This document shows, piece after piece, positions 1 to 64,000 of a DNA stretch of 64,000 nucleotides (positions are counted from its first letter, which is position 1; each line of letters starts with the position of its first letter). Position numbers and translations under genes: made by a program. Location: the NCBI GenBank assembly GCA_045535075.1, contig JAZSKX010000018.1, positions 96,001 to 160,000 on the forward strand, in the 5' to 3' direction. The notes beneath the pieces were generated by a model that saw only the letters and a list, made by a program, of their open reading frames with translations, made no database searches and was not told the origin of the DNA. The DNA comes from Candidatus Spyradenecus sp. Lineage in GTDB: Bacteria > Verrucomicrobiota > Verrucomicrobiia > Opitutales > UBA953.

Positions 1-138
1 GTCGCAGTCGAAGAAGTCGGGAAAAATTCACATCTCGTAATCATGGACACGGACGGCGGAGAACGCGCCAAGGTAACGCGTCTTTCGCCGAGTTCGTTAA
101 AAAGCTGTTACGATCCGGACGCACTAATTCTCGACTAA
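1..138 (+). CDS. 3' end of a gene running in from the window edge, possibly a TolB-like beta-propeller C-terminus
   Basis: Frame 1 is open from base 1 to TAA at 136-138 (..SHLVIMDTDGGERAKVTRLSPSSLKSCYDPDALILD*). The family guess is weak. Confidence 0.35.
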   Translation, partial: VAVEEVGKNSHLVIMDTDGGERAKVTRLSPSSLKSCYDPDALILD

Positions 139-153
139 TCCCGCACGTCAACC

Positions 154-480
154 ATGCAAAACTCCGAGAGATCCCGCATTCCGCTCATCATATTTTTTCT
201 CTGCCTCATTGTTCTGGCAGCGGAGACAATTCTTTTCTACGGAAAAATTTCCGAAGCACGGGAAGAACGCGAGGCGATGGAAAAAATTGCAAAAGAGAAC
301 GAGGCAAAACTTAAAGCACTTGAAGACGAAGCCGAATATTTGAAAAAATACATCAACCAGATGCTCAAAAATCCGGAGTTTTCCGACATGGAAATGCGTC
401 GGCGATTAGGCTACACGCAGGAAGGCGAACTGATTATCCGCGAGGAAAATCCCGAAAATTCCCGAAACCCGCTACGCTAA
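154..480 (+). CDS. Septum formation initiator (FtsB/DivIC-like)
   Basis: N-terminal TM helix, coiled coil, then 'RRRLGYTQEGELII', typical of FtsB/DivIC. Confidence 0.7.
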   Translation: MQNSERSRIPLIIFFLCLIVLAAETILFYGKISEAREEREAMEKIAKENEAKLKALEDEAEYLKKYINQMLKNPEFSDMEMRRRLGYTQEGELIIREENPENSRNPLR

Positions 481-485
481 AAAAC

Positions 486-758
486 GTGACGGACGATTTT
501 TTCCAATTGAAAGTTCGGGCAGTTCCGAACGCCAAGAAAACGCAAGTCGTCGGTTTTCTCGGGGACGCCGTAAAAATCAAGGTTCAAGCCGTTCCCGAAG
601 GCGGACGCGCAAACAAGGAATTAGAAGATTTCCTGGCAAAAGCGCTCTCGCTCCCGCGCAAAAACGTCTCCGTCCGCGTCGGAGAAACCTCTCGCGATAA
701 GCTTATTCGCATCGAAGGAACTTCCCGCGAACAGGCGCTTTCCCGCCTCGGACTCTGA
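486..758 (+). CDS. DUF167 (YggU family) protein
   Basis: VRAVPNAKK...KIKVQAVPEGGRANKEL...GETSRDK motifs. Confidence 0.85.
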   Translation: MTDDFFQLKVRAVPNAKKTQVVGFLGDAVKIKVQAVPEGGRANKELEDFLAKALSLPRKNVSVRVGETSRDKLIRIEGTSREQALSRLGL

Positions 759-831
759 ATCAAACACGACGCCGGGAAATCTCGTTTATACGCTTTCCAA
801 AGCGACGCTCAGAACTCATAATGAAAACACA

Positions 832-1758
832 ATGAATGATTTTTTTGCGGACAGAACCTTGTTTGCTTGGGCAATAAAGCTCCTGGGACTTGCCTTCGCG
901 ACCGGTTTGGTCACGGCTTACTATTCCCGCGTACGCTCAAGCGCCGTACACTGCTTGCAGCATCTGGAATCGCTCGTCGCCGCAGTCGCTTGGGCTTTGC
1001 TGAGCTGGGCGCTTTTTGTTCGCGGGAACGACTTCGGGCACTTGCCGGTTTCGAACATCTTTGAAGTTTTCCAAAGCCTCGGTTGGTGCGCGCTTTTCTT
1101 TGTCGTCTTCCTGCGCGCGGTTTGGGGGCTGCGCGTTCCCGTCGTCTTGGGAACCGGAATCGCGTGGGCCCTTTGCGCATTGGGCAATTTAAATGCAAAA
1201 AATTGGGATATTCTCAGTATTCCCGGAAGTATAATTCCGGGAGAGCCGTGGATCAGCGTTCACGCAACTTTGGCAACCGTCGGCTACGCCTGTTTTTCGG
1301 CGGCATCTACCATGTGGCTAATTTATTTGCTCCAAAATTCGGCATTGCGAAAACGTTTCTCTCATCCGTTTTTTTCCAAGCTTCCGGACTTAAATTCACT
1401 CGACCGCATCGCGGGAAGACTTTGTGCCGCCGGCTTAGTTATTCTCGGAACGGGAATGCTTGTCGGCATCGCCGCATTTGAAATGAGCGGGAAATTCGGC
1501 TCAGGATTTGTTCTTTACAAAACAATCCTTTCAGCGGCGCTTTTCGTCGGCTTTCTCGGCTTGGCGGTTTTGCGCAGGCGCGGAAAAATTTCCGCGCTAA
1601 AATGCGCGCGCTACGGCTTGGGAATTTTTGTTGCGGCGCTCATCTTTTTGGGCGGAAGCGCCTGCATTAAACATAGAGAAATCCGGGAAAACGCCGCGGC
1701 AGACTCCGTTCCCGCAAAGGAACATTTTTCCGAAAAACCGGAAGGAGGCTCGCAATGA
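832..1758 (+). CDS. CcsA/HemX-like cytochrome c assembly family membrane protein
   Basis: Multi-TM protein with 'GHLPVSNIFE', 'WISVHATLA' and 'LPDLNSLD'; overlaps the hemA start. Confidence 0.75.
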   Translation: MNDFFADRTLFAWAIKLLGLAFATGLVTAYYSRVRSSAVHCLQHLESLVAAVAWALLSWALFVRGNDFGHLPVSNIFEVFQSLGWCALFFVVFLRAVWGLRVPVVLGTGIAWALCALGNLNAKNWDILSIPGSIIPGEPWISVHATLATVGYACFSAASTMWLIYLLQNSALRKRFSHPFFSKLPDLNSLDRIAGRLCAAGLVILGTGMLVGIAAFEMSGKFGSGFVLYKTILSAALFVGFLGLAVLRRRGKISALKCARYGLGIFVAALIFLGGSACIKHREIRENAAADSVPAKEHFSEKPEGGSQ

Positions 1759-2753
1759 ATGTTGTCGCCTTCTCCTGTAACTTCCGCACGGCAACGCTCG
1801 ACGTTTTAGAAGCACTTTCGCTGTCGCGGGAACGCATCGCCGAGCTTTACCAAAAAGATTTTTTTGCGGAATTTGAAGAATGTGTTTTGATTTCGACCTG
1901 CAACCGCGTTGAAATATATGTAAAGGCCGATGAAAACCCGACAGACCGAATCGCAGAAAAGCTTGCCGGATATTCGGGAATCTCAGCCGAAACAATTTTA
2001 AAAAACGCCGCAGTTTTTTCCGGCGTTCCCGCGATAAAGCACCTCCTCGAAGTTGTCGCAGGATTAGACTCGCGCATGGTCGGCGAAACGGAAATTCTCG
2101 GACAAGTCAAACAGGCTTACGAAACCGCGTATTCGTCGGGGAAAACCGGATCAACACTGAATCGAATTTTTCAAAAAAGCTTCCAAGCCGCCAAATGGGC
2201 GCGCTCCGAAACCGGAATTTCCCAGGGACAAATCAGCATCGGGAACGTTGCCGTGGAGCTTGCCGGGCGCGTGTTCGGCGACTTGTCCCGATGTTCAATC
2301 CTGATCGTCGGCACAGGCGAGGCCGGACGCAAAACGGCACAGGCATTTGTCTCCCGAGGAGCGGAAAACGTCTTAGTCGCAAGCCGAGATTTCGAACGTG
2401 CTCACGCGCTGGCAAACGAAATCGGAGCCGGCGCAGTCGAAACGGATTCCGTCGCCGCGAGAATGATTCGCGCTGACATCGTCGTCGGATGCACAAGCAC
2501 GGAAAAGCCGCTAATCTCGAAACAGGAACTAATGCGAATTCTGAAATCGCGTTGTGAACGACCGCTTTTTCTTATCGACCTCGGAATGCCGCGCAATTTT
2601 CCCGCCGACACGGAAGCCGATTCGCTTTGGCTTTACGGGCTGGAAGATTTAGCGGCAATCGCCAACGAAAATCTCTCTGCGCGGGAACGCGAGGCAGAAC
2701 TTTGCCGCGAGGAACTGGCTCGCCGGGCACGCCGCATTTTTGATGCGCTCTAA
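1755..2753 (+). CDS. hemA: Glutamyl-tRNA reductase (short form lacking most of the C-terminal dimerisation domain)
   Basis: STCNRVE, GLDSRMVGETEILGQVK, GTGEAG and DLGMPRN motifs. Confidence 0.92.
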   Translation: MNVVAFSCNFRTATLDVLEALSLSRERIAELYQKDFFAEFEECVLISTCNRVEIYVKADENPTDRIAEKLAGYSGISAETILKNAAVFSGVPAIKHLLEVVAGLDSRMVGETEILGQVKQAYETAYSSGKTGSTLNRIFQKSFQAAKWARSETGISQGQISIGNVAVELAGRVFGDLSRCSILIVGTGEAGRKTAQAFVSRGAENVLVASRDFERAHALANEIGAGAVETDSVAARMIRADIVVGCTSTEKPLISKQELMRILKSRCERPLFLIDLGMPRNFPADTEADSLWLYGLEDLAAIANENLSAREREAELCREELARRARRIFDAL

Positions 2754-2766
2754 ACCGAAAACAAAA

Positions 2767-2786
2767 AGCGGACGTTCCCGTCCGCT
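2767..2786. terminator. Hairpin between convergent hemA and tRNA-Val
   Basis: AGCGGACG-ttcc-CGTCCGCT preceded by an A-run; contains one GTTCCCG. Confidence 0.6.
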
Positions 2787-2790
2787 CAAA

Positions 2791-2867
2791 TGGTAGTCGC
2801 GGCTGGGCTCGAACCAGTGACCCCAGCAATGTGAATGCTGTGCTCTAACCAACTGAGCTACGCGACC
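2791..2867 (-). tRNA. tRNA-Val(CAC)
   Basis: Reverse complement is GGTCGCGTAGCTCAGTTGGTTAGAGCACAGCATTCACATTGCTGGGGTCACTGGTTCGAGCCCAGCCGCGACTACCA: cloverleaf, CAC anticodon, encoded CCA. Confidence 0.95.
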
Positions 2868-2967
2868 GAAATATTGGGTAATCATGGATTTTTACCCTGC
2901 GAAACGCAAGGCATTTTCATGTATTTCTTTTTGCGGGAACTCGCACCGTTTCCGCACATCAAATAGT

Positions 2968-2996
2968 TTGACAAGCCCTGAAACAGAAAGGATTAT
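2968..2996 (+). promoter_or_regulatory. Putative sigma70 promoter of the pilin-like gene
   Basis: TTGACA (2968-2973), 17 bp, then GATTAT. Confidence 0.45.
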
Positions 2997-3025
2997 TAGA
3001 TAAAATCACTTTTCTATTTTTCGTT

Positions 3026-3451
3026 ATGAACTCGTTCAAAAAAGGTTTTACGATTCTTGAAATTCTCATCGTCGTCTGCTTGGTTGCCATCGTTTGCGCC
3101 GTCGCCGTTCCCGCAGTTCGCCAGTATCAGGCGACCAAGGCCCAAGCGGTGATGCAAGACGACGGAGCCCGACTCGGAATCGCGGCGCAAACCTATTTCG
3201 CGGAAACCTTCAGCCACGAAGTTACCTTGGGCTACAACGTGTCGACAGGCGCGATTTCAGCACCGGAAGGTTTCAAAATGCTCAACGGCAACCGTATCGC
3301 TCCGGGTTATGAAATCGGAGACACGCTTAAGATTGAGCGGGATAACGATAAGGGCTTCCAGCTCAAAAGCGTTGACGGCGGTGTTTACACGTTCAACTAC
3401 CAAGGGAAGCTGACTAAATCAAAACCCTACGCCAACGAAGCAAAGGAATAA
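3026..3451 (+). CDS. Type IV pilin / pseudopilin-like protein
   Basis: Class III signal KKG|FTILEILIVV with E5, followed by a hydrophobic helix. Confidence 0.85.
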   Translation: MNSFKKGFTILEILIVVCLVAIVCAVAVPAVRQYQATKAQAVMQDDGARLGIAAQTYFAETFSHEVTLGYNVSTGAISAPEGFKMLNGNRIAPGYEIGDTLKIERDNDKGFQLKSVDGGVYTFNYQGKLTKSKPYANEAKE

Positions 3452-3470
3452 CCCACCGCAAAATCCTCTT

Positions 3471-3498
3471 GCCCCGTTCCTGCAACGGGGCTTTTTTA
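3471..3498 (+). terminator. Intrinsic terminator after the pilin-like gene
   Basis: GCCCCGTT-cctgc-AACGGGGC followed by a T-run. Confidence 0.75.
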
Positions 3499-3526
3499 TA
3501 AGTAGCGTATTCGTTCACTACGATTA

Positions 3527-3982
3527 ATGGAATCTCCAAGTACAAAACAGCATTTCGCGACCAAGAAAAAATCCAAAGGCGGCTTTTCCCGGCTTTGGGC
3601 GGCATTCAAATATTCCTGCTCCGGATTTTATGTTGCCTTCAAACACGAATATGCGTGCCGGCAAGAAATACTCTGCTTTATTCCGCTTTTCGCTTTGGCA
3701 TTCATCCTTCCCGTCAATTGGATTTCCAGTATTCTTCTCATCCTCCCGATGCCGCTGATTCTCTGCGTCGAAATGATTAATTCGGCAATCGAGGCCGTGG
3801 TAGACGATATCTCCCTCGAATACAGAGAGCTCGCCAAACGCGCCAAAGACCTCGGTTCTGCCGCCGTTTTCTGCTCAATTCTCATCGGCATCATCGTCTG
3901 GGGCTCCGTAATCGCCGCAAACATCATCGATGGCGCGTTTGACGCCTGGGCCTTGAATATTCGCAATTTTTTCGCTCGCTAA
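3527..3982 (+). CDS. dgkA: Diacylglycerol kinase
   Basis: E-x-x-NSAIEAVVD and AKRAKDLGSAAV motifs. Confidence 0.9.
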   Translation: MESPSTKQHFATKKKSKGGFSRLWAAFKYSCSGFYVAFKHEYACRQEILCFIPLFALAFILPVNWISSILLILPMPLILCVEMINSAIEAVVDDISLEYRELAKRAKDLGSAAVFCSILIGIIVWGSVIAANIIDGAFDAWALNIRNFFAR

Positions 3983-3985
3983 AAA

Positions 3986-5416
3986 ATGCCCGAACTTGAC
4001 GGACAACATTTTGACGCGCTCGTCATCGGAGCGGGAATGAGCGGTCTTGCCGCTACAATTCGCCTTGCGCATTTCGGGAAAAAAACACTTCTTCTTGAAC
4101 GCCACAACGCGATCGGCGGGCTTAACGGATTCTACTTTCTCGGAGGACGAAAATACGATGTCGGGCTTCATGCAATGACCAATTTCGTTCCCGCGGGAAC
4201 CAAAAACGCACCGCTCATCAAGCTCTTGCGCCAACTCCGCATCCGCTACGACGAGCTGGATCTTTGTCCGCAAAAAACTTCCGCCATCCATTCTTTCGGC
4301 AATAAAATCCGGTTTTCCAACGATTTCTCTCTGCTCGAAAGCGAAATCGAACGTTGCTTTCCGAAACAGGCGGACGGGTTTCGCAAACTGGACGCATTTC
4401 TATCCGCTTACAACGAAACCGCGCTGGATGCCGCCGATGCCTCCGCACGAGCCTGCGTCGGGGAATTCATCAACGATCCTTTGCTCGTTGACACGCTCTT
4501 CATTCCGCTGTCGTTTTACGGGAGCTCGCTTCCCGGCGACATGGCACTCCCTCAGTTTGCGATTATGTGGCGCAGCATCTTCCGCGAAGGCTTCGCGCGC
4601 CCGCATATCGGAGTCCGCCAAATCACGCGAACACTACAACGCAAATTGCGTGAATCCGGAGCCGTCGTACGCATGAAATGCGGCGTTAAAAAAATCCGAA
4701 CTGACGGGAACCGAGCCGTCGCCGTCGAGCTTGATAACGGAGCAATCGTTACCGCAGACAAAATCCTTTCTTCCGCCGGATCCTCCGAAACGTTGCGTCT
4801 CTGCGAAAACATGCCTGCCGATGCCGGGCAGGAAAATGTCGGACAACTCGCCTTCTGCGAAACAATTACCCAGCTCAATGCCGTTCCCGCAAAGGATTTT
4901 GCGTGGGATGAAACCATTATTTTTTTCAACGACGCCGAACGATTCTGTTATCAAAATCCGGATACACTTATCGACGCGCGTTCGGGCGTTATCTGCATTC
5001 CGAACAATTACGCGTGGCGCGATCCCGCGCTTGCGCCGCAAGAAGGCTGTCTGCGCGTAACCTGCCTCGCAAATTACAAGCAGTGGAAAGCGCTCGGGCA
5101 TGCAAGCTCCGCTTACACACAAGCAAAAGCCAAGGCGTTTGAAAAACTTCAATCAACCGCACGCGCTCACCTTCCCGCCGTCGAAAACGCAAAATTCCGC
5201 GAAGCCGTCTGCGCCACGGACATGTTTACGCCGCTGACAATTGAGCGCTTCACGGGAAAACTCGGCGGCGCCATTTACGGCGCGACACAAAAAACGCGCA
5301 CGGGAACGACGCCCTTCGAAAATCTTTTTCTCTGCGGAACCGACCAGGGATTTCTCGGCATTACAGGCGCAATTCTCTCCGGAATTTCCATGGCGAATCT
5401 CCACATGCTCGCCTGA
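3986..5416 (+). CDS. Phytoene dehydrogenase-like FAD-dependent oxidoreductase
   Basis: GAGMSGL dinucleotide fold; C-terminal TPLTIERFTG..GAIYG and NLFLCGTDQGFLGI. Confidence 0.8.
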   Translation: MPELDGQHFDALVIGAGMSGLAATIRLAHFGKKTLLLERHNAIGGLNGFYFLGGRKYDVGLHAMTNFVPAGTKNAPLIKLLRQLRIRYDELDLCPQKTSAIHSFGNKIRFSNDFSLLESEIERCFPKQADGFRKLDAFLSAYNETALDAADASARACVGEFINDPLLVDTLFIPLSFYGSSLPGDMALPQFAIMWRSIFREGFARPHIGVRQITRTLQRKLRESGAVVRMKCGVKKIRTDGNRAVAVELDNGAIVTADKILSSAGSSETLRLCENMPADAGQENVGQLAFCETITQLNAVPAKDFAWDETIIFFNDAERFCYQNPDTLIDARSGVICIPNNYAWRDPALAPQEGCLRVTCLANYKQWKALGHASSAYTQAKAKAFEKLQSTARAHLPAVENAKFREAVCATDMFTPLTIERFTGKLGGAIYGATQKTRTGTTPFENLFLCGTDQGFLGITGAILSGISMANLHMLA

Positions 5417-5427
5417 ATTCCGGATTT

Positions 5428-6423
5428 TTAACGAAACAAAAATTCGCGGATTGCGGCAAACACCTCTTTTCTCGCCGCATCAAAGCCCGGCAAAAGCGCA
5501 AACGCATGCGGAAGCCCTCTAAGCGTTTTGAGTATTACGGGAACGCCGTCTTCCCGCATTTTATCGGCGAGGGCAAGCGCGTCATCGCACAAGATGTCGC
5601 ATTCGGCGGCAAGAATTAAAGTTGGCGGAAGATCGGCAAGAGACGTTTTAAGCGGCGAGAGCTCCCGTGCGCTACGGTCCGTTGTTCCCGCGTAAGTTTC
5701 CGACATCGCGTCGAGTAATTCATTGGAAAGCATCGACTGCCTGTCAAAAACTTCACGGGAACCGCCCTGCTCGTTCTTTGCGGGAAGCATATGCGCCACA
5801 GGATAAAGCAAAATCAGCGCGCGCGGCGTGTCTGAGGAAGAATTATCAATTAAATGCAATGCAGCTGTCAGGCAAAGTTGCGATCCCGCGCTGTCGCCCG
5901 ACCAAAAGATTTTTTCCGGATCAATGCCGTACTCCTCAGCTCGTTCCCGAAGGACTCTTGCCGTTTCACAGACATCGTCAAGTGCCGCCGGAAAAGGTGA
6001 TTCCGGAGCTAATCGATACGCGGGAACGGCAACGATGGCGCCGAAATCCGCCGCCATTTTTCCGCAAAGCAACGAACAATTCTCGATTCCGCCCATGCAC
6101 CATCCGCCGCCGTGCACATAAAGAATCGCCGGCAATTTTCCCGTGTAATTTTCCGGTACATACAAGCGCACCCGCAAATCGCCGGAGGCCGTCGGAAACT
6201 TCTCTTCCCGCACAATCACTCCCGCGGGAACGGGATAATCAATCGCCGTAACGGAGCGGATACGCCGCAAGAGCAACGGCTTTCCGCCAAGAGCCTCGCG
6301 AATTGCACGCACATAAAGCGCGTTCCAGTCGGCGGGAAAGGTTGCAAACACCGCCCGAGCTTCCGCAGAAAGTTTTTCTGCGTACGCGCAGGCGTTAAGC
6401 AAATTGGATTTTTCGGATTTCAT
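5428..6423 (-). CDS. Alpha/beta hydrolase (HSL-family esterase)
   Basis: HGGGW oxyanion motif, GDSAG nucleophile, D-IL-D and HAF catalytic motifs. Confidence 0.9.
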   Translation of the reverse strand: MKSEKSNLLNACAYAEKLSAEARAVFATFPADWNALYVRAIREALGGKPLLLRRIRSVTAIDYPVPAGVIVREEKFPTASGDLRVRLYVPENYTGKLPAILYVHGGGWCMGGIENCSLLCGKMAADFGAIVAVPAYRLAPESPFPAALDDVCETARVLRERAEEYGIDPEKIFWSGDSAGSQLCLTAALHLIDNSSSDTPRALILLYPVAHMLPAKNEQGGSREVFDRQSMLSNELLDAMSETYAGTTDRSARELSPLKTSLADLPPTLILAAECDILCDDALALADKMREDGVPVILKTLRGLPHAFALLPGFDAARKEVFAAIREFLFR

Positions 6424-6878
6424 CGCGCCAAATCGTCGAGATTGAGGACATCAATTCCGAATCCGGACAAAATTTCTTCCGCCGATTCCGCCACATCGCA
6501 TGCCAAAATAATGGCGCTTTCCGAGCACGGGCGACAGACAAACGGATAAATATAATGGATGTTAATTTCCGCTTGTGCCAGCGCCTGCGTAAGTTTTCCC
6601 AAATCTTCGTTCCTCAACAGGCGAATCGCCAAAACCGGAGTTTTCGAAAAAACCATTCCCGCGTTTTTAAGCGCAATTTCCGCCGCCTCCGGATAATTGG
6701 GAACAATGCGCAAAACGGCGCAATCCGTTTGGTCGATGCAACTTAAGGCAAGAATATGAACGTCTGCCTGAAGCAAACGTTGCAAAACAAGGTTGAGACA
6801 ACCGACTTTGTTTTCGGCAAAAATCGAGAATTGAAAAATTTCCTTACAAGGGCGGGAACGAGAAAACGTAAGTGACAT
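6420..6878 (-). CDS. Tandem ACT-domain protein
   Basis: QFSIFAENKVG-L and INIHYIYPF; two ACT repeats. Confidence 0.75.
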   Translation of the reverse strand: MSLTFSRSRPCKEIFQFSIFAENKVGCLNLVLQRLLQADVHILALSCIDQTDCAVLRIVPNYPEAAEIALKNAGMVFSKTPVLAIRLLRNEDLGKLTQALAQAEINIHYIYPFVCRPCSESAIILACDVAESAEEILSGFGIDVLNLDDLAR

Positions 6879-6890
6879 GTGCTAGCAAAT

Positions 6891-7076
6891 TTAAGAAGAA
6901 GTCTTCGGGGAATCCGCAGAAGGTGAATTGCGTTTCTGCGGGAACGATGAATGGGTTTCGCGAAATCCGCACCACGGGCAAAACCAGCTTTTCCGCCGCG
7001 CGGGAGCGTCGCCGATTGAAAACCACGCGCCGCAACGGCTACAGCGAAAGTGCGAAAGTTTTTCAATCGAGCGCAT
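6891..7076 (-). CDS. Small zinc-ribbon protein (61 aa)
   Basis: ATG 11 bp after the hemL stop; CSRC...CPWC; lies within the co-directional lpxK-hemL-ACT-esterase run. Confidence 0.6.
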   Translation of the reverse strand: MRSIEKLSHFRCSRCGAWFSIGDAPARRKSWFCPWCGFRETHSSFPQKRNSPSADSPKTSS

Positions 7077-7087
7077 AAAACAAGGAA

Positions 7088-8380
7088 TCAAAGCAGTTTG
7101 ACGGCATCGCAAAGCACGCGGATAGTTTTTTCCGTAGCCTCGTCATCATGCGCTGCCGACAAAAAGCAGGATTCATACGGAGACGGCGGAAGAAACACAC
7201 CGTTTTCAAGCGCAAATCGGAATACGCGCCCGAAGCGTTCCTTGTCGGAGCGCATGGCGTCGGCGGCGTTTTCAACCGGAGCATCGTTGAAAAACAGCGC
7301 AAACATGCCGCCAGAATGCGGGACTTGCAAGCCGACTCCGCGCTCCCGCGCAACTTGCGTAAGCGCCGTAGCGATTGCGTTCCCGCGAGCCTCCAAATCC
7401 GGATACGGATTCACGCGCAAAAGTTTTTCGAGCGCTGCAATTCCCGCCGCTAAGGCAATCGGGTTCCCGCAATACGTTCCCGCCTGATAAACCGGACCGA
7501 GCGGTGCGACGCAATCCATGATATCCGCGCGCCCGCCGAAAGCGCCCACCGGCAATCCGCCTCCGATAATTTTCCCGAGGCAAACCAAGTCCGGACGCAC
7601 CGCGTGCTTTCCCATCGTCCCGTAAAGCGAAACACGAAATCCCGTCATCACTTCATCGAAGATGAGAAGCGTTCCCGCAGCAGCAGTCAACTCGCGCAAA
7701 CGCTCCAAGAAGCCCGGCTTCGGCAGGATAAATCCGACATTTCCCGGAAACGGCTCGACAATCACAGCGGCAATTTCTTGTCCGTAATTTTTAAATACAT
7801 TTTCAAGAGCATCAAAATCGTTGTAAGGAACAACGAGTGTATCCGCCGCCGTTCCCGCCGTTACGCCGGCGCTATCGGGATTGCCGAAAGTCAACGCTCC
7901 GGAGCCCGCCTTCACCAGAAGCGAATCAACGTGCCCATGGAAACAACCGTCGAATTTCACAATTTTCGACCGCCGAGTAAAACCGCGCGCCAGGCGAATT
8001 GCCGACATCGTCGCCTCCGTTCCCGAATTCGTCATCCGAACTTTTTCGACGGCGGGAACGATCTTTGTAATTAATTCCGCCATACGCACTTCGTCCGGGC
8101 TGTTCGTTCCGAAGCCCAATCCCCGATCGACCGCGGCATGAACCGCTGCGCGGATTTCGGGATCGTTGTGTCCCAAAATTGCCGGTCCCCAAGTTAAAAC
8201 ATAATCGATAAACGTCTCACCTTCGGGCGTGTGCAAGCGACATCCGTCAGCGCTCTGCGTATAAAACGGATTCATTCCGACATTGCGGAAAGCGCGAACC
8301 GGCGAATTAACCCCGCCCGGAATAAATTTCTGTGCGCGTTCAAAAAGTTTCGAGGATTCGGGAAATCGTAATGCGTCCAT
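7088..8380 (-). CDS. hemL: Glutamate-1-semialdehyde 2,1-aminomutase
   Basis: [36 protein letters not shown] and GKIIGGGLP; start taken at ATG 8380. Confidence 0.95.
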
Positions 8381-8394
8381 AGATTTCGAAAAAG

Positions 8395-9585
8395 TTATTC
8401 GCAAATACGCTTAACGGCAGACTCAAAAACATCCTCACCGGAGAGGATTTCAATCTCCAAGCGCAAGTAATAAAGCGGAACCGGCGGCTTCAAGTCACGC
8501 GCCAAACGCACCATGTCTTTTTCGGTCGTAACGATAAATTCGACATTGGCGGCTTTCGCTCCGGCAAAGACTTCGTCCAAGTCTTTCGGCGAAAAATTGT
8601 GGTGGTCGAAAAAGCGCCGGTTGTAAGCAATCTGGGCTCCGTAGCGCCGCAAAAATTCTTCGAATTTGTCGGGCGTCGCAATTCCGGAAAACGCTGCCAC
8701 ACGCACGCCTTTCAGCGCCTCAAGCGCCTTGTCTTCCCCCTCATAGACCGGACAAAGGCGCTTCGGTTGGTGCGTACATTCGATGATTTCCGCTTTCGAG
8801 TTGTACTTTTTTATTTTTTGAATCAGTGCCTCGTCGAGCTTGCCGTTGGATTTCGTCAGAAAAATATAATCCCCTCGCTTAAGATGGCTGACCGGCTCCC
8901 GCAAAATCCCGCGCGGAAGCAAATGCTCGTTCCCGAAGGGATTCGTCTTGTCGACCAACAAAAGCCGAATTGCGCCCTTGAGCGGCAAATACTGCATCCC
9001 GTCGTCGAGGATAATAATATCGGCACCAAGCTCGCGAATCGCATACGTTCCCGCGTAAACACGGTCGCGATCGACAACGACACTCACGCCGCAAGAGACA
9101 AGATTGCGCGCCAACATGTACGGTTCGTCCCCCGCGACCGACGCACCGAGTTTGACCACCTTCCCGTCGGAAACCACACGCGGCGGCGGGCGCTTACCAT
9201 GCGTCAACGCCCGGAAAAGACGCTTCCAAAGCGGTTCTTTCTTCGATTTGTAGCCGCGGGAAAGAATCGCAACTTTGCGACCGCGCTGCGACATTACACG
9301 TGCCATTTTTTCCACAACCGGTGTTTTACCGGTTCCGCCGACCGTGAGATTGCCGACAACCACAACCTTGCAACCAAGCGGCGTATCCCGAAAAATACGA
9401 TTGCGATAGAGAAAAAAACGCAAGCGGACAATCGCTCCGAAAAGAAACGAAAGACAACGCAAAAAGGTAGCCAACACCTTCACCGCACGCCCGTCTTTTC
9501 GGCGATCGTAAATGACATCCGTCGCAAATTGGACAAAACGTTCCTGCGGCGAGCGCGTGGCAGATGAGTCTTCGGTTTCTGACAT
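8395..9585 (-). CDS. lpxK: Tetraacyldisaccharide 4'-kinase
   Basis: [32 protein letters not shown] and TTEKD. Confidence 0.93.
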
Positions 9586-9693
9586 AATCGGATTGCTTCA
9601 TGCTAAGCGGCACAGCAAGCCTTTTCAAGTTTCATTAAGCAAACCAATCACACTCTCCGCACAAGAACGCGCCTGAGCGTCCGAAAACACACC

Positions 9694-9781
9694 AAATCGT
9701 CATCGAAAATTTCGCACGGGAACGCGCGAACAAAACACCGCCTAAAACAGCTTTAAATGGCGCTTGACGCGAGACAGGGGG
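9694..9781 (+). promoter_or_regulatory. Relic of the conserved PEP-CTERM promoter module (upstream boxes, -35 and G-tract, no -10)
   Basis: AAACACCGCCTAAAA (9733-9747) is identical to the reverse complement of 58556-58570. TTGACG lies 16 bp downstream in both loci. G5 at 9777-9781. Confidence 0.65.
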
Positions 9782-10089
9782 ATGAAAAAGATTCTATCGT
9801 AAATGTCGCAGTTGTTTCCGATGGTAAAGGGACAATTTCGTTGTATGTAGACGGAAAAGAAGCCGGACACACAACGATTACTAAGGAAAGTGACTATGGA
9901 TCTGACAAATACGTAAACAATTTTACCTTTGGCGGTCGTAATGGTAACAATAGCAATAAGTCAAATTTGACCATCTACGATGCCAAATTATATAGGGGAA
10001 TTGCCATTCCGGAACCGTCGATGTTCGGTTTGCTCGCGGGTTTGGGTGCGCTTGCTCTCGTCGGAACGCGCCGCCGCAATCGCCGCTAA
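9757..10089 (+). pseudogene. 5'-truncated PEP-CTERM protein (LamG-like fragment)
   Basis: Ends IPEPSMFGLLAGLGALALVGTRRRNRR. It has no signal peptide, and its nominal N-terminus is translated promoter sequence. Confidence 0.65.
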
Positions 10090-10095
10090 TCGTTC

Positions 10096-10116
10096 TTTAG
10101 TGATATATTAATTCAT
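10096..10116 (+). repeat. 21-bp conserved post-stop element, copy 1
   Basis: TTTAGTGATATATTAATTCAT is identical to the reverse complement of 57757-57777. Confidence 0.85.
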
Positions 10117-10126
10117 AGATACGTGT

Positions 10127-10163
10127 ACGTTCCCGTGAGGCTTTATCACGGGAACGTTTTTTT
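10127..10163 (+). terminator. Terminator built from an inverted GTTCCCG/CGGGAAC pair
   Basis: ACGTTCCCGTGA-ggcttta-TCACGGGAACGT followed by a T-run. Confidence 0.85.
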
Positions 10164-10229
10164 GCGTCTCTAAGGCTCCTCCTTCTTTAATCTTTAAGCT
10201 TCCACTATTAAACTTTAATCTCTCTGCTC

Positions 10230-11660
10230 ATGCACATTTATTTCATGGGAATTTGCGGCACGGCGATGGGGAATGCCGCCTTGCTGATGCGCGCGCTCGG
10301 GCACGAAGTTTCCGGATCGGACAAGGGCATTTACCCGCCGATGTCGGACATGCTTTTAAATTCCGGCGTGAAAATTTACGACGGTTACAGCGCGGAACGG
10401 CTCGCGTTTATCAATCCGGATTTGGTCGTCGTCGGGAACGTCGTCTCGCGCGGGCATCCCGAAATGGAATGGCTCCTGGAGTCGCGCGCGCTCGACTACG
10501 TTTCGCTTCCGGAATTGCTGCGCACGCGGCTTTTGAAAAACCGGCACAACCTCGTCGTCGCGGGAACGCACGGCAAGACGACGACGTCTTCGATTGCGGC
10601 GTTTCTTTTGCGGGAACACGGAGAAAATCCCGGCTGGCTCATCGGCGGCGTGCCGCGTGATTTGCCGGGCGGCTCTGCGCCGGGAACGGACGGCGGCGCA
10701 TTTGTTATCGAAGGCGACGAATACGACACGGCGTTTTTTGACAAGCGCAGCAAATTTATCCAATACCTGCCGGAAATCCTTTTGCTGAATAATTTGGAGT
10801 TTGACCACGCGGATATTTTCCGCGACCTGCAGGATGTTCAGCGCACGTTTGCGCACGTCATTCGCCTCGTGCCGCGCAACGGCTACATCGTGGCAAACGG
10901 CGACGACGAAAATATCGCTCCGCTCTTGGAAAACGTTTCCTGGGCTCCGGTGCTACGCGTCGGCACCGGCGAAAACTGCGACATTCGCATTTTGAATTTC
11001 CGTGAAACTCCCGAAGGTTCCGAGTTTGATTTGACTTGGCGCGGGAACGCGTGGGGGCGTGTTGCTTGGGCACAATCCGGCATTTTCAACGCGCGCAACG
11101 CGGCGATGGCGGCGACGGCGTGCGCGCTTTATACGGCAACGGACAAACCGGAGTGGGCGTTCCCGCTCGAAAATTTGTCAAAATTCCAAGGCGTAAAGCG
11201 TCGCCGGGAAATCCTCGTCGATACGCCGTCGCTCGTTGCGATCGAGGATTTCGGTCATCACCCGACAGCGCTCAAGCTCACACTCCAAGCGCTGCGGGAA
11301 CGCTATCCGAACCGCAAGCTCATCGCCGCCTTCGAGCCGCGCAGCAATACCGCCGTGCGCAAGCTTTTGCAGGATGCGTTTACGGACGCGCTCGGGAACG
11401 CGGACGCCGCGCTCATTGCGCCCGTGCATCATGCTTCGGGAGGCGCGGAAAAAATGAATACGGCGGAAGTCGCGGAAGCATTGCGTTCCCGCGGGGTTGA
11501 AGCGCACGCACCGGAAACGACGGAGCAATTACTCGCACTGTTGGAATCGCTCGCCGATGCGGCAACGCCGGATGCTCCCGCGCTCGTTGTATTTTTCTCC
11601 AACGGCGCATTCGGCGGTATCATCAAACGCTTTGCCGATTTGTTTCGCCCGCTGATGTAA
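10230..11660 (+). CDS. mpl: Murein peptide ligase
   Basis: GICGTAMG, GTHGKTTT, EGDEYDTAFFDKRSKF, DFGHHPTA and FEPRSNT. Confidence 0.9.
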   Translation: MHIYFMGICGTAMGNAALLMRALGHEVSGSDKGIYPPMSDMLLNSGVKIYDGYSAERLAFINPDLVVVGNVVSRGHPEMEWLLESRALDYVSLPELLRTRLLKNRHNLVVAGTHGKTTTSSIAAFLLREHGENPGWLIGGVPRDLPGGSAPGTDGGAFVIEGDEYDTAFFDKRSKFIQYLPEILLLNNLEFDHADIFRDLQDVQRTFAHVIRLVPRNGYIVANGDDENIAPLLENVSWAPVLRVGTGENCDIRILNFRETPEGSEFDLTWRGNAWGRVAWAQSGIFNARNAAMAATACALYTATDKPEWAFPLENLSKFQGVKRRREILVDTPSLVAIEDFGHHPTALKLTLQALRERYPNRKLIAAFEPRSNTAVRKLLQDAFTDALGNADAALIAPVHHASGGAEKMNTAEVAEALRSRGVEAHAPETTEQLLALLESLADAATPDAPALVVFFSNGAFGGIIKRFADLFRPLM

Positions 11661-11677
11661 CGCAACGGGAAATTGCG

Positions 11678-12532
11678 TTAATCGGTGCTTCGGCGAATTG
11701 CCTGCGCGATTTGCGGAAGCGCGCGACGCAAAGAAGGCGTGGGATAAAGCAAGCGACTATTCTCGCCGAGAGTAAAAATCTTTCGAGTTTTCACCGCCGG
11801 AAGAAGCGCAAATGCCGGATTTTTCTTCAGCGAATCCGCAAGATTCGGCATGAAGCTCAGTTTAGACGGGCCGTCCGGAGCAACGTAAATCAGAATTTCC
11901 GCCCGCGTTCCGACGATCAGTTCTTTCGTCAAAATCGGCCACGCTCGCGGCGTTTTTTCGGGAGCGGCATTGATTCCCCCACAAAGTTCAATGATATCAT
12001 TGAGATAAGAAGTTTTTCCGGCACAAACTTCGCCCCAAAGAATAAGCACGCGAGGACGCCGCAGAATCGGACGCTTCTCCAGTTCGAGCCGAATCGCATC
12101 TTCTGCTTCTCTCCACTCCTTCAAAATACAGTCCGCGCGTTCCCGCCGCCCTGTTTTTTCTCCCAGTAAAACAACATCGCGCTTGATGTTTTCGTACGAT
12201 TCCGGAAAAAGAATGACACAGGGAATTCCGTATCCGGACATACGATTAACAAAGCTTCTGTCACGAACATCGGCGTGAACAAGCAAATCCGGCTTGAGCG
12301 CAAGAACGGCTTCCGCAGAAGGATCGATAAAGCCGCCGATAACGCGCGGCGCACTTCCTTCCGGAGCCTTGCAATAGCGCGTAATACCGACGAGTTCCCG
12401 CGAAACGCCGAGCTCTCCCAAAATATCCGTCGCACAAGGCGTTAAGCTGACAATACGTTGCGGAACAGCCCAAAGCGTTCCCGAACAAAGCAACGCCGCG
12501 AGAATCCAAATACCTCTCACTAAAATCTTCAT
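11678..12532 (-). CDS. BtuF-like ABC transporter substrate-binding protein (cobalamin/iron complex)
   Basis: Signal peptide, RIVSLTP..T.IL..LG and E.VLALKPDL. Confidence 0.8.
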   Translation of the reverse strand: MKILVRGIWILAALLCSGTLWAVPQRIVSLTPCATDILGELGVSRELVGITRYCKAPEGSAPRVIGGFIDPSAEAVLALKPDLLVHADVRDRSFVNRMSGYGIPCVILFPESYENIKRDVVLLGEKTGRRERADCILKEWREAEDAIRLELEKRPILRRPRVLILWGEVCAGKTSYLNDIIELCGGINAAPEKTPRAWPILTKELIVGTRAEILIYVAPDGPSKLSFMPNLADSLKKNPAFALLPAVKTRKIFTLGENSRLLYPTPSLRRALPQIAQAIRRSTD

Positions 12533-12546
12533 TCCCGTAAGCCAAT

Positions 12547-12577
12547 AAAAAACGCCCCGAATAATCGAGGCGTTTTT
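12547..12577 (-). terminator. Terminator after rpsI
   Basis: AAAAACGCC-ccgaataatcga-GGCGTTTTT. Confidence 0.65.
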
Positions 12578-12594
12578 GAATCGGTAAGCTCCAA

Positions 12595-12993
12595 TTAACG
12601 TTTCGAGAATTGGAAGTGCTTGCGAGCACCCGGCTGACCGCTTTTCTTACGTTCTTTAGCACGACCGTCACGCGTGAGCAGACCGGCCTTCTTGAGAACG
12701 CTACGGAGTTCCGGATTGTATTTTTCGATCGCGCGAGCAAGACCGTGCGAAATTGCACCGGCTTGGCTGTTGCAACCGCCGCCGTTAACGCGGACACAAA
12801 TATCAAGAGACCCTTCGAGACCGGCGACTCCGAGCGGGAGCGTTGCCGCTTTCGCGAGAGCTTCCGTGAAGCAGTAGGTTTCGAGCGGTTTGTCGTTGAC
12901 GACGATTTTTCCGGAACCGGACGCGATGCGAACGCGAGCGGTCGAAGTTTTACGGCGACCAACGGCGACAAAAACAGGAACGTCTTTATTCAT
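12595..12993 (-). CDS. rpsI: 30S ribosomal protein S9
   Basis: GRRKTSTARV, LLTRDGR.KERKK and FQFSKR. Confidence 0.97.
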   Translation of the reverse strand: MNKDVPVFVAVGRRKTSTARVRIASGSGKIVVNDKPLETYCFTEALAKAATLPLGVAGLEGSLDICVRVNGGGCNSQAGAISHGLARAIEKYNPELRSVLKKAGLLTRDGRAKERKKSGQPGARKHFQFSKR

Positions 12994-13011
12994 TAGTAAA
13001 TGTCTCCTAAA

Positions 13012-13449
13012 TTATTTCGCGTCGATGATTTCAACCGGATTCTGCGCGGCATGCGGGTGTTCCGAACCTGCATAAATTTTGAGCTTTTTGAGCATCGCGC
13101 TGGCAAGACGGTTTTTCGGAAGCATTCCTTTAACCGCATGCATGATAAGGAATTCCGGACGACGTGCACGCATATCGGCGACACTACGACGATAGGCGGT
13201 TCCGACCCATCCCGTGTAGAACATGTAAGTTTTGTTTTCTTCCTTCGCGCCGGAGAGTGCGACCTTGTCGGCATTGATGACGACAACGAAATCGCCGGTA
13301 TCAACGTGCGGCGTGTAGGTCGGTTTGTGGCGACCGCGGAGGATCGCCGCAATTTGCACGGAGAGGCGACCGAGCGTTTTGCCCGTCGCGTCAACGACAT
13401 ACCATTTCTTTTCGGTATCGTTCGGAGTCTTTGCTAAAGTTGTTTTCAT
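13012..13449 (-). CDS. rplM: 50S ribosomal protein L13
   Basis: [25 protein letters not shown] and AVKGMLPKN. Confidence 0.97.
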
Positions 13450-13597
13450 TGATTTTATATGGCGGAAAGACCAAAAAGCGCTTATTTAAAGCAATTATTT
13501 GCTCCCTCCGGAGTTGGAATTTCAAAAAGGAAATTTAATTAAACCTTGAACTCGTAAATCGTGCAAGAAAATTTTCTTAAATTTTGACGTTTTTTCC

Positions 13598-14188
13598 TCA
13601 CGCGAGCTTTTCGGAAAGCGCATTGATTTTTTCGGCGTTTTCGAGAAGGTCGGCAATCGGATCCCAGCGTCCGTTTATTAATGCATCACGAACCGCGGCT
13701 GGAAGCTCGACGGGAACGCTCTGTCCGCCGAATTTCACACAGAGATTTTCGACATCGACCTCGATTTTTTCTCCCGGATTTTCGGCAATCCAGGCGCTGA
13801 TTTTTTCAAGATCTTCGCGACTTGCGCAAACACAGGCGACACCGAGCGTCGTTGCGTTCCCGAAGAAAATTTCCGCGAAACTTCCGGCGACAACCGCCTT
13901 AATTCCGCGGCGCCAAAGTGCCTGCGGAGCATGCTCGCGGGAACTGCCGCAGCCGAAATTCATTCCGGTCACGAGAATTCCGGCATTTTTCGCGCCGGGC
14001 GCATTCATCGGGTGCGCAGTATCGGAGCCGTCGGCATTTTTGCGTTCGTCGTAAAATGCGAATTCGCCAAGCCCGTCGAACGTAATGCTTTTGAGGAAGC
14101 GCGCGGGAATGATTCGGTCCGTATCAATATCGTCGCCGGGAACGACGACGGGAACGGAGCAAACGGAAGTAATTTTTTCAAGAGCCAT
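13598..14188 (-). CDS. leuD: 3-isopropylmalate dehydratase small subunit
   Basis: DIDTDRIIPARFL and NFGCGSSREHAPQAL. Confidence 0.95.
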   Translation of the reverse strand: MALEKITSVCSVPVVVPGDDIDTDRIIPARFLKSITFDGLGEFAFYDERKNADGSDTAHPMNAPGAKNAGILVTGMNFGCGSSREHAPQALWRRGIKAVVAGSFAEIFFGNATTLGVACVCASREDLEKISAWIAENPGEKIEVDVENLCVKFGGQSVPVELPAAVRDALINGRWDPIADLLENAEKINALSEKLA

Positions 14189-14247
14189 AAAAATAAGTGA
14201 TAATTGATGATGAAGCCGGCGAATGCGTTAATTTCCGGTCGCCGAAA

Positions 14248-14415
14248 CTAGTCGATGGCGTCGCGAATAGATTCATCGTCCTCCCAGTCGAGACATTCGA
14301 AAACGTCATCAAGTTCTTTTTGAAAATCATCATTCAAAAAGTAAAGAGCCGTTCCCGTAAAACCGGTGAACAGAATGACAAACAAAAGAATGAAAATGAT
14401 GCAGTTTTTTATCAT
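14248..14415 (-). CDS. Small single-TM protein with an acidic tail (55 aa; not in the ORF track)
   Basis: Manual translation MIKNCIIFILLFVILFTGFTGTALYFLNDDFQKELDDVFECLDWEDDESIRDAID*; fills the tsf-leuD gap in the same orientation. Confidence 0.5.
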   Translation of the reverse strand: MIKNCIIFILLFVILFTGFTGTALYFLNDDFQKELDDVFECLDWEDDESIRDAID

Positions 14416-14460
14416 AGAATCTCACATTTTTAATGCGGGAAGACGTCAAACGACAAATAA

Positions 14461-14493
14461 AAAAGCGTTCCCGCCGAAACTTGCGGGAACGCT
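14461..14493 (-). terminator. Terminator after tsf built from an inverted motif pair
   Basis: AAAAGCGTTCCCGC-cgaaactt-GCGGGAACGCT. Confidence 0.85.
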
Positions 14494-14510
14494 CTTCTTG
14501 TTTAACGGAA

Positions 14511-15101
14511 TTACGCTCCGATTTGGAAACGCGAGAAGCGGGAGATGATGATGTTTTCGCCCGTTTTCGTAATCTGTTCCGTGAGCAATTCGTTAATGGT
14601 TTTCTTGTCATCCTTAACGAATGCCTGATCGAGGAGGCAGACTTCCGAGTAGAATTTTTCGAGCTTGCCGGCAACGATCTTTTCGATTGCCTGAGCCGGT
14701 TTGCCTTCGCATTGCGCCTTAACGATTTCGGCTTCTTTTTCAACTTCTTCAGCCGGAACTTCGTCACGCTTGATAAAACGCGGAGCCGCCGCAGCAATGT
14801 GCATCGCAATATCGCGAGCAAAGCTTTGGAAAAGCTCGTTTTTAGCTACGAAGTCGGATTCGCAGTTGATTTCGACGAGAACGCCGATTTTGCCGCCCAT
14901 GTGAATATAGGAAGCGACCGTTCCTTGAGAAGCGGCACGTCCCGCTTTTTTATCGCGCGTTGCAACACCTTTTTTGCGGAGAATTTCCGCAGCAGCGTCC
15001 ATGTCGCCGTTGGTTTCGACGAGCGCTTTTTTGCAATCCATGAGCCCGGCGCCCGTACGGGTGCGGAGTTCGTTAACGGTTTTTGCGTCAATAGTTGCCA
15101 T
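14511..15101 (-). CDS. tsf: Elongation factor Ts (short form)
   Basis: LRTRTGAGLMDCKKAL and EINCESDFVA. Confidence 0.96.
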   Translation of the reverse strand: MATIDAKTVNELRTRTGAGLMDCKKALVETNGDMDAAAEILRKKGVATRDKKAGRAASQGTVASYIHMGGKIGVLVEINCESDFVAKNELFQSFARDIAMHIAAAAPRFIKRDEVPAEEVEKEAEIVKAQCEGKPAQAIEKIVAGKLEKFYSEVCLLDQAFVKDDKKTINELLTEQITKTGENIIISRFSRFQIGA

Positions 15102-15125
15102 GATAATTTTTCCTTGTTTTAGGGA

Positions 15126-15995
15126 TTATTCGGCGGCTTTCGGAGCACGCGGCTTGCGCGTTCCCGTGCGCGGCTTACGAGCCGGCTTTTTTTCCGCGAG
15201 CTGATTGTCTTTCAGCAATTCTGCCGAGATTGTAACATCGCCGGCGGCATCGCTATCGGCAGCGATTTCCTGGCGAGCCGGAATAACGGCTTTTTTCGCT
15301 TCCTGTTCAACGCTACGGCGAGCCAAACCGGCCTGAATAGCATCCGTAATAACGGAAACGATGAGACGAACGGACTTGACGGCATCGTCATTGCCCGGAA
15401 TCGGGAACGCAACCTGCGACGGGTCGGAATTCGTATCAACGAGACCGACAGCCGGGATGTTCATGCGCTTCGCTTCCGCAACAGCGATTTCTTCATTCTT
15501 GATATCGATAACGAAAACAGCGCCCGGAAGTTTGTAGAAATCCAAAAGGCCTTCAAAGCCGCGATCCATGCGTTTCATATGGCGCTTAATGACAGCCGCT
15601 TCCTTCTTGTTCATCTTGTCGAGCGATCCGTCGGCTTCCATACGCAGGTATTTGCGGTATTTTTCGAGGGAACCTTTAACGGTTTCAAAATTCGTGAGGC
15701 AACCGCCCATCCAGCGATTCGTGGCATAGGGCATATTGCAGGATTTTGCTGCGTCGCGCATCAAGTCTTGAGCTTGGCGCTTCGTAGCTACGAAGAGGAC
15801 ATCTTTCCCGGAAGCGACGGTATCTTCGACAAATTTCGAAGCTTTTTCGAGGCATTCAAAGGTCTTTTCAAGGTCGATAATCGACACACCGTTTTGGTGT
15901 TTGAAGACGAATTCGCGGGATTTCGGATTCCAGCGGCGGGTTTGGTGACCGAAGTGTACGCCGGCATCCAAGAGGTCTTTAATCGTGATGTTCAT
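15126..15995 (-). CDS. rpsB: 30S ribosomal protein S2
   Basis: AGVHFGHQTRRWNPK, RWMGGCLTN and PGNDDA; start at ATG 15995. Confidence 0.96.
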   Translation of the reverse strand: MNITIKDLLDAGVHFGHQTRRWNPKSREFVFKHQNGVSIIDLEKTFECLEKASKFVEDTVASGKDVLFVATKRQAQDLMRDAAKSCNMPYATNRWMGGCLTNFETVKGSLEKYRKYLRMEADGSLDKMNKKEAAVIKRHMKRMDRGFEGLLDFYKLPGAVFVIDIKNEEIAVAEAKRMNIPAVGLVDTNSDPSQVAFPIPGNDDAVKSVRLIVSVITDAIQAGLARRSVEQEAKKAVIPARQEIAADSDAAGDVTISAELLKDNQLAEKKPARKPRTGTRKPRAPKAAE

Positions 15996-16216
15996 AATAA
16001 TAACGGCTCCGTATTTCACCGCGCACCGGAATCACGGGAAACATTGGATAATGGATTTTATTGTTTTATTTTATTTGAAAAATTCCGTTCCGGTAGTCCG
16101 AAATTTTGAAATGAAAGTTCATTGAATCGAAAAAACGCCCTTCTCGCAAGCAGAAATCCGAAACATTCGGAAACAAAAAAACGCAACCGAGGAAAGCGAC
16201 GGTTGCGTTTTCCGTT

Positions 16217-18169
16217 TTACTTTTGCTTATCCGGCGACCAAACCAAGCCTTCGACGGGAGCGTCTCCCTTCGGCGAAACGAGCGCGAAGGTGAACATCCA
16301 TTTGTAAAGGCGCGCCTGCCCGCTCGAAAATCCGGCAACGGGGAGCTTGATCAGCACTTTATTCCAGCCTTGCTTGAGCTGCACCGGAATCGGCTCGCGC
16401 ACCTCAAAGTTCTCATTCGCAAGCGGCGTTTCCTGATTGCGGTTTTTATGCGAATTTTCCCACTTCGGCGGCAGAATCTCCTTGTCGTTCAGCCAAAACC
16501 GCGATTCGCGAGCATCCCACTTGCCCTGCGGAGGCGGCAAATCCGGCTCGGACGCGCTGATTTTGTGCGTTTGCGCCCAAAGCCCGACTTTTTGTGCTTT
16601 CGGCGACCAAACGTATGTATAGGCATAAACCGTCGAATTTGTTTGCGGATTTTTGAAGAACGCGGAAACGGTGCCGAGTTTTCCCGGCCCCCAAACGTGG
16701 CGCAGGTAAACCGCCGCGCCGCGGGCATCGCGCGTGCCGATTGTCTTTCCGTCAAATTCGTATTCGTTTTTAAGTTCTTTTTCCGGCGGGAACGCCGTAT
16801 CGAGCTTGCCGCCGTTCGGGAACGGCTCGGTGATACGCCAAAGCATGTGAGCCTGGGGCACCCAAGGCATTTTCGCTCCGAGTTCCTTTTTCACCGGAAG
16901 CATGCGGCGCTCAAAATTTTTCAGTTTTTTCAGCTTCTCGCCTTCGAGCGGAATCACCGTTCCCGTGCCGTGAAAATATTCGTCGCGCCCGCCGTGCCAC
17001 GCACTTTCGGCAAACGCGAGAATTGACGGGTAAAACGAATTGTTTGCAAGAATCGCGTCCGTCCCGAGAATGTAGCGGTCGCACCAAATCGCGGCAATTC
17101 CGCCGGCAATCGTGTCGTTCGCCTCCGGTGTTTCCGCGAAATTCGAATAAAACAGCGCGACGGGATCGGCAAAAGAATCGAAGTGATTAAAATAGTGCAG
17201 GCGGCTGTCAAGCGAAGGCGTTCCCGCGAGCGGACGTCCGCGGCCGCTCCACATTTGCACGAGGTCGATTTCGCCCGGCTTGTAATGTGCGCCCGGATTC
17301 CACGTCGCCACTTTTTTTCCGCGTTCCCGCACGAAAGCGACCATTTCGGGAACGAAATCCGGATTCGTGATACGCACTTCGTCCGTCCCGATGTGGAAAT
17401 ACGGAACGGTTTTCGAGGAGAACCCTTCTTTGATGATTTCGTCGACCAGTTTCTTCAAAATTTCCGTGCCCTTCTCGCTTTGCATGGAGCATTTAAACGT
17501 GCGCTCAAACGCCGCACTGTGCCCGGGCATATCGATTTCGGGAATGAGCATTACGCCGAGCGAATCGCAGTAGTCGACAAGTTCGCGAATTTCCTTAAAC
17601 GTATAAAATTTACCGTGATCGCGCGTGTAATTTTTTTTGTCATTAAGTTCCGGATACACGCGGCTTTCCGTGCGCCAACCCTGATTTTCCGTCAAATGCC
17701 AGTGGAAAATGTTGATTTTGTACTCGGCGCAAAATGCGACGATTTTTTTCAAATCCGCAAGCGGAATGTAACTGCGCCCGCAGTCCATCATGAAGCCGCG
17801 CATCGGATAGGCGGGCCAATCGAGAATTTTGCACGCGGGAACGCCGGCGGGTTTAGCCCGCTTAATCATTTGCGCGAGCGTCTTGCGCGCATTGTTTTCT
17901 CCGGCATCGGAAACGCATCTGATTTTTACGCCGCCCTTGGAAACAACCAGTTCGTAGGCTTCGCTCTGCGCGTGCGCGGGAACGCCGTCGAGCGATTTCA
18001 CGTGCTTTACGGAAACGCGCTTATCCAATCCCTGCGCGGGAACGAAAGCATTTTTCTTTTCCGTATATTTTTGCGGAAGCGGGAGAATGTCGCACGCGGC
18101 AAAAGCGGAAAATCCGGCAAGGACAAAAAAAGTAAAAACAAAAAAACAACGGCGAATTTTTCGAAGCAT
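16217..18169 (-). CDS. Secreted GH20 beta-N-acetylhexosaminidase
   Basis: Signal peptide from ATG 18169; RGFMMDCGR, FHWHLTE, PEIDMPGH and catalytic HIGTDE. Confidence 0.9.
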   Translation of the reverse strand: MLRKIRRCFFVFTFFVLAGFSAFAACDILPLPQKYTEKKNAFVPAQGLDKRVSVKHVKSLDGVPAHAQSEAYELVVSKGGVKIRCVSDAGENNARKTLAQMIKRAKPAGVPACKILDWPAYPMRGFMMDCGRSYIPLADLKKIVAFCAEYKINIFHWHLTENQGWRTESRVYPELNDKKNYTRDHGKFYTFKEIRELVDYCDSLGVMLIPEIDMPGHSAAFERTFKCSMQSEKGTEILKKLVDEIIKEGFSSKTVPYFHIGTDEVRITNPDFVPEMVAFVRERGKKVATWNPGAHYKPGEIDLVQMWSGRGRPLAGTPSLDSRLHYFNHFDSFADPVALFYSNFAETPEANDTIAGGIAAIWCDRYILGTDAILANNSFYPSILAFAESAWHGGRDEYFHGTGTVIPLEGEKLKKLKNFERRMLPVKKELGAKMPWVPQAHMLWRITEPFPNGGKLDTAFPPEKELKNEYEFDGKTIGTRDARGAAVYLRHVWGPGKLGTVSAFFKNPQTNSTVYAYTYVWSPKAQKVGLWAQTHKISASEPDLPPPQGKWDARESRFWLNDKEILPPKWENSHKNRNQETPLANENFEVREPIPVQLKQGWNKVLIKLPVAGFSSGQARLYKWMFTFALVSPKGDAPVEGLVWSPDKQK

Positions 18170-18227
18170 GGGAGCATTCTGCAAACTCGCCGTTGCTATG
18201 TCAAATAAACCGAAAAAACAGGAACGA

Positions 18228-18458
18228 TTAATTCCCGGAAGCGTTGCCGTTTGCCGCTTCGGAAACGACTTCAAGCGATGTTTCCTCTTCTTCGACGAGC
18301 GCGCCGTCATCGCTGTTGCAAGGCTTACAACAGCATTTTTGGCAAGTCTTGTCGCCGCATTTCGGATGATGCTTTTTTTCGCAACCGCCGCATCCGGCAA
18401 GGCAAAGCGCAGTCAGCAATCCCGCGCAAATTAGAACAACAAACGATTTCTTTTTCAT
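18228..18458 (-). CDS. Small cysteine-rich lipoprotein
   Basis: MKKKSF..LAG|C lipobox, then CGGCEKKHHPKCGDKTCQKCCCKPC and an acidic tail. Confidence 0.65.
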   Translation of the reverse strand: MKKKSFVVLICAGLLTALCLAGCGGCEKKHHPKCGDKTCQKCCCKPCNSDDGALVEEEETSLEVVSEAANGNASGN

Positions 18459-18625
18459 AAACATTCAATGGTTTAGCGAATACGGCGAAATTGCCGATTC
18501 TGACATAAAAGCGCCCTTTTCCCGCATTTTGGTCTAAACAAAATCCGCCGGAATTCAACTCGCGTGCAAAGCTGCGAATTGGCAATTGCATTTTACGAAA
18601 ACAGAGAGGAAAATCGGGAGCTGAA

Positions 18626-18871
18626 ATGATTCCCGTCGATATCGAGTTTTTCTTTGCCGTGCTGATTGCCTGCGCGGTTTTCGTCTACCTGTTTTACGAA
18701 TTTTATTGGATGTCGGTAGAAAATCGAACCCGCGGGGACGAAAATCGCAAGCAAACGCTTTATTGCTGCGTGCGTTGCGGGAAGGTTTACACTCGCAAAC
18801 GCGAACGCGACGACGAAAAAACCGCGCCCTGCCCGAACTGCGCTTTTGAAAACATCCGGCTACGGTTTTAA
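18626..18871 (+). CDS. Small membrane-anchored zinc-ribbon protein
   Basis: N-terminal TM, CVRC...CPNC. Confidence 0.65.
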   Translation: MIPVDIEFFFAVLIACAVFVYLFYEFYWMSVENRTRGDENRKQTLYCCVRCGKVYTRKRERDDEKTAPCPNCAFENIRLRF

Positions 18872-18877
18872 ACACAT

Positions 18878-19837
18878 ATGCCGATTCGTTTTAAAATATT
18901 CCGACGACGAAGCTCGAAATTTCTCATCGGAATTTTCGCCTGCGTTCCCGCATTCGTTTTACTTGTTTTTGCATGGGCTTATTGGATTGAACCGAAACGC
19001 CTAACGCGCACTTATCTAAAATATCCGATTCCCGAATGGAACGGCACGGACAACCTCGTCCGCCTTGTCGTCGCAGGCGATTTTCATGTACGCCACGGCG
19101 AAGGCAGGCGCCTCAATAAAATTATCAACGCAATTCGGGAACAGTCTCCGGATATCGTCATTCTCGTAGGCGACTTCGCCTTTGCCTCCACCGACGATCC
19201 GCGGGGAAATACACTGGACTTGCCGCTGATGTCCAAAATCTTTCGCCAACTTCGTAACGGCGGGAAAACTCCGGTCTTCGCCTGCCTCGGCAACCACGAT
19301 TACGCTTACGGAGCAGCCAAAATTCGAAAAATGCTTGAAGATGCCGACATCACGCTTCTGGAGCCGGGAAGTTCTCGGCTCCATTTCGGCGAGAACTGCG
19401 AAGTTTTTCTCGGCGGCGTACTCAACACAAGCACGCGCGAAATGAATCCCGAATCCGTTCCCGCGATCCCGCCGGATTTTTACGGCGCAGCACTCTTTGT
19501 CGTGCATTCCCCGGATTTGGTGGTCGATCTCCCGCGCGAATCCGGCTACGCGCTTACGCTTGCCGGGCACACGCACGGCGGACAAATCTGCCTCCCGGGG
19601 CGAATTCCGTTCGTCCCGCACGCAAGCCGCATCGGAGACCAATACGCTCACGGCATGTTTGAAGAAGGAGGAAAAGATCTTTTCGTAACACGCGGAGTCG
19701 GCGAAAGCCGCCTGCGAATGCGGCTCTTTTGCCCGCCGGAAATTGTCGTTATCGACCTTGTCCCAACCGAGGCGCTCCCGCAGCACCAATGGAGAAATCG
19801 CGCCGGGAATCCGAAAAAAATCGAACTGTCCAACTAA
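18878..19837 (+). CDS. Metallophosphoesterase (YkuE-like)
   Basis: DFH, GD, GNHD and GHTHGGQ calcineurin-like motifs. Confidence 0.9.
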   Translation: MPIRFKIFRRRSSKFLIGIFACVPAFVLLVFAWAYWIEPKRLTRTYLKYPIPEWNGTDNLVRLVVAGDFHVRHGEGRRLNKIINAIREQSPDIVILVGDFAFASTDDPRGNTLDLPLMSKIFRQLRNGGKTPVFACLGNHDYAYGAAKIRKMLEDADITLLEPGSSRLHFGENCEVFLGGVLNTSTREMNPESVPAIPPDFYGAALFVVHSPDLVVDLPRESGYALTLAGHTHGGQICLPGRIPFVPHASRIGDQYAHGMFEEGGKDLFVTRGVGESRLRMRLFCPPEIVVIDLVPTEALPQHQWRNRAGNPKKIELSN

Positions 19838-20670
19838 TGCCGCCTTCCGAAAAATATCGCGGACGCATCGCTCCGACGCCGACCGGATTGCTCCACCTCG
19901 GGCACGCACGCACATTTGCTCTCGCCGCCGAACGCTGCCGCCAAGCCGCGGGAACGCTTATTTTTCGTATTGAAGATTTGGATACATTACGCTGTAAAAA
20001 ACATTTTGCGACAGCCGCCGCTGAAGACTTAAAGTCGATCGGTATTTCCTGGGACGAAGGCCCGGACATCGGAGGTCCCTATGCCCCCTACACTCAATCG
20101 GAAAACCTATCTTATTTTCTCGAAATCTGGAAAAAACTGAAAGAAACAGGCGCCATTTATCCGTGCCGCCGTTCCCGCAAAGATGTTGCCGCCGCCGCAC
20201 GCGCACCGCATCCCGAAGATGAAAATGCAGAACCGATTTTCCCGCCGGAATGGCGCCCGTCCGACCTGAATTGCGGGAAAAATTTTCAAGAACCCGGAGA
20301 TTACAATTGGCGTTTCCGAGTCCCGGACGGCGAAATCATTTCATTTACGGACGCACTTTGCGGAGAACAAAAATTCATCGCGGGAAAAGATTTCGGCGAC
20401 TTTGTCGTTTGGCGGCGCGACGGCGTTCCCGCGTATGAACTGGCAGTCGTCGCCGATGACATTCGTATGAAAATCACGGAAGTTGTCCGAGGAGAAGACT
20501 TACTCAAATCGACGGCTCGCCAAATTTTAATCTATCGGGCTTTGGGAGCAATTCCTCCCGCGTGGGCACATGCACCTCTCGTTTTAGACGAAAACGGAAA
20601 ACGTCTTGCAAAACGTAGCAATGCCCTTTCAATTCGGGCCCTAAAAACAAAAAATTCCCGCGTGATTTAA
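19837..20670 (+). CDS. gluQ: tRNA glutamyl-Q(34) synthetase
   Basis: GRIAPTPTGLLHLGH, RIEDLD, VVRGEDL and RLAKR; no anticodon-binding domain. Confidence 0.88.
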   Translation: MPPSEKYRGRIAPTPTGLLHLGHARTFALAAERCRQAAGTLIFRIEDLDTLRCKKHFATAAAEDLKSIGISWDEGPDIGGPYAPYTQSENLSYFLEIWKKLKETGAIYPCRRSRKDVAAAARAPHPEDENAEPIFPPEWRPSDLNCGKNFQEPGDYNWRFRVPDGEIISFTDALCGEQKFIAGKDFGDFVVWRRDGVPAYELAVVADDIRMKITEVVRGEDLLKSTARQILIYRALGAIPPAWAHAPLVLDENGKRLAKRSNALSIRALKTKNSRVI

Positions 20671-20687
20671 CACGCGGGAATTTTTTG
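20650..20687. terminator. Bidirectional terminator (ATTCCCG variant pair)
   Basis: AAAAATTCCCGCGTG-atttaa-CACGCGGGAATTTTT between convergent gluQ and nuoN. Confidence 0.8.
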
Positions 20688-20713
20688 CGGAAATTAAATC
20701 TCTGCTACTACTT

Positions 20714-22267
20714 TTACGCGATAACGGCAAAATAGATGAGAGAACCCAAAACCGTCAACGCCGAGAAAAACACGAGCGACGTACGCGCCCCGATTCCGGG
20801 AAGGAGCAAAGCGGGAGCATCCGCGGGGACTTCACCGTCGTCCGTCGCAAAGACAGAGCGAATCCAAGCGAAGTAGTAGTAAACACTTGCAACAACGCAT
20901 GCGAGCATGATTGCAGCGGGAACGTAAAGCCCGGCGTAGAACACGACCCAGAGAATTCCGAGCTTCGTAATAAATCCGACCGTCGGCGGAATTCCCGCGA
21001 GCGAAGCCAAGCCGGAAGCCACCGCTCCGGCAAGCACGGGAGAGCGCTTCGCCAAACCGCGAAAATCGCCGAAATCCTGCATTGCTTCGTCTCCGGCACT
21101 TGCGGGAACGCGTGCCATGACCGAGAAAATCGGATACTGCGAAAGCACGTAGAAGACCATGTAGAGCAGAATTGCCCAAGCCATCGGCTCCACAGCAGAC
21201 GGAGCATCATCGAAGACTCCGTCATTCGCAATTTTAAGAAAAGCCAAAATTCCGAGCATCATATAGCTTGCGTGGGAAACGCCGGAAAGCCCGAGCAGAC
21301 GCTTAACTTTACGCTGTCCGAGCGCCGCAAGATTCGCGTAAACCATAGAAATCAGCGTCAGAATAAGCAGAATCGGGAAAAGCGAAGCAAAAATCGGCTC
21401 AAACACCATAAGCAAAATAATCATCATTATAAACCCGACCGCCTTGGAGACGGTTGCGAGGAAAAACGTAACGTGCAACGGTGCGCCCTGATACGTGTCC
21501 GGGATCCAAAACTGCATCGGGAAAATGCCGAATTTAAACATCACGCCGGCAAGAACCATTCCCGCGCCGACCAATGCAATCGGATTTGCCGGATCTGCCG
21601 CAAGCATACGCGCCACGGCTTCATAGCCGAGCCAATCCATTCCCGCGCCTGCGCCTACACCCGCGAGCGCCGTCGCGCCGTAGAGCAAAACGATTCCGAA
21701 AAGCATCAAGCCTCCGGAAACGCCGCCGGCAATCAGGTATTTTACGCCGGCTTCCAACGAGGCAACATTCGTACGATAAGAACCGACAAGCGCGTAGAGC
21801 GAAACGGTCAGCGTCTCAAGCAGGACAAAAAATGCCACGAAATTTGATGCTTTCGTCAGCGCCATCGCCGCCGCTGTTGCAACAAGAATCAAATGATTCG
21901 TAATCGGCGCGGAAAATTCCGTTCGTTCCCGCACAACCTTGCCGACGAAAACCGTCAGAAACGCGCAAACCAGGAAAAACGGCACCGTCAGGACTTCCGC
22001 AAAATCCGAAAGCCCGAAAATATTACGGGAACTGACTTCGCAAACAGCAGGGTCTCCGCTCACAGCACCCGCAATCGCCGTTGCGGTAAAACATCCGGCA
22101 ATCAAAAGTCCGCAATACGTCGCCGCCGTGCTGATGTTCCCGCGATCCTTGGGGCACCAAACGTCCAGCGCCAAAACGATAAGTGCGAACACCGCGAGCA
22201 CGATTTCCGGCAAAAACGCGCTGACGAGCGTGCTTGTCGGCTGCCAAACTTCAATGAATTCGTTCAT
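20714..22267 (-). CDS. nuoN: NADH-quinone oxidoreductase subunit N
   Basis: EAGVKYLI.G, FK.G.FP.QFW.PDTYQGAP and SLAGIPPT.GF. Confidence 0.88.
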   Translation of the reverse strand: MNEFIEVWQPTSTLVSAFLPEIVLAVFALIVLALDVWCPKDRGNISTAATYCGLLIAGCFTATAIAGAVSGDPAVCEVSSRNIFGLSDFAEVLTVPFFLVCAFLTVFVGKVVRERTEFSAPITNHLILVATAAAMALTKASNFVAFFVLLETLTVSLYALVGSYRTNVASLEAGVKYLIAGGVSGGLMLFGIVLLYGATALAGVGAGAGMDWLGYEAVARMLAADPANPIALVGAGMVLAGVMFKFGIFPMQFWIPDTYQGAPLHVTFFLATVSKAVGFIMMIILLMVFEPIFASLFPILLILTLISMVYANLAALGQRKVKRLLGLSGVSHASYMMLGILAFLKIANDGVFDDAPSAVEPMAWAILLYMVFYVLSQYPIFSVMARVPASAGDEAMQDFGDFRGLAKRSPVLAGAVASGLASLAGIPPTVGFITKLGILWVVFYAGLYVPAAIMLACVVASVYYYFAWIRSVFATDDGEVPADAPALLLPGIGARTSLVFFSALTVLGSLIYFAVIA

Positions 22268-22286
22268 TTTTTTGAGAAATTAAAGG

Positions 22287-23864
22287 TTATTGTTGCGGAG
22301 CAACGGGAACGGGAACGGGAGCCGACTCAACTTCTGCGGGAGCGGCTTTTGCAAAACTTTGTTCCAGTGCAGGGTTAAGTTCGTCCGTTACAAGCGACGG
22401 GATAAAGCCGACAGCAACAAGCGCCGCAAAAAGCAGGAGCGCGGGAACGCGTTCTGCAGGCGTAATGTCCTTGATCGCGCCGAATTTTTCTTCAGGCAAG
22501 TTCTCCGGATTCGGTTGTCCGTAAAACACGCGAGCCACGGCGCGCAAACCGTAAATCGCAGAAATTACGATAGAGATAATGACAAATGCAATCAGCCAGA
22601 ACGGCTTCAGGCTTGCGAGGGAAACGAAAATCGAAAGTTCTCCCCAGAAATTTGCAAAGCCCGGCAAACCGATGCTCGCCATCATTGCGGCAACAAAAAA
22701 CGCAGCGAGAACCGGAGCCTGCGACGCGAGCCCGCCCATTTTCGACATATCGAGCGTTCCCGTGCGATCGGCAACCGACTGCGTCAAATGGAAAAGCAAC
22801 GCAACGGAAAGCCCGTGGGCAAACATCATCATAACCGCAGCGCCCAAGCCCGTAAGGTCTCCGCCGCTAAATGCGAAGGCAGCGATACCGAGGAAAATCG
22901 GCCCCATGTGCATCACGGACGAATACGAAATCATGTGCTTCAAATCGCGCTGAACCATCGTAATCAAGCCGATGACGAGAATGTTTCCGAGTGCAAGCAC
23001 GAGAATCCATTGCGACCAGCTTGCCAAGCCTAGCGGCAAAAACGCCGCGCCGATTTGAACCAAACCGTAAAGTCCGAACTTTTTCAGAACACCGGCGTGA
23101 AGCATCGAAACCGGAGTCGGAGCAGCGGAATACGTATCCGGAGCCCAAGAATGGAACGGAAACAGCGAAACCAGAATTCCGAAACCGAAGAGCAAAAGCC
23201 CGAAGACGGTCGATTGCGTTCCCGCGTCCAAATTCAGAATCGCATTTTTCAGAGAAATAAAGTCAAAGGCTTGCGCCGGCGTAAGCACGTAGAAATAAAC
23301 CAATCCGGCGAGCGAAATCATCGCGCCGAGAGTCAAATAAACCGCCATTGTAATCGCGGTCGACTTTTTTGCATATCCGCCCCAAACGAGAATAGCAATG
23401 AACGTCGGAATCAGGGCGAATTCGTGAAAAATATAAAATGCGAAAATATCAACCGAAGCGAAAAGTCCGAGCAGCCCCGTTTGAATGAAAAGCAGAGTCG
23501 CGTAATAAAGCGTAGGCATATTCGGAGTCTTCGCCCAAATCGCACGCATTCCCGCAGCGAGTCCGACGATTGCCGCCATTGCAAAAAGCGGAAGCGAAAT
23601 CCCGTTCAGTCCGAGCTTCAGCCAAACGCCGAGATTTTCCGCACCGAGCCATTTGCATTCGGAGAAAAACGCGTAGCCCGTAGCGGCATCTTTCGATCCC
23701 GCGAACAGGCAGCAAAGCGCGACGGCAATCAGGCAGGGAAGCGCGAAGCCGACGAACGCAATAAACTTACGGACGGCGACAGGAGCGCTTTTCGCCAAAA
23801 ACAACACCACACTCGCGGCAAGCGGTGCGGCAACGGCGGTTTGGAGAAGATATGCAGAGCTCAT
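22287..23864 (-). CDS. nuoM: NADH-quinone oxidoreductase subunit M
   Basis: PFHSWAP..Y..APT..SMLHAGVLKK, YSSVMHMG, AHGL and GLPGFANFWGE. Confidence 0.88.
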   Translation of the reverse strand: MSSAYLLQTAVAAPLAASVVLFLAKSAPVAVRKFIAFVGFALPCLIAVALCCLFAGSKDAATGYAFFSECKWLGAENLGVWLKLGLNGISLPLFAMAAIVGLAAGMRAIWAKTPNMPTLYYATLLFIQTGLLGLFASVDIFAFYIFHEFALIPTFIAILVWGGYAKKSTAITMAVYLTLGAMISLAGLVYFYVLTPAQAFDFISLKNAILNLDAGTQSTVFGLLLFGFGILVSLFPFHSWAPDTYSAAPTPVSMLHAGVLKKFGLYGLVQIGAAFLPLGLASWSQWILVLALGNILVIGLITMVQRDLKHMISYSSVMHMGPIFLGIAAFAFSGGDLTGLGAAVMMMFAHGLSVALLFHLTQSVADRTGTLDMSKMGGLASQAPVLAAFFVAAMMASIGLPGFANFWGELSIFVSLASLKPFWLIAFVIISIVISAIYGLRAVARVFYGQPNPENLPEEKFGAIKDITPAERVPALLLFAALVAVGFIPSLVTDELNPALEQSFAKAAPAEVESAPVPVPVAPQQ

Positions 23865-24004
23865 GCTAATAATTTTTTGCAATCATAGACCAATTCGGCG
23901 TTCCTTTCAAGAACGTTCCCGCCTCCGCATAAGTGTCCGCCTGCAAAATCATCTGCCCCCCGACGTTGCTTTGTATTGATTTAAAGAGTCAGATGAAATC
24001 TAAT

Positions 24005-26203
24005 ATGCGGATGATTTTTTTACGGGGAATTTCTTTTTTTCTGCTTTCGGCGACAACGGTTTTTGCGATTCCGCTTGCGCCCCTCGGAGAAGTTCCCGTT
24101 GATTGGCCGGGGAATGAGGTATTCCCGAACCGGACGGAAGCCCGCGCCGGAGAGCACGATGCCGAGCTCGGAAACGGAGTCGTAAACCTTAAAATCCGGG
24201 AGGGAAATTTCATTTTTGATCTCGCGGGAACGCCGGTTTTGCTCAACGAACTTGCGTCCGTTGAAATTGAAGCCCCGAACGGAACGCGGGAACGCCTTTT
24301 ATTCAAACGCATTTCCCCGTATTCAAAACAGGAATACAAGGCGCCGGAAATCCCGGTTCGCCACGCGGACGCGCTCAAGGAGGCGGGAACACTTTTAAGC
24401 GCCGATTTTGAAAACGAAGAAAAGCAGATTCGCCTGCATTGGGAAATTTTGCTCCGCGGGAACGCCCCGTACTTCACCCAGCGATTTTTATTTTCCCGCA
24501 CGGAAAATGCGCCCGAATCAGAATCGATCCGTCTTGTTTCAATCCGCCTCGGAAAATTCGCGACGGAAAACGCCGAAGCCGTACACACCGTCGGGAAAGT
24601 CCCGGGCTCTCCCGTCGCCCTAAACGAAAATATCCTTTGCGGAATCGAACAACCGCGTTTTGAGTTGAAAAAACTCGACGACGGGAAACACGTCGCGCTT
24701 GAGCTTGAGTGCAATCTGACGGTCAAAAGCGCAGAAACACCGCTTAAACTCTCGTCGATGATCGGGCATTTCCCGAAAGAACAACAACGCCGAGCGTTCA
24801 ATTTCTATCTCGAACGGGAACGTGCCGCGCCCTCGCGCCACTTTCTGCTCTATAACGGCTGGTATGATTTCGGACTTTCTCCTTCGGAAAAAACGCTCGT
24901 CGAAGCCGTCAATGCCTACGGGAACGAACTCGTAACAAAACGCAACGTTGACCTTGACGCGATTGTCCTCGACGACGGCTGGGACAATCCCACTCAGGAA
25001 CTTTGGGCTCCGTCGAAGACGACATTCCCGAACGGCTTTCGCCCGATTCGAGAAAACGCGGAAAAATTCGGCGCCGGCTTCGGCATTTGGATTTCTCCCT
25101 CCGGCGGCCACTTCGGCGTTGCGGAGCGTTTGGAATCCTGCCGAAAAATTGACGGTGTCTCGGAAGATGCGCTTGCGTTCGACCTTGCCGATCCCGTCTA
25201 CAAAAAATGGTTTGCCGAAAAATGCCGCTCGCTCATGGTCGACGACGGTGTTGTCTATTTCAAATGGGATCGCATCGGAGAAAGTTTTTCCCGACATTTT
25301 TTTAATTTAATAGACATTGCAGACGATCTGCGAAAAATCCGTCCGGAATTGTTCATCAACGCAACAAGCGGAACCTGGCCGTCGCCGTTTTGGCTAAACC
25401 ACGTAGATTCGACTTGGCGCGGCGGAGCCGACATTGCTTTTTACAATCAGAATATCGGCGACAAGCGCGACCAGTGGATTAGCTACCGGGACAGCGAACT
25501 TATCGAAAACGTTATCCGCCGTGCGCCGCTCTACCCGATAAACTCCGTCATGCACCACGGGATCGCGCTCGGAACTCATTATCAGGGAGCAGTTTGCGCC
25601 GAAGCCGGCAACAACTTGCACCGGGAGATTTTCTCTTACTTTGCGCTCGGCGCCAATCTGCAGGAACTTTACATAGATTTCCATCTCCTGTCGGAGAAGC
25701 CGGAAAACTCAAAAGCTTGGGCACTTCGGGAAATTCGCCCGAAAGCCAACAAGTCCGCAGACATCAACGCGACCCGCAAAGCGATTCGCCAAGCCCGCTG
25801 GATTCCGGGAAATCAAGTTTGGGACTGCATCGCGGAAGCCTCGGCCTGGGCACAAAAAAATGCAGCCGCGCTCGTCGACATGCATTGGGTTGCGGGAACG
25901 CCGAGCAATCCGCCCGGCGCCTATGCTTTTGCCGGCTGGCATCGCGGGAACGGCGTAATTTACTTACGCAATGCCTCGGATAAAACTTCGGACATTGAAT
26001 TTTCTCCGGACGAAGCGTTTGAGCTCCCGCCGAGTGAAGATCCGAACGCGGCCTACTCGCTTCGTACCGCTTATGTTTACGGGAACGAATCCTATCGCGA
26101 TCCGGAAGCCGCCGTTCCCGCGAAAGAAAAAATTCGCTTCACGCTGAATCCGCTTGAAGTCCGCATTCTGGAAGCCCGGCGCACAACGAACCCGACAAAG
26201 TAA
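24005..26203 (+). CDS. Secreted clan-D (GH27/GH36-like) glycoside hydrolase
   Basis: Signal peptide; YNGWYD, VLDDGWD, GIWISP and YFKWD motifs. The exact start is uncertain. Confidence 0.7.
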   Translation: MRMIFLRGISFFLLSATTVFAIPLAPLGEVPVDWPGNEVFPNRTEARAGEHDAELGNGVVNLKIREGNFIFDLAGTPVLLNELASVEIEAPNGTRERLLFKRISPYSKQEYKAPEIPVRHADALKEAGTLLSADFENEEKQIRLHWEILLRGNAPYFTQRFLFSRTENAPESESIRLVSIRLGKFATENAEAVHTVGKVPGSPVALNENILCGIEQPRFELKKLDDGKHVALELECNLTVKSAETPLKLSSMIGHFPKEQQRRAFNFYLERERAAPSRHFLLYNGWYDFGLSPSEKTLVEAVNAYGNELVTKRNVDLDAIVLDDGWDNPTQELWAPSKTTFPNGFRPIRENAEKFGAGFGIWISPSGGHFGVAERLESCRKIDGVSEDALAFDLADPVYKKWFAEKCRSLMVDDGVVYFKWDRIGESFSRHFFNLIDIADDLRKIRPELFINATSGTWPSPFWLNHVDSTWRGGADIAFYNQNIGDKRDQWISYRDSELIENVIRRAPLYPINSVMHHGIALGTHYQGAVCAEAGNNLHREIFSYFALGANLQELYIDFHLLSEKPENSKAWALREIRPKANKSADINATRKAIRQARWIPGNQVWDCIAEASAWAQKNAAALVDMHWVAGTPSNPPGAYAFAGWHRGNGVIYLRNASDKTSDIEFSPDEAFELPPSEDPNAAYSLRTAYVYGNESYRDPEAAVPAKEKIRFTLNPLEVRILEARRTTNPTK

Positions 26204-26220
26204 TTTTTTATTAAATACAA

Positions 26221-27099
26221 ATGGAACTGATTAACGGAAACGAAATTGCGAAACAGGTTCTCGGCGAACTGAAAGAGAAAGTTGCCGAGATCGCCAGCGG
26301 CGGACTCATCCCGCACATTGTCGTCATGCGCGTCGGAAATGATCCCGCGAGCATTTCCTATGTAAACAAAAAAGAAAAAACGGCTCAGGAAATCGGAATG
26401 AAAAGCACCGTAAAGCTTTTTCCGGAAACAATTTCCCAAGCGGAACTCGAAAGCGAAATCGATGCGCTCAACGCCGACAAAAGTGTTCACGGAATCCTGA
26501 TTCAGGCTCCGCTTCCCGCACACATCAACGAAACGGAAATTTTTAACCGTGTCCTCCCGGAGAAAGACGTAGACGGCTTCTCGACCGCAAACATCGGGCG
26601 TCTTATCCAAGAACTTCCCGAAGCATTCGCCGCGTGCACTCCGGCAGGAATCATTGAATTGCTTGAACGCTCCGGCGTTGAAACCGCAGGGAAGCACGCA
26701 GTTGTTGTCGGGCGTTCCCTCATCGTCGGAAAGCCGGTTTCGGTCCTCTTGCTTTCGAAAAAATCAAACGCTACCGTTACGGTTTGCCATTCCCGCACAC
26801 GGGATCTCGCCGCCGTCACGCGCCAAGCGGATATTCTTATCGCGGCTATCGGACGCCCCAATTTCATTACAAAAGAAATGGTTAAGCCCGGAGCCGTCAT
26901 TATCGATGTCGGCATCAACCGCGTTCCCGACGCTTCGAAGAAAAGCGGATTCCGTCTCGTCGGCGACGTCGATTTTGAAAATGTTTCCCCGCTTTGCGAA
27001 AAAATTACACCCGTTCCCGGCGGAGTCGGGCCGATGACGGTCGCAATGCTGATGAAAAACACCGTTGCGGCTTGCCTACTCCAAAATAAAGCCCGCTAA
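26221..27099 (+). CDS. folD: Methylenetetrahydrofolate dehydrogenase/cyclohydrolase
   Basis: [15 protein letters not shown] and [15 protein letters not shown]. Confidence 0.96.
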
Positions 27100-27105
27100 C
27101 ACGCA

Positions 27106-27744
27106 ATGAACCAGCCGCCGCCGTTGCCGCCGGAGATTCTTCGTCGCATCTCGGACACAAAACTGCCGCCGCCCGCCCCGCTCTTTCCGCGGGCGTTGGC
27201 ATTTTTTGCGGACGCGCTCCTGGCGGCGTTGCTTGCCTCTTTGGCAATTCATTTGCTGGTTCCCGTCGTCGTTCCCGAAGCGTTCCCGATTTTCTCGGAA
27301 ACCATGCAAGCGCTTTGGAACGACTACAGAACGGCGACCGAAGAAGCGGCTCGCGGGAACACGGAGTTTGCAACGGCGTTCTTCCGAAGCATTCCGCAGC
27401 GGGTACAAAGCGAAGCCGTTCGGGAAACGATAAGTTTCATCACGATAACAGCGACGCTCGTTACGCTCGCTTATTTTGTAATCGCCGAGCGAATCACACG
27501 CGGCTCATCGCTCGGGAAAAAAATCTTCCGTCTGCGCGTTGTCTCAACACTCACGGGCGAGCCGCCGCGCCTGATTCAAACAATTTCCCGCTCGCTTTGG
27601 CGCGCCTGCTCCGTCGCTCCCGTAGGAATTTTGATAACGATAATCGTCACCATCAACGCTCACGTTCCGTTTTTTTCCTATCGCCGCCGCGCTTGGCACG
27701 ACAAGCTTGCGCACACGGAAGTTGTTGACGATAAAGTTGCTTAA
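27106..27744 (+). CDS. RDD family membrane protein
   Basis: R.LAFFAD, G.SLGKKIFRLRVV and RRAWHDKLA.T.V. Confidence 0.85.
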   Translation: MNQPPPLPPEILRRISDTKLPPPAPLFPRALAFFADALLAALLASLAIHLLVPVVVPEAFPIFSETMQALWNDYRTATEEAARGNTEFATAFFRSIPQRVQSEAVRETISFITITATLVTLAYFVIAERITRGSSLGKKIFRLRVVSTLTGEPPRLIQTISRSLWRACSVAPVGILITIIVTINAHVPFFSYRRRAWHDKLAHTEVVDDKVA

Positions 27745-27756
27745 AATCATCTCACA

Positions 27757-28722
27757 ATGCCGCTCATCCTCGTCAGCGAAGAAGACTCCAAAGCTCCGCT
27801 TCCCGGCGAAGGGCGCATTCGCCAATTCTGCGATTTTTTAAAGCACGAACGCCGCCTTTCCCGCTACACCGTGCGCAATTACGACGGAGCACTTCGGGAT
27901 TTCGTATGCTGGGCAAAAGACGCCTGCGGATTTAACGGAGATTTCTCGAAAATTTCTCGCCGCGACGTTCGGGACTTCATTATTGAGCGACAAAACGACA
28001 ACTCTGCGGGAGCGCGCCTTTCCCGCAGGACAATCCACAATCGGGTCTCCGCGTTACGCACGTTTTACCGTTTTTTAAGAACCCGGAAAATCGTCGAAGC
28101 CTCGCCGATGACGGCACTCGTTTTGCCGAAACTCCCCAAAAGCCTACCGAAATTTTTGACGGAAAAACAAATTTCCGAATTACTCAAAATGCCGGCAATC
28201 GCGCTGGAACAAGGGCTTATTTCGGAATCGGAATTTATTCGCGACACTGCCGCGTTCGAAACTCTTTACGGCGGAGGTTTGCGTATCAGCGAACTTTGCG
28301 GGCTCACCGTCTCCCGCATCAATTTTTCTGCGGAAACGCTCCGCGTCTTAGGAAAAGGCAACAAAGAGCGCGTCGTTCCCGTAGGACACATCGCAATAAG
28401 CGCTCTGCGGGAACAACTCAACGCACTTGGGAATCCGGAAAATCAGGCTTACGTTTTTCCGGCAAAACGCGGCGGGGCTCTTTCTCCGCAAACCCTTCAG
28501 TTACGACTAAAAAAATACCTGAAGCTCGCCGGACTTCCGATGGACATCACGCCGCACAAAATCCGCCACAGCTGTGCGACCCACATGCTTGATCACGACG
28601 CGGATTTGCGCCTCGTTCAGGAACAACTCGGACACGTCAATCTCTCGACAACGCAAATCTACACGCACGTCACGCTTGCCCGCCTGAAACAAGCCTACAA
28701 AAAAGCGCATCCGCGAGCATGA
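27757..28722 (+). CDS. xerC: Tyrosine recombinase XerC/XerD family
   Basis: RD.A..E.LYG.GLRISEL, GKGNKERVVP, TPHKIRHSCATH and LGH.NLSTTQIYTH. Confidence 0.82.
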   Translation: MPLILVSEEDSKAPLPGEGRIRQFCDFLKHERRLSRYTVRNYDGALRDFVCWAKDACGFNGDFSKISRRDVRDFIIERQNDNSAGARLSRRTIHNRVSALRTFYRFLRTRKIVEASPMTALVLPKLPKSLPKFLTEKQISELLKMPAIALEQGLISESEFIRDTAAFETLYGGGLRISELCGLTVSRINFSAETLRVLGKGNKERVVPVGHIAISALREQLNALGNPENQAYVFPAKRGGALSPQTLQLRLKKYLKLAGLPMDITPHKIRHSCATHMLDHDADLRLVQEQLGHVNLSTTQIYTHVTLARLKQAYKKAHPRA

Positions 28723-28766
28723 AAAAGCTCGGCAGACGCGCAAAAAGAATGCCCGTTCGGCATCCG

Positions 28767-29174
28767 TCAAATTACTTTCGTCCCGTGTGTAGCCGTTACC
28801 TTAATGGAAATCCCGCCTCGGGCGCCGAAATCGCCAACCACTTCACACCAAACGGGATCTAAGGTTTTCACCAAATCATCCAAAATCTGATTGGTTACAT
28901 GTTCGTGAAATGTCCCTTCGTTGCGATACGACCAAAGGTAAAGTTTGAGCGACTTGGACTCGACGATTTTTTCCGCGGGAATGTAGCGAATCGTAATCGT
29001 TGCAAAATCAGGCTGCCCGGTTGCCGGGCAAACACAGGTAAATTCCTCCGTTCTCAACTCGACAATATACGGGCGTTGGCGATTGTGATTCGGGAACGCT
29101 TCAAGCGTGCGCGAAGGAAGGTTGCGCGTCGCTCCGATGGAGAGATTCTTCAGGTCTTCTGGCTGAGTAAGCAT
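28767..29174 (-). CDS. queF: NADPH-dependent preQ0 reductase
   Basis: EFTCVCPATGQPDFA, VESKSLKLY, FHE and RGGI. Confidence 0.93.
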   Translation of the reverse strand: MLTQPEDLKNLSIGATRNLPSRTLEAFPNHNRQRPYIVELRTEEFTCVCPATGQPDFATITIRYIPAEKIVESKSLKLYLWSYRNEGTFHEHVTNQILDDLVKTLDPVWCEVVGDFGARGGISIKVTATHGTKVI

Positions 29175-29175
29175 T

Positions 29176-29808
29176 TTAACAATGAATTTTAGCGAGCGTT
29201 TCCTGCATGCGTGCGGTGATCTCATCCCACGCTTCCGCTTCAATTAATTCTTCCGGGCAAATCCAAGACGCACCGCAAGCGATTACGTCCGGAATTTCAA
29301 GCCACGTTGCAATGTTGTCGGCATCAATTCCGCCTGTTGCAACCACTTTGACTCCTTTGTGCCGGAACGCCGAAAGAATCGCTTTCAGCATTTCCGGTCC
29401 CAGGACGGTTGCGGGGAAGAAATTCTGCACTTCGCACCCTTGCAAAAGCGAACGCGAGAGATTGGACGGCGTCATCATTCCGGGAATAATGGGCAATCCG
29501 GCTGCGTGTGCAGCATCAACAACAATCGGATCGAATCCCGGAGCCAACGCGAAACGCGCTCCCGCAAGATGAGCGGCACTGACTTCGTCCACTCCGGTAA
29601 CCGCTCCGGCGCCCACATAAACCTCCGGAAACGTCGTAGCAATTGCGTGAATGGATTCCGCAGCATTCGGCGACTGAAAGGAGACGGAAACAATATCGCT
29701 TCCCCCGGCAAGGAGCGCTTGCGCGAGGGGAATAGCTTTTTCCGGATTTTCAATCGTCGCAAACGGAATAATCCGCAACTCAGAAAGATGTTCGATAACG
29801 CTTTCCAT
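29176..29808 (-). CDS. eda: KDPG/KHG aldolase family protein
   Basis: VGAGAV, AGARF..APG, PG.MTPS, FFPA and TGGI; several canonical residues have diverged. Confidence 0.75.
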   Translation of the reverse strand: MESVIEHLSELRIIPFATIENPEKAIPLAQALLAGGSDIVSVSFQSPNAAESIHAIATTFPEVYVGAGAVTGVDEVSAAHLAGARFALAPGFDPIVVDAAHAAGLPIIPGMMTPSNLSRSLLQGCEVQNFFPATVLGPEMLKAILSAFRHKGVKVVATGGIDADNIATWLEIPDVIACGASWICPEELIEAEAWDEITARMQETLAKIHC

Positions 29809-29844
29809 AGACTTATTCTTTCACGAGAGTTTACACTATCAAAA

Positions 29845-32800
29845 TTAATAAGTGAAGCGGAAGCCGACGTTCCCGCGGTGAGAAATGTCGGAGTTCATTC
29901 CGAGATCTACCGTATAGTTGAGGAAGAGCCCCGTGTTTTCCGAAAGCGTAAAATCGAACGACGCACCGACCGAAACCGCGTCTTCCGGAAGTGCTTTTTC
30001 CGTAATCCTGCGGGAATACGCAACTCCGGTCGCTCCGACATCGGCATCCACCTCATCGTCGAGGAATTCGTGCGAATAAGCGAGGTCCAAGCCGAAGCGC
30101 GTCGGCATTTCTCCGATCGCGAAGCTATAGCTGGAACCGATACCGATGCGTGCGCGCAAGCTGTCCGCATTGAAGCTATCCGTCGTCATCGAACGCGTTC
30201 CCGTTTCTTCAATCTTTTCAACGGCGGTGTGGAGATAGGAGAGCCCGACGTAAGGCGTGAGGTAGAGATTTTCGACGGAAGTCGGAATCACGCCTCCCGC
30301 ATTCGCGAAGAGACCGGCACTCCAACCGTCGGTATCACCCTTGTTGTTCCCGTAATCGCCGCAGCGTTCGACTTCGTACGAAGCGAATCCGAAATGCGCA
30401 CCGCCTTCCGCGAAGTAGTAGTCATTGAAGACCGTTCCCGCGTAAATGGTAGCACGATAGCTGTCCATCGAGATTTCGCCTTGGTTGTCATGGATATCGG
30501 CAGTTCCGCGATCATACGCGAGAGCCATCCCGAAAACAGTCGATTCGCTCAGGCGGACGTCCCCGCCGACGAGCGCACCATAGGTCGAGAAGTCAAATAC
30601 CGCCGAGTCAGAACGATCCGAGCCGTTTTCAACCGACATCGATTGCGCCTGCGCAAAGAACTGCCACTCGTCCTTGTTGCTCAAGGTCTCGAACCGGCGC
30701 TGTTCCATGCGGCGATGCAAGCTTTGGACATCCTGATTGAATACTTCCGTGGGCATCGCCACCATCGCGGCGTAAGCAAGATTCATGTCCGGAGAAACCG
30801 GGCTCAAAGAAAGATGCCCGACACGGGAGTCGTAAACGTATTTAACTTCCGTTCCGTCTGCCATAATAACCGTCACGGATTCGACATCGCCGGAAATATC
30901 CGCTGCCGAACCGTCGCGATAAACGAATTCGATTTCCGGAACCTCCCATGCGCTTCGAATCGATTCATCGAGCGTAACTTCAACCGCCACATTGTCCAGT
31001 GAAACGGACGCGTCGTTCGTTAGCGAAATACGCGGAGTTTCGGCATCCTTAACGGATTCGATATCAAAGCAAATCAATGCACCGTTCCCGCCGTCCGTCG
31101 GCGTAATCGAGATGTCTTCAAGCACGACCGAACCGGATTTATTCGCCGCCGCAACAAAACCGCCGACGCGCAACTGCGTTCCCGCGTCAAGAGTTTGCGA
31201 AGCACGCGATTGCATTCCGTAAGCAAGCGCCATGTCTTGAGCCGCAAAAAGCGAAATCACGCTGTTGCCTTCGACAGACAAACCGCCGTTCGCATTCCAA
31301 ACCCCTCCATTGTTCAAAACAACCGAACCGGATTCGACCTTGAAGAAATCGGAAGTATTCAATGTCGTCTTATCCGAGACACTCAAGATCCCGCCGAATC
31401 GTTTTTCCGCACTCTGCCAGTTGAGAACGCCGCCGCCGATTGCGGAAAGGCTTCCGCTTCCGCGAATAACCTTGTTAAGCGTTTCCGTTTTTCCTGCGAC
31501 CGTTTTCAATTCAAGCACGGCATCTTCAGAATCCAGAAGCACTTGGGCAGACTTTCCGAGCGAAGCCAACGAAACCGCACGAAGCACGCCGCTCTTGACA
31601 GTTACCATTCCCGTAAAGTCATTTGAAGGATTAGAAATCTCCAATCGCCCTTCTCCGACTTTCGTAAATGCTCCTTCTCCGGAAATCAATGCGGTAATCG
31701 ATGAATTTTCCGCCGAGCCGACGCGAATTTCGGCATCTTTTCCGAGAATGAGAGATGCCTTTTCGTTCCCGACAGCATCGCCCTTTTCAGCCACAAGGGT
31801 CGAACCGGACTTGAGATCGAAACAACCCTCAAAATCTGCGGACGAACCGGATAGCGTCATCGCAATTCCCAAGCCGGTTTCGACGGAAATCGTTCCCGCG
31901 CCCTCAAAAGATCCCGAGAACACATCGGCAACCGTTTGCCCGGAAGCCGGCGTCAATTCAAACATCAAGTTTCCGTTTTCGCCTTCAAATGCGATTGTCC
32001 CGTTGCCGAACGAAGTTGCCTGCCGAGCCGTTGCAACAGCATTATCAGCCTTCAGGCTAAAGGTTCCGACAAACTCATCGCTGTCGGCAGTCAGAATCAG
32101 ACGATCCGCCAAAGCATAGTTGACCGTTCCTTCGCCTTTCAGTTCCTTACCGAAACTTCCTCCGAACGCCAAGTCAAGCTGTGCGTTACGAATCACTTCA
32201 AGCGTTGTGCTCTTACGGCTATCGCCGAGCGCTCCCGCGTCTGCCAGCTTCAGCGTTCCTTCCGCGACAAGCGCGTTCCCGCCGAACATCGCATTTGAAT
32301 GTGCGAGAGTCAGCGTTCCGCCGCCGGATTTTCTGAAGTCGCCCAAGCCGGAGAATGCGAGCATGAATGTAGCATCCTTAGACGAAGCCACTTCCAAAAC
32401 AGCACCTTCCGCGATAGTCGTTTTCGCCGAACCGATTGCATCAACCTCCATCAATTTCAGCGTTCCCGCAGCGATATTGACGAAATCTTCCGAGGTAAAC
32501 GCACTCATTTTGGAAGCAACCGTAAGAGTGCCTTCTCCGAGCTTTTCAAAGCTCCAAACCCCGTCGCCGACCTTGCCGGTGAAGACGGTATCCAAATCCG
32601 CAAAGCCTGTGGCTCCGAATTTCTGCGTGTCCACGAGAAGCGTTCCCGTAGCATTCTCCGCCAAAACAAGGTCGCTTGCAAACTGCGAAGCATTATTCGC
32701 AGAGAGATTCAAGCGCACCGTTGCTCCGTCCGCGAGCGTCGTCGCTCCGGTATAATCATGAGCGGAATTAAGAATCAGGCTTGCGTCTTTACCGACAGTA

Positions 32801-35800
32801 ACCGTTCCCGCGCCCGTGATTTTATAGGAATCGGAGGCGGCGATTGTCAAATCTGCGCCGTCATTTACGCTCAACGATGTCGGAGCGACATTCGAACCGA
32901 GGCTCACCGTTGCGTCGCTTGCAAAGGTAACACGGTCGGAATTCATGTAAGCCGTATCCGTTGCTTTGCTTGAGTCGTTGTTCTTCCAAGACTTTCCGTC
33001 GCCGGTCGCCCAAGTTCCTTCCGAAGCATTCCACGTCAGGCTGTAAATTTCGTTCGTAAGCGAGAGCGATCCGTTTGTGCCGAGTTCGAGGCTTGCGCGG
33101 TCAGAGAGCGCCGCGCCGGAACCGATTGTGAAGTTGCCCTTGTCGAGCGCCGTCCAACCGTCCAAAGTTGCACCGGTGTTTACATCAAAGACTTTGTAAA
33201 CGACCGTTGCCGTCTCGCCGAGAGTGTTCGGAGAGGTGTGCGTCGGATAATCATCCGCTGTGAAATCACTCAAATTGAACACTAGGGCATCGGACTTCGT
33301 AATCGTCGTCGTTCCCGTAACGATGAGCGAAGCTGCATCCTTTCCGCCGAGAACAATTGTTCCGCCGGAAAGTTCGGTTGCGCCGGCAAGCGTTACCGCC
33401 GCCGCAGAAACATCTAAAGTTCCGCCGTTCGCAGTCAACGCGTCTAACGTTGTTCCCGTAGCGGAAACCTTCAGAAGAGCCACCGCATTGTTTCCAATTT
33501 CGACATTTCCAAGCGTTCCGCCTGCCAAGTCAATATTTGCAACATTCGTTCCCGTAGCGAGCGTCAACTTTCCGATATCGGATTTCTTGAGCGTTCCCGC
33601 GCCGGAAACAGTAGCTTCAAGGGCGTAGTCATCAGCAGTGCTGAGCTCCAAAATCCCTCCGGCAACTTTCAGAGAGCCGGCGCCGGAGAGTTTTCCGGAG
33701 AGAGTCAGCGTATTGGAACGCACCTTTTCAAGCGTCGTTCCCGCCTCAAGAGAAACGGTTCCGGCGAAGCTTTGGTCCTTCAAACCTCCGAAGGAAAGCG
33801 CACCCTCCTTCACGGAAATCGAACCCGTTCCCGCGAGCGCTCCCGAAAGCGTCAACGTATTCGCTCCGATTTTTTCGAAAGCCTTGGACGCATTGACCGT
33901 AAGCGTTCCCGCAAAGCTCTGAGCGTTTGCACCGCCGACGGCAAGAGTCCCGTCCGAAACCGTAATCGCAGACTTGGAGTCGCCCTTAATTATTTCCGAG
34001 ATTGTAAACTTCTCGGAGCCGACTTTTTCGAATGTAGCCGATCCGCTAAGTTCCAGCGTTCCCGCGAAATTGCTTGCCGAATTCGCTTTGAGCGTTGCTC
34101 CCGAATCCACGGTAAGCGTTCCCGTGAGTTCGCTCACATCGCCGGAGAGCGTAGCGGATTTTGCCAAACTCAAACGTCCGTTACCGGAGAAATCGTTCTC
34201 GAATCCGGCGTCGGCGCCACCAAGCGTCACGCTACCGGAAACTTCGACGGAACTTTCACCGAACGCCTTCGCATTCTGCGCGATTGCGTTTCCGGAAACA
34301 GCCGTTTTCCCAGTGTAAGTATTCGCCTGAGTCAATGTCACGGTCCCTTCGCCCGAAAGCGTCAGCGCTGCATTATCCGGCGTCGAGCCCGTAATCACAT
34401 TGTTGACAACGACCGAGGTTTCCTTCGCCGCAGCGACTTCAAGGGTCCCGCCGGAAAGCGAAAGCGTTCCCGTGCCCAAAGCGTTTGTTTCCGAAACAAG
34501 AATCTTTCCTTCTTTGAGCGATACCGCGCCGCTGTAAGCGTTTTGGCTCGCATCCGCAGCCAATGTTCCCGCACCCAGTTTTTCGAATCCGACAGAACCG
34601 GAAAGCGTATTGGCTCCGTTGAGTGTCGCGGAGAACGAAGCGTCAATTGTATTATTCAAAACAAACGTTCCCGTTCCGGAAACTTTATTTTTAAATGTCG
34701 GGACCGCACCGGCGACGACGGAGAGCTGGAAGCTTGCCCCGTTTCCGACAGTTGTCGTTCCGCCCAAAACCGATCCGAAGCCTTTCAAAGTCAAATCGAC
34801 GTTATCGGCAACGACGATTTCTGCCGGAATGAGATTCCCGGAAATTTCGACTTCGGCGTTATTTTCGAAGCGTACGGTGTCGTAATCGGCAAACGCGATT
34901 CCGGCGCCGTCGCTCAATTCCCAGTTCATCTTCTGATTATCCCACGTTCCCGTGCTTCCGGCGTTCCAGATAATCGTTTGAGAGGTGAGCGTAATCGTTA
35001 CGTCGCCGCTGTTTCCGATGTCGACATTATAGTGAGCATCGATTTCTTTCCCGGAAATACGGATATCTTCAAAGCCGACCTTGTCCCAGCCGATGAGCGT
35101 AAGACCGGAGTCAAACACTTGGACGCTTGCCGTCTTTGTATTCGGATCATCCGTATCCTGCAACGACAGGTTTTGGAAGTTGAAGATGAATCCGTCGCTG
35201 ATTTCAACACTTGCCGTTCCGGTAAAGTATGCAGTCTCATGAAGGCTTTCGAGAGAGAGCGTTCCCGCTTTCAGGGCGAGAGTTCCTTCGAGAGCGACCG
35301 AATCCGCCGCCGTCACGGCAACCGTTCCCGTAGCTTTATCGAGCGTCCAATTTTTCATTGTTCCGCCGGAGACGCTTGCGCTGACGGATGCGGTCGACGT
35401 ATCCAAGTTCAACCCGGCGAGCGTTCCGCCTTCGAGAACAAAGGTTCCGTTAAATTCGCCGAGACTTGCGGATGCAATATTCATCGTTCCCGCGACTTGG
35501 CGAATATTTCCGTCTCCGCTGACAGTAGTTGCGAGAGTTGTAATCACATCATCGGCGGAAGCATTTATGAGAGAGGTGTCTTTTTCGAGTTTGACGATGC
35601 CGCTTGCCGTCGTATTGGCCGTCGGCGCGTACTTGAGAGCCGAACCGCCCGCGATTTCCGCGACGACGCTGTCGGAACCGAGCTTTCCGGCGACCGTCAA
35701 AGTTGCCTTGTCCGTCACGGCATATTTTCCGCTAAACGTATTTACCCCGCCAAGAGTCGTATCTCCCTTCGCGTTGACCGTTCCCGTGCCGGCAATAACG

Positions 35801-38800
35801 TTATTAACCGCAGTGGATTCTACAGCTCCCGTTTCGAGTACGCCGTCCTTAGCGATAGTAAGCGTTCCCGTGCCGAGTGCGCTGTCGCTGCCAACCTTAA
35901 GCGTTCCGCGAGCAATCGTCGTCCCGCCGGAATACGTATTTTCGCCCGAAAGCATTACCGTTCCCGTGGAGTCGAGTTTTACGGAGCCGCTGCCTTCGAT
36001 TACCTTGGAAACTTCCAAACTCGCGTCCGCATTAACGACATCCCACGCGAGCGTTCCGCCGCTAAGCTGAATGCGTTGATTCGTTTCGTTTTCGACAACA
36101 TAGCTCGTTCCCGCTCCCGAATAGCGATAAGTGGATTCTCCGCCGTTGACCGTAAATCCGACGCGCGCACTCGTTTCCGGGCTCTGCGCCGCCGTCACTT
36201 CAAGAACCGAATTTGCATTCAAACGAATGCGATCCGAATTGAAATTCGCACCGAAATTGGAACCGGCACCCCAAGCCATATTGGCAATTTTAACTGTCCC
36301 GCCGTTGACGACGAGCGTTCCGTTGCCTCCGGAATCTTCCTTACGGGAAGCCTGTGTCAAATCAAGTGTTGCGTCCGCCCCGACGGTAATCATTCCCGGA
36401 TTATTGAACGTTCCCAAGATAGCGACATTCGCGTCCGCAACGATTTTCAGATCCTTTCCATTGAAGTCCAAATTAGCGGAACTTGCCGTATTGAACGTAA
36501 GGTCGCCGCCTGCCGTAACCGCGTTAACAAAGCGGACAGTTCCGTCGTCAATCTTAATTGTACCCGGCGTAACCGTCGTATTGCACAGGAAGAACGTATT
36601 GGAACCGGTTTTGGTGAGCGTGTGTCCCGCCAAATCAAGCGTGTTGGCGCCCCATCCGCTGGAAACCATACCGAAGTTGGAAGTTCCGCCGACGGACGAA
36701 TCCGCCGTAAGCGACATTCCGCCCGCAAGCTGTTTGGAACCGTCTCCGATTTCGTCGCCGGTGTTAATCAAAGCACCGCCGGCGAGGATATAATTGCCGT
36801 AGTTCTTGTCTCGCGTTTGACCGTTCAAATCAAGCGTTCCGTTTTCGCCGATGACGACGGAAACCGTTGCCGCGCCAAGTGCAGAAGACTTGCCCAGCTT
36901 CAGCGTTCCCTCGGAAACAAGTAAAGTTCCTTCAAACCATTCTTTCTCTCCGGAAAGCACGAGCGTTCCCGCGCCGAGCTTTTCAAAGATTCCGTCACCG
37001 TAATCGTAAACCGTTCCCGCGTAGGTCGCCGTTTCGCCCTCCGAGACAGAAAGACCGAAAGCGCCTTCCTGAATTTGAACCGTTTGGAGCACTTCCGAAG
37101 CGTCGGCAGCGACAACCAATTTACCTTCGCCTTTTTTGACGATGCTTCCGCTTGTCGCGACCGTTTTTTCAAAGGCAATCGTTGCGTCTTTTACAACGGA
37201 AACTTCGCCCATGCCGGAAAGCGTCCCGGCGTCGTCGCTACTCGCGGCGAAAACAAGCTTTGCCGCCGTTCCCGCATCGTCCGCAAGCCCCGTGAAAGTA
37301 TAATTTCCGAGAACATTCAAACGCTTTGCGTTGACTTCTCCTTTAATGGTTGCGGTTTCCGTCGCGTCTGCCGCCGTTGCCATGAACTTGTACTTCCGGA
37401 GCGTCGGAGCCGCAGAATAATCTTTCCCGTTAAACTGCGAAGCCGACCAAATCTTGTCGTTTCCGGGCTCGGTCGCATCGGGATTCCAAACGAGCGTGAG
37501 ATAATTTTCGCCCGCCGTAAAAATCACATTCTTAGAGGCGTCTACGGAAATCGTTCCCGCACCCGTTCCTCCGGAGACGATAAAGTCTTCCGCCGTTCCC
37601 GCGTAATTCGTGAACAGCGTCATCGTCAGATTGTCGTCATCGAAGTCAACACCGGAAACATCAATGGTCGTCTTAGAGAAGCTGACATCCGTAAGCGCGA
37701 CACCGGAGAAGCTCGTATCAACGGACTCCGTGAAATACCAGACCCCGCCGGAAACATTCCCTTCGCCGTCTTCAACGCCGCCAAAGCTCAAATTTTTCAC
37801 ACTTCCGGAGGCTTTAACGGACACATTGCCGGTAAGTTTGATTGCATCGCTGACGCCGTCGGCTTTCGTCAGATTCCCGCCGGCAAGCGTCAATGTGCCC
37901 GAACCGACAGCGGAAGCACTCCCTACGGCAAGTGTTCCGTTTTCAAGAATCGTGCCGCCCGAATAGTTATTATTTCCGGAAAGCAAGACCGTTCCCGCGC
38001 CCGTAAGTTTAACGGAGCCGATTGCGGAAATCGTCTTTGCAATGTTCAAGACGGCATCCTTATCGACAACATCGAGCGTAAGCGCTTTCGAGATGTTAAT
38101 CGCTCCTCCTCCGGCATTGATATAGCTCGTTCCCGTACCGGAATAACGATAAGTTCCTTCGTTGACCGTGAGCCCGGCGGATTCGCTTCCGCTCGCCTGC
38201 GCCGCCGTTACATCGAGAACGCCGCCGTCCCTGAGGGTAATGCGATCCGAATTAAAATTCGCTCCGAAATTGGAGCCTGCGCCCCAATTCATTTTTGCCA
38301 TCTTGACCGTCCCGCCGGCGATAACGAGCGAACCGCTCCCGCCGCCGTTTTCCTTACGGGAAGCCTGCGTCAAATCAAGCACCGCGCCCTTATTAACGGT
38401 AATCGTTGCCGGGCTGTTAAAGGTTCCGGCAATGGTAACATTCGCATTTTCGAGAATCTCGAAATTCTTGCCGTTGAAGCCCAAGTTAGCAGAATCCGCG
38501 ATATTAAATGTAACGTCGCCGTCCGCTTTCAGCGTATTAACAACTTGAATGACACCTTCCTCAACCTCAATGGTCCCGGACGTAATCGTCGTGCTGGCGA
38601 GGAAGAACGTATTAGAGCCGGTCTTTGTAAGCGTGTTCCCGCCGAGCTCAAGCGTATTCGCCGCATAGCTACTGGAAATCATCCCGAAGTTTGCCGTTCC
38701 GCCGACGGACGAATCCGCCGTGAGCACAATCGTTCCCGCACCGGAGGCAATTTGAGCATTTCCGGAGCCCGTTTCAACACTTGCGGACAGCATCCCGCCG

Positions 38801-41800
38801 GCGAGGATGTACTTGTTGGTAGAGCCGTCCATGTTTACGGCGAGATCTAAAACGGCACCGTTGCCGACCGTAATCAAGCCGCTTCCCAAAGCATTCTTAT
38901 TCGTAATTTTCAGCGTTCCGTCGCTGACGAGCGTTCCGCCGGAATAATTTTGGGCAGACGAAAGTTCGAGCGTTCCCGCACCGAGTTTCTCAAAACTACC
39001 GGAGCCGGAAATCGTTCCCGCAAACGTCACCGTTCCGTCTGCGACGCTGAGTCCGAACGCGCCTTCCGCAATATTGACAGAGTCAAAGACTCCGGTAGCA
39101 TCTGCCGCGACGACAAACGTTCCCGCGCCTTCCTTGGCCAGCGCCCCGCTCGTCGCAATCGTTTTGTCGAAAGTAAGGGTTTTTCCTTCGTCAACCGTTA
39201 CCTTGCCGTCAATTGTCAGCGCCGAGGTTTCTGCCGTTCCCGTCGAAAGGGTCGCGCTTTCCGTTGCCGTAATGCTTCCGACAACAATATTTCCGGCAAC
39301 CGTAACATTTGCATTCGCAGAACCGAATGTAACGGAGTCGCCGTTTTCGAAAGTCGTTGTTCCGCCGGCAGCCTGGCTTGCCCAAAGCGTTGCGCCGCGA
39401 TTTTCCCATTTTGCATCCGCGGAATCCTGCCAGATCAAATCCGTATAAACTTTCTTCACCAAGTCGAGAACCAGCTTGTTGTCCTCAACGGAGAATACCG
39501 CACTCGCGCGGGAAGAAGTTTCGCCGCCGAAAGAAAGGTTGCTTTCACTCAGAGCGGAAGTATCTAAATTGAGCGTTCCCGCGCTGATAAGTTCGTAGGT
39601 TCCGCTGGAGAAATTCGCAGCAAAATCGAATTTGATGTCGGAGCTCAAATCTGCGGTCCCCGCCACCGAATACGCCGTTCCCGTGAAAACGGAACCGAAC
39701 GCGAGTGTTGCCCCGGAAGCCAAAGTCAAATCTCCTGCCGAGACGGAGGCATCCCCGCGCCCGAGCGTCGCGCCGGAAGCAACCGAAACCGTTCCCGTGC
39801 CAAGCGCGGAAGCACTTCCCGCGACAAGTTTGCCCGCCGAAACGCTTATGTTGCCGTCGAGCGTATTTTCACCCGAAAGCGTGATTGTTCCCGTCGAATT
39901 GACGACGATTTCGCCGCTTCCCGAAAGTGCATTTGCGAAATTGCCGCTTCCGGCGGAAAATTCCAAGGTTGCGCCGGATTCAACGGCAAGCGCGCCCGTA
40001 CCGAGCGCCGTCGCCGAAGCCGCGATAAGTTTGCCTTCCGCAACCGTTCCGCCCTTAATCCAGTAGCGATTATCGCCGGAAAGCTTCATCGTTCCCGCGC
40101 CGGTTTTGGTAAGAGCAGTCTGCACATCCGGTTGTTGGGTGTAAATCTGTCCGTAATTGGTCAGCCAACCGGAAACTTCCAAATCAACACCGTCTGCCGT
40201 CGTTCCCTTGGCAACGTTGAAGGTCCCGTTTTTACGCAAGCCGATAGTTGCAGAAATAAGCGCCGTAGTATCGGAAGCCAACGTTGTGATTCCCTGATTA
40301 GAATCATAAAGGTCGATCTTGGAATTTTCACCGCTTACGCCGGCAGTTCCCGTAACTTTACCGCCTTTAAGCGTAATTCCTCCGGTAAACGTCTGATTTT
40401 GTCCGCCGCTCGGCGTTGCATCTGTTTCAATGCGCAATTCCCCGCCTTCGTTAACAATGAGCGATGTAATCGCGGTGGCGCCTCCGCCCCAGCCGGTCGC
40501 ATCACCGGCAGTCAGGCGGACAAGCCCTCCGTCATTGACCGTTACGGTCCCGCGGAGCACGCTGGACTGCCCGCCGGCTGCAAGAGTGAGCTCTGCGTTT
40601 TCAACCGTTATTCCGTTTGTCGCAGTCGTCTCGCCGCCGGAGAAATTCGCCGTTCCGCCGGAAATTTTCAAGGTTCCGACCGTATTTGTTCCGCCGGAAA
40701 CGGCAAGAGAGCCTTCCGAAACTTGGAGCGTTCCGTCAAATCCGAAGCCGGAAAGAGAAATCGTTCCCGCGCCGATTTTTTCAAGCGTTCCCGAGCCCGA
40801 GAACATCGAAGGCAAGGCGACACTTTGATCCGCGCTTACCGAGAAGCCGAGCGTCGCGCCTTCCGAAATTTCCGCCATAATTGCGGACTTCAAAGACTCT
40901 GCAGACAGAAGATTGACGCGGCCTTCCGTAATTTGAGCGCTTGAGAACAGCGATGCTGCCGCGCCGGACAACTCGAGCGTTCCCGTGCCCGCTTTTTTAA
41001 GCAAGCCCGTCGTTCCCAAAGAAGCATCGATCGTTGCCGTTTTCCCGTCGGCGACCGTGAGTGCTGTTCCCGCCGCCAACGCCAAAGATGCCCCGCTGTC
41101 GGCAACTGCCGTAAACGTTACATTTTCATTAACGATAATTCCGCCCGGCTGAACCGCGCCTTCGACGGCAACGCTCGCTCCTGCGGTATTAAAGATAACC
41201 GTGTCGCCGTTTTCAAATTTCGGGGTCGCTCCGGTTTCCGTCGCAATTTGACTGCTCCAAAGCGTATCGCCCTGATATTTCCAAGTCGCGCCGTTTCCGC
41301 CGATCCAAGTCAAATCCGTGAAGACCGGCTTGGCGAGTTCGAGCTTCAGGACGTTCCCGTCCAAGACAAAGACCGCTCCGACGCGCTCTGTCGCCGCCAG
41401 CCCGCCGAAAAGCAGGTTGTTGCGGTTCATCGTATTGACATCCGTCGCCGTAATACCGTTGAGCGTCGCGCCTTCCGCCAGGATGTAGGTGATTTTTTCT
41501 GCACCGCCGAGAGCCGGAGACAAATCAAAAATCATTCCCTTGTCGAGAGTCAGCGTTCCCGTAGTCGTCAAAGCCGCCGTATCCGTCGAAAGCATTCCGA
41601 GCGAAAGAGTCGACCCGCTCGAAGCCGAAAGGGAAGGAAGGGTAAGTGAATCCAAAGCCTGAGCGTCCAAGGTTCCGGCAGAAAGAACGACGCCTCCCGT
41701 TCCCAGGGCGTTCGAGTTTCCGACAACCAACGTCCCGCCGGAAATTTCCGTTCCGCCGGTGTAGGTGTTATTACCCGAGAGCGTCAGCGTTCCCGCGCCC

Positions 41801-43989
41801 GTTTTAATGAGAGAACCTTCTCCGGAGATAATGCCGGAAAGAGAAACCTCTGAGCCGGTGTTCGCAGAAACAACCTTATTTTTGTCGTCAAATTTAAGTT
41901 TTCCGGTGTCAACAGTCGTCGCGCCTCCCAAGGTCAGATTCCTTGAAGAGCTCCATGCGTCGGCGAGAGAACCGATGGTCGCACTTCCCTTGAGTTCGAC
42001 AGAAAGAATATTGCTGTCGGAAATGCCTCCCGCTCCGACATTAATACGCCCGCCTTCGTGAACGTGAAGACGAACGACTCCTGTGTTGTTTCCCGAATCG
42101 GCAACCACTACGCCGGTATTGAAATTCGCTTCTCCGTAAACATTAATATCGCCGTTCCCGTCTTTATTGCTGATTCCGGCGTTCAACAAAGAAAGCGTCC
42201 CCCAAACGTTTACTGTTTGCGTTGCGCCCCAATGCCCTAATTGGAAAGAACCTTCGTTCCCGCCGGTGGAATTGGAACTTCCGGTAATAGTCAACGAACC
42301 GTCTTCACGAATATTCAACGTTCCCGCAGAGCTACCGCGCGACGTGCCGACATACTGCGTTCCTACGGCATCCCCCCAAATCTTTACCGTTCCGCCGGTT
42401 TGGAAAAGGCTGCCGAAAGTCGTCGAATCACCGCCGAAGGTTGTCGTATTTCCGACATAAACGGAAGTTGTTTCATCTCCGACGAAATTGCCTTCAAACG
42501 TTGTCGTTCCCTGTTCAAACGAAAACGACGCATCTTTAAGCAAGGTAAAATCATTTTCAAAGGTGAGATTCCCGCCACCGCGCTGTTTATTCACACCTTC
42601 TCCGTTGTAGTTAGTCATCGCTCCCTGCACTTCGAACAGTTGCGAGTACGAAACCGTTTCTCCGGTCCAAATATAAGTGCTCGCGAGAATAACTTTTTTA
42701 GTTCCTCCCAATTCGGAGTCTCTGGGAAGATTTGCATTCCCGGAGACCTGTAAGGTTCCTTCAAACCCGCTTCCCAACTTAATTCCGGCAGAATGGTTTG
42801 AAGGTTGCGCATTGAAGATGATTTTCCCCGTTCCCGTAATTGAGGAAACATCCGTTTTCGCCGAAGTCAAATTACCCAAGTTTATCGCGCCGTCTCCGTC
42901 AACCGACACCGAGCCGGTAAATTTTGCAAGCGACGACAAATCGGCTTTCAAGACACCTCCGGTTACGGAAACATTCCCGCTCGCCGAAACATTCCCGCTG
43001 ACGTTCCCGCCATTCGTAAACGTTAAATCGTTGCCGATGTTGAGTGTCGCCGAGCCTCCCGCCCGAATAACTCCCGGTCCGATAAGTGTAATTTTATTGC
43101 CGGACAGCGTTAGTGCGCCGCTCCCCGCGACTGTAATCGCATCCGTCGTAATCGCAGTTCCCGTAACATTAACCGCAGTGTCTGCCGACACATCAAACGC
43201 CGCATACGTTCCCGCTTCCGCAGTAGAATTCGTCCACGGAGTAGAGCCAATAGCCGTATCCGTCCAATTTGTCGCAGTCCCGCTAAGAGAAACGTTCGTT
43301 GCCGTTCCCGTATAGGTGTTGACGACCTGAATCCCGGAAAGCGTCGCACGATTCGATGTCGAACGCTCGTTTGTGAGAGAAACAAACCCGGAGACACCGG
43401 AAACCTTCAGGGCATTCGTCCCCAAAACTAAATTGTCGGAATAATCTCGACTTCCCCAAGCTCCGCTTCCTTCAACGGAACCGTTGGTTGCATCACCCTT
43501 ATAAAATGTCCCGTTTACGGAAACCGCACCGTATTTTCCGCCGTCCCCGGACAAATAAACGTAAACATCACAAACCAGGAATGTTGAATTAATATCAACG
43601 TTCCACGAACCAAGCCCCCAATTCGCCAAGTCATAGTACGAACCTTGAAGCGAACGGATTACCGTTCCGTTCGACCCGTATGGTCCCCAAGTTGCGAAGT
43701 CGCTTCGTGCGGTAACCGAAGCACCTTCAATCAGCGTCCCGTCGTAATTTTTAAGAGCGACTGTTTGTTGAGCGTTCCCGTTGACATTCGCCCAACCCGC
43801 TGCGCCAACCGCAGTCTGCACCCCGCCGTTATCGTAGGTCGCAAGCCCCGCCGTTCCCGTCATCGAATCCGTAATCGCATTTCCGGAATTCCCAAAATTG
43901 ATACTGATGATTTCTCCTGCGGCATGCGCAGTTGCCGTCATAGCGGCGGCGGCAAAAAGGGTCGTTAAGAAAAACTTGGGATTTTTCAT
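29845..43989 (-). CDS. Giant autotransporter adhesin (~4714 aa) with PATR repeats and a C-terminal beta-barrel
   Basis: Signal peptide MKNPKFFLTTLFAAAAMTATAHA from ATG 43989; many K-x-G-x-GTL-x-L...YxGGT repeats; C-terminal barrel ending GFRFTY. Confidence 0.92.
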   Translation of the reverse strand: MKNPKFFLTTLFAAAAMTATAHAAGEIISINFGNSGNAITDSMTGTAGLATYDNGGVQTAVGAAGWANVNGNAQQTVALKNYDGTLIEGASVTARSDFATWGPYGSNGTVIRSLQGSYYDLANWGLGSWNVDINSTFLVCDVYVYLSGDGGKYGAVSVNGTFYKGDATNGSVEGSGAWGSRDYSDNLVLGTNALKVSGVSGFVSLTNERSTSNRATLSGIQVVNTYTGTATNVSLSGTATNWTDTAIGSTPWTNSTAEAGTYAAFDVSADTAVNVTGTAITTDAITVAGSGALTLSGNKITLIGPGVIRAGGSATLNIGNDLTFTNGGNVSGNVSASGNVSVTGGVLKADLSSLAKFTGSVSVDGDGAINLGNLTSAKTDVSSITGTGKIIFNAQPSNHSAGIKLGSGFEGTLQVSGNANLPRDSELGGTKKVILASTYIWTGETVSYSQLFEVQGAMTNYNGEGVNKQRGGGNLTFENDFTLLKDASFSFEQGTTTFEGNFVGDETTSVYVGNTTTFGGDSTTFGSLFQTGGTVKIWGDAVGTQYVGTSRGSSAGTLNIREDGSLTITGSSNSTGGNEGSFQLGHWGATQTVNVWGTLSLLNAGISNKDGNGDINVYGEANFNTGVVVADSGNNTGVVRLHVHEGGRINVGAGGISDSNILSVELKGSATIGSLADAWSSSRNLTLGGATTVDTGKLKFDDKNKVVSANTGSEVSLSGIISGEGSLIKTGAGTLTLSGNNTYTGGTEISGGTLVVGNSNALGTGGVVLSAGTLDAQALDSLTLPSLSASSGSTLSLGMLSTDTAALTTTGTLTLDKGMIFDLSPALGGAEKITYILAEGATLNGITATDVNTMNRNNLLFGGLAATERVGAVFVLDGNVLKLELAKPVFTDLTWIGGNGATWKYQGDTLWSSQIATETGATPKFENGDTVIFNTAGASVAVEGAVQPGGIIVNENVTFTAVADSGASLALAAGTALTVADGKTATIDASLGTTGLLKKAGTGTLELSGAAASLFSSAQITEGRVNLLSAESLKSAIMAEISEGATLGFSVSADQSVALPSMFSGSGTLEKIGAGTISLSGFGFDGTLQVSEGSLAVSGGTNTVGTLKISGGTANFSGGETTATNGITVENAELTLAAGGQSSVLRGTVTVNDGGLVRLTAGDATGWGGGATAITSLIVNEGGELRIETDATPSGGQNQTFTGGITLKGGKVTGTAGVSGENSKIDLYDSNQGITTLASDTTALISATIGLRKNGTFNVAKGTTADGVDLEVSGWLTNYGQIYTQQPDVQTALTKTGAGTMKLSGDNRYWIKGGTVAEGKLIAASATALGTGALAVESGATLEFSAGSGNFANALSGSGEIVVNSTGTITLSGENTLDGNISVSAGKLVAGSASALGTGTVSVASGATLGRGDASVSAGDLTLASGATLAFGSVFTGTAYSVAGTADLSSDIKFDFAANFSSGTYELISAGTLNLDTSALSESNLSFGGETSSRASAVFSVEDNKLVLDLVKKVYTDLIWQDSADAKWENRGATLWASQAAGGTTTFENGDSVTFGSANANVTVAGNIVVGSITATESATLSTGTAETSALTIDGKVTVDEGKTLTFDKTIATSGALAKEGAGTFVVAADATGVFDSVNIAEGAFGLSVADGTVTFAGTISGSGSFEKLGAGTLELSSAQNYSGGTLVSDGTLKITNKNALGSGLITVGNGAVLDLAVNMDGSTNKYILAGGMLSASVETGSGNAQIASGAGTIVLTADSSVGGTANFGMISSSYAANTLELGGNTLTKTGSNTFFLASTTITSGTIEVEEGVIQVVNTLKADGDVTFNIADSANLGFNGKNFEILENANVTIAGTFNSPATITVNKGAVLDLTQASRKENGGGSGSLVIAGGTVKMAKMNWGAGSNFGANFNSDRITLRDGGVLDVTAAQASGSESAGLTVNEGTYRYSGTGTSYINAGGGAINISKALTLDVVDKDAVLNIAKTISAIGSVKLTGAGTVLLSGNNNYSGGTILENGTLAVGSASAVGSGTLTLAGGNLTKADGVSDAIKLTGNVSVKASGSVKNLSFGGVEDGEGNVSGGVWYFTESVDTSFSGVALTDVSFSKTTIDVSGVDFDDDNLTMTLFTNYAGTAEDFIVSGGTGAGTISVDASKNVIFTAGENYLTLVWNPDATEPGNDKIWSASQFNGKDYSAAPTLRKYKFMATAADATETATIKGEVNAKRLNVLGNYTFTGLADDAGTAAKLVFAASSDDAGTLSGMGEVSVVKDATIAFEKTVATSGSIVKKGEGKLVVAADASEVLQTVQIQEGAFGLSVSEGETATYAGTVYDYGDGIFEKLGAGTLVLSGEKEWFEGTLLVSEGTLKLGKSSALGAATVSVVIGENGTLDLNGQTRDKNYGNYILAGGALINTGDEIGDGSKQLAGGMSLTADSSVGGTSNFGMVSSGWGANTLDLAGHTLTKTGSNTFFLCNTTVTPGTIKIDDGTVRFVNAVTAGGDLTFNTASSANLDFNGKDLKIVADANVAILGTFNNPGMITVGADATLDLTQASRKEDSGGNGTLVVNGGTVKIANMAWGAGSNFGANFNSDRIRLNANSVLEVTAAQSPETSARVGFTVNGGESTYRYSGAGTSYVVENETNQRIQLSGGTLAWDVVNADASLEVSKVIEGSGSVKLDSTGTVMLSGENTYSGGTTIARGTLKVGSDSALGTGTLTIAKDGVLETGAVESTAVNNVIAGTGTVNAKGDTTLGGVNTFSGKYAVTDKATLTVAGKLGSDSVVAEIAGGSALKYAPTANTTASGIVKLEKDTSLINASADDVITTLATTVSGDGNIRQVAGTMNIASASLGEFNGTFVLEGGTLAGLNLDTSTASVSASVSGGTMKNWTLDKATGTVAVTAADSVALEGTLALKAGTLSLESLHETAYFTGTASVEISDGFIFNFQNLSLQDTDDPNTKTASVQVFDSGLTLIGWDKVGFEDIRISGKEIDAHYNVDIGNSGDVTITLTSQTIIWNAGSTGTWDNQKMNWELSDGAGIAFADYDTVRFENNAEVEISGNLIPAEIVVADNVDLTLKGFGSVLGGTTTVGNGASFQLSVVAGAVPTFKNKVSGTGTFVLNNTIDASFSATLNGANTLSGSVGFEKLGAGTLAADASQNAYSGAVSLKEGKILVSETNALGTGTLSLSGGTLEVAAAKETSVVVNNVITGSTPDNAALTLSGEGTVTLTQANTYTGKTAVSGNAIAQNAKAFGESSVEVSGSVTLGGADAGFENDFSGNGRLSLAKSATLSGDVSELTGTLTVDSGATLKANSASNFAGTLELSGSATFEKVGSEKFTISEIIKGDSKSAITVSDGTLAVGGANAQSFAGTLTVNASKAFEKIGANTLTLSGALAGTGSISVKEGALSFGGLKDQSFAGTVSLEAGTTLEKVRSNTLTLSGKLSGAGSLKVAGGILELSTADDYALEATVSGAGTLKKSDIGKLTLATGTNVANIDLAGGTLGNVEIGNNAVALLKVSATGTTLDALTANGGTLDVSAAAVTLAGATELSGGTIVLGGKDAASLIVTGTTTITKSDALVFNLSDFTADDYPTHTSPNTLGETATVVYKVFDVNTGATLDGWTALDKGNFTIGSGAALSDRASLELGTNGSLSLTNEIYSLTWNASEGTWATGDGKSWKNNDSSKATDTAYMNSDRVTFASDATVSLGSNVAPTSLSVNDGADLTIAASDSYKITGAGTVTVGKDASLILNSAHDYTGATTLADGATVRLNLSANNASQFASDLVLAENATGTLLVDTQKFGATGFADLDTVFTGKVGDGVWSFEKLGEGTLTVASKMSAFTSEDFVNIAAGTLKLMEVDAIGSAKTTIAEGAVLEVASSKDATFMLAFSGLGDFRKSGGGTLTLAHSNAMFGGNALVAEGTLKLADAGALGDSRKSTTLEVIRNAQLDLAFGGSFGKELKGEGTVNYALADRLILTADSDEFVGTFSLKADNAVATARQATSFGNGTIAFEGENGNLMFELTPASGQTVADVFSGSFEGAGTISVETGLGIAMTLSGSSADFEGCFDLKSGSTLVAEKGDAVGNEKASLILGKDAEIRVGSAENSSITALISGEGAFTKVGEGRLEISNPSNDFTGMVTVKSGVLRAVSLASLGKSAQVLLDSEDAVLELKTVAGKTETLNKVIRGSGSLSAIGGGVLNWQSAEKRFGGILSVSDKTTLNTSDFFKVESGSVVLNNGGVWNANGGLSVEGNSVISLFAAQDMALAYGMQSRASQTLDAGTQLRVGGFVAAANKSGSVVLEDISITPTDGGNGALICFDIESVKDAETPRISLTNDASVSLDNVAVEVTLDESIRSAWEVPEIEFVYRDGSAADISGDVESVTVIMADGTEVKYVYDSRVGHLSLSPVSPDMNLAYAAMVAMPTEVFNQDVQSLHRRMEQRRFETLSNKDEWQFFAQAQSMSVENGSDRSDSAVFDFSTYGALVGGDVRLSESTVFGMALAYDRGTADIHDNQGEISMDSYRATIYAGTVFNDYYFAEGGAHFGFASYEVERCGDYGNNKGDTDGWSAGLFANAGGVIPTSVENLYLTPYVGLSYLHTAVEKIEETGTRSMTTDSFNADSLRARIGIGSSYSFAIGEMPTRFGLDLAYSHEFLDDEVDADVGATGVAYSRRITEKALPEDAVSVGASFDFTLSENTGLFLNYTVDLGMNSDISHRGNVGFRFTY

Positions 43990-44367
43990 AAGTAGAATTG
44001 AGTAACTTGGGTGATTGCAAAGAGTTTCTGAGCGCGGAATACACCGCATATTGGCGAATAGGATGCAAGCTTCTATGAAATTTCGCAATAAAATTTCGTT
44101 CCCGCGCGGGCAAACGGGAGAGTTCTCCGTCGCCGAAAGGTCTTTGGAATTAACTTCGATTAAACCGCTTTTGCTCGCTAACGCTCCGCCGAAAATCAAA
44201 ACACATGAATTCTCCAAAATTCCGCAAGCAAGTCGTTAGGCGCGTAGAAATTGAACGAATCGGAGTTAAAAAATCTTAAGAACTCAACGATTCGTCCCAA
44301 TCGAAGCTCTCGTTCGAGATTTTAATTTATTCTCCGGGCATTTTTTTGATATGCTCGGGTGTTTATT

Positions 44368-45519
44368 ATGATGTCTGCCGAGTCCAACACGCATTTCACC
44401 GTTTTGAAAACCGATCCCGCAAGCGCAGCGCGCCGTTGCGAACTGCGCACACGCCACGGGAACGTGCAAACGCCGGTTTTCATGCCCGTAGGGACGCAAG
44501 GCACGGTCAAATCGCTCACGCCCGCGCAAGTCAGAGAAACGGGCGCGCAAATCATTCTCGGCAACACTTATCACCTGAATTTACGCCCGGGACCGCAAAC
44601 CGTGCGCGCACTCGGAGGCTTGCACAAATTCATGGATTGGGACGGACCGATTCTGACGGATTCCGGCGGCTTCCAGGTTTTTTCCCTTTCCAAACTGAGA
44701 AAAATCACCGACGCGGGTATCACGTTCGCCTCGCACTTGGACGGGGCGCGCATCACGCTCACGCCGCGTAGCTGCCTCGACATTCAAAGCGCACTCGGTA
44801 GCGATATCGCGATGGTTTTGGATATTTGCCCGCCGTTCCCGGCGAAAAAACGCGACGTTGCCGACGCCAATCGCACAACTTTGCGCTGGGCAAACGAATT
44901 CCTCTGCCACGCGATTGACGATGGCTTCATCGCTGCCGGGCATCACGTTTTCGGCATCGTCCAAGGCGGGATTTACGACGACTTGCGCCGCGAATGCGCC
45001 GAAGCCCTTTCGCAAATGGATTTTCCCGGCTACGCCATCGGCGGCGTTTCCGTCGGCGAACCCGAGCCGGAAATGCTCCAGCAGGTTGCCTCGAGCACAC
45101 CGTTTCTCCCGCATTTTAAGCCGCGCTACGTCATGGGCGTGGGCACTCCGCCGCAACTTCTGAAAATGATTGCTCTCGGTGCGGACATGTTTGACTGCGT
45201 GATGCCCACGCGCCTCGCCCGCCACGGCACCGCGTTCACGCCGGACGGCACAATCAACATTAAAAACGAAAAATTCAAACTCGACGAATCTCCGCTCGTT
45301 GACGGTTTGGACAATTATACCTGCCGCCGTTTTTCGCGCGCGTATCTGCGCCATCTATACGTTTCCGGCGAAATGCTCTCGTCCGTGCTTTTGAGCATTC
45401 ACAACATTCATTTCTTCCAAGACCTGATGCGCCAAGCGCGGGAACACATCGAAGCGGGAGACTTCACGCCGTGGTCGCGCGAATGGATCGCCCGCTACGA
45501 AGCAGGGAAGAAAGGCTGA
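44368..45519 (+). CDS. tgt: tRNA-guanine transglycosylase
   Basis: TPVFMPVGT.G, LGNTYHL, TDSGGFQVFSL and DMFDCVMPTR. Confidence 0.96.
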   Translation: MMSAESNTHFTVLKTDPASAARRCELRTRHGNVQTPVFMPVGTQGTVKSLTPAQVRETGAQIILGNTYHLNLRPGPQTVRALGGLHKFMDWDGPILTDSGGFQVFSLSKLRKITDAGITFASHLDGARITLTPRSCLDIQSALGSDIAMVLDICPPFPAKKRDVADANRTTLRWANEFLCHAIDDGFIAAGHHVFGIVQGGIYDDLRRECAEALSQMDFPGYAIGGVSVGEPEPEMLQQVASSTPFLPHFKPRYVMGVGTPPQLLKMIALGADMFDCVMPTRLARHGTAFTPDGTINIKNEKFKLDESPLVDGLDNYTCRRFSRAYLRHLYVSGEMLSSVLLSIHNIHFFQDLMRQAREHIEAGDFTPWSREWIARYEAGKKG

Positions 45520-45556
45520 AGCTTAAAGAGGTTGCGAGATTATTTATACGAAAAAT

Positions 45557-45595
45557 AAAAAAGCGTTCCCGCGAAATGAATCACGGGAACGCTTT
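45557..45595. terminator. Bidirectional terminator built from an inverted motif pair
   Basis: AAAGCGTTCCCGCGA-aatgaa-TCACGGGAACGCTTT. Confidence 0.85.
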
Positions 45596-45615
45596 CAAAA
45601 AGGCTGAACGGGAAA

Positions 45616-46335
45616 TTATTCCTCGAAGACTTCTTCCTCTTCGACAACTTCTTCCTCTTCGGCGTACTCTTCTTCCTCGACAGCTTCCAAAGCATCTCCG
45701 GAATCTTGCGGTTTTGCTTTTTCTGCCGCAGCTGCAACCGCCGCAACGTCTTCCGGATCAATCCAAACCGTACAATCGATTTCGTCTCCCGGAACAAGCG
45801 TCGGAGCGCCTACCACTCCGTCCATTTCTTCTGCGACATAGCGTCCGCCTTCTTCCGCACTCACAATTTGAACGAGTGCGTGATCGCCGCTTTTGGAAAG
45901 AACAACCTTTTCGCCGACCTTAAACGCCGAAGCGGAGTCGAACTGAATGAGCGAGCAATCAACATTGTAAGCGACGACGCGCGCTTTTCCTTCTTCCGGC
46001 GTCGGGAGCGGTTCGCTATCCGCCTTTGTTGCTTCAATTGCTGCCAGTGCTCGTTCCTTATTGGCCTGACGAAGCGCAGGATAAGCTGCGAGCAACGGAC
46101 CATTCTCAGAAGCCGTTACCGCAGGAGCAGCAACCGCGGCTTCCTCGGCGGGAGCTACCGCCGGAGCCTCCGCAACCTCGGGAGCCTGAGTGTAACTTGC
46201 CGCCGGCTTCGCTTTTGCCTTAGAGACGGAAGAACCGGCAGACCACGGGCTTTTCGCGGAGCCGTCGCCGTTAGAAGCACAACCGGCGCAAACGAGAATT
46301 GAAACAGAAGCAAGAATGGCGAGAAGATTTCTCAT
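45616..46335 (-). CDS. Hypothetical lipoprotein with Ala/Pro-rich linker and acidic tail
   Basis: CAG|C lipobox; host-like codon usage. Confidence 0.75.
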   Translation of the reverse strand: MRNLLAILASVSILVCAGCASNGDGSAKSPWSAGSSVSKAKAKPAASYTQAPEVAEAPAVAPAEEAAVAAPAVTASENGPLLAAYPALRQANKERALAAIEATKADSEPLPTPEEGKARVVAYNVDCSLIQFDSASAFKVGEKVVLSKSGDHALVQIVSAEEGGRYVAEEMDGVVGAPTLVPGDEIDCTVWIDPEDVAAVAAAAEKAKPQDSGDALEAVEEEEYAEEEEVVEEEEVFEE

Positions 46336-46518
46336 GATAGTTGTTAAAATTTCGGGTGTAATTTGGGATAAACTAGGAAATTCGAGACTGCAAAAGACGC
46401 AATTTCTGCGAAAAGAGTCGCATCGACCGTGTAAATTGTCAACTCATTTCTTGCGCCTTGACAAGATTCCGCCCGATGTAAATGCTTGGGAGCTTATTTT
46501 TTCACCGTAGTTATAAAA

Positions 46519-47403
46519 ATGGCAAACTCCACACCGCTTCTGATGCTCGGCATGCCCAAAGGCAGCCTCGAAGAATCCACGCTCGCCCTTTTCGCAAAGG
46601 CAGGCTATCCCGTCGTAAAAAGCTCCCGCTCGTATCGTCCGTCGTTTGACGATCCCGCGCTTGACGGTCGCTTTGTCCGCGCGCAGGAAATCGCCCGCTA
46701 CGTCGAGCACGGATTTTTTGACTGCGGCTTGACGGGCTACGATTGGGTTGTGGAAAACAACGCCGATGTCGTCGAAGTTTGCGACCTCGTCTATTCCCGC
46801 GCCTCGAATGTTCAAAGCCGCTGGGTTATCTGCGTTCCCGAAGCCTCCGAGATCAAAACAGTCAAGGACTTGCAAGGGAAACGCATCGCGACGGAACTCG
46901 TCGGCACGACGCGCCGCTTCCTCGAAAGCCACGGCGTTACCGCGCAGGTCGAATTTTCCTGGGGCGCGACGGAAGTCAAGGTTCCGGATTTGGCGGACGC
47001 GATTGTCGATTTGACCGAAACCGGAAGCTCCATCAAGGCGAACAAGCTCCGCATCGTCGATACGATTTTAAAAACCAACACCAAGCTCATTGCCAACAAG
47101 CAGGCTTGGGAAAATCCGGAAAAACGCGCCAAAATTGAATCCATCGCCATGATGCTTCAATCCGCGCTCACGGCAAAACACCTCGTCGGTTTGAAATTCA
47201 ACCTCCCGCGCGAAAAGCTCGACGAAGTCGTCGAAAAACTTCCCGCGATGCGCAATCCGACCATTTCGCCGCTCTCGAACGAAGCTTGGATCGCCGTTGA
47301 AACCATTATCGACAGCAAGCTCACGCGCGACATCATTCCCGCGCTCAAAGCCTGCAAAGCGGAAGGAATCATCGAATACCCGCTCAACAAGGTCGTTTAC
47401 TAA
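46519..47403 (+). CDS. hisG: ATP phosphoribosyltransferase (long form)
   Basis: PKGSL, RAQEI, SWGATEVK and DLTETGSS. Confidence 0.95.
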   Translation: MANSTPLLMLGMPKGSLEESTLALFAKAGYPVVKSSRSYRPSFDDPALDGRFVRAQEIARYVEHGFFDCGLTGYDWVVENNADVVEVCDLVYSRASNVQSRWVICVPEASEIKTVKDLQGKRIATELVGTTRRFLESHGVTAQVEFSWGATEVKVPDLADAIVDLTETGSSIKANKLRIVDTILKTNTKLIANKQAWENPEKRAKIESIAMMLQSALTAKHLVGLKFNLPREKLDEVVEKLPAMRNPTISPLSNEAWIAVETIIDSKLTRDIIPALKACKAEGIIEYPLNKVVY

Positions 47404-47475
47404 TAAAGACGGAAGGAATCGGAAACCGGCAAACGAGTGTTTCTTTCCTCTCCTCTTTAATTTTTAATCTAAAAC

Positions 47476-47515
47476 AAAAAAGCGTTCCCGCCGGCTTCGA
47501 CGGGAACGCTTTTTT
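47476..47515. terminator. Bidirectional terminator built from an inverted motif pair
   Basis: AAAAAAGCGTTCCCG-ccggcttcga-CGGGAACGCTTTTTT. Confidence 0.88.
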
Positions 47516-47536
47516 GTCTGCACTCGCGGGAACGCG

Positions 47537-48877
47537 TTAGGCAACACGCTCAACGACGAGGCTGATATCATTCGGGCGCTTCGGCGCGAGGCGATAAGCG
47601 CTACGGAAATATTCCATCGCCTTATCGAGATTGGATTCGTCGTTGTAGAGAATTTCCACAAGCGGCTCGCCCTGCTTGACCTGCGTCCCGACTTTTTTCA
47701 GATTGACCAACCCGACGGCAGGATCGTAGGAGCCGTCTTTACGGCGCGCCAGTTCCTGAACGCCGCGAGCAATCATCCCGGCATTAATCATGTGAACATA
47801 GCCGCGCTTCGCAGCAGGAAGTTTCTTCGAGTATTTAGCCTTCGGGAATTTTTCCGGATTATCGATCCAGTCCGGCTTTCCGCCCTGAGCGACAATCATA
47901 TCACGGAATTTCTTCAACGCAGACCCGTCCTTGAGCGCACGTTCAACCGACTGCTTTGCAGAAAGCGTCGATCCCGCGACACCGGCAAGGCGCACCATTT
48001 CCATTCCAAGCTTGAGAAGCAATTCCTTCAAATCTTCCGGACCTTCACCTTTAAGCAACTCGACAATTTCGAGCAGCTCCAAGCCCGTACCGACCGTGTT
48101 CCCGAGCGGCTGATTCGCATCCGTAACAAGCGCGACACAACGACGGGACATCCCGCGCGCGACGCGCGTGATCGTGCGTGCGAGCTGTTTTGCCTGTTCC
48201 AAATCCCGAATGTAGGAACCATTCCCCCATTTGACATCCACGACAAGACCTTCGCAACCTTCAGCAAATTTTTTGGAAAGGATGCTGCTCGTAATAAGCG
48301 GCAGGCTCGAAACCGTCGCCGTTTGCTGGCGCAAATCGCTGAGCATATCATCAATCGGAGCAATGTGTTTACTCTGCTCGACAACGGCACAACCGACACG
48401 GCGAAGCACCGTCTCATAGTCTTTCACCGAAAGATTCGCTTTGAATCCGGGAATCGCCTTCATCTTATCGACCGAGGTGATAATAAAATCTTCGTCCTTG
48501 GAAACCATGGTCGGAACAACAACTCCGCAAGCCGCAGAAAGCGCAGCAAGCGCAATCGTCGTCTTGTCCCCGACTCCGCCGGTCGAAACTTTTGACATTT
48601 TCGGATCCGTAATGCTGTTAAGTTCAACCGTGTCTCCGGAAAACATCATTTCCTCGGAAAGAGCCGACATTTCGTTTGCCGACATCGACTTAAAATAAAT
48701 TGCCATCAGGAGAGCGGCCTGCTGAGCCGTCGGCATCTGCTCATTGATAATCGCATCAACAATCGTCCGAATTTCATCACTTGTGAACTCACCGCCGTCT
48801 CGCTTCTTCTCAATGAGATATGCATAGGTAGAGCGCATATCTTTATCTTTCTTACTGTCCGTTTTTTTCTCTGCCAT
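47537..48877 (-). CDS. Thymidine/pyrimidine-nucleoside phosphorylase homologue with a degenerate phosphate-binding site
   Basis: KKRDG, STGGVGDK, SILSKK, DVK.G.G and QPLG..VG are present; the canonical SGRGLGHTGGT loop is absent. Confidence 0.8.
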   Translation of the reverse strand: MAEKKTDSKKDKDMRSTYAYLIEKKRDGGEFTSDEIRTIVDAIINEQMPTAQQAALLMAIYFKSMSANEMSALSEEMMFSGDTVELNSITDPKMSKVSTGGVGDKTTIALAALSAACGVVVPTMVSKDEDFIITSVDKMKAIPGFKANLSVKDYETVLRRVGCAVVEQSKHIAPIDDMLSDLRQQTATVSSLPLITSSILSKKFAEGCEGLVVDVKWGNGSYIRDLEQAKQLARTITRVARGMSRRCVALVTDANQPLGNTVGTGLELLEIVELLKGEGPEDLKELLLKLGMEMVRLAGVAGSTLSAKQSVERALKDGSALKKFRDMIVAQGGKPDWIDNPEKFPKAKYSKKLPAAKRGYVHMINAGMIARGVQELARRKDGSYDPAVGLVNLKKVGTQVKQGEPLVEILYNDESNLDKAMEYFRSAYRLAPKRPNDISLVVERVA

Positions 48878-49143
48878 TTTGATATAGTATATTTTCTGTT
48901 GTTTACGGGTTAAAAGCCGATGTTAGCGAATAAGATTGCAGAAAAAATTAAAAAAGTCGAGAATAAAAAACTCGACAAGAAAGATTTTTAAGGATAAGAG
49001 CGAAAAAAAATCAACGCGCAACCCGAACGCTCCGCCAATCGCTTTACAGCCTCCGTAAAAGCACATTTTTTTGTTTGCGACAAACAGCAAAGAGAGGGAA
49101 AATCCAAGCCATCAGGAAACCAATTTTAACGCTAAATAAAACT

Positions 49144-50337
49144 ATGTCATACAAAAGCTATCTTGAAACCGTAAACGCACGCCTCGCAGAAATCCGCGAA
49201 GCCGGGCTTTACAAGGAAGAACGCGTAATCGCCAGCCCGCAGGCGGCGCACATTCGCCTCGAAGACGGGCGCGAAGTCATCAATATGTGCGCAAATAATT
49301 ACCTCGGGCTCGCGGACAATCCGGACGTCATCAAAGCCGCCCACGAAGCGCTCGACAAATACGGATTCGGTTGCGCCTCCGTCCGCTTCATTTGCGGAAC
49401 GCAAACGATTCACAAACAACTCGAAGCCGCGATTTCGAAATTCCTCAAAACCGAAGACACGATTCTTTACGGCGCGTGCTTCGACGCAAACGGCGGGCTT
49501 TTCGAATGCCTCCTCAAAGAAGGCGACGCGATTATTTCCGACGAACTCAACCACGCTTCGATTATCGACGGCGTGCGCCTCTGCAAAGCGATGCGTTTCC
49601 GCTACAAAAATAACGATATGGCGGACCTCGAAGCCAAGCTTCAGGAAGCGCGCGCGGCGGGTGCGAAAAACATCATGATCTTCACGGACGGCTCGTTCTC
49701 GATGGACGGCGTTATCGCCAATCTCAAGGGAATCTGCGACCTCGCCGACAAATACGACGCGCTCGTCGGTTTTGACGAATGCCACTCCACAGGCTGCCTC
49801 GGTGCAACCGGACGCGGAACGCACGAGCACTGCGATGTCATGGATCGCGTGGACGTTATCACGGGAACGCTCGGCAAGGGCATTTCCGGCGGTTCCGGCG
49901 GTTTTACTTCGGGTAAAAAGGAAATCATCGATTTGCTCCGCCAGCAGTCCCGCCCGTATCTGTTCTCCAACTCGATTGCTCCGGCGATTGTCGGCGGCGC
50001 GCTCAAGGCGCTCGAACTGCTCGAAAACGATCCGTCGTTTGTCCAACGCATTCAGGAAAACACGAAGTTCTGGCGCGAAGGTTTGACGAAGGCAGGCTTC
50101 AATGTCGTTCCCGGCACGCACCCGGTCGTTCCCGTTATGCTCGGTGATGCACGTTTGGCGCAGGAATATTCTCGCCGCTTGCTCGAAAAAGGCATTTACG
50201 CAATCGGCTTCTTCTATCCGGTTGTTCCGAAAGGCAAGGCGCGTATCCGCACGCAAATTACGGCGGGCCACACGCGCGCGGATTTGGAAAAAGCGCTTGC
50301 GGCGTTTATCGAAGTCAAAAACGAACTCGGCGCATAA
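49144..50337 (+). CDS. kbl: Glycine C-acetyltransferase (2-amino-3-ketobutyrate CoA ligase)
   Basis: [35 protein letters not shown] and YPVVPKG.ARIR.Q. Confidence 0.93.
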
Positions 50338-50400
50338 GAAGAGAGCTTAACGATTAGAGAAAATGCGGGAACGCTTTTGATTCCCGTTCTAATCACAGAT

Positions 50401-50439
50401 AAAAAATATTCCCGTAATTTTTTGCGGGAATATTTTTTT
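50401..50439 (+). terminator. Terminator after kbl (ATTCCCG variant pair)
   Basis: AAAAAATATTCCCG-taattttttg-CGGGAATATTTTTT. Confidence 0.7.
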
Positions 50440-50481
50440 AGACAAAAAGAAAAAAGGCGCACGCTTATTTCGTACAAGACA

Positions 50482-50982
50482 ATGTCCGAAGAAACTACCG
50501 CTCAAATGGATTGGCAAACTTGGCTCAAGGCCAACGGTCGCCGCCTTTTGTTATGCGCTCAGCAGTGGACAAACTCCCTTGCCGACGCCGAAGACGTGTT
50601 GCAGGAGGCTTTTGTTCGCTATTGGAAGCACCAACGCCATTTGGGAGGAAGCCCGGAAGCACTCATTATCACTTCGATTCGTCGAGCCGCGATCGACCAA
50701 GGGCGTTCCCGCAGTCGTCGCGTTCATCGGGAAACGCAAGCCTATGAAATGGGCGAACGTTCAACGATGTTCGAATTCGGCCCCGACGAAGAAACGCAAG
50801 CCCTCGAAACGGCACTACAAAAATTGCCGCCGGAGCAACGCGAAGTCGTAGTAATGAAAATCTGGGGCGGACTCAAATTCGAAGAAATCGCCAATGAGTT
50901 AAACATCTCGCAAAACACAGCCGCCTCGCGTTATCGCTATGCGCTCGAAGGATTGCGAAAGTACATAAAAAAACAACCATGA
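50482..50982 (+). CDS. ECF RNA polymerase sigma factor
   Basis: AEDVLQEAF and LP.EQREVV.MK.WGGL.FEEIA..L.IS.NTA.SRYRY. Confidence 0.9.
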   Translation: MSEETTAQMDWQTWLKANGRRLLLCAQQWTNSLADAEDVLQEAFVRYWKHQRHLGGSPEALIITSIRRAAIDQGRSRSRRVHRETQAYEMGERSTMFEFGPDEETQALETALQKLPPEQREVVVMKIWGGLKFEEIANELNISQNTAASRYRYALEGLRKYIKKQP

Positions 50983-51578
50983 CGGAACGAGAAATCGAAG
51001 CATTTGAAAAACAACTGAAAGCTGTGCCTCTGACGCCGCTTTCAGATGCGTTTTATGCTCGCGTGGCAAAACAACTTGAGGAACCCTCCGAGGAGGCGAA
51101 GCAGACGGTTGGCACGAACTTCGACGACCTCGCGGATGTCGAAGCCGCCTTGCGTCGTCTCCGACCGCGCGCTCCGAGCGATGCATTCTTCAAAAAAATC
51201 GAAGCCGCACTGCAAACACCTTCCGACAGTGAAATCGCGTTCCCGCAAAAAACACGCGGTCGACTCATTCGCTTTCCGCGATGGCTCTCCGTTGCGGCAA
51301 CCGCCGCCTGTGCCGTGTGCGCCATAGCCGTCGGCTCACATTTCATCCGCAACGGACTCAGCATTCCCTCCCCCCATTACGAATTAGTCAGCACCGAAAA
51401 ACAACTGTGCAACGTTGAAGAACTTCCGCTTGAAACACAGGACGACGGAACCTTGGTGCGCCCGATTCGTTATATCTACGCCAACACGAAGCGTTGGCGC
51501 GATCCGCGAACGGAAAACAGCTTTATCGAATATTGTCCCTTTGAGGAAACCGTCCCGACAGTCGTCGCCGTTTATTAA
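50979..51578 (+). CDS. Putative single-TM anti-sigma factor
   Basis: Overlaps the ECF stop; cytoplasmic helices, a TM after 'LIRFPRW', then a C-terminal domain. Confidence 0.65.
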   Translation: MTEREIEAFEKQLKAVPLTPLSDAFYARVAKQLEEPSEEAKQTVGTNFDDLADVEAALRRLRPRAPSDAFFKKIEAALQTPSDSEIAFPQKTRGRLIRFPRWLSVAATAACAVCAIAVGSHFIRNGLSIPSPHYELVSTEKQLCNVEELPLETQDDGTLVRPIRYIYANTKRWRDPRTENSFIEYCPFEETVPTVVAVY

Positions 51579-51609
51579 GCAACCAAACACAGCAGAAAGG
51601 ATTCTTCGA

Positions 51610-52584
51610 ATGCGTATTTCAGAAAAATTTAAACTGATTGCCCCGTTATTGCTTTCGACAGGCATCATCCCCGCCCTTGCAGACACTCCGTCTGCGACCG
51701 AAGCCCAGCCCGCCCCGGTAAAAGTAAACGCCGCTCCGGCAGAAATTTGCAAACGCTCATTGCCCATGCTCGGCATCGCGTTCGGAAACAACGTCGATCC
51801 GAAACAGCGGGGAGATTCAAAGTTCGGGCTTCCCATTATTTACGTAAAAAAAGATTCTCCCGCAGAGAAAGCCGGCGTTCAGGTCGGCGACCTACTACTC
51901 ATGCTCGATGGGCAGAAACTCTTTTTCCCGAGCCAATTTGCGGCGCTTTTGCGAACTTACGAACCGGGAGACGAAGTTGAGATCCGATTTCTGCGAGGTA
52001 AAGAAGCATTTGACTCCAAAGTTAAACTCGATGTTCGCGACGGACACGCAATTTCCCGCTCCGCAGGGAAAGGCACCATCGCTCCCGCGACAAATGATCG
52101 CGATGATATTCGAATCGTAATCAACGGACGCGAAATTTCGCTTTCCCGCAACACCGATCTGAAAAACCGGGTGGCACTGACTTCCGACGGTATCATTATT
52201 CGCACTCAAACCGAAAACAACGAGCCGGACGATCTTCAGCGCATCGTGGAACGCTTCCGCAAAGCGATAAACCTTCCGCAACGTATTGAACGCCGCTTTT
52301 ACACCCGGGCAACCGGAACTCCGTTCATCATGACATCTTCCCGCGTATTTTCCGACAGCGAAAACACCATCGTATTCATGAGAGAAAACAACAAACGCGA
52401 GGTAACGGTACGCACGCGTACAAACGGTGAAATTTTCAGCGGTCCCTGCGCGACACAGGAAGAGATCGACGCCATTCCGGAGGATGTCATGAAAATCATT
52501 CGTAAAATGACGGTCTTACGCCCGCTTTCGGATACGGAAAAACAAGCCTCCGAAGAAAAAAACACAGACTCAGACAAAAAATAA
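51610..52584 (+). CDS. Secreted PDZ-domain protein
   Basis: Signal peptide; LGI...V.KDSPAEKAGVQVGDLL. Confidence 0.8.
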   Translation: MRISEKFKLIAPLLLSTGIIPALADTPSATEAQPAPVKVNAAPAEICKRSLPMLGIAFGNNVDPKQRGDSKFGLPIIYVKKDSPAEKAGVQVGDLLLMLDGQKLFFPSQFAALLRTYEPGDEVEIRFLRGKEAFDSKVKLDVRDGHAISRSAGKGTIAPATNDRDDIRIVINGREISLSRNTDLKNRVALTSDGIIIRTQTENNEPDDLQRIVERFRKAINLPQRIERRFYTRATGTPFIMTSSRVFSDSENTIVFMRENNKREVTVRTRTNGEIFSGPCATQEEIDAIPEDVMKIIRKMTVLRPLSDTEKQASEEKNTDSDKK

Positions 52585-52644
52585 TACGGCGAACGCTTTA
52601 ATTATGTTTTTGGGTTAGATAGAGAAGTTAGAGTTAGTAGAAAT

Positions 52645-52688
52645 AAAAAGCGGGCGGTTCCGAAAGGTGCCGCCCGCCCTCTTTTTTC
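52645..52688. terminator. Bidirectional terminator
   Basis: AAAAAGCGGGCGG...CCGCCCG..TTTTTT. Confidence 0.6.
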
Positions 52689-52696
52689 CAAACGGA

Positions 52697-53458
52697 TTAA
52701 AGCCGCGCGGGAACGCCTGCGGCAAGCATCGCCTCTTTCGCTTCACGAATCGAATACGTCCCGAAATGGAAAATCGACGCTGCAAGCACCGCACTCGCCT
52801 TCCCGATTTTTACGGCATCGACCATATGCCGGAGATTCCCCGCTCCGCCGGAAGCAATGACGGGAACGCCCACGGATTCGCTCACGCGCCGCGTCAATTC
52901 CAAATCATAGCCGGCTTTTACCCCGTCGCAATCCATGCTCGTAAGCAAAATTTCTCCGGCTCCCAACGAAACAACTTTTTTCGCCCAATCAACGACATCC
53001 ATTCCGCAAGGCGTTCGTCCCCCATGCGAATAGACCTGCCAAGTATCCGTTCCCGGATTACGGCGTGCGTCAATCGCAACCACAATGCATTGATTCCCGA
53101 AGCGCTTTGCAGAATCCGAAACAAGACTCGGATCGGCAATCGCCGCCGTATTCAACGAAACTTTGTCTGCCCCGGAATTGAGCATCGCCCGAATATCTTC
53201 AACCGTGCGCAAACCGCCGCCGACCGTAAGCGGCATAAAAACCTGATCCGCAGTGCGCTCGACAACGTCGCGCATGATATTACGCCCATCGGATGAAGCC
53301 GTGATATCAAGAAAAACAAGTTCGTCCGCGCCCTGCTTTTCATAAGCGCGCGCACAATCGACGGGATCGCCCGCATCACGGAGCGATTCAAACTGAACGC
53401 CTTTGACAACGCGCCCGGCTTTAACATCAAGACAGGGAATAATTCGAACGGAAAGCAT
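52697..53458 (-). CDS. hisF: Imidazole glycerol phosphate synthase cyclase subunit
   Basis: [28 protein letters not shown] and ASGGAG. Confidence 0.96.
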
Positions 53459-53546
53459 CTCGGTAATTCGGAAAAAATTTCCGCAATAATGCCTTATCCG
53501 CGTTCCCGCGAAAAGGTTTATTTCCTGCGGAAAGGAGCAAAATCGC

Positions 53547-54578
53547 TTACCGGCGCGAAACCAATTTAACGCCGCTCGCCGACTTAATCTTTGACGACAC
53601 CAGCGGGAACGCCGGATCAAGCTGGTCTTTGTCGCCCCCCAGTTTTACGGTAATTTCTCCGCCCGGAGCAATCACCGTCGCATTCCCGAAAACAAAACTC
53701 GCGCCGCCGTTCCCGCGCAACGAGGCTCCGTCGAGCAAAATCGCCGTATCATGCGGATTTTTTAAGACGACGGACATTTTATCTTTCGCGGGAACGAGCT
53801 TTGCCTGCGGATTTTTAATCTTAACGCCCGGAATCTTTGCCTTCGCCAACTCGGCAAAAGTGAATTCCGCGATGCGGCGCGCTCCCGCAGCATTCGGATG
53901 CAACCCGTCCGGCAAATACATTTCCGGATGGTTCGCCAGCGGAGAATACGCATCCATCGGAAACGCCTTTGCCTTTTTGGCAATTTTTTCAAGCAACTTT
54001 TGAGCTTCCGGACGATTTTTCGATGAGCCGTTATCGCGCGCCGGGAACGAAAATTCCGGCTTAAAAACATTACCCGGGAAAGTCGCCTTTCCATCCGGAC
54101 CGCGAAAATCCGGTGCGAGCTTTGTCCACATAAACAGAGAAACGTTTTTTCGGTTTCCGCGCCAATCGGCAATCAGGCGTTCATAGCCTTCCGTGAAAAG
54201 CTTGGGATTCCACCACGCTCCCGTGTCATTAATCCCGAGATTGCAAATGTAAATATCCGCTTCCCAATCCGTCGCGTTTTTGTGTTGCGGCTGGTCGCCG
54301 AGCCAACGCTTGCGCGGTTTCTCGCTCGGATAATCCCCGCAGGTCTTTCCGGAGTTCCCGAAATTGCGCACTTCAAAATCATCTCCGAGCAAATCGCCCA
54401 AGACTTTCGGATAATTAAACGTTTCGCGTTGCGGGATCAAATACCCGAAAGTGATGGAATCGCCAATGCAGGCAACTTTAGTCGGCTCGGCATAAAGTGC
54501 GGAAGCCGTTCCCGCAACAAAAGCGAGCGCGGGAAGAATTTTTCGGAGAAAACAGGCAAACGGATTAGCGATTTTCAT
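53547..54578 (-). CDS. Secreted SGNH/GDSL esterase
   Basis: CIGDSIT, LGIND and DGLHPN. Confidence 0.88.
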
Positions 54579-54643
54579 AGTTCCCGCGAGTTTGTCAGCT
54601 TCGAACGGATAAAATCAAGGGAAAAGGCGTTCCTGCGGGCGCA

Positions 54644-54677
54644 AAAAAAATCCCGCTCGTTGCCAAGCGGGATTTTT
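54644..54677 (-). terminator. Terminator after rpsU and the small basic protein
   Basis: AAAAAATCCCGCT-cgttgcca-AGCGGGATTTTT. Confidence 0.75.
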
Positions 54678-54689
54678 CGGGAAAGCCGA

Positions 54690-54848
54690 TTAAGCTTCCG
54701 GACGCGTTTTCGGGAGTCCGGTCAGACGCGTGCGTTTGTCGGACCATTGTCCGCGCTTCTTGAGCAAATCAATGCGTTCGAAGCGTTTCAGAACGGTGCG
54801 GCTCGTGGAACCGGCGGCGGCGCTTTTAAAGCTGGCGTGTTGCGACAT
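54690..54848 (-). CDS. PVC-superphylum small basic protein (52 aa; not in the ORF track)
   Basis: Manual translation MSQHASFKSAAAGSTSRTVLKRFERIDLLKKRGQWSDKRTRLTGLPKTRPEA* matches the MS.H.S..R.VLKR.ER..L...G.W....GLPK pattern. AGGAAGGAG RBS upstream. Confidence 0.85.
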   Translation of the reverse strand: MSQHASFKSAAAGSTSRTVLKRFERIDLLKKRGQWSDKRTRLTGLPKTRPEA

Positions 54849-54881
54849 GTTACTATCTCTCCTTCCTGAATTTAAGTTGGA

Positions 54882-55082
54882 TTACATGTTTTCGTAGCGC
54901 TGGCGAAGCATATTGCTGAACGCCTGAGCTTTTTTCTTACGACGGCGTTCTTCGCACGGTTTTTCGAAGTAGCGCTTAGCACGAACGTCGCGAATAATGT
55001 TTTCGCGGTCGAGCTTCTTCTTCATGCGGCGAAGCGCTTTGTCCATGCTTTCACCTTTACGAATCTTGATTTCTACGGGCAT
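54882..55082 (-). CDS. rpsU: 30S ribosomal protein S21
   Basis: GES.DKALRR.KKK...R.KRYFEKP. Confidence 0.93.
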   Translation of the reverse strand: MPVEIKIRKGESMDKALRRMKKKLDRENIIRDVRAKRYFEKPCEERRRKKKAQAFSNMLRQRYENM

Positions 55083-55277
55083 TGGATTGATGTGTTTGTT
55101 TTAAAATTTATTGAAATTGGAAAATGTAAGATGTGAGCATGGATTTTTCATTCTCCCGCGTCAAACATTTTTTATCCTCAAAAATATTTTTCCGAAAAAA
55201 GAGCTTGCAAAACCCGCACAATGTCGAGATAGTTGAGCTTCATTTTTCAAAAACAACCTTTTAAAGAGAAAACTATC

Positions 55278-55508
55278 ATGTCACGAGTTTGCGCAATCAC
55301 AGGAAAACGTCCGACGAAGGGACGCAGCATCGTTCACAAAGGTCAAAGCAAGAAGAGCGGCGGGATCGGTCTCCAACTCGTCAAGCAAACGAAACGCACG
55401 TTTAAGCCGAATCTTCAACGCATCCGCGTAAAGCTTCCGAACGGTAGCATCAAGCGCCTCTGGGTTTCCGTTAAGGCCCTCAAAGCCGGACTCGTCGAAA
55501 AAGCGTAA
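55278..55508 (+). CDS. rpmB: 50S ribosomal protein L28
   Basis: MSRVCAITGK...TKRTFKPNLQ. Confidence 0.93.
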   Translation: MSRVCAITGKRPTKGRSIVHKGQSKKSGGIGLQLVKQTKRTFKPNLQRIRVKLPNGSIKRLWVSVKALKAGLVEKA

Positions 55509-55610
55509 TACGCCTTTTCCACGTCTTCCTTTCCGAAAGAATCCGTCGACGCAAAAGGTCGGCGGATTTTTTCTTTTCCCGTTCCCGCGAAAACACTAAA
55601 TTCCTTTACG

Positions 55611-56090
55611 ATGAACAAAGTCCTCAAACTGATTCTTGAAGGCGAGCAGCTTTCGACTGAGCAAATGGCTCGCATCCTCGAACTCACGCCCGCCGAAGTC
55701 GAAGCCCAAATCGCCCATCTTAAGGACGAAAAAATTTTGCTCGGATGGCGTCCGGTGCTCAATCCCGCATTTGACGAAGAAACGCGCGTTCGCGCCGTTA
55801 TCGAACTGAAGGTTTCTCCGGATGTGAGCGGCGGGTTCGACCGCGTCGCCGAGCGCATCAGCCAGTTTGACCAGGTGGAAAGTTGCTACCTGATGTCGGG
55901 CGCCTACGACCTGCTCGTCATCGTAAATGCGGATAATCTTTACAAGGTCGCCAACTTCGTCCACAACCGGCTCGCGCGCATCGCCGGCGTTTTGTCGACG
56001 GGAACGCACTTCATGCTCCGCGCGTATAAAGAATCCGGATACACAATTGCCGCACCGGAAAAACCGGAGCGCCTTGCCGTTTCACAATAG
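55611..56090 (+). CDS. Lrp/AsnC family regulator (YugG-like)
   Basis: GGFDRVAERI..F..V.SCYLMSG.YDL and T.THF.L..YK. Confidence 0.85.
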   Translation: MNKVLKLILEGEQLSTEQMARILELTPAEVEAQIAHLKDEKILLGWRPVLNPAFDEETRVRAVIELKVSPDVSGGFDRVAERISQFDQVESCYLMSGAYDLLVIVNADNLYKVANFVHNRLARIAGVLSTGTHFMLRAYKESGYTIAAPEKPERLAVSQ

Positions 56091-56202
56091 TGAACAATGA
56101 ACAGTGAATAAGGCAATGCGAGGGATTTTGCCAAGCAAAATCTTTGAAGAGATAATTATTCACTAAAAAACTTTCCCCCATTCGTTTTATACTTTTTCAA
56201 AA

Positions 56203-57366
56203 ATGAGAGATTTTCTTGCTTCTCACGTGCGCACGATGCCGAAATCCGGCATTCGAGATTTTTTCGCGATCGTTTCACAAATGAAAGACGCGGTTTCGCT
56301 CGGGATCGGCGAACCGGATTTCGTTACGCCGTTTCATATTCGCGATGCCGCTATTTCCGCGCTTGAACGCGGGCACACCAGCTACACGGACAACCGCGGC
56401 CTGATTGCGTTGCGCAAAGAAATTTCCAAATACGTCGCCGCCAATTACGGTCCGGAATACAATCCGGAAACGGAAATTATCACGACGGTCGGCGTTTCCG
56501 AAGCACTCGATGCCGTGTTGCGCGCAATTCTTAATCCGGGCGACAAAGTCATCTACCACGAGCCGTGCTACGTTTCGTATTGCCCGTCGATTAAACTTTG
56601 CCACGCGGAAGCCATCGCCGTGGAAACAAAGGCGGAAGACAAATTCGCCATCACAATCGAAGCCCTTCGCAAAGCCTGGCAACCCGGAGTAAAGGCTCTT
56701 TTGATTAATTTTCCGACGAATCCGACCGGCGGCACCGCGTCGCGGGAACTGCTCGAACAAATCGCCGAGTTCGCCATCGAAAAAGACATGCTCGTCATTT
56801 CCGACGAAATTTATTCCGAGCTGACTTTCGACGGCAACCACACGTCCATCGCCTCGATTCCGGGAATGCGGGAACGCACCGTTTTCCTGCACGGTTTTTC
56901 CAAAGCTTACGCGATGACGGGCTTCCGCGTCGGTTACGCTTGCGGTCCCGCCGACATTATCGACGGTATTTTGAAAATTCACCAATACGGCATTCTCTGT
57001 GCTCCGATTGTTTCGCAGGAAGCGGCAATTGAAGCTCTGCGCAACGGGAAAAAATCCATGCTCGAAATGCGCGAAAAATATCGGGAACGCCGCGACTTTA
57101 TCGTGCGCCGCTTCAACGAACTCGGGCTCAAATGCCACTCGCCGCGCGGCTCGTTTTACGCGTTCCCGGACATTTCTTCGACAGGGCTGAGCTCGATGGA
57201 ATTTGCCAAAGGCTTGCTCAACGCCGAGCGCGTCGCCATGGTGCCGGGAACGGCTTTCGGCGCCTGCGGCGAAGGTTTTTGCCGAGCGAGTTTCTCGACA
57301 TCCTACGCGAACATCGACGAAGCCTGTATGCGCATCGATCGCTATTTAAAAAGCTTAAAAGCGTAG
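56203..57366 (+). CDS. Class I/II PLP aminotransferase (YugH-like)
   Basis: SGIRDFF, GEPDF.TP, NPTG, SDEIY and SKAYAMTGFRVGY. Confidence 0.9.
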   Translation: MRDFLASHVRTMPKSGIRDFFAIVSQMKDAVSLGIGEPDFVTPFHIRDAAISALERGHTSYTDNRGLIALRKEISKYVAANYGPEYNPETEIITTVGVSEALDAVLRAILNPGDKVIYHEPCYVSYCPSIKLCHAEAIAVETKAEDKFAITIEALRKAWQPGVKALLINFPTNPTGGTASRELLEQIAEFAIEKDMLVISDEIYSELTFDGNHTSIASIPGMRERTVFLHGFSKAYAMTGFRVGYACGPADIIDGILKIHQYGILCAPIVSQEAAIEALRNGKKSMLEMREKYRERRDFIVRRFNELGLKCHSPRGSFYAFPDISSTGLSSMEFAKGLLNAERVAMVPGTAFGACGEGFCRASFSTSYANIDEACMRIDRYLKSLKA

Positions 57367-57379
57367 CGTTTTTCAGATT

Positions 57380-57422
57380 AAAAAAAGGCGTTCCCGTGAT
57401 TATTTCGCGGGAACGCCTTTTT
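57380..57422. terminator. Bidirectional terminator built from an inverted motif pair
   Basis: AAAAAGGCGTTCCCGTGA-ttatt-TCGCGGGAACGCCTTTTT. Confidence 0.88.
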
Positions 57423-57512
57423 ACGAATTTTGAACTTCGGGTTCAGAATTTAATTATAAAACTTCTACAGAAAACGCTGAAAAATACAGAAGCTTTTTAC
57501 TTTCTAAAAAAC

Positions 57513-57714
57513 TTAGCGGCGGCGACGCGTGCCGACAAGCGCCAAGGCGCCCAAGCCCGCGAGCAAGCCGAACGTCGACGGCTCGGGAATATAACTGAGC
57601 GTAACAACGCCGCCCTGATAATCAGCAATTTCCCAATTTTTCCAGTCATCTGACAAAATAAAACTCTCCTTTGTCAGCGTCGAGGTAACGGTTGTTTCGT
57701 CAAAAATTTTATAC
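57513..57714 (-). pseudogene. Orphan 3' fragment of a PEP-CTERM gene
   Basis: Ends YIPEPSTFGLLAGLGALALVGTRRRR. The frame begins directly at the terminator of the neighbouring PEP-CTERM gene, with no ATG or signal peptide. Confidence 0.75.
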
Positions 57715-57750
57715 AAAAAAACGTTCCCGCGACTTTCGCCACGGGAACGC
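57715..57750 (-). terminator. Terminator built from an inverted motif pair
   Basis: AAAAAAACGTTCCCGCG-actttcgc-CACGGGAACG. Confidence 0.85.
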
Positions 57751-57756
57751 TAACAC

Positions 57757-57777
57757 ATGAATTAATATATCACTAAA
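57757..57777 (-). repeat. 21-bp conserved post-stop element, copy 2
   Basis: ATGAATTAATATATCACTAAA is the reverse complement of 10096-10116. Confidence 0.85.
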
Positions 57778-57782
57778 AAAAC

Positions 57783-58475
57783 TTAGCGACGGCGGCGACG
57801 CGCACCGACAAGTGCCAACGCGCCCAAGCCCGCGAGCAAGCCGAACGTCGACGGTTCGGGAATGGCAGCAGTAATACCGTTTGCCGCGAAAGAACCAAGT
57901 TCCTTGATTGTTGTAATATGACTACCGAGTTCGATGTCATTCGCATCAAGCACAAGACCGTTAGCCTGAATAACAGATGTCGTTCCGTTAGTCATATCAA
58001 GCGTAATTGTGCTATTTGTTCCGTCGCAAAGAACAGTGATTCCCATTCCCTCAATTCCGGGAGAAGCATTTCCTCCGGTGGAATTCTTAGAAACCCAAGA
58101 ATCAAGCTTTACTCCATCGGAGGTTGTCCAAGTGAAAACGGTCCCCTCGGTCGATGTAGGAGCAACCCAGCTACGATCATTCGCCGCTGTGTTGTCCATA
58201 GCAACGTAATCTCCCGCTTGCGAGAAAACACCCCAGTCTGTAGCACTGCCTGCGCCGTCCTTGGAAAGAATCAGCACCCAGTCAGAGGTATATCCGTCCA
58301 TATCATCTGTCCCAACGGTAAGATTTAGCGTAAAAGCATCCCCGAACTGATAGTTGGTCGTCAACAGCGCTTCCGCAAGAGCGTCATTAACAGCTTTATT
58401 GGAAAGGTCCGCTTCCGCATTTGCAAGCGCGCTTCCGGCAGCAAGCAATGCCGCGAGTGCAATGTATTTTTTCAT
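57783..58475 (-). CDS. PEP-CTERM surface protein
   Basis: Signal peptide MKKYIALAALLAAGSALANA; C-terminal IPEPSTFGLLAGLGALALVGARRRRR. Confidence 0.9.
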   Translation of the reverse strand: MKKYIALAALLAAGSALANAEADLSNKAVNDALAEALLTTNYQFGDAFTLNLTVGTDDMDGYTSDWVLILSKDGAGSATDWGVFSQAGDYVAMDNTAANDRSWVAPTSTEGTVFTWTTSDGVKLDSWVSKNSTGGNASPGIEGMGITVLCDGTNSTITLDMTNGTTSVIQANGLVLDANDIELGSHITTIKELGSFAANGITAAIPEPSTFGLLAGLGALALVGARRRRR

Positions 58476-58510
58476 AATATTTTAGAGTTTCGTGTTAAAA
58501 ATGAGGCTTC

Positions 58511-58570
58511 ATTTTACCCCCCCCCTTAAAAGTCGTCAAGTTTTATTTTGAAAGCTTTTAGGCGGTGTTT
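58511..58570 (-). promoter_or_regulatory. Sigma70 promoter with a G9 tract in the spacer and an upstream conserved box
   Basis: Minus strand reads AAACACCGCCTAAAA-16 bp-TTGACG-acttttaaGGGGGGGGG (17 bp)-TAAAAT. Confidence 0.8.
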
Positions 58571-58691
58571 CGTGCGTATACGGCCGCGAGGAAATTGCGA
58601 TGTCGATTTTCGGGAAGAAGGGCTGCGATGCACGAATAGTTTTGCGGCGCGGGAACAAAAAAATTGTAATGTTTTTCTAATTCTTTTTCTC

Positions 58692-60392
58692 ATGACCGTT
58701 CCCGCAGATTCTTCCAACACGCCGGAAAACGCTCTCGTTCCCGAGCCTAAAAAATCACGTTTCCCGCGCTCCGTATTTTTCATTGTCGGCACAGAAGCCG
58801 GCGAGCGCTTCAGCTTCTACGGGATGCGCAGCATTCTCACGCTTTACATCGTCCACGAGCTGATGAAAAGCCTCGCAACAAGCGGGCCGGAAGGCTTGCG
58901 AGCGGCGGAAGATTACGCGACGATGATCGGGCATATTTTCACGATGGGCGTTTATTTCATGCCGCTTCTGGGCGCGTGGATTGCCGATAAATTCTGGGGT
59001 CGCTACTGGACAATCGTCGCCATGTCGCTTTTTTACGTGGTCGGCAACGGCGTTTTGGCGCTGACGGTCGGCTCGCAAGTCGGCTTATTAATCGGGCTTT
59101 CGCTGATTGCGTTCGGATCGGGCGGCATCAAGCCTTGCGTTTCATCGTTTATGGGCGAGCAATTTTCCAAGGACCAAAGCCACTTCATCGCGCGTGCATT
59201 CGGGATGTTTTATTGGGCGATTAACTTCGGTTCGTTCTTTGCATTTTTGCTGATTCCCGTAATTAAAGATTCCATCGGCTACGCGTGGGCGTTCGGGATT
59301 CCGGGCATTACGATGGGCTTGGCGACGCTGATTTTCGTTGCGGGAACGGCAAACTACAAGCGCAATTTAGGCGAATGGATAAACGAGCCGAACGCAACGA
59401 TAGCCAAGCGCGTGGCAAGTTCCTCCGTGCTTTACGGCGCGCTTCCGGCTTGGTTTTTCTGCGCCCTGATTATGCTCGCAAAGCCGCAAATGCTAGGACC
59501 CGTCGGACAATGGGTAAGCGAAATGAACGTTTTCGGAAAAACGCTTTTTGTCGCGGGAACGGGCGTCGCCGCATTTTTCGCCGTACTTGTACTTTTTGCA
59601 ATCGCGGCGTTTTTACCGAAGTTTTTAATTTCTCTCGCGAAAGAAAAACATCCGGATGACGGCGTTCCCGCAAGCCGGGACGTCTGCGAAAAACCTTCCG
59701 CCGTTCCCGCGCCGTCGATGACGCTCGGCGAGCGCTTTCGCGCGATTCGCGGAATCCTCCTGCTCTTTGCCGTGATTCCCGTTTTTTGGGCGTTGTTTGA
59801 CCAAATGGCAACAACTTGGGTCATTCTCGGCGGTCAAATGTCGACGACAAGCCTCTTCGGCTACCCGATCAACACGGAAACGATGCAAAATATCAATCCA
59901 ATTTTCGTGATGTCGCTCATCCCGATTTTGTCATTCCTTGTTTATCCCGCGCTGAATCGCACACGCTTTTTCAAGACAACGCCGCTCCGCCGCATGACGG
60001 TCGGCATGGTGCTCGCCGCATTTTCGTTTGTCATTTGCGGCTGGCTACAAACCTCCGTCGACGCCTCGCTCGCCGCGGGAACGCGGACCATGTCCGTGTG
60101 GTGGATGGCACTTCCGTATTTTGTCCTGACAATCGGCGAAGTGCTTTTCTCGGCGACCGGGCTTGAATTTGCGTTTTCGCAGGCGCCCGTCTCGATGCGC
60201 AGCACGATTACGAGCTTGTGGAATCTGACGACGACGGTCGGCAACTTCCTCGTTGTCCTTGTCGTCGCGCTGACCGTTCATTACACGGCTGCCGATCGTT
60301 TTTATTTCTTCGCGGCGCTGATGCTCGCCGTCGCCGTTGTTTTCGGCATTTTCTCCGCGTTTTACAAATACAAAACGGAAAACGAAGCCTAA
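58692..60392 (+). CDS. POT/PTR family proton-dependent oligopeptide transporter
   Basis: EAGERFSFYGM (ExxERFxYY-like), GGIKPCVS.F.GEQF, FY..IN.GS and GLEFAFSQAP. Confidence 0.92.
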   Translation: MTVPADSSNTPENALVPEPKKSRFPRSVFFIVGTEAGERFSFYGMRSILTLYIVHELMKSLATSGPEGLRAAEDYATMIGHIFTMGVYFMPLLGAWIADKFWGRYWTIVAMSLFYVVGNGVLALTVGSQVGLLIGLSLIAFGSGGIKPCVSSFMGEQFSKDQSHFIARAFGMFYWAINFGSFFAFLLIPVIKDSIGYAWAFGIPGITMGLATLIFVAGTANYKRNLGEWINEPNATIAKRVASSSVLYGALPAWFFCALIMLAKPQMLGPVGQWVSEMNVFGKTLFVAGTGVAAFFAVLVLFAIAAFLPKFLISLAKEKHPDDGVPASRDVCEKPSAVPAPSMTLGERFRAIRGILLLFAVIPVFWALFDQMATTWVILGGQMSTTSLFGYPINTETMQNINPIFVMSLIPILSFLVYPALNRTRFFKTTPLRRMTVGMVLAAFSFVICGWLQTSVDASLAAGTRTMSVWWMALPYFVLTIGEVLFSATGLEFAFSQAPVSMRSTITSLWNLTTTVGNFLVVLVVALTVHYTAADRFYFFAALMLAVAVVFGIFSAFYKYKTENEA

Positions 60393-60580
60393 AGGCTACC
60401 TCTAAAAATTCGTTTTTGAGGAAATCGATGAGAGTTGAGGGCTGAGAGCTTAGAGGTAAATGCGTTCCCGCAAGCGGAAAAAAGGATTTCGAAAACCCTT
60501 TTTCGCGAAGCGAGGGGCAAATACCTATCATCTCTCAGCTCTCCTCGCTCATCCGAAACTCTATTTATAGAGATTCCCTA
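60390..60580. repeat. Nested inverted-repeat (MITE/REP-like) element between convergent stop codons
   Basis: Outer IR 13/17 (60393-60409 vs 60563-60579); inner 31-bp IR 24/31 (60428-60458 vs 60522-60552) with 7-nt periodicity; central hairpin. Confidence 0.55.
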
Positions 60581-63376
60581 AACTCTCTCCTCCGGCGTTC
60601 CCGCGAAAACGAGTTTTCCGCCGCCCTGCCCGCCTTCGGGACCGAGTTCCAAAAGCCAATCGCACGCGCCGAGCACGTCGCCCTGATGCTCGACGACAAC
60701 GACCGAATTTCCCGCAGCCGTCAGCTTTTTCAAAATCTTAATCAGCAACGCCGTATCTTCGCGATGAAGCCCGGTGGTCGGCTCATCCAACAAAAGTAAA
60801 CTCGTCGTTCCCGTAGCTTCGTCTTCTTTGCATGCGGAGATTTCGCCGAGATGACGCGTCAGCTTCAGCCGTTGCGACTCGCCGCCGGAAAGCGTGTTAA
60901 GCGGTTGTCCGAGCGTCAGATAGCCCAAGCCGATTTCTTCGAGCAAGGCAAGCGGCGCCACGATTTTTTTATTTCCTTCAAAAAATGCAATCGCCTCACT
61001 AATCGTCAGCGCAAGAATCTCCGTCGCGTTTTTTCCTCTGTAACGGAACTGCAGAATTTCCTCGCGGAAACGGCGACCTTCGCAAACGGGACACGGAATA
61101 AACACATCGGACAAAAATTGCATTTCGACGGTTTCCCAGCCGGTTCCGTTGCAATGCGGGCAACGTCCGTCGCCGGAATTATAGGAAAAACTTCCCGCCG
61201 TAATGCCCGCCGCCTGCGCTTCCGGCGTTCCCGCGAGCAGCTTTCGGATTTCCGTCCACACGCCGCAATAAAGCGCGGGATTCGAGCGCGGCGTTTTTGA
61301 AAGCGGCGCCTGATCGACAAGCACGACTTCCCTCAACGGCAAATCGCTTTTGAATGTACACGGCGGGAGCTCAAAATCATCTTCTTCGGGAACGGCATCG
61401 CGATCGCTCGAAAACTGTGCGAGCACGTTGTTGAGCAAAGTCGATTTTCCGGAACCGGAAACGCCGCAAATGCCAACCAGTTTTCCTAGCGGAATTTCAC
61501 AGGCAAAATCGCGGAGATTGTGCGCCGTTACGTGCGCAAGCCGCAGCACGGGAACGCGCTTTTTCCGCTTCTTTGCCGTTCCCGCGGCTCCGCCTTTTAA
61601 AATTGAGGCGAGCTCGCGTTCCCGCGCGCCGGAAAGCCATGCGCCCGTAATCGAATCTACGCATTTCAAAATGCCGCCCGGAGTTCCCGCGTAAACGAGA
61701 TTTCCGCCGCCGGCGCCGGGACGCGGACCGATCTCAATCAGATAATCCGCCGCACGCATAACGGATTCGTCGTGTTCGACAACGACAACCGTGTTCCCGC
61801 GCGCAACGAGTTTTTTCAAAATCGAAATCATTTTCGCGAGGTCGCGCGGATGCAAACCGACGCTCGGTTCATCCAAGATAAAAAGCGTATTGGAAAGCGC
61901 CGCGCCAAGGCACGCCGTCAGGTTCACGCGTTGAACCTCGCCGCCGGAAAGCGTGCGCGATTGGCGGTCGAGCGTCAAAAATCCCAAGCCGACTTCCCGC
62001 AAATAACCCAAGCGGCTCCTCGTTTCCGCAAGCGCGACATCTTCGGATTTCTCGGCTTTCGGGAGCAATTCCAGTAATTCGTCAACGCTCTTGCCGAAAA
62101 GCTCCGGCAAACTGTTCCCGCGAAATTTCCACGCGAGCGACTCCGGCTGAAAGCGCGTTCCGCCGCAATCCGGGCATTTCACATACGCGCGGAAACGGGA
62201 AAGAAAAACGCGCACGTGCATTTTGTAAGACGTGCTTTCGAGCCATTCGAAAAATCGCTTCACGCCGTACCATTTCCCGTTCCAATTTTCTTCGCTCCAA
62301 TCGGCATCGCCGTCCAAAATGTAATTTTTTTGTACTGACGAAAGTTTTTTCCACGGAATATTAAGCGGGATTTTCTTTCGCTTTGCGGCGCGCAACAAAT
62401 CGCGTTGCGACTCTCCGTAAACTGCGCCTGAAAACGGAGCGAAAACGCCTTCGTCCAAGGTCTTGTTTTCGTCGGGAATGATCTTTTTCCAATCAAGCGT
62501 AATCACGCGCCCGAATCCGCGGCAACGCGGGCAAGCGCCAATCGGCGAATTAAAAGAAAACAGCGCGGGACTCGCCGGTCGAAAGCTTTGTCGCGTCGCG
62601 GGGGAAATCAGTTTTTCGGAGAAAACGCCAAGTTCGTCGAACGTTCCCGTATCGTTTTTTCCGAAAATAAAAAGCCGGCCGCCGCCAAGCCGCATCGCCG
62701 TTCCCGCGGCTTCGATAAAGCGATTGCGATTGGGATTTTCAGAACGTAATCGATCGGCAATTACAAAAATTCTGTCGCTCGCGGCAAGCGTTCCCGCGTC
62801 CGCATCTTCGATTTCCCAAAGCGTTCCCGCGACAATGATTTTCGTAAAGCCTTGCTCCGCATAACGCTCAAGAATCGGCTTCCAACTTATTTTCTTCGGC
62901 CGCTCCAGAGCGAACGCGATACAAATCGCACGTTCGGGGAAACATTCCCGCACGTGCTTCCAAACGCTCGCAGGCGAATAGGCGACAAGCGGCGTTCCCG
63001 TCGCCGGATCAATCAATTCCGCCGCATGCGCAAACCAATTTTTCATCCAATCGCAAAGCTCGGTCATCGTTCCGACGGTCGAGCGGGAAGTCTTCACCGT
63101 GTTGCCCTGCTTGACGGCAATGGACGGGCGGATGTTTTCAATGGAATCGACGGCGGCTTCCGGAAGAAGCTCCAAAAATTGCCGCGTGTACGGCGAAAAC
63201 GTTTCGACGTAGCGGCGTTGCCCTTCCGCGTGAAGCGTTTCAAAAACAAGAGACGATTTTCCCGCGCCCGAAAGCCCCGTGACGACAACAAGTTTGCCGA
63301 TAGGAATCTCGAGGTCGAAGCCTTTCAGATTGTTTTGGCGAACGCCGTGAAGTCGAATGGAAGACAGGCAGGACAT
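60578..63376 (-). CDS. uvrA: UvrA-family excinuclease ATPase, apparently C-terminally truncated
   Basis: Two ABC modules ([26 protein letters not shown]), zinc fingers; ends abruptly at FAGTPEERV*. Confidence 0.8.
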
Positions 63377-63439
63377 TTTATCCGCAACGTTTCGCAAATT
63401 TCTCAAATTCGTGTCATGCGCGAAATTCGAGCTTCCTTT

Positions 63440-64000
63440 TTATTTTCTTTTGCGACGCGTTCCCGCGAAACCGAGCGCGAAAATTCCCGCAAGTAAACCG
63501 AAAACCGACGGTTCCGGAATAATCGCGTAAATTTGCGAGGCGTACTCGGGAAGAAAAGTAAAACTAGTCACACAAATCGAATTAGGCGTTTCAACATAAC
63601 CCACAGTAGGATTATTCTCGGAGTTCGCGCCAACCGTAATCGCAACGCCGACGACTTCCCAATTCTCACCGTTCTTCACAAAAACTCCGCTTCCGGAATC
63701 ATACATTCCGCATTGAATGCTTTTTTCTGCTTCGGAAGAAAACACCTCTACAAACGACAATGTCTTTCGGCCCCCTTCTTCGACTTCCTGTATGCCGTCC
63801 GCGCAGAATTCTCCCCACTGTTTTACACGGGAACCGGACGAAATCCCGCCGCCGAGCGACAAACTGCAACCGGTTCCGACGCAATAAAGCGGCGTGTTCG
63901 TATAAAGATCTCCGGTATAAATTTCGATATTACCGAGTGCATCCAGATAATCTGCGGCATCGCCCGTTGCCGAGACGGAAAACAACTTCAAGTCGACGCT
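63440..64000 (-). CDS. PEP-CTERM protein with a trypsin-like serine protease domain (5' end outside the window)
   Basis: Frame is open to the window edge (SVDLKLF, Asp-motif-like); YDSGSGVF...WEVVGV (Ser motif); IPEPSVFGLLAG..RRKRK tail. Confidence 0.7.
   Translation of the reverse strand, partial: SVDLKLFSVSATGDAADYLDALGNIEIYTGDLYTNTPLYCVGTGCSLSLGGGISSGSRVKQWGEFCADGIQEVEEGGRKTLSFVEVFSSEAEKSIQCGMYDSGSGVFVKNGENWEVVGVAITVGANSENNPTVGYVETPNSICVTSFTFLPEYASQIYAIIPEPSVFGLLAGIFALGFAGTRRKRK

What the first reader, a model, noticed from the sequence alone, without database searches (positions are those of the whole stretch)
591..63834. Window-wide iterated motif GTTCCCG/CGGGAAC behaves like an undescribed DNA-uptake sequence
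Seen: by hand I count at least 34 exact copies in bases 1-10000 (18 GTTCCCG, 16 CGGGAAC; e.g. 591, 1023, 1135, 1708, 1827, 2025, 4187/4194, 7379, 7463, 7476). Chance expectation for a 7-mer on two strands is about 1-2 per 10 kb. The density continues through the whole window, usually as CGTTCCCGC/GCGGGAACG. The motif is non-palindromic, not strand-polarised, and occurs inside genes in several frames (giving VPA, AFP, RSR, AGT, RER, GNA peptides). I found none in rpsI, rplM or tsf. Established: these are the properties of Neisseria DUS (GCCGTCTGAA) and Pasteurellaceae USS (AAGTGCGGT), which accumulate through biased uptake in natural transformation. Chi/KOPS sites are strand-skewed and cyanobacterial HIP1 is palindromic. 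Inference: this lineage may have an independent, sequence-specific self-DNA uptake system; I know of none described in Verrucomicrobiota.
Basis: partly seen in the sequence, partly recalled or inferred. Interest (0 to 1): 0.92.

Follow-up and report, generated by a model that had tools for sequence, protein, structure and literature searches.

The report
Genus-wide iterated DNA word CGTTCCCG
A genus of animal-gut Verrucomicrobiota writes the eight-letter DNA word CGTTCCCG about 2.6 times per kilobase on both strands and preserves each copy, much like the self-recognition words that some bacteria use for DNA uptake, while its closest sister species have let the word decay.

Summary
GTTCCCG/CGGGAAC occurs 237 times in the window against 15 expected. 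The true core is the 8-mer CGTTCCCG: 5159 copies in the 1.95 Mb genome, 75 times the base-composition expectation.

It lies on both strands, in all six frames, and is denser between genes. It survives an amino-acid- and codon-preserving null 8.7-fold. It shows no real replichore polarity. It forms the stems of 146 terminator-like hairpins.

It is confined to one genus among 401 Opitutales genomes, at GC contents from 47 to 66%.

Between word-rich species, 50-78% of copies are kept in place against 13-45% of all 8-mers. In the sister species G013 only 21.1% are kept, exactly the 21.3% background. Maintenance was therefore lost there.

ComEC, DprA, ComM, PilT, a secretin and pilins are present, but equally so in word-less and decaying relatives. 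ComEA was not found. No reader protein, methyltransferase or lost gene was identified.

A DNA-uptake-sequence-like drive is the best reading (about 0.4) and is unproven. This scan has noted similar words in other lineages.

The parts
591..63834 (.). Array of 237 copies of GTTCCCG/CGGGAAC, of which 202 are the 8-mer core CGTTCCCG/CGGGAACG, spread over the whole window
   Evidence: 237 against 15 expected; 8-mer count; 168 copies outside the giant ORF; 86 on + and 82 on - outside the giant ORF
29845..44217 (-). Giant 4790-aa ORF with passenger-associated transport repeats. It carries 69 copies, all as CGGGAAC on the coding strand, read as AGT (31), TGT (25) or xGN tripeptides
   Evidence: ORF; PF12951 PATR, E 2.5e-28; frames and peptides
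10129..10155 (.). Inverted pair GTTCCCG-N13-CGGGAAC followed by a T run: terminator-like hairpin
14467..14490 (.). Inverted pair flanked by AAAAAAGC and GCTCTTCTT, 21 nt beyond the end of tsf (14511-15101, - strand): terminator-like hairpin
45565..45590 (.). Inverted pair between the convergent genes tgt (ends 45519) and ORF 45616-46335(-): bidirectional terminator-like hairpin
47484..47507 (.). Inverted pair AAAAAAGC-GTTCCCG-N10-CGGGAAC-GCTTTTTT between hisG (ends 47403) and ORF 47537-48877(-)
57390..57414 (.). Inverted pair AAAAAAGGC-GTTCCCG-N11-CGGGAAC-GCCTTTTT, 24 nt after the aminotransferase gene (ends 57366)
57723..57748 (.). Inverted pair downstream of the PEP-CTERM ORF 57783-58475(-)
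4187..4200 (.). Two abutting copies forming the 14-bp palindrome GTTCCCGCGGGAAC inside the oxidoreductase ORF 3986-5416(+)
12595..13449 (-). rpsI (12595-12993) and rplM (13012-13449): highly conserved genes without any copy
   Evidence: PF00380, PF00572; no site between 12483 and 13711
14511..15101 (-). tsf, without any copy
   Evidence: PF00889; no site between 14490 and 15160

Best explanation
CGTTCCCG (weakly extended to g-CGTTCCCG-Y-r) is a genus-specific self-recognition word. It works like the DNA uptake sequences of Neisseriaceae and Pasteurellaceae.

Proposed mechanism (inferred):
- A surface or periplasmic part of the type IV pilus / ComEC uptake route prefers DNA that carries the word.
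- Fragments with the word are therefore taken up and recombined more often.
- Each new copy thus gains a small transmission advantage, and each loss is purged.
- Over time the word fills every position where it costs little: permissive codon frames, spacers and the stems of intrinsic terminators.

Shown: the abundance, the distribution, site-by-site maintenance in word-rich species, and neutral decay in the sister lineage.
For: (1) Abundance and sharpness. There are 5159 copies, 75 times expectation. Each of the 24 one-mismatch variants has only 26-857 copies. Flanks beyond +-2 carry no information, so the word arises in place and is not carried by a mobile element.

(2) Both strands, all six frames, and denser between genes: 4.26 against 2.50 per kb on my crude ORF map.

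(3) Not a coding artefact. CDS hold 4495 copies. A within-gene synonymous shuffle gives 518, genome codon usage 427, and shuffled codon order 161 (20 replicates each).

(4) 146 convergent pairs CGTTCCCG-N6-16-CGGGAACG against 14 divergent ones. 117 of the 146 are intergenic, mostly 15-30 nt after gene ends, flanked by A runs and T runs, with unrelated loops. DUS/USS likewise sit in terminators (abstract of 10.1101/2025.10.24.684340).

(5) Lineage specificity.
- All 18 other species of the genus are enriched for the 11-mer. 14 have 740-2146 copies and 4 have 51-128, against reversed-word controls of 0-8.
- All 385 non-genus genomes of the order that were sampled have at most 25 copies.
- The same word tops the 8-mer list in relatives with 47-66% GC.

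(6) Stringent conservation. Against word-rich relatives, 28/36, 27/42, 26/46, 34/51 and 12/24 copies are intact at the aligned site. All 8-mers score 44.5, 34.8, 17.6, 13.6 and 13.4%, and one-mismatch variants 17-46%. This parallels Neisseria DUS (PMC2397512, abstract and section 8).

(7) Depletion in accessory DNA. Genes absent from G013 carry 1.53 copies per kb against 2.2-2.9 elsewhere. The prophage-like island C16:180-220 kb holds 18 and 13 copies in its two 20-kb windows.

(8) A natural loss of drive.
- The sister species G013 keeps 830/3932 = 21.1% of own copies, equal to the 21.3% for all 8-mers.
- 830/1046 = 79% of its remaining copies are shared with the window's genome.
- Copies shared between the window's genome and more distant rich species are intact in G013 in only 4/26, 9/33 and 1/12 cases.

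(9) Uptake toolkit present. ComEC and DprA, ComM and PilT above the curated cut-offs, two PilB-like ATPases and a secretin, and four N-methyl pilin genes.
Against: - The toolkit does not discriminate. ComEC was found in 41/41, DprA in 40/41, secretin in 40/41 and T2SSE ATPases in 41/41 genomes of the order, word or no word.
- The decaying species G013 keeps ComEC, DprA, ComM, PilB/PilT, the secretin and all four pilins full-length, at 63-97% identity.
- The 345-aa pilin and RecC diverge in step with phylogeny, with no acceleration in the word-poor species.
- No small ComEA: the only strong HHH_3 hits in the genus lie in Tex-like ORFs (about 770-900 aa where the ORF is complete).
- Only about 6% of copies (292 of 5159) sit in inverted pairs and 13% lie between genes, against about half of DUS/USS in terminators. 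The density of 2.6 per kb is higher than the figures I recall for DUS/USS, about 1 per kb.
- No transformation is reported for Verrucomicrobiota in the library searched.
Such words therefore do not need an uptake system.
- A screen for genes lost in G013 gave no competence gene.
Confidence: 0.4

Rival explanations
1. An intracellular reader maintains the word, as proposed for cyanobacterial HIP1. It could be a chromosome-structuring or nucleoid protein, or a sequence-biased repair or gene-conversion activity. It binds or restores CGTTCCCG wherever it can be accommodated. DNA uptake plays no part.
For: - Hyper-abundance together with conservation inside and between ORFs is what was reported for HIP1, where the authors argue for selection and a nucleoid role (PMC5861425, abstract).
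- HIP words are also lost in some lineages (PMC4390886, abstract), as here.
- The uptake machinery is intact in the decaying species, so the loss may lie elsewhere.
- A prophage of the genus carries about 1.5 copies per kb inside terminase, portal and tail genes (L280). This fits a process that acts on any resident DNA.
- Similar words noted by this scan in giant viruses need an intracellular reader.
Against: - The word is not palindromic.
- No resident methyltransferase fits. The two C5 methyltransferases (C12:45252, C8:21551) and the D12 enzymes (C16:218681-220103) lie in word-poor islands absent from G013.
- No Vsr and no N6_N4 enzyme were found. The three HsdM belong to type I systems, whose sites are bipartite, which I recall rather than tested.
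- Spacing is close to random (CV 1.10). I did not test 10-90 kb periodicity.
- No candidate protein was found among the 52 genes scanned of the 286 that are missing or weak in G013.
Confidence: 0.3
2. The word is a Chi-like signal for RecBCD. It marks DNA as self and switches the nuclease from degradation to recombination.
For: - It is an asymmetric 8-mer, like E. coli Chi (recalled).
- RecC is present and uninterrupted in 19/19 species of the genus. A RecB-like PD-(D/E)XK protein is present.
- The word is depleted in recently acquired DNA.
Against: - Orientation relative to GC skew is only 54.7% (2498 of 4564). Gene strand bias can largely account for that, since the amino-acid-preserving null already puts 62% of copies antisense. 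Chi and KOPS are strongly skewed (recalled).
- 75-fold enrichment and 2.6 copies per kb are far above known Chi (recalled).
- Chi does not explain inverted pairs in terminators.
- RecC shows no extra divergence in the word-poor sister species: 60-62% identity there against 50-51% and 35-47% in more distant word-rich species. The UvrA-like control gives the same order.
Confidence: 0.1
3. The word is the recognition site of a restriction-modification or orphan methylation system. CGGGAAC has the form of MmeI-family sites, which are asymmetric and end in AC.
For: - The genome encodes a complete MmeI-family enzyme: C2:15779-18766, 995 aa, all five MmeI domains at E 1e-26 to 6e-89.
- The resemblance of the word to published MmeI-family sites is recalled, not tested.
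Against: - The enzyme is sporadic. It was found in 8 of 18 other species of the genus, including the word-poor G001 (with a stop codon) and G014.
- It was not found in the word-rich G003, G006-G010, G012 and G016.
- Restriction sites are usually avoided, not enriched (established knowledge).
- It sits in a defence island with a Drt4-like reverse transcriptase.
Confidence: 0.04
4. The word is a by-product of base composition, codon or peptide usage, or a dispersed mobile repeat.
For: - Inside the giant PATR gene, the copies are in frame and encode AGT or TGT.
- The amino-acid-preserving null is itself raised, at 518 against 161 for shuffled codon order.
Against: - Enrichment is 8.7-fold over the amino-acid- and codon-preserving null.
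- Density is higher between genes.
- The same word is enriched at 47-66% GC.
- Flanks carry no information.
- Background-level decay in the sister species, with proteins at a median 82% identity, shows the proteins do not need the word.
Confidence: 0.01

Closest known systems
DNA uptake sequences: DUS of Neisseriaceae (with dialects) and USS of Pasteurellaceae, together DUES
   Same: - A short non-palindromic word in thousands of copies on both strands.
- Shared by related species.
- Far more conserved than its surroundings.
[quoted passage not shown]
- Inverted pairs serve as terminators.
- Reading frames inside genes are used unevenly.

Sources: PMC3630211 abstract; PMC2397512 abstract and section 8; 10.1101/2025.10.24.684340 abstract. 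Compared.
   Different: - A different phylum, Verrucomicrobiota (Opitutales).
- An unrelated word, 8 bp with weak flanks.
- Higher density, 2.6 per kb.
- Only about 6% of copies lie in inverted pairs, against about half of DUES in terminators.
- No dialects: one word in all 19 species.
- No ComP-type receptor identified, and ComEA not found.
- Uptake bias is untested.
HIP1 (GCGATCGC) and alternate highly iterated palindromes of cyanobacteria
   Same: - An 8-mer that is 15- to 300-fold over-represented.
- Conserved within and between ORFs.
- Lineage-specific, and lost in some lineages.
- Reader unknown.

Sources: PMC5861425 and PMC4390886 abstracts.
   Different: - HIPs are palindromes and co-occur with cognate orphan methyltransferases.
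- Here the word is asymmetric. No resident methyltransferase was found in the six families searched.
- Use in terminator stems is not a HIP1 trait that I know of.
Chi / KOPS-type architecture-imparting words
   Same: Asymmetric 8-mer. RecBCD is present.
   Different: No meaningful replichore polarity. Enrichment and density are one to two orders higher than I recall for Chi.
Other lineage-specific iterated words noted earlier by this scan (Pontibacter AGGTATAG, TGTATCAC word, Kiritimatiellota 15-bp palindrome, giant-virus GAGACAA)
   Same: The same phenomenology: hyper-abundant, both strands, all frames, kept at silent positions, reader unknown (AI notes that I did not check).
   Different: A different word and lineage. 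Here there is also a sister lineage in which conservation has fallen exactly to background, and a whole-order survey.

Membership tests
DNA uptake sequences (DUS/USS) | Short word, hyper-abundant, non-palindromic, about equal on both strands | tested here: met
   5159 copies, 75 times expectation. 428 forward and 377 reverse for the 11-mer. 54.7% on the presumed leading strand.
DNA uptake sequences (DUS/USS) | Specific to a clade of related species | tested here: met
   19/19 species of the genus are enriched. 385 other genomes of the order have at most 25 copies of the 11-mer.
DNA uptake sequences (DUS/USS) | Copies conserved at orthologous sites well above background | tested here: met
   50-78% against 13-45% for all 8-mers in five word-rich comparisons, with small samples of 24-51 sites each.
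DNA uptake sequences (DUS/USS) | Enriched in the core genome, scarce in recently acquired DNA | tested here: met
   1.53 per kb in genes absent from G013 against 2.2-2.9 per kb in shared genes. The prophage-like island is word-poor.
DNA uptake sequences (DUS/USS) | Inverted pairs acting as transcription terminators | tested here: met
   146 convergent pairs against 14 divergent, 117 of them intergenic, with A/T runs. Termination itself is inferred from form. Only about 6% of all copies are in such pairs.
DNA uptake sequences (DUS/USS) | Natural competence machinery (type IV pilus with PilT, secretin, ComEA, ComEC, DprA, ComM) | tested here: inconclusive
   All found except ComEA. The same genes occur in word-less genera and in decaying species.
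DNA uptake sequences (DUS/USS) | A receptor that binds the word (ComP-type minor pilin in Neisseria) | not tested
   Four pilin-like genes match only the N-methyl motif in Pfam. No comparison with ComP and no binding prediction was made.
DNA uptake sequences (DUS/USS) | Word-bearing DNA is taken up or transforms better than word-free DNA | not testable with these tools
   Needs a culture or enrichment and an uptake assay.
HIP1-type iterated palindromes | Palindromic word | tested here: not met
   The reverse complement of CGTTCCCG is CGGGAACG (sequence).
HIP1-type iterated palindromes | Cognate orphan methyltransferase co-distributed with the word | tested here: not met
   PF00145, PF02086 and MmeI enzymes occur only on islands or sporadically. 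PF01555 gave no hit and PF07669 only weak hits inside the MmeI enzyme and two HsdM genes. PF02384 hits are type I HsdM. No Vsr was found. Other methyltransferase families were not searched.
Chi-like RecBCD signals | Strong orientation bias with the direction of replication | tested here: not met
   2498 of 4564 copies (54.7%) in 20-kb windows classed by GC skew.
Dispersed mobile repeats (REP/MITE) | Conserved sequence beyond the core; copies are homologous units | tested here: not met
   Information content is 0.03 bits or less beyond positions -1 to +10. Hairpin loops are unrelated.
Restriction-modification target (MmeI family) | The enzyme is present wherever the word is maintained | tested here: not met
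   Found in 8 of 18 other species, with no relation to word density.

The most novel reading that the evidence does not exclude
This is the first DNA uptake sequence outside the Proteobacteria. A genus of uncultured animal-gut Opitutales (Verrucomicrobiota) is naturally transformable and filters incoming DNA by the word CGTTCCCG. The word-poor sister lineage (G001, G002, G013), and probably G014, are natural knock-outs of the filter. Their comparison with word-rich species can reveal a new kind of sequence-specific DNA receptor.
Probability: 0.38. Interest if true: 0.9.

Novelty: new variant of a known kind. Interest (0 to 1): 0.8.

Why it matters

This genus offers an unusually clean system:
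- one sharp 8-mer at 2.6 copies per kb;
- 19 sequenced species spanning 47-66% GC;
- a sister lineage in which site conservation has fallen exactly to background while all obvious uptake genes remain.

That contrast makes the question 'what reads such words?' approachable by comparative genomics and by a simple uptake or pull-down experiment.

If it is not, the genus gives a tractable case of the wider class of lineage-specific genome words that this scan keeps meeting.

Practically, the word is a strong lineage marker. It could be used to check metagenomic bins and to flag foreign DNA in these genomes.

Tried and rejected
(1) Global MAFFT alignment of the tgt flank with seven relatives failed, at 46-60% identity. 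BLAST showed the genomes are heavily rearranged, so I used HSP-based site comparison instead.

(2) The naive identity^8 expectation was replaced by the empirical all-8-mer baseline.

(3) Search for dialects. The word-poor species G001, G002 and G013 still have the same word as their top or second 8-mer, at 0.58-0.71 per kb. In G014 (0.33 per kb) it is no longer among the ten top 8-mers. No replacement word emerged in any of the four. CGTCCCCG is raised in G013 (410 against 68) but remains far below the core.

(4) Gene-loss screen.
- I fetched the whole of G013 except the last 1 kb of contig C23. I compared 1582 crude ORFs by tblastn: 194 had no hit and 92 a weak hit.
- 151 lay in word-rich surroundings.
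- I fetched 20 stretches holding 73 ORFs and scanned 52 of them with Pfam and 12 with NCBIfam. The remaining candidates, mostly under 150 aa, were not scanned.
- Result: defence systems, sugar and transport genes, and unknowns, but no competence, repair or DNA-binding candidate.

(5) The MmeI-family enzyme was rejected as the driver on its distribution.

(6) Relative-rate checks showed no acceleration in word-poor species. I checked RecC and one pilin against a UvrA-like control.

(7) Methyltransferase, Vsr and RecBCD searches were made in the window's genome.

(8) Viral scan for hairpin pairs. 80 loci were read out of at least 120 matching stretches.
- 77 lie below 1 per kb.
- L310 and L327 carry an unrelated GGGAAC tandem.
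- Only L280 belongs to this genus.

(9) The very word-dense contig start C5:1-4500 holds no repeat unit other than the word itself.

What remains open is whether neighbouring genera have different words. The 71 loci from outside the genus (1.6-21 kb each) show none of comparable strength.

(11) Earlier notes on this genome: none.

Full report
**Observation**

One search finds 237 exact copies of GTTCCCG/CGGGAAC in the 64-kb window. 100 dinucleotide-preserving shuffles gave 14.96 +- 3.76 (maximum 24).

One gene distorts the picture. The 4790-aa ORF at 29845-44217(-) carries passenger-associated transport repeats. It holds 69 copies, all on one strand, read as AGT, TGT or xGN. Outside it there are 168 copies, 86 on + and 82 on -, or 3.39 per kb. 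rpsI, rplM and tsf hold none.

**The word**

The window is contig C5:96001-160000 of a 1.949-Mb, 18-contig, 52% GC assembly.

| Word | Copies (both strands) | Times zero-order expectation |
|---|---|---|
| CGTTCCCG (core 8-mer) | 5159 | 75 |
| GTTCCCG (7-mer) | 6528 | 24.6 |
| GCGTTCCCGC (10-mer) | 1614 | 348 |
| GCGTTCCCGCG (11-mer) | 805 | 669 |

- The logo is g-CGTTCCCG-Y-r: G 47% at -1, C 63% or T 25% at +8. Beyond that there is no information, so the copies are not homologous units of a mobile repeat.
- Each of the 24 one-mismatch variants has 26-857 copies. Positions 4, 6, 7 and 8 of the word tolerate least.
- The ratio of core to all one-mismatch variants is 0.80. With the mutation-selection formula quoted in PMC2397512 (section 8) this gives 2Nes of about 3. 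That is the order reported there for Neisseria DUS (about 4). The transfer is a rough inference.

**Distribution**

I made a crude longest-ORF gene map of 1582 ORFs. It covers 92% of the genome, which probably overstates coding.

- On this map the word occurs in all six frames: 1460, 1178, 758, 423, 359 and 307 copies.
- It is denser between ORFs, at 4.26 against 2.50 per kb.
- CDS hold 4495 copies. Shuffling synonymous codons within each gene leaves 518. Redrawing codons from genome usage leaves 427. Shuffling codon order leaves 161 (20 replicates each). I did not run a dicodon-preserving null, because it would preserve most of an 8-mer by construction.
- The sense:antisense ratio of 41:59 matches the null of 38:62, so transcription adds no strand effect.
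- In 20-kb windows classed by GC skew, CGGGAACG lies on the presumed leading strand in 2498 of 4564 cases, or 54.7%. That is not Chi- or KOPS-like.
- Spacing is near-random: mean 373, median 262, CV 1.10, longest gap 5374 bp.

**Terminators**

- 146 pairs CGTTCCCG-N6-16-CGGGAACG occur, against 14 in the divergent order.
- 117 of the 146 are intergenic on my map, mostly 15-30 nt beyond a gene end.
- They are flanked by AAAAAG and CTTTTT and have unrelated loops. This is the form of bidirectional intrinsic terminators.
- Six such pairs lie in the window.
- They hold only about 6% of all copies.

**Who has it**

The closest named records are animal-gut Opitutales MAGs.

- Of the 80 loci fetched there, 6 carry the word at 2.9-4.9 per kb although their GC ranges from 47 to 66%. 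Three carry 0.37-0.47 per kb. The other 71 carry 0.32 per kb or less.
- For the 11-mer, all 18 other species of the genus are enriched. 14 have 740-2146 copies and 4 (G001, G002, G013, G014) have 51-128. Reversed-word controls give 0-8.
- In a sample of 401 genomes of the order, covering 133 genera, the 16 genus members have 119-2146 copies. The other 385 have at most 25, similar to their controls.
- The word-poor species have no replacement word. In G001, G002 and G013 CGTTCCCG is still the top or second 8-mer, at 0.58-0.71 per kb. In G014 (0.33 per kb) it no longer ranks among the ten top 8-mers.

**Maintenance and its loss**

I aligned relatives to the genome by BLAST HSPs and asked how often an 8-mer of the window's genome is intact in the relative.

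| Relative | Word copies intact | All 8-mers intact | One-mismatch variants intact |
|---|---|---|---|
| L001 (word-rich) | 28/36 | 44.5% | 46% |
| L002 (word-rich) | 27/42 | 34.8% | 39% |
| L005 (word-rich) | 26/46 | 17.6% | 23% |
| L008 (word-rich) | 34/51 | 13.6% | 17% |
| L010 (word-rich) | 12/24 | 13.4% | 28% |
| G013 (word-poor; whole genome, 1.53 Mb aligned at 79.6% identity) | 830/3932 = 21.1% | 21.3% | 20.1% |

- Conversely, 830 of G013's 1046 aligned copies (79%) are intact in the window's genome.
- Copies shared by the window's genome and the more distant rich relatives L005, L008 and L010 are intact in G013 in only 4/26, 9/33 and 1/12 cases.
- G013 keeps hairpin pairs better (71 against 146) than copies overall (1385 against 5159). 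This is expected if stems stay under structural selection.

Polarity:
- A TGT tree places the word-poor loci L003 and L004 in a supported clade (98/97) with the window, L001 and L002. The rich L005, L008 and L010 fall outside it (one gene).
- The word-poor trio G001, G002 and G013 is nearest to the window's genome for three proteins.

| Protein | G001/G002/G013 | G018 and G004 (word-rich) | Remaining species |
|---|---|---|---|
| UvrA-like control | 86-87% | 75% | 69-71% |
| RecC | 60-62% | 50-51% | 35-47% |
| 345-aa pilin | 83-85% | 73% (G018; not found in G004) | 50-59% |

The low density of the trio is therefore derived: maintenance stopped in that lineage. G014 lies outside this clade. By identity to the window's genome it ranks next after G018 for the pilin (59%) and among the most distant for RecC (its main stretch 35%), so its own position is unresolved. 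It may be a second loss.

**Accessory DNA**

- Genes without a G013 counterpart carry 1.53 copies per kb.
- Shared genes carry 2.66-2.87 per kb. The most conserved, at 90% identity or more, carry 2.22 per kb.
- A prophage-like island (C16:~182-221 kb) is word-poor.
- The prophage part of L280, from another member of the genus, has about 1.5 copies per kb inside terminase, portal and tail genes.

**Machinery**

| Gene or family | Found in |
|---|---|
| ComEC | 41/41 genomes of the order |
| DprA | 40/41 |
| Secretin | 40/41 |
| T2SSE ATPases | 41/41 |
| ComM (C1:20335-21855) | window's genome, above curated cut-off |
| PilT (C5:27870-28910) | window's genome, above curated cut-off |
| Four N-methyl pilin genes (C1:259100-262397) | window's genome |

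- The only strong HHH_3 hits lie in Tex-like ORFs of about 800 aa, so no small ComEA was found.
- None of this separates word-bearing from word-less lineages.
- G013 keeps all of these genes full-length.

- 194 of 1582 ORFs have no G013 hit and 92 have a weak one. Most lie in islands.
- Of these, 52 were scanned with Pfam and 12 with NCBIfam.
- The one suggestive hit is a complete MmeI-family restriction-modification enzyme. CGGGAAC resembles published MmeI-type sites (recalled). The enzyme is sporadic: it occurs in 8 of 18 other species, including two word-poor ones, and is missing from eight word-rich ones. I rejected it.
- C5 and D12 methyltransferases sit on word-poor islands. No Vsr or N6_N4 enzyme was found. 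The three HsdM are type I.
- RecC is intact in 19/19 species and shows no rate change.

**Reading**

The data require a process that recognises this exact 8-mer on duplex DNA. It favours keeping the word at thousands of sites, in any orientation. It arose once in the genus and can be switched off without visible loss of genes.

Biased DNA uptake followed by recombination does all this in the two known cases, and every sequence-level hallmark of those cases is met. I therefore rank it first, at about 0.4.

I cannot separate it from an intracellular reader of the HIP1 kind, at about 0.3:
- the uptake genes are uninformative;
- ComEA is missing;
- earlier notes of this scan report similar words even in giant viruses (unchecked).

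Chi-like, restriction-linked and artefact readings are weak or refuted.

**Literature**

- A full-text search for the word in either orientation returned 2,766 papers. The 20 listed were unrelated studies in which the word evidently occurs only incidentally.
- 'DNA uptake sequence' together with 'Verrucomicrobia' gave three unrelated papers.
- 'Spyradosoma' gave five taxonomic or survey papers.
- 'natural transformation', 'Verrucomicrobia', 'competence' and 'comEC' together gave one soil population study.
- I read abstracts, plus the two named sections of PMC2397512, only. I opened no supplements.

Noticed in passing
window 29845-44217 (-): A giant 4790-aa ORF with passenger-associated transport repeats (PF12951). 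It is autotransporter-like and otherwise has no Pfam match. It carries 69 in-frame copies of the word as AGT/TGT/xGN.
   Followed up: partly
own genome C2:15779-23600 (locus L244:2780-10601): A defence island: a complete MmeI-family restriction-modification enzyme (995 aa), a Drt4-like antiviral reverse transcriptase (937 aa), and an HTH + SocA/Panacea antitoxin-like gene. It lies beside recC.
   Followed up: partly
own genome C9:61992-65035 (locus L253): A Hachiman-like pair, HamA plus a DEAD/ResIII helicase. It is absent from G013.
   Followed up: no
own genome C16:~182000-221000: A prophage-like island of about 40 ORFs, absent from G013. It is word-poor (13-18 copies per 20 kb) and holds two D12-class methyltransferase genes.
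   Followed up: partly
L310:6272-8881 and L327:1200-3644 (viral contigs, GC 33%): An unrelated repeated element built on the tandem CGGGAACGGGAAC, repeated upstream of genes in low-GC phage contigs. It looks like a regulatory repeat, not the Opitutales word.
   Followed up: no
L280:4600-14565: The prophage part of a host-prophage junction from this genus (terminase, portal, baseplate, tail). It carries about 1.5 copies of the word per kb inside structural genes.
   Followed up: partly
L004 and L006 (record titles): Two records whose tgt is 90-96% identical to the window's are titled as Lentisphaerota ('Spyradenecus') and Bacteroidaceae. L006 is also word-rich. These are probably labelling or binning errors. 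The word could serve as a bin-quality marker.
   Followed up: no
G014 stretches L099-L103 and locus L009: The words ACCACCAA/CCACCAAC and poly-C are strongly over-represented (42-77 copies in 64 kb). This suggests a tandem repeat or repeat-rich gene in that lineage.
   Followed up: no
own genome, all contigs: A/T homopolymer-type hexamers (GAAAAA, TTTTTT, ATTTTT) are 8 times over the zero-order expectation in a 52% GC genome. Part of this reflects the A and T runs that flank the hairpins.
   Followed up: no
own genome C5:1-4500 (locus L247): The contig start has the highest word density (about 5 per kb). Its ORFs have no Pfam or NCBIfam match and no G013 counterpart. There is no repeat unit beyond the word itself.
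   Followed up: partly
genus-wide: A second secretin (about 780-880 aa) occurs in seven species (G001, G002, G004, G012, G013, G014, G018) but not in the window's genome. Six of them (all but G012) also have a fifth T2SSE ATPase hit. This is unrelated to word density.
   Followed up: no
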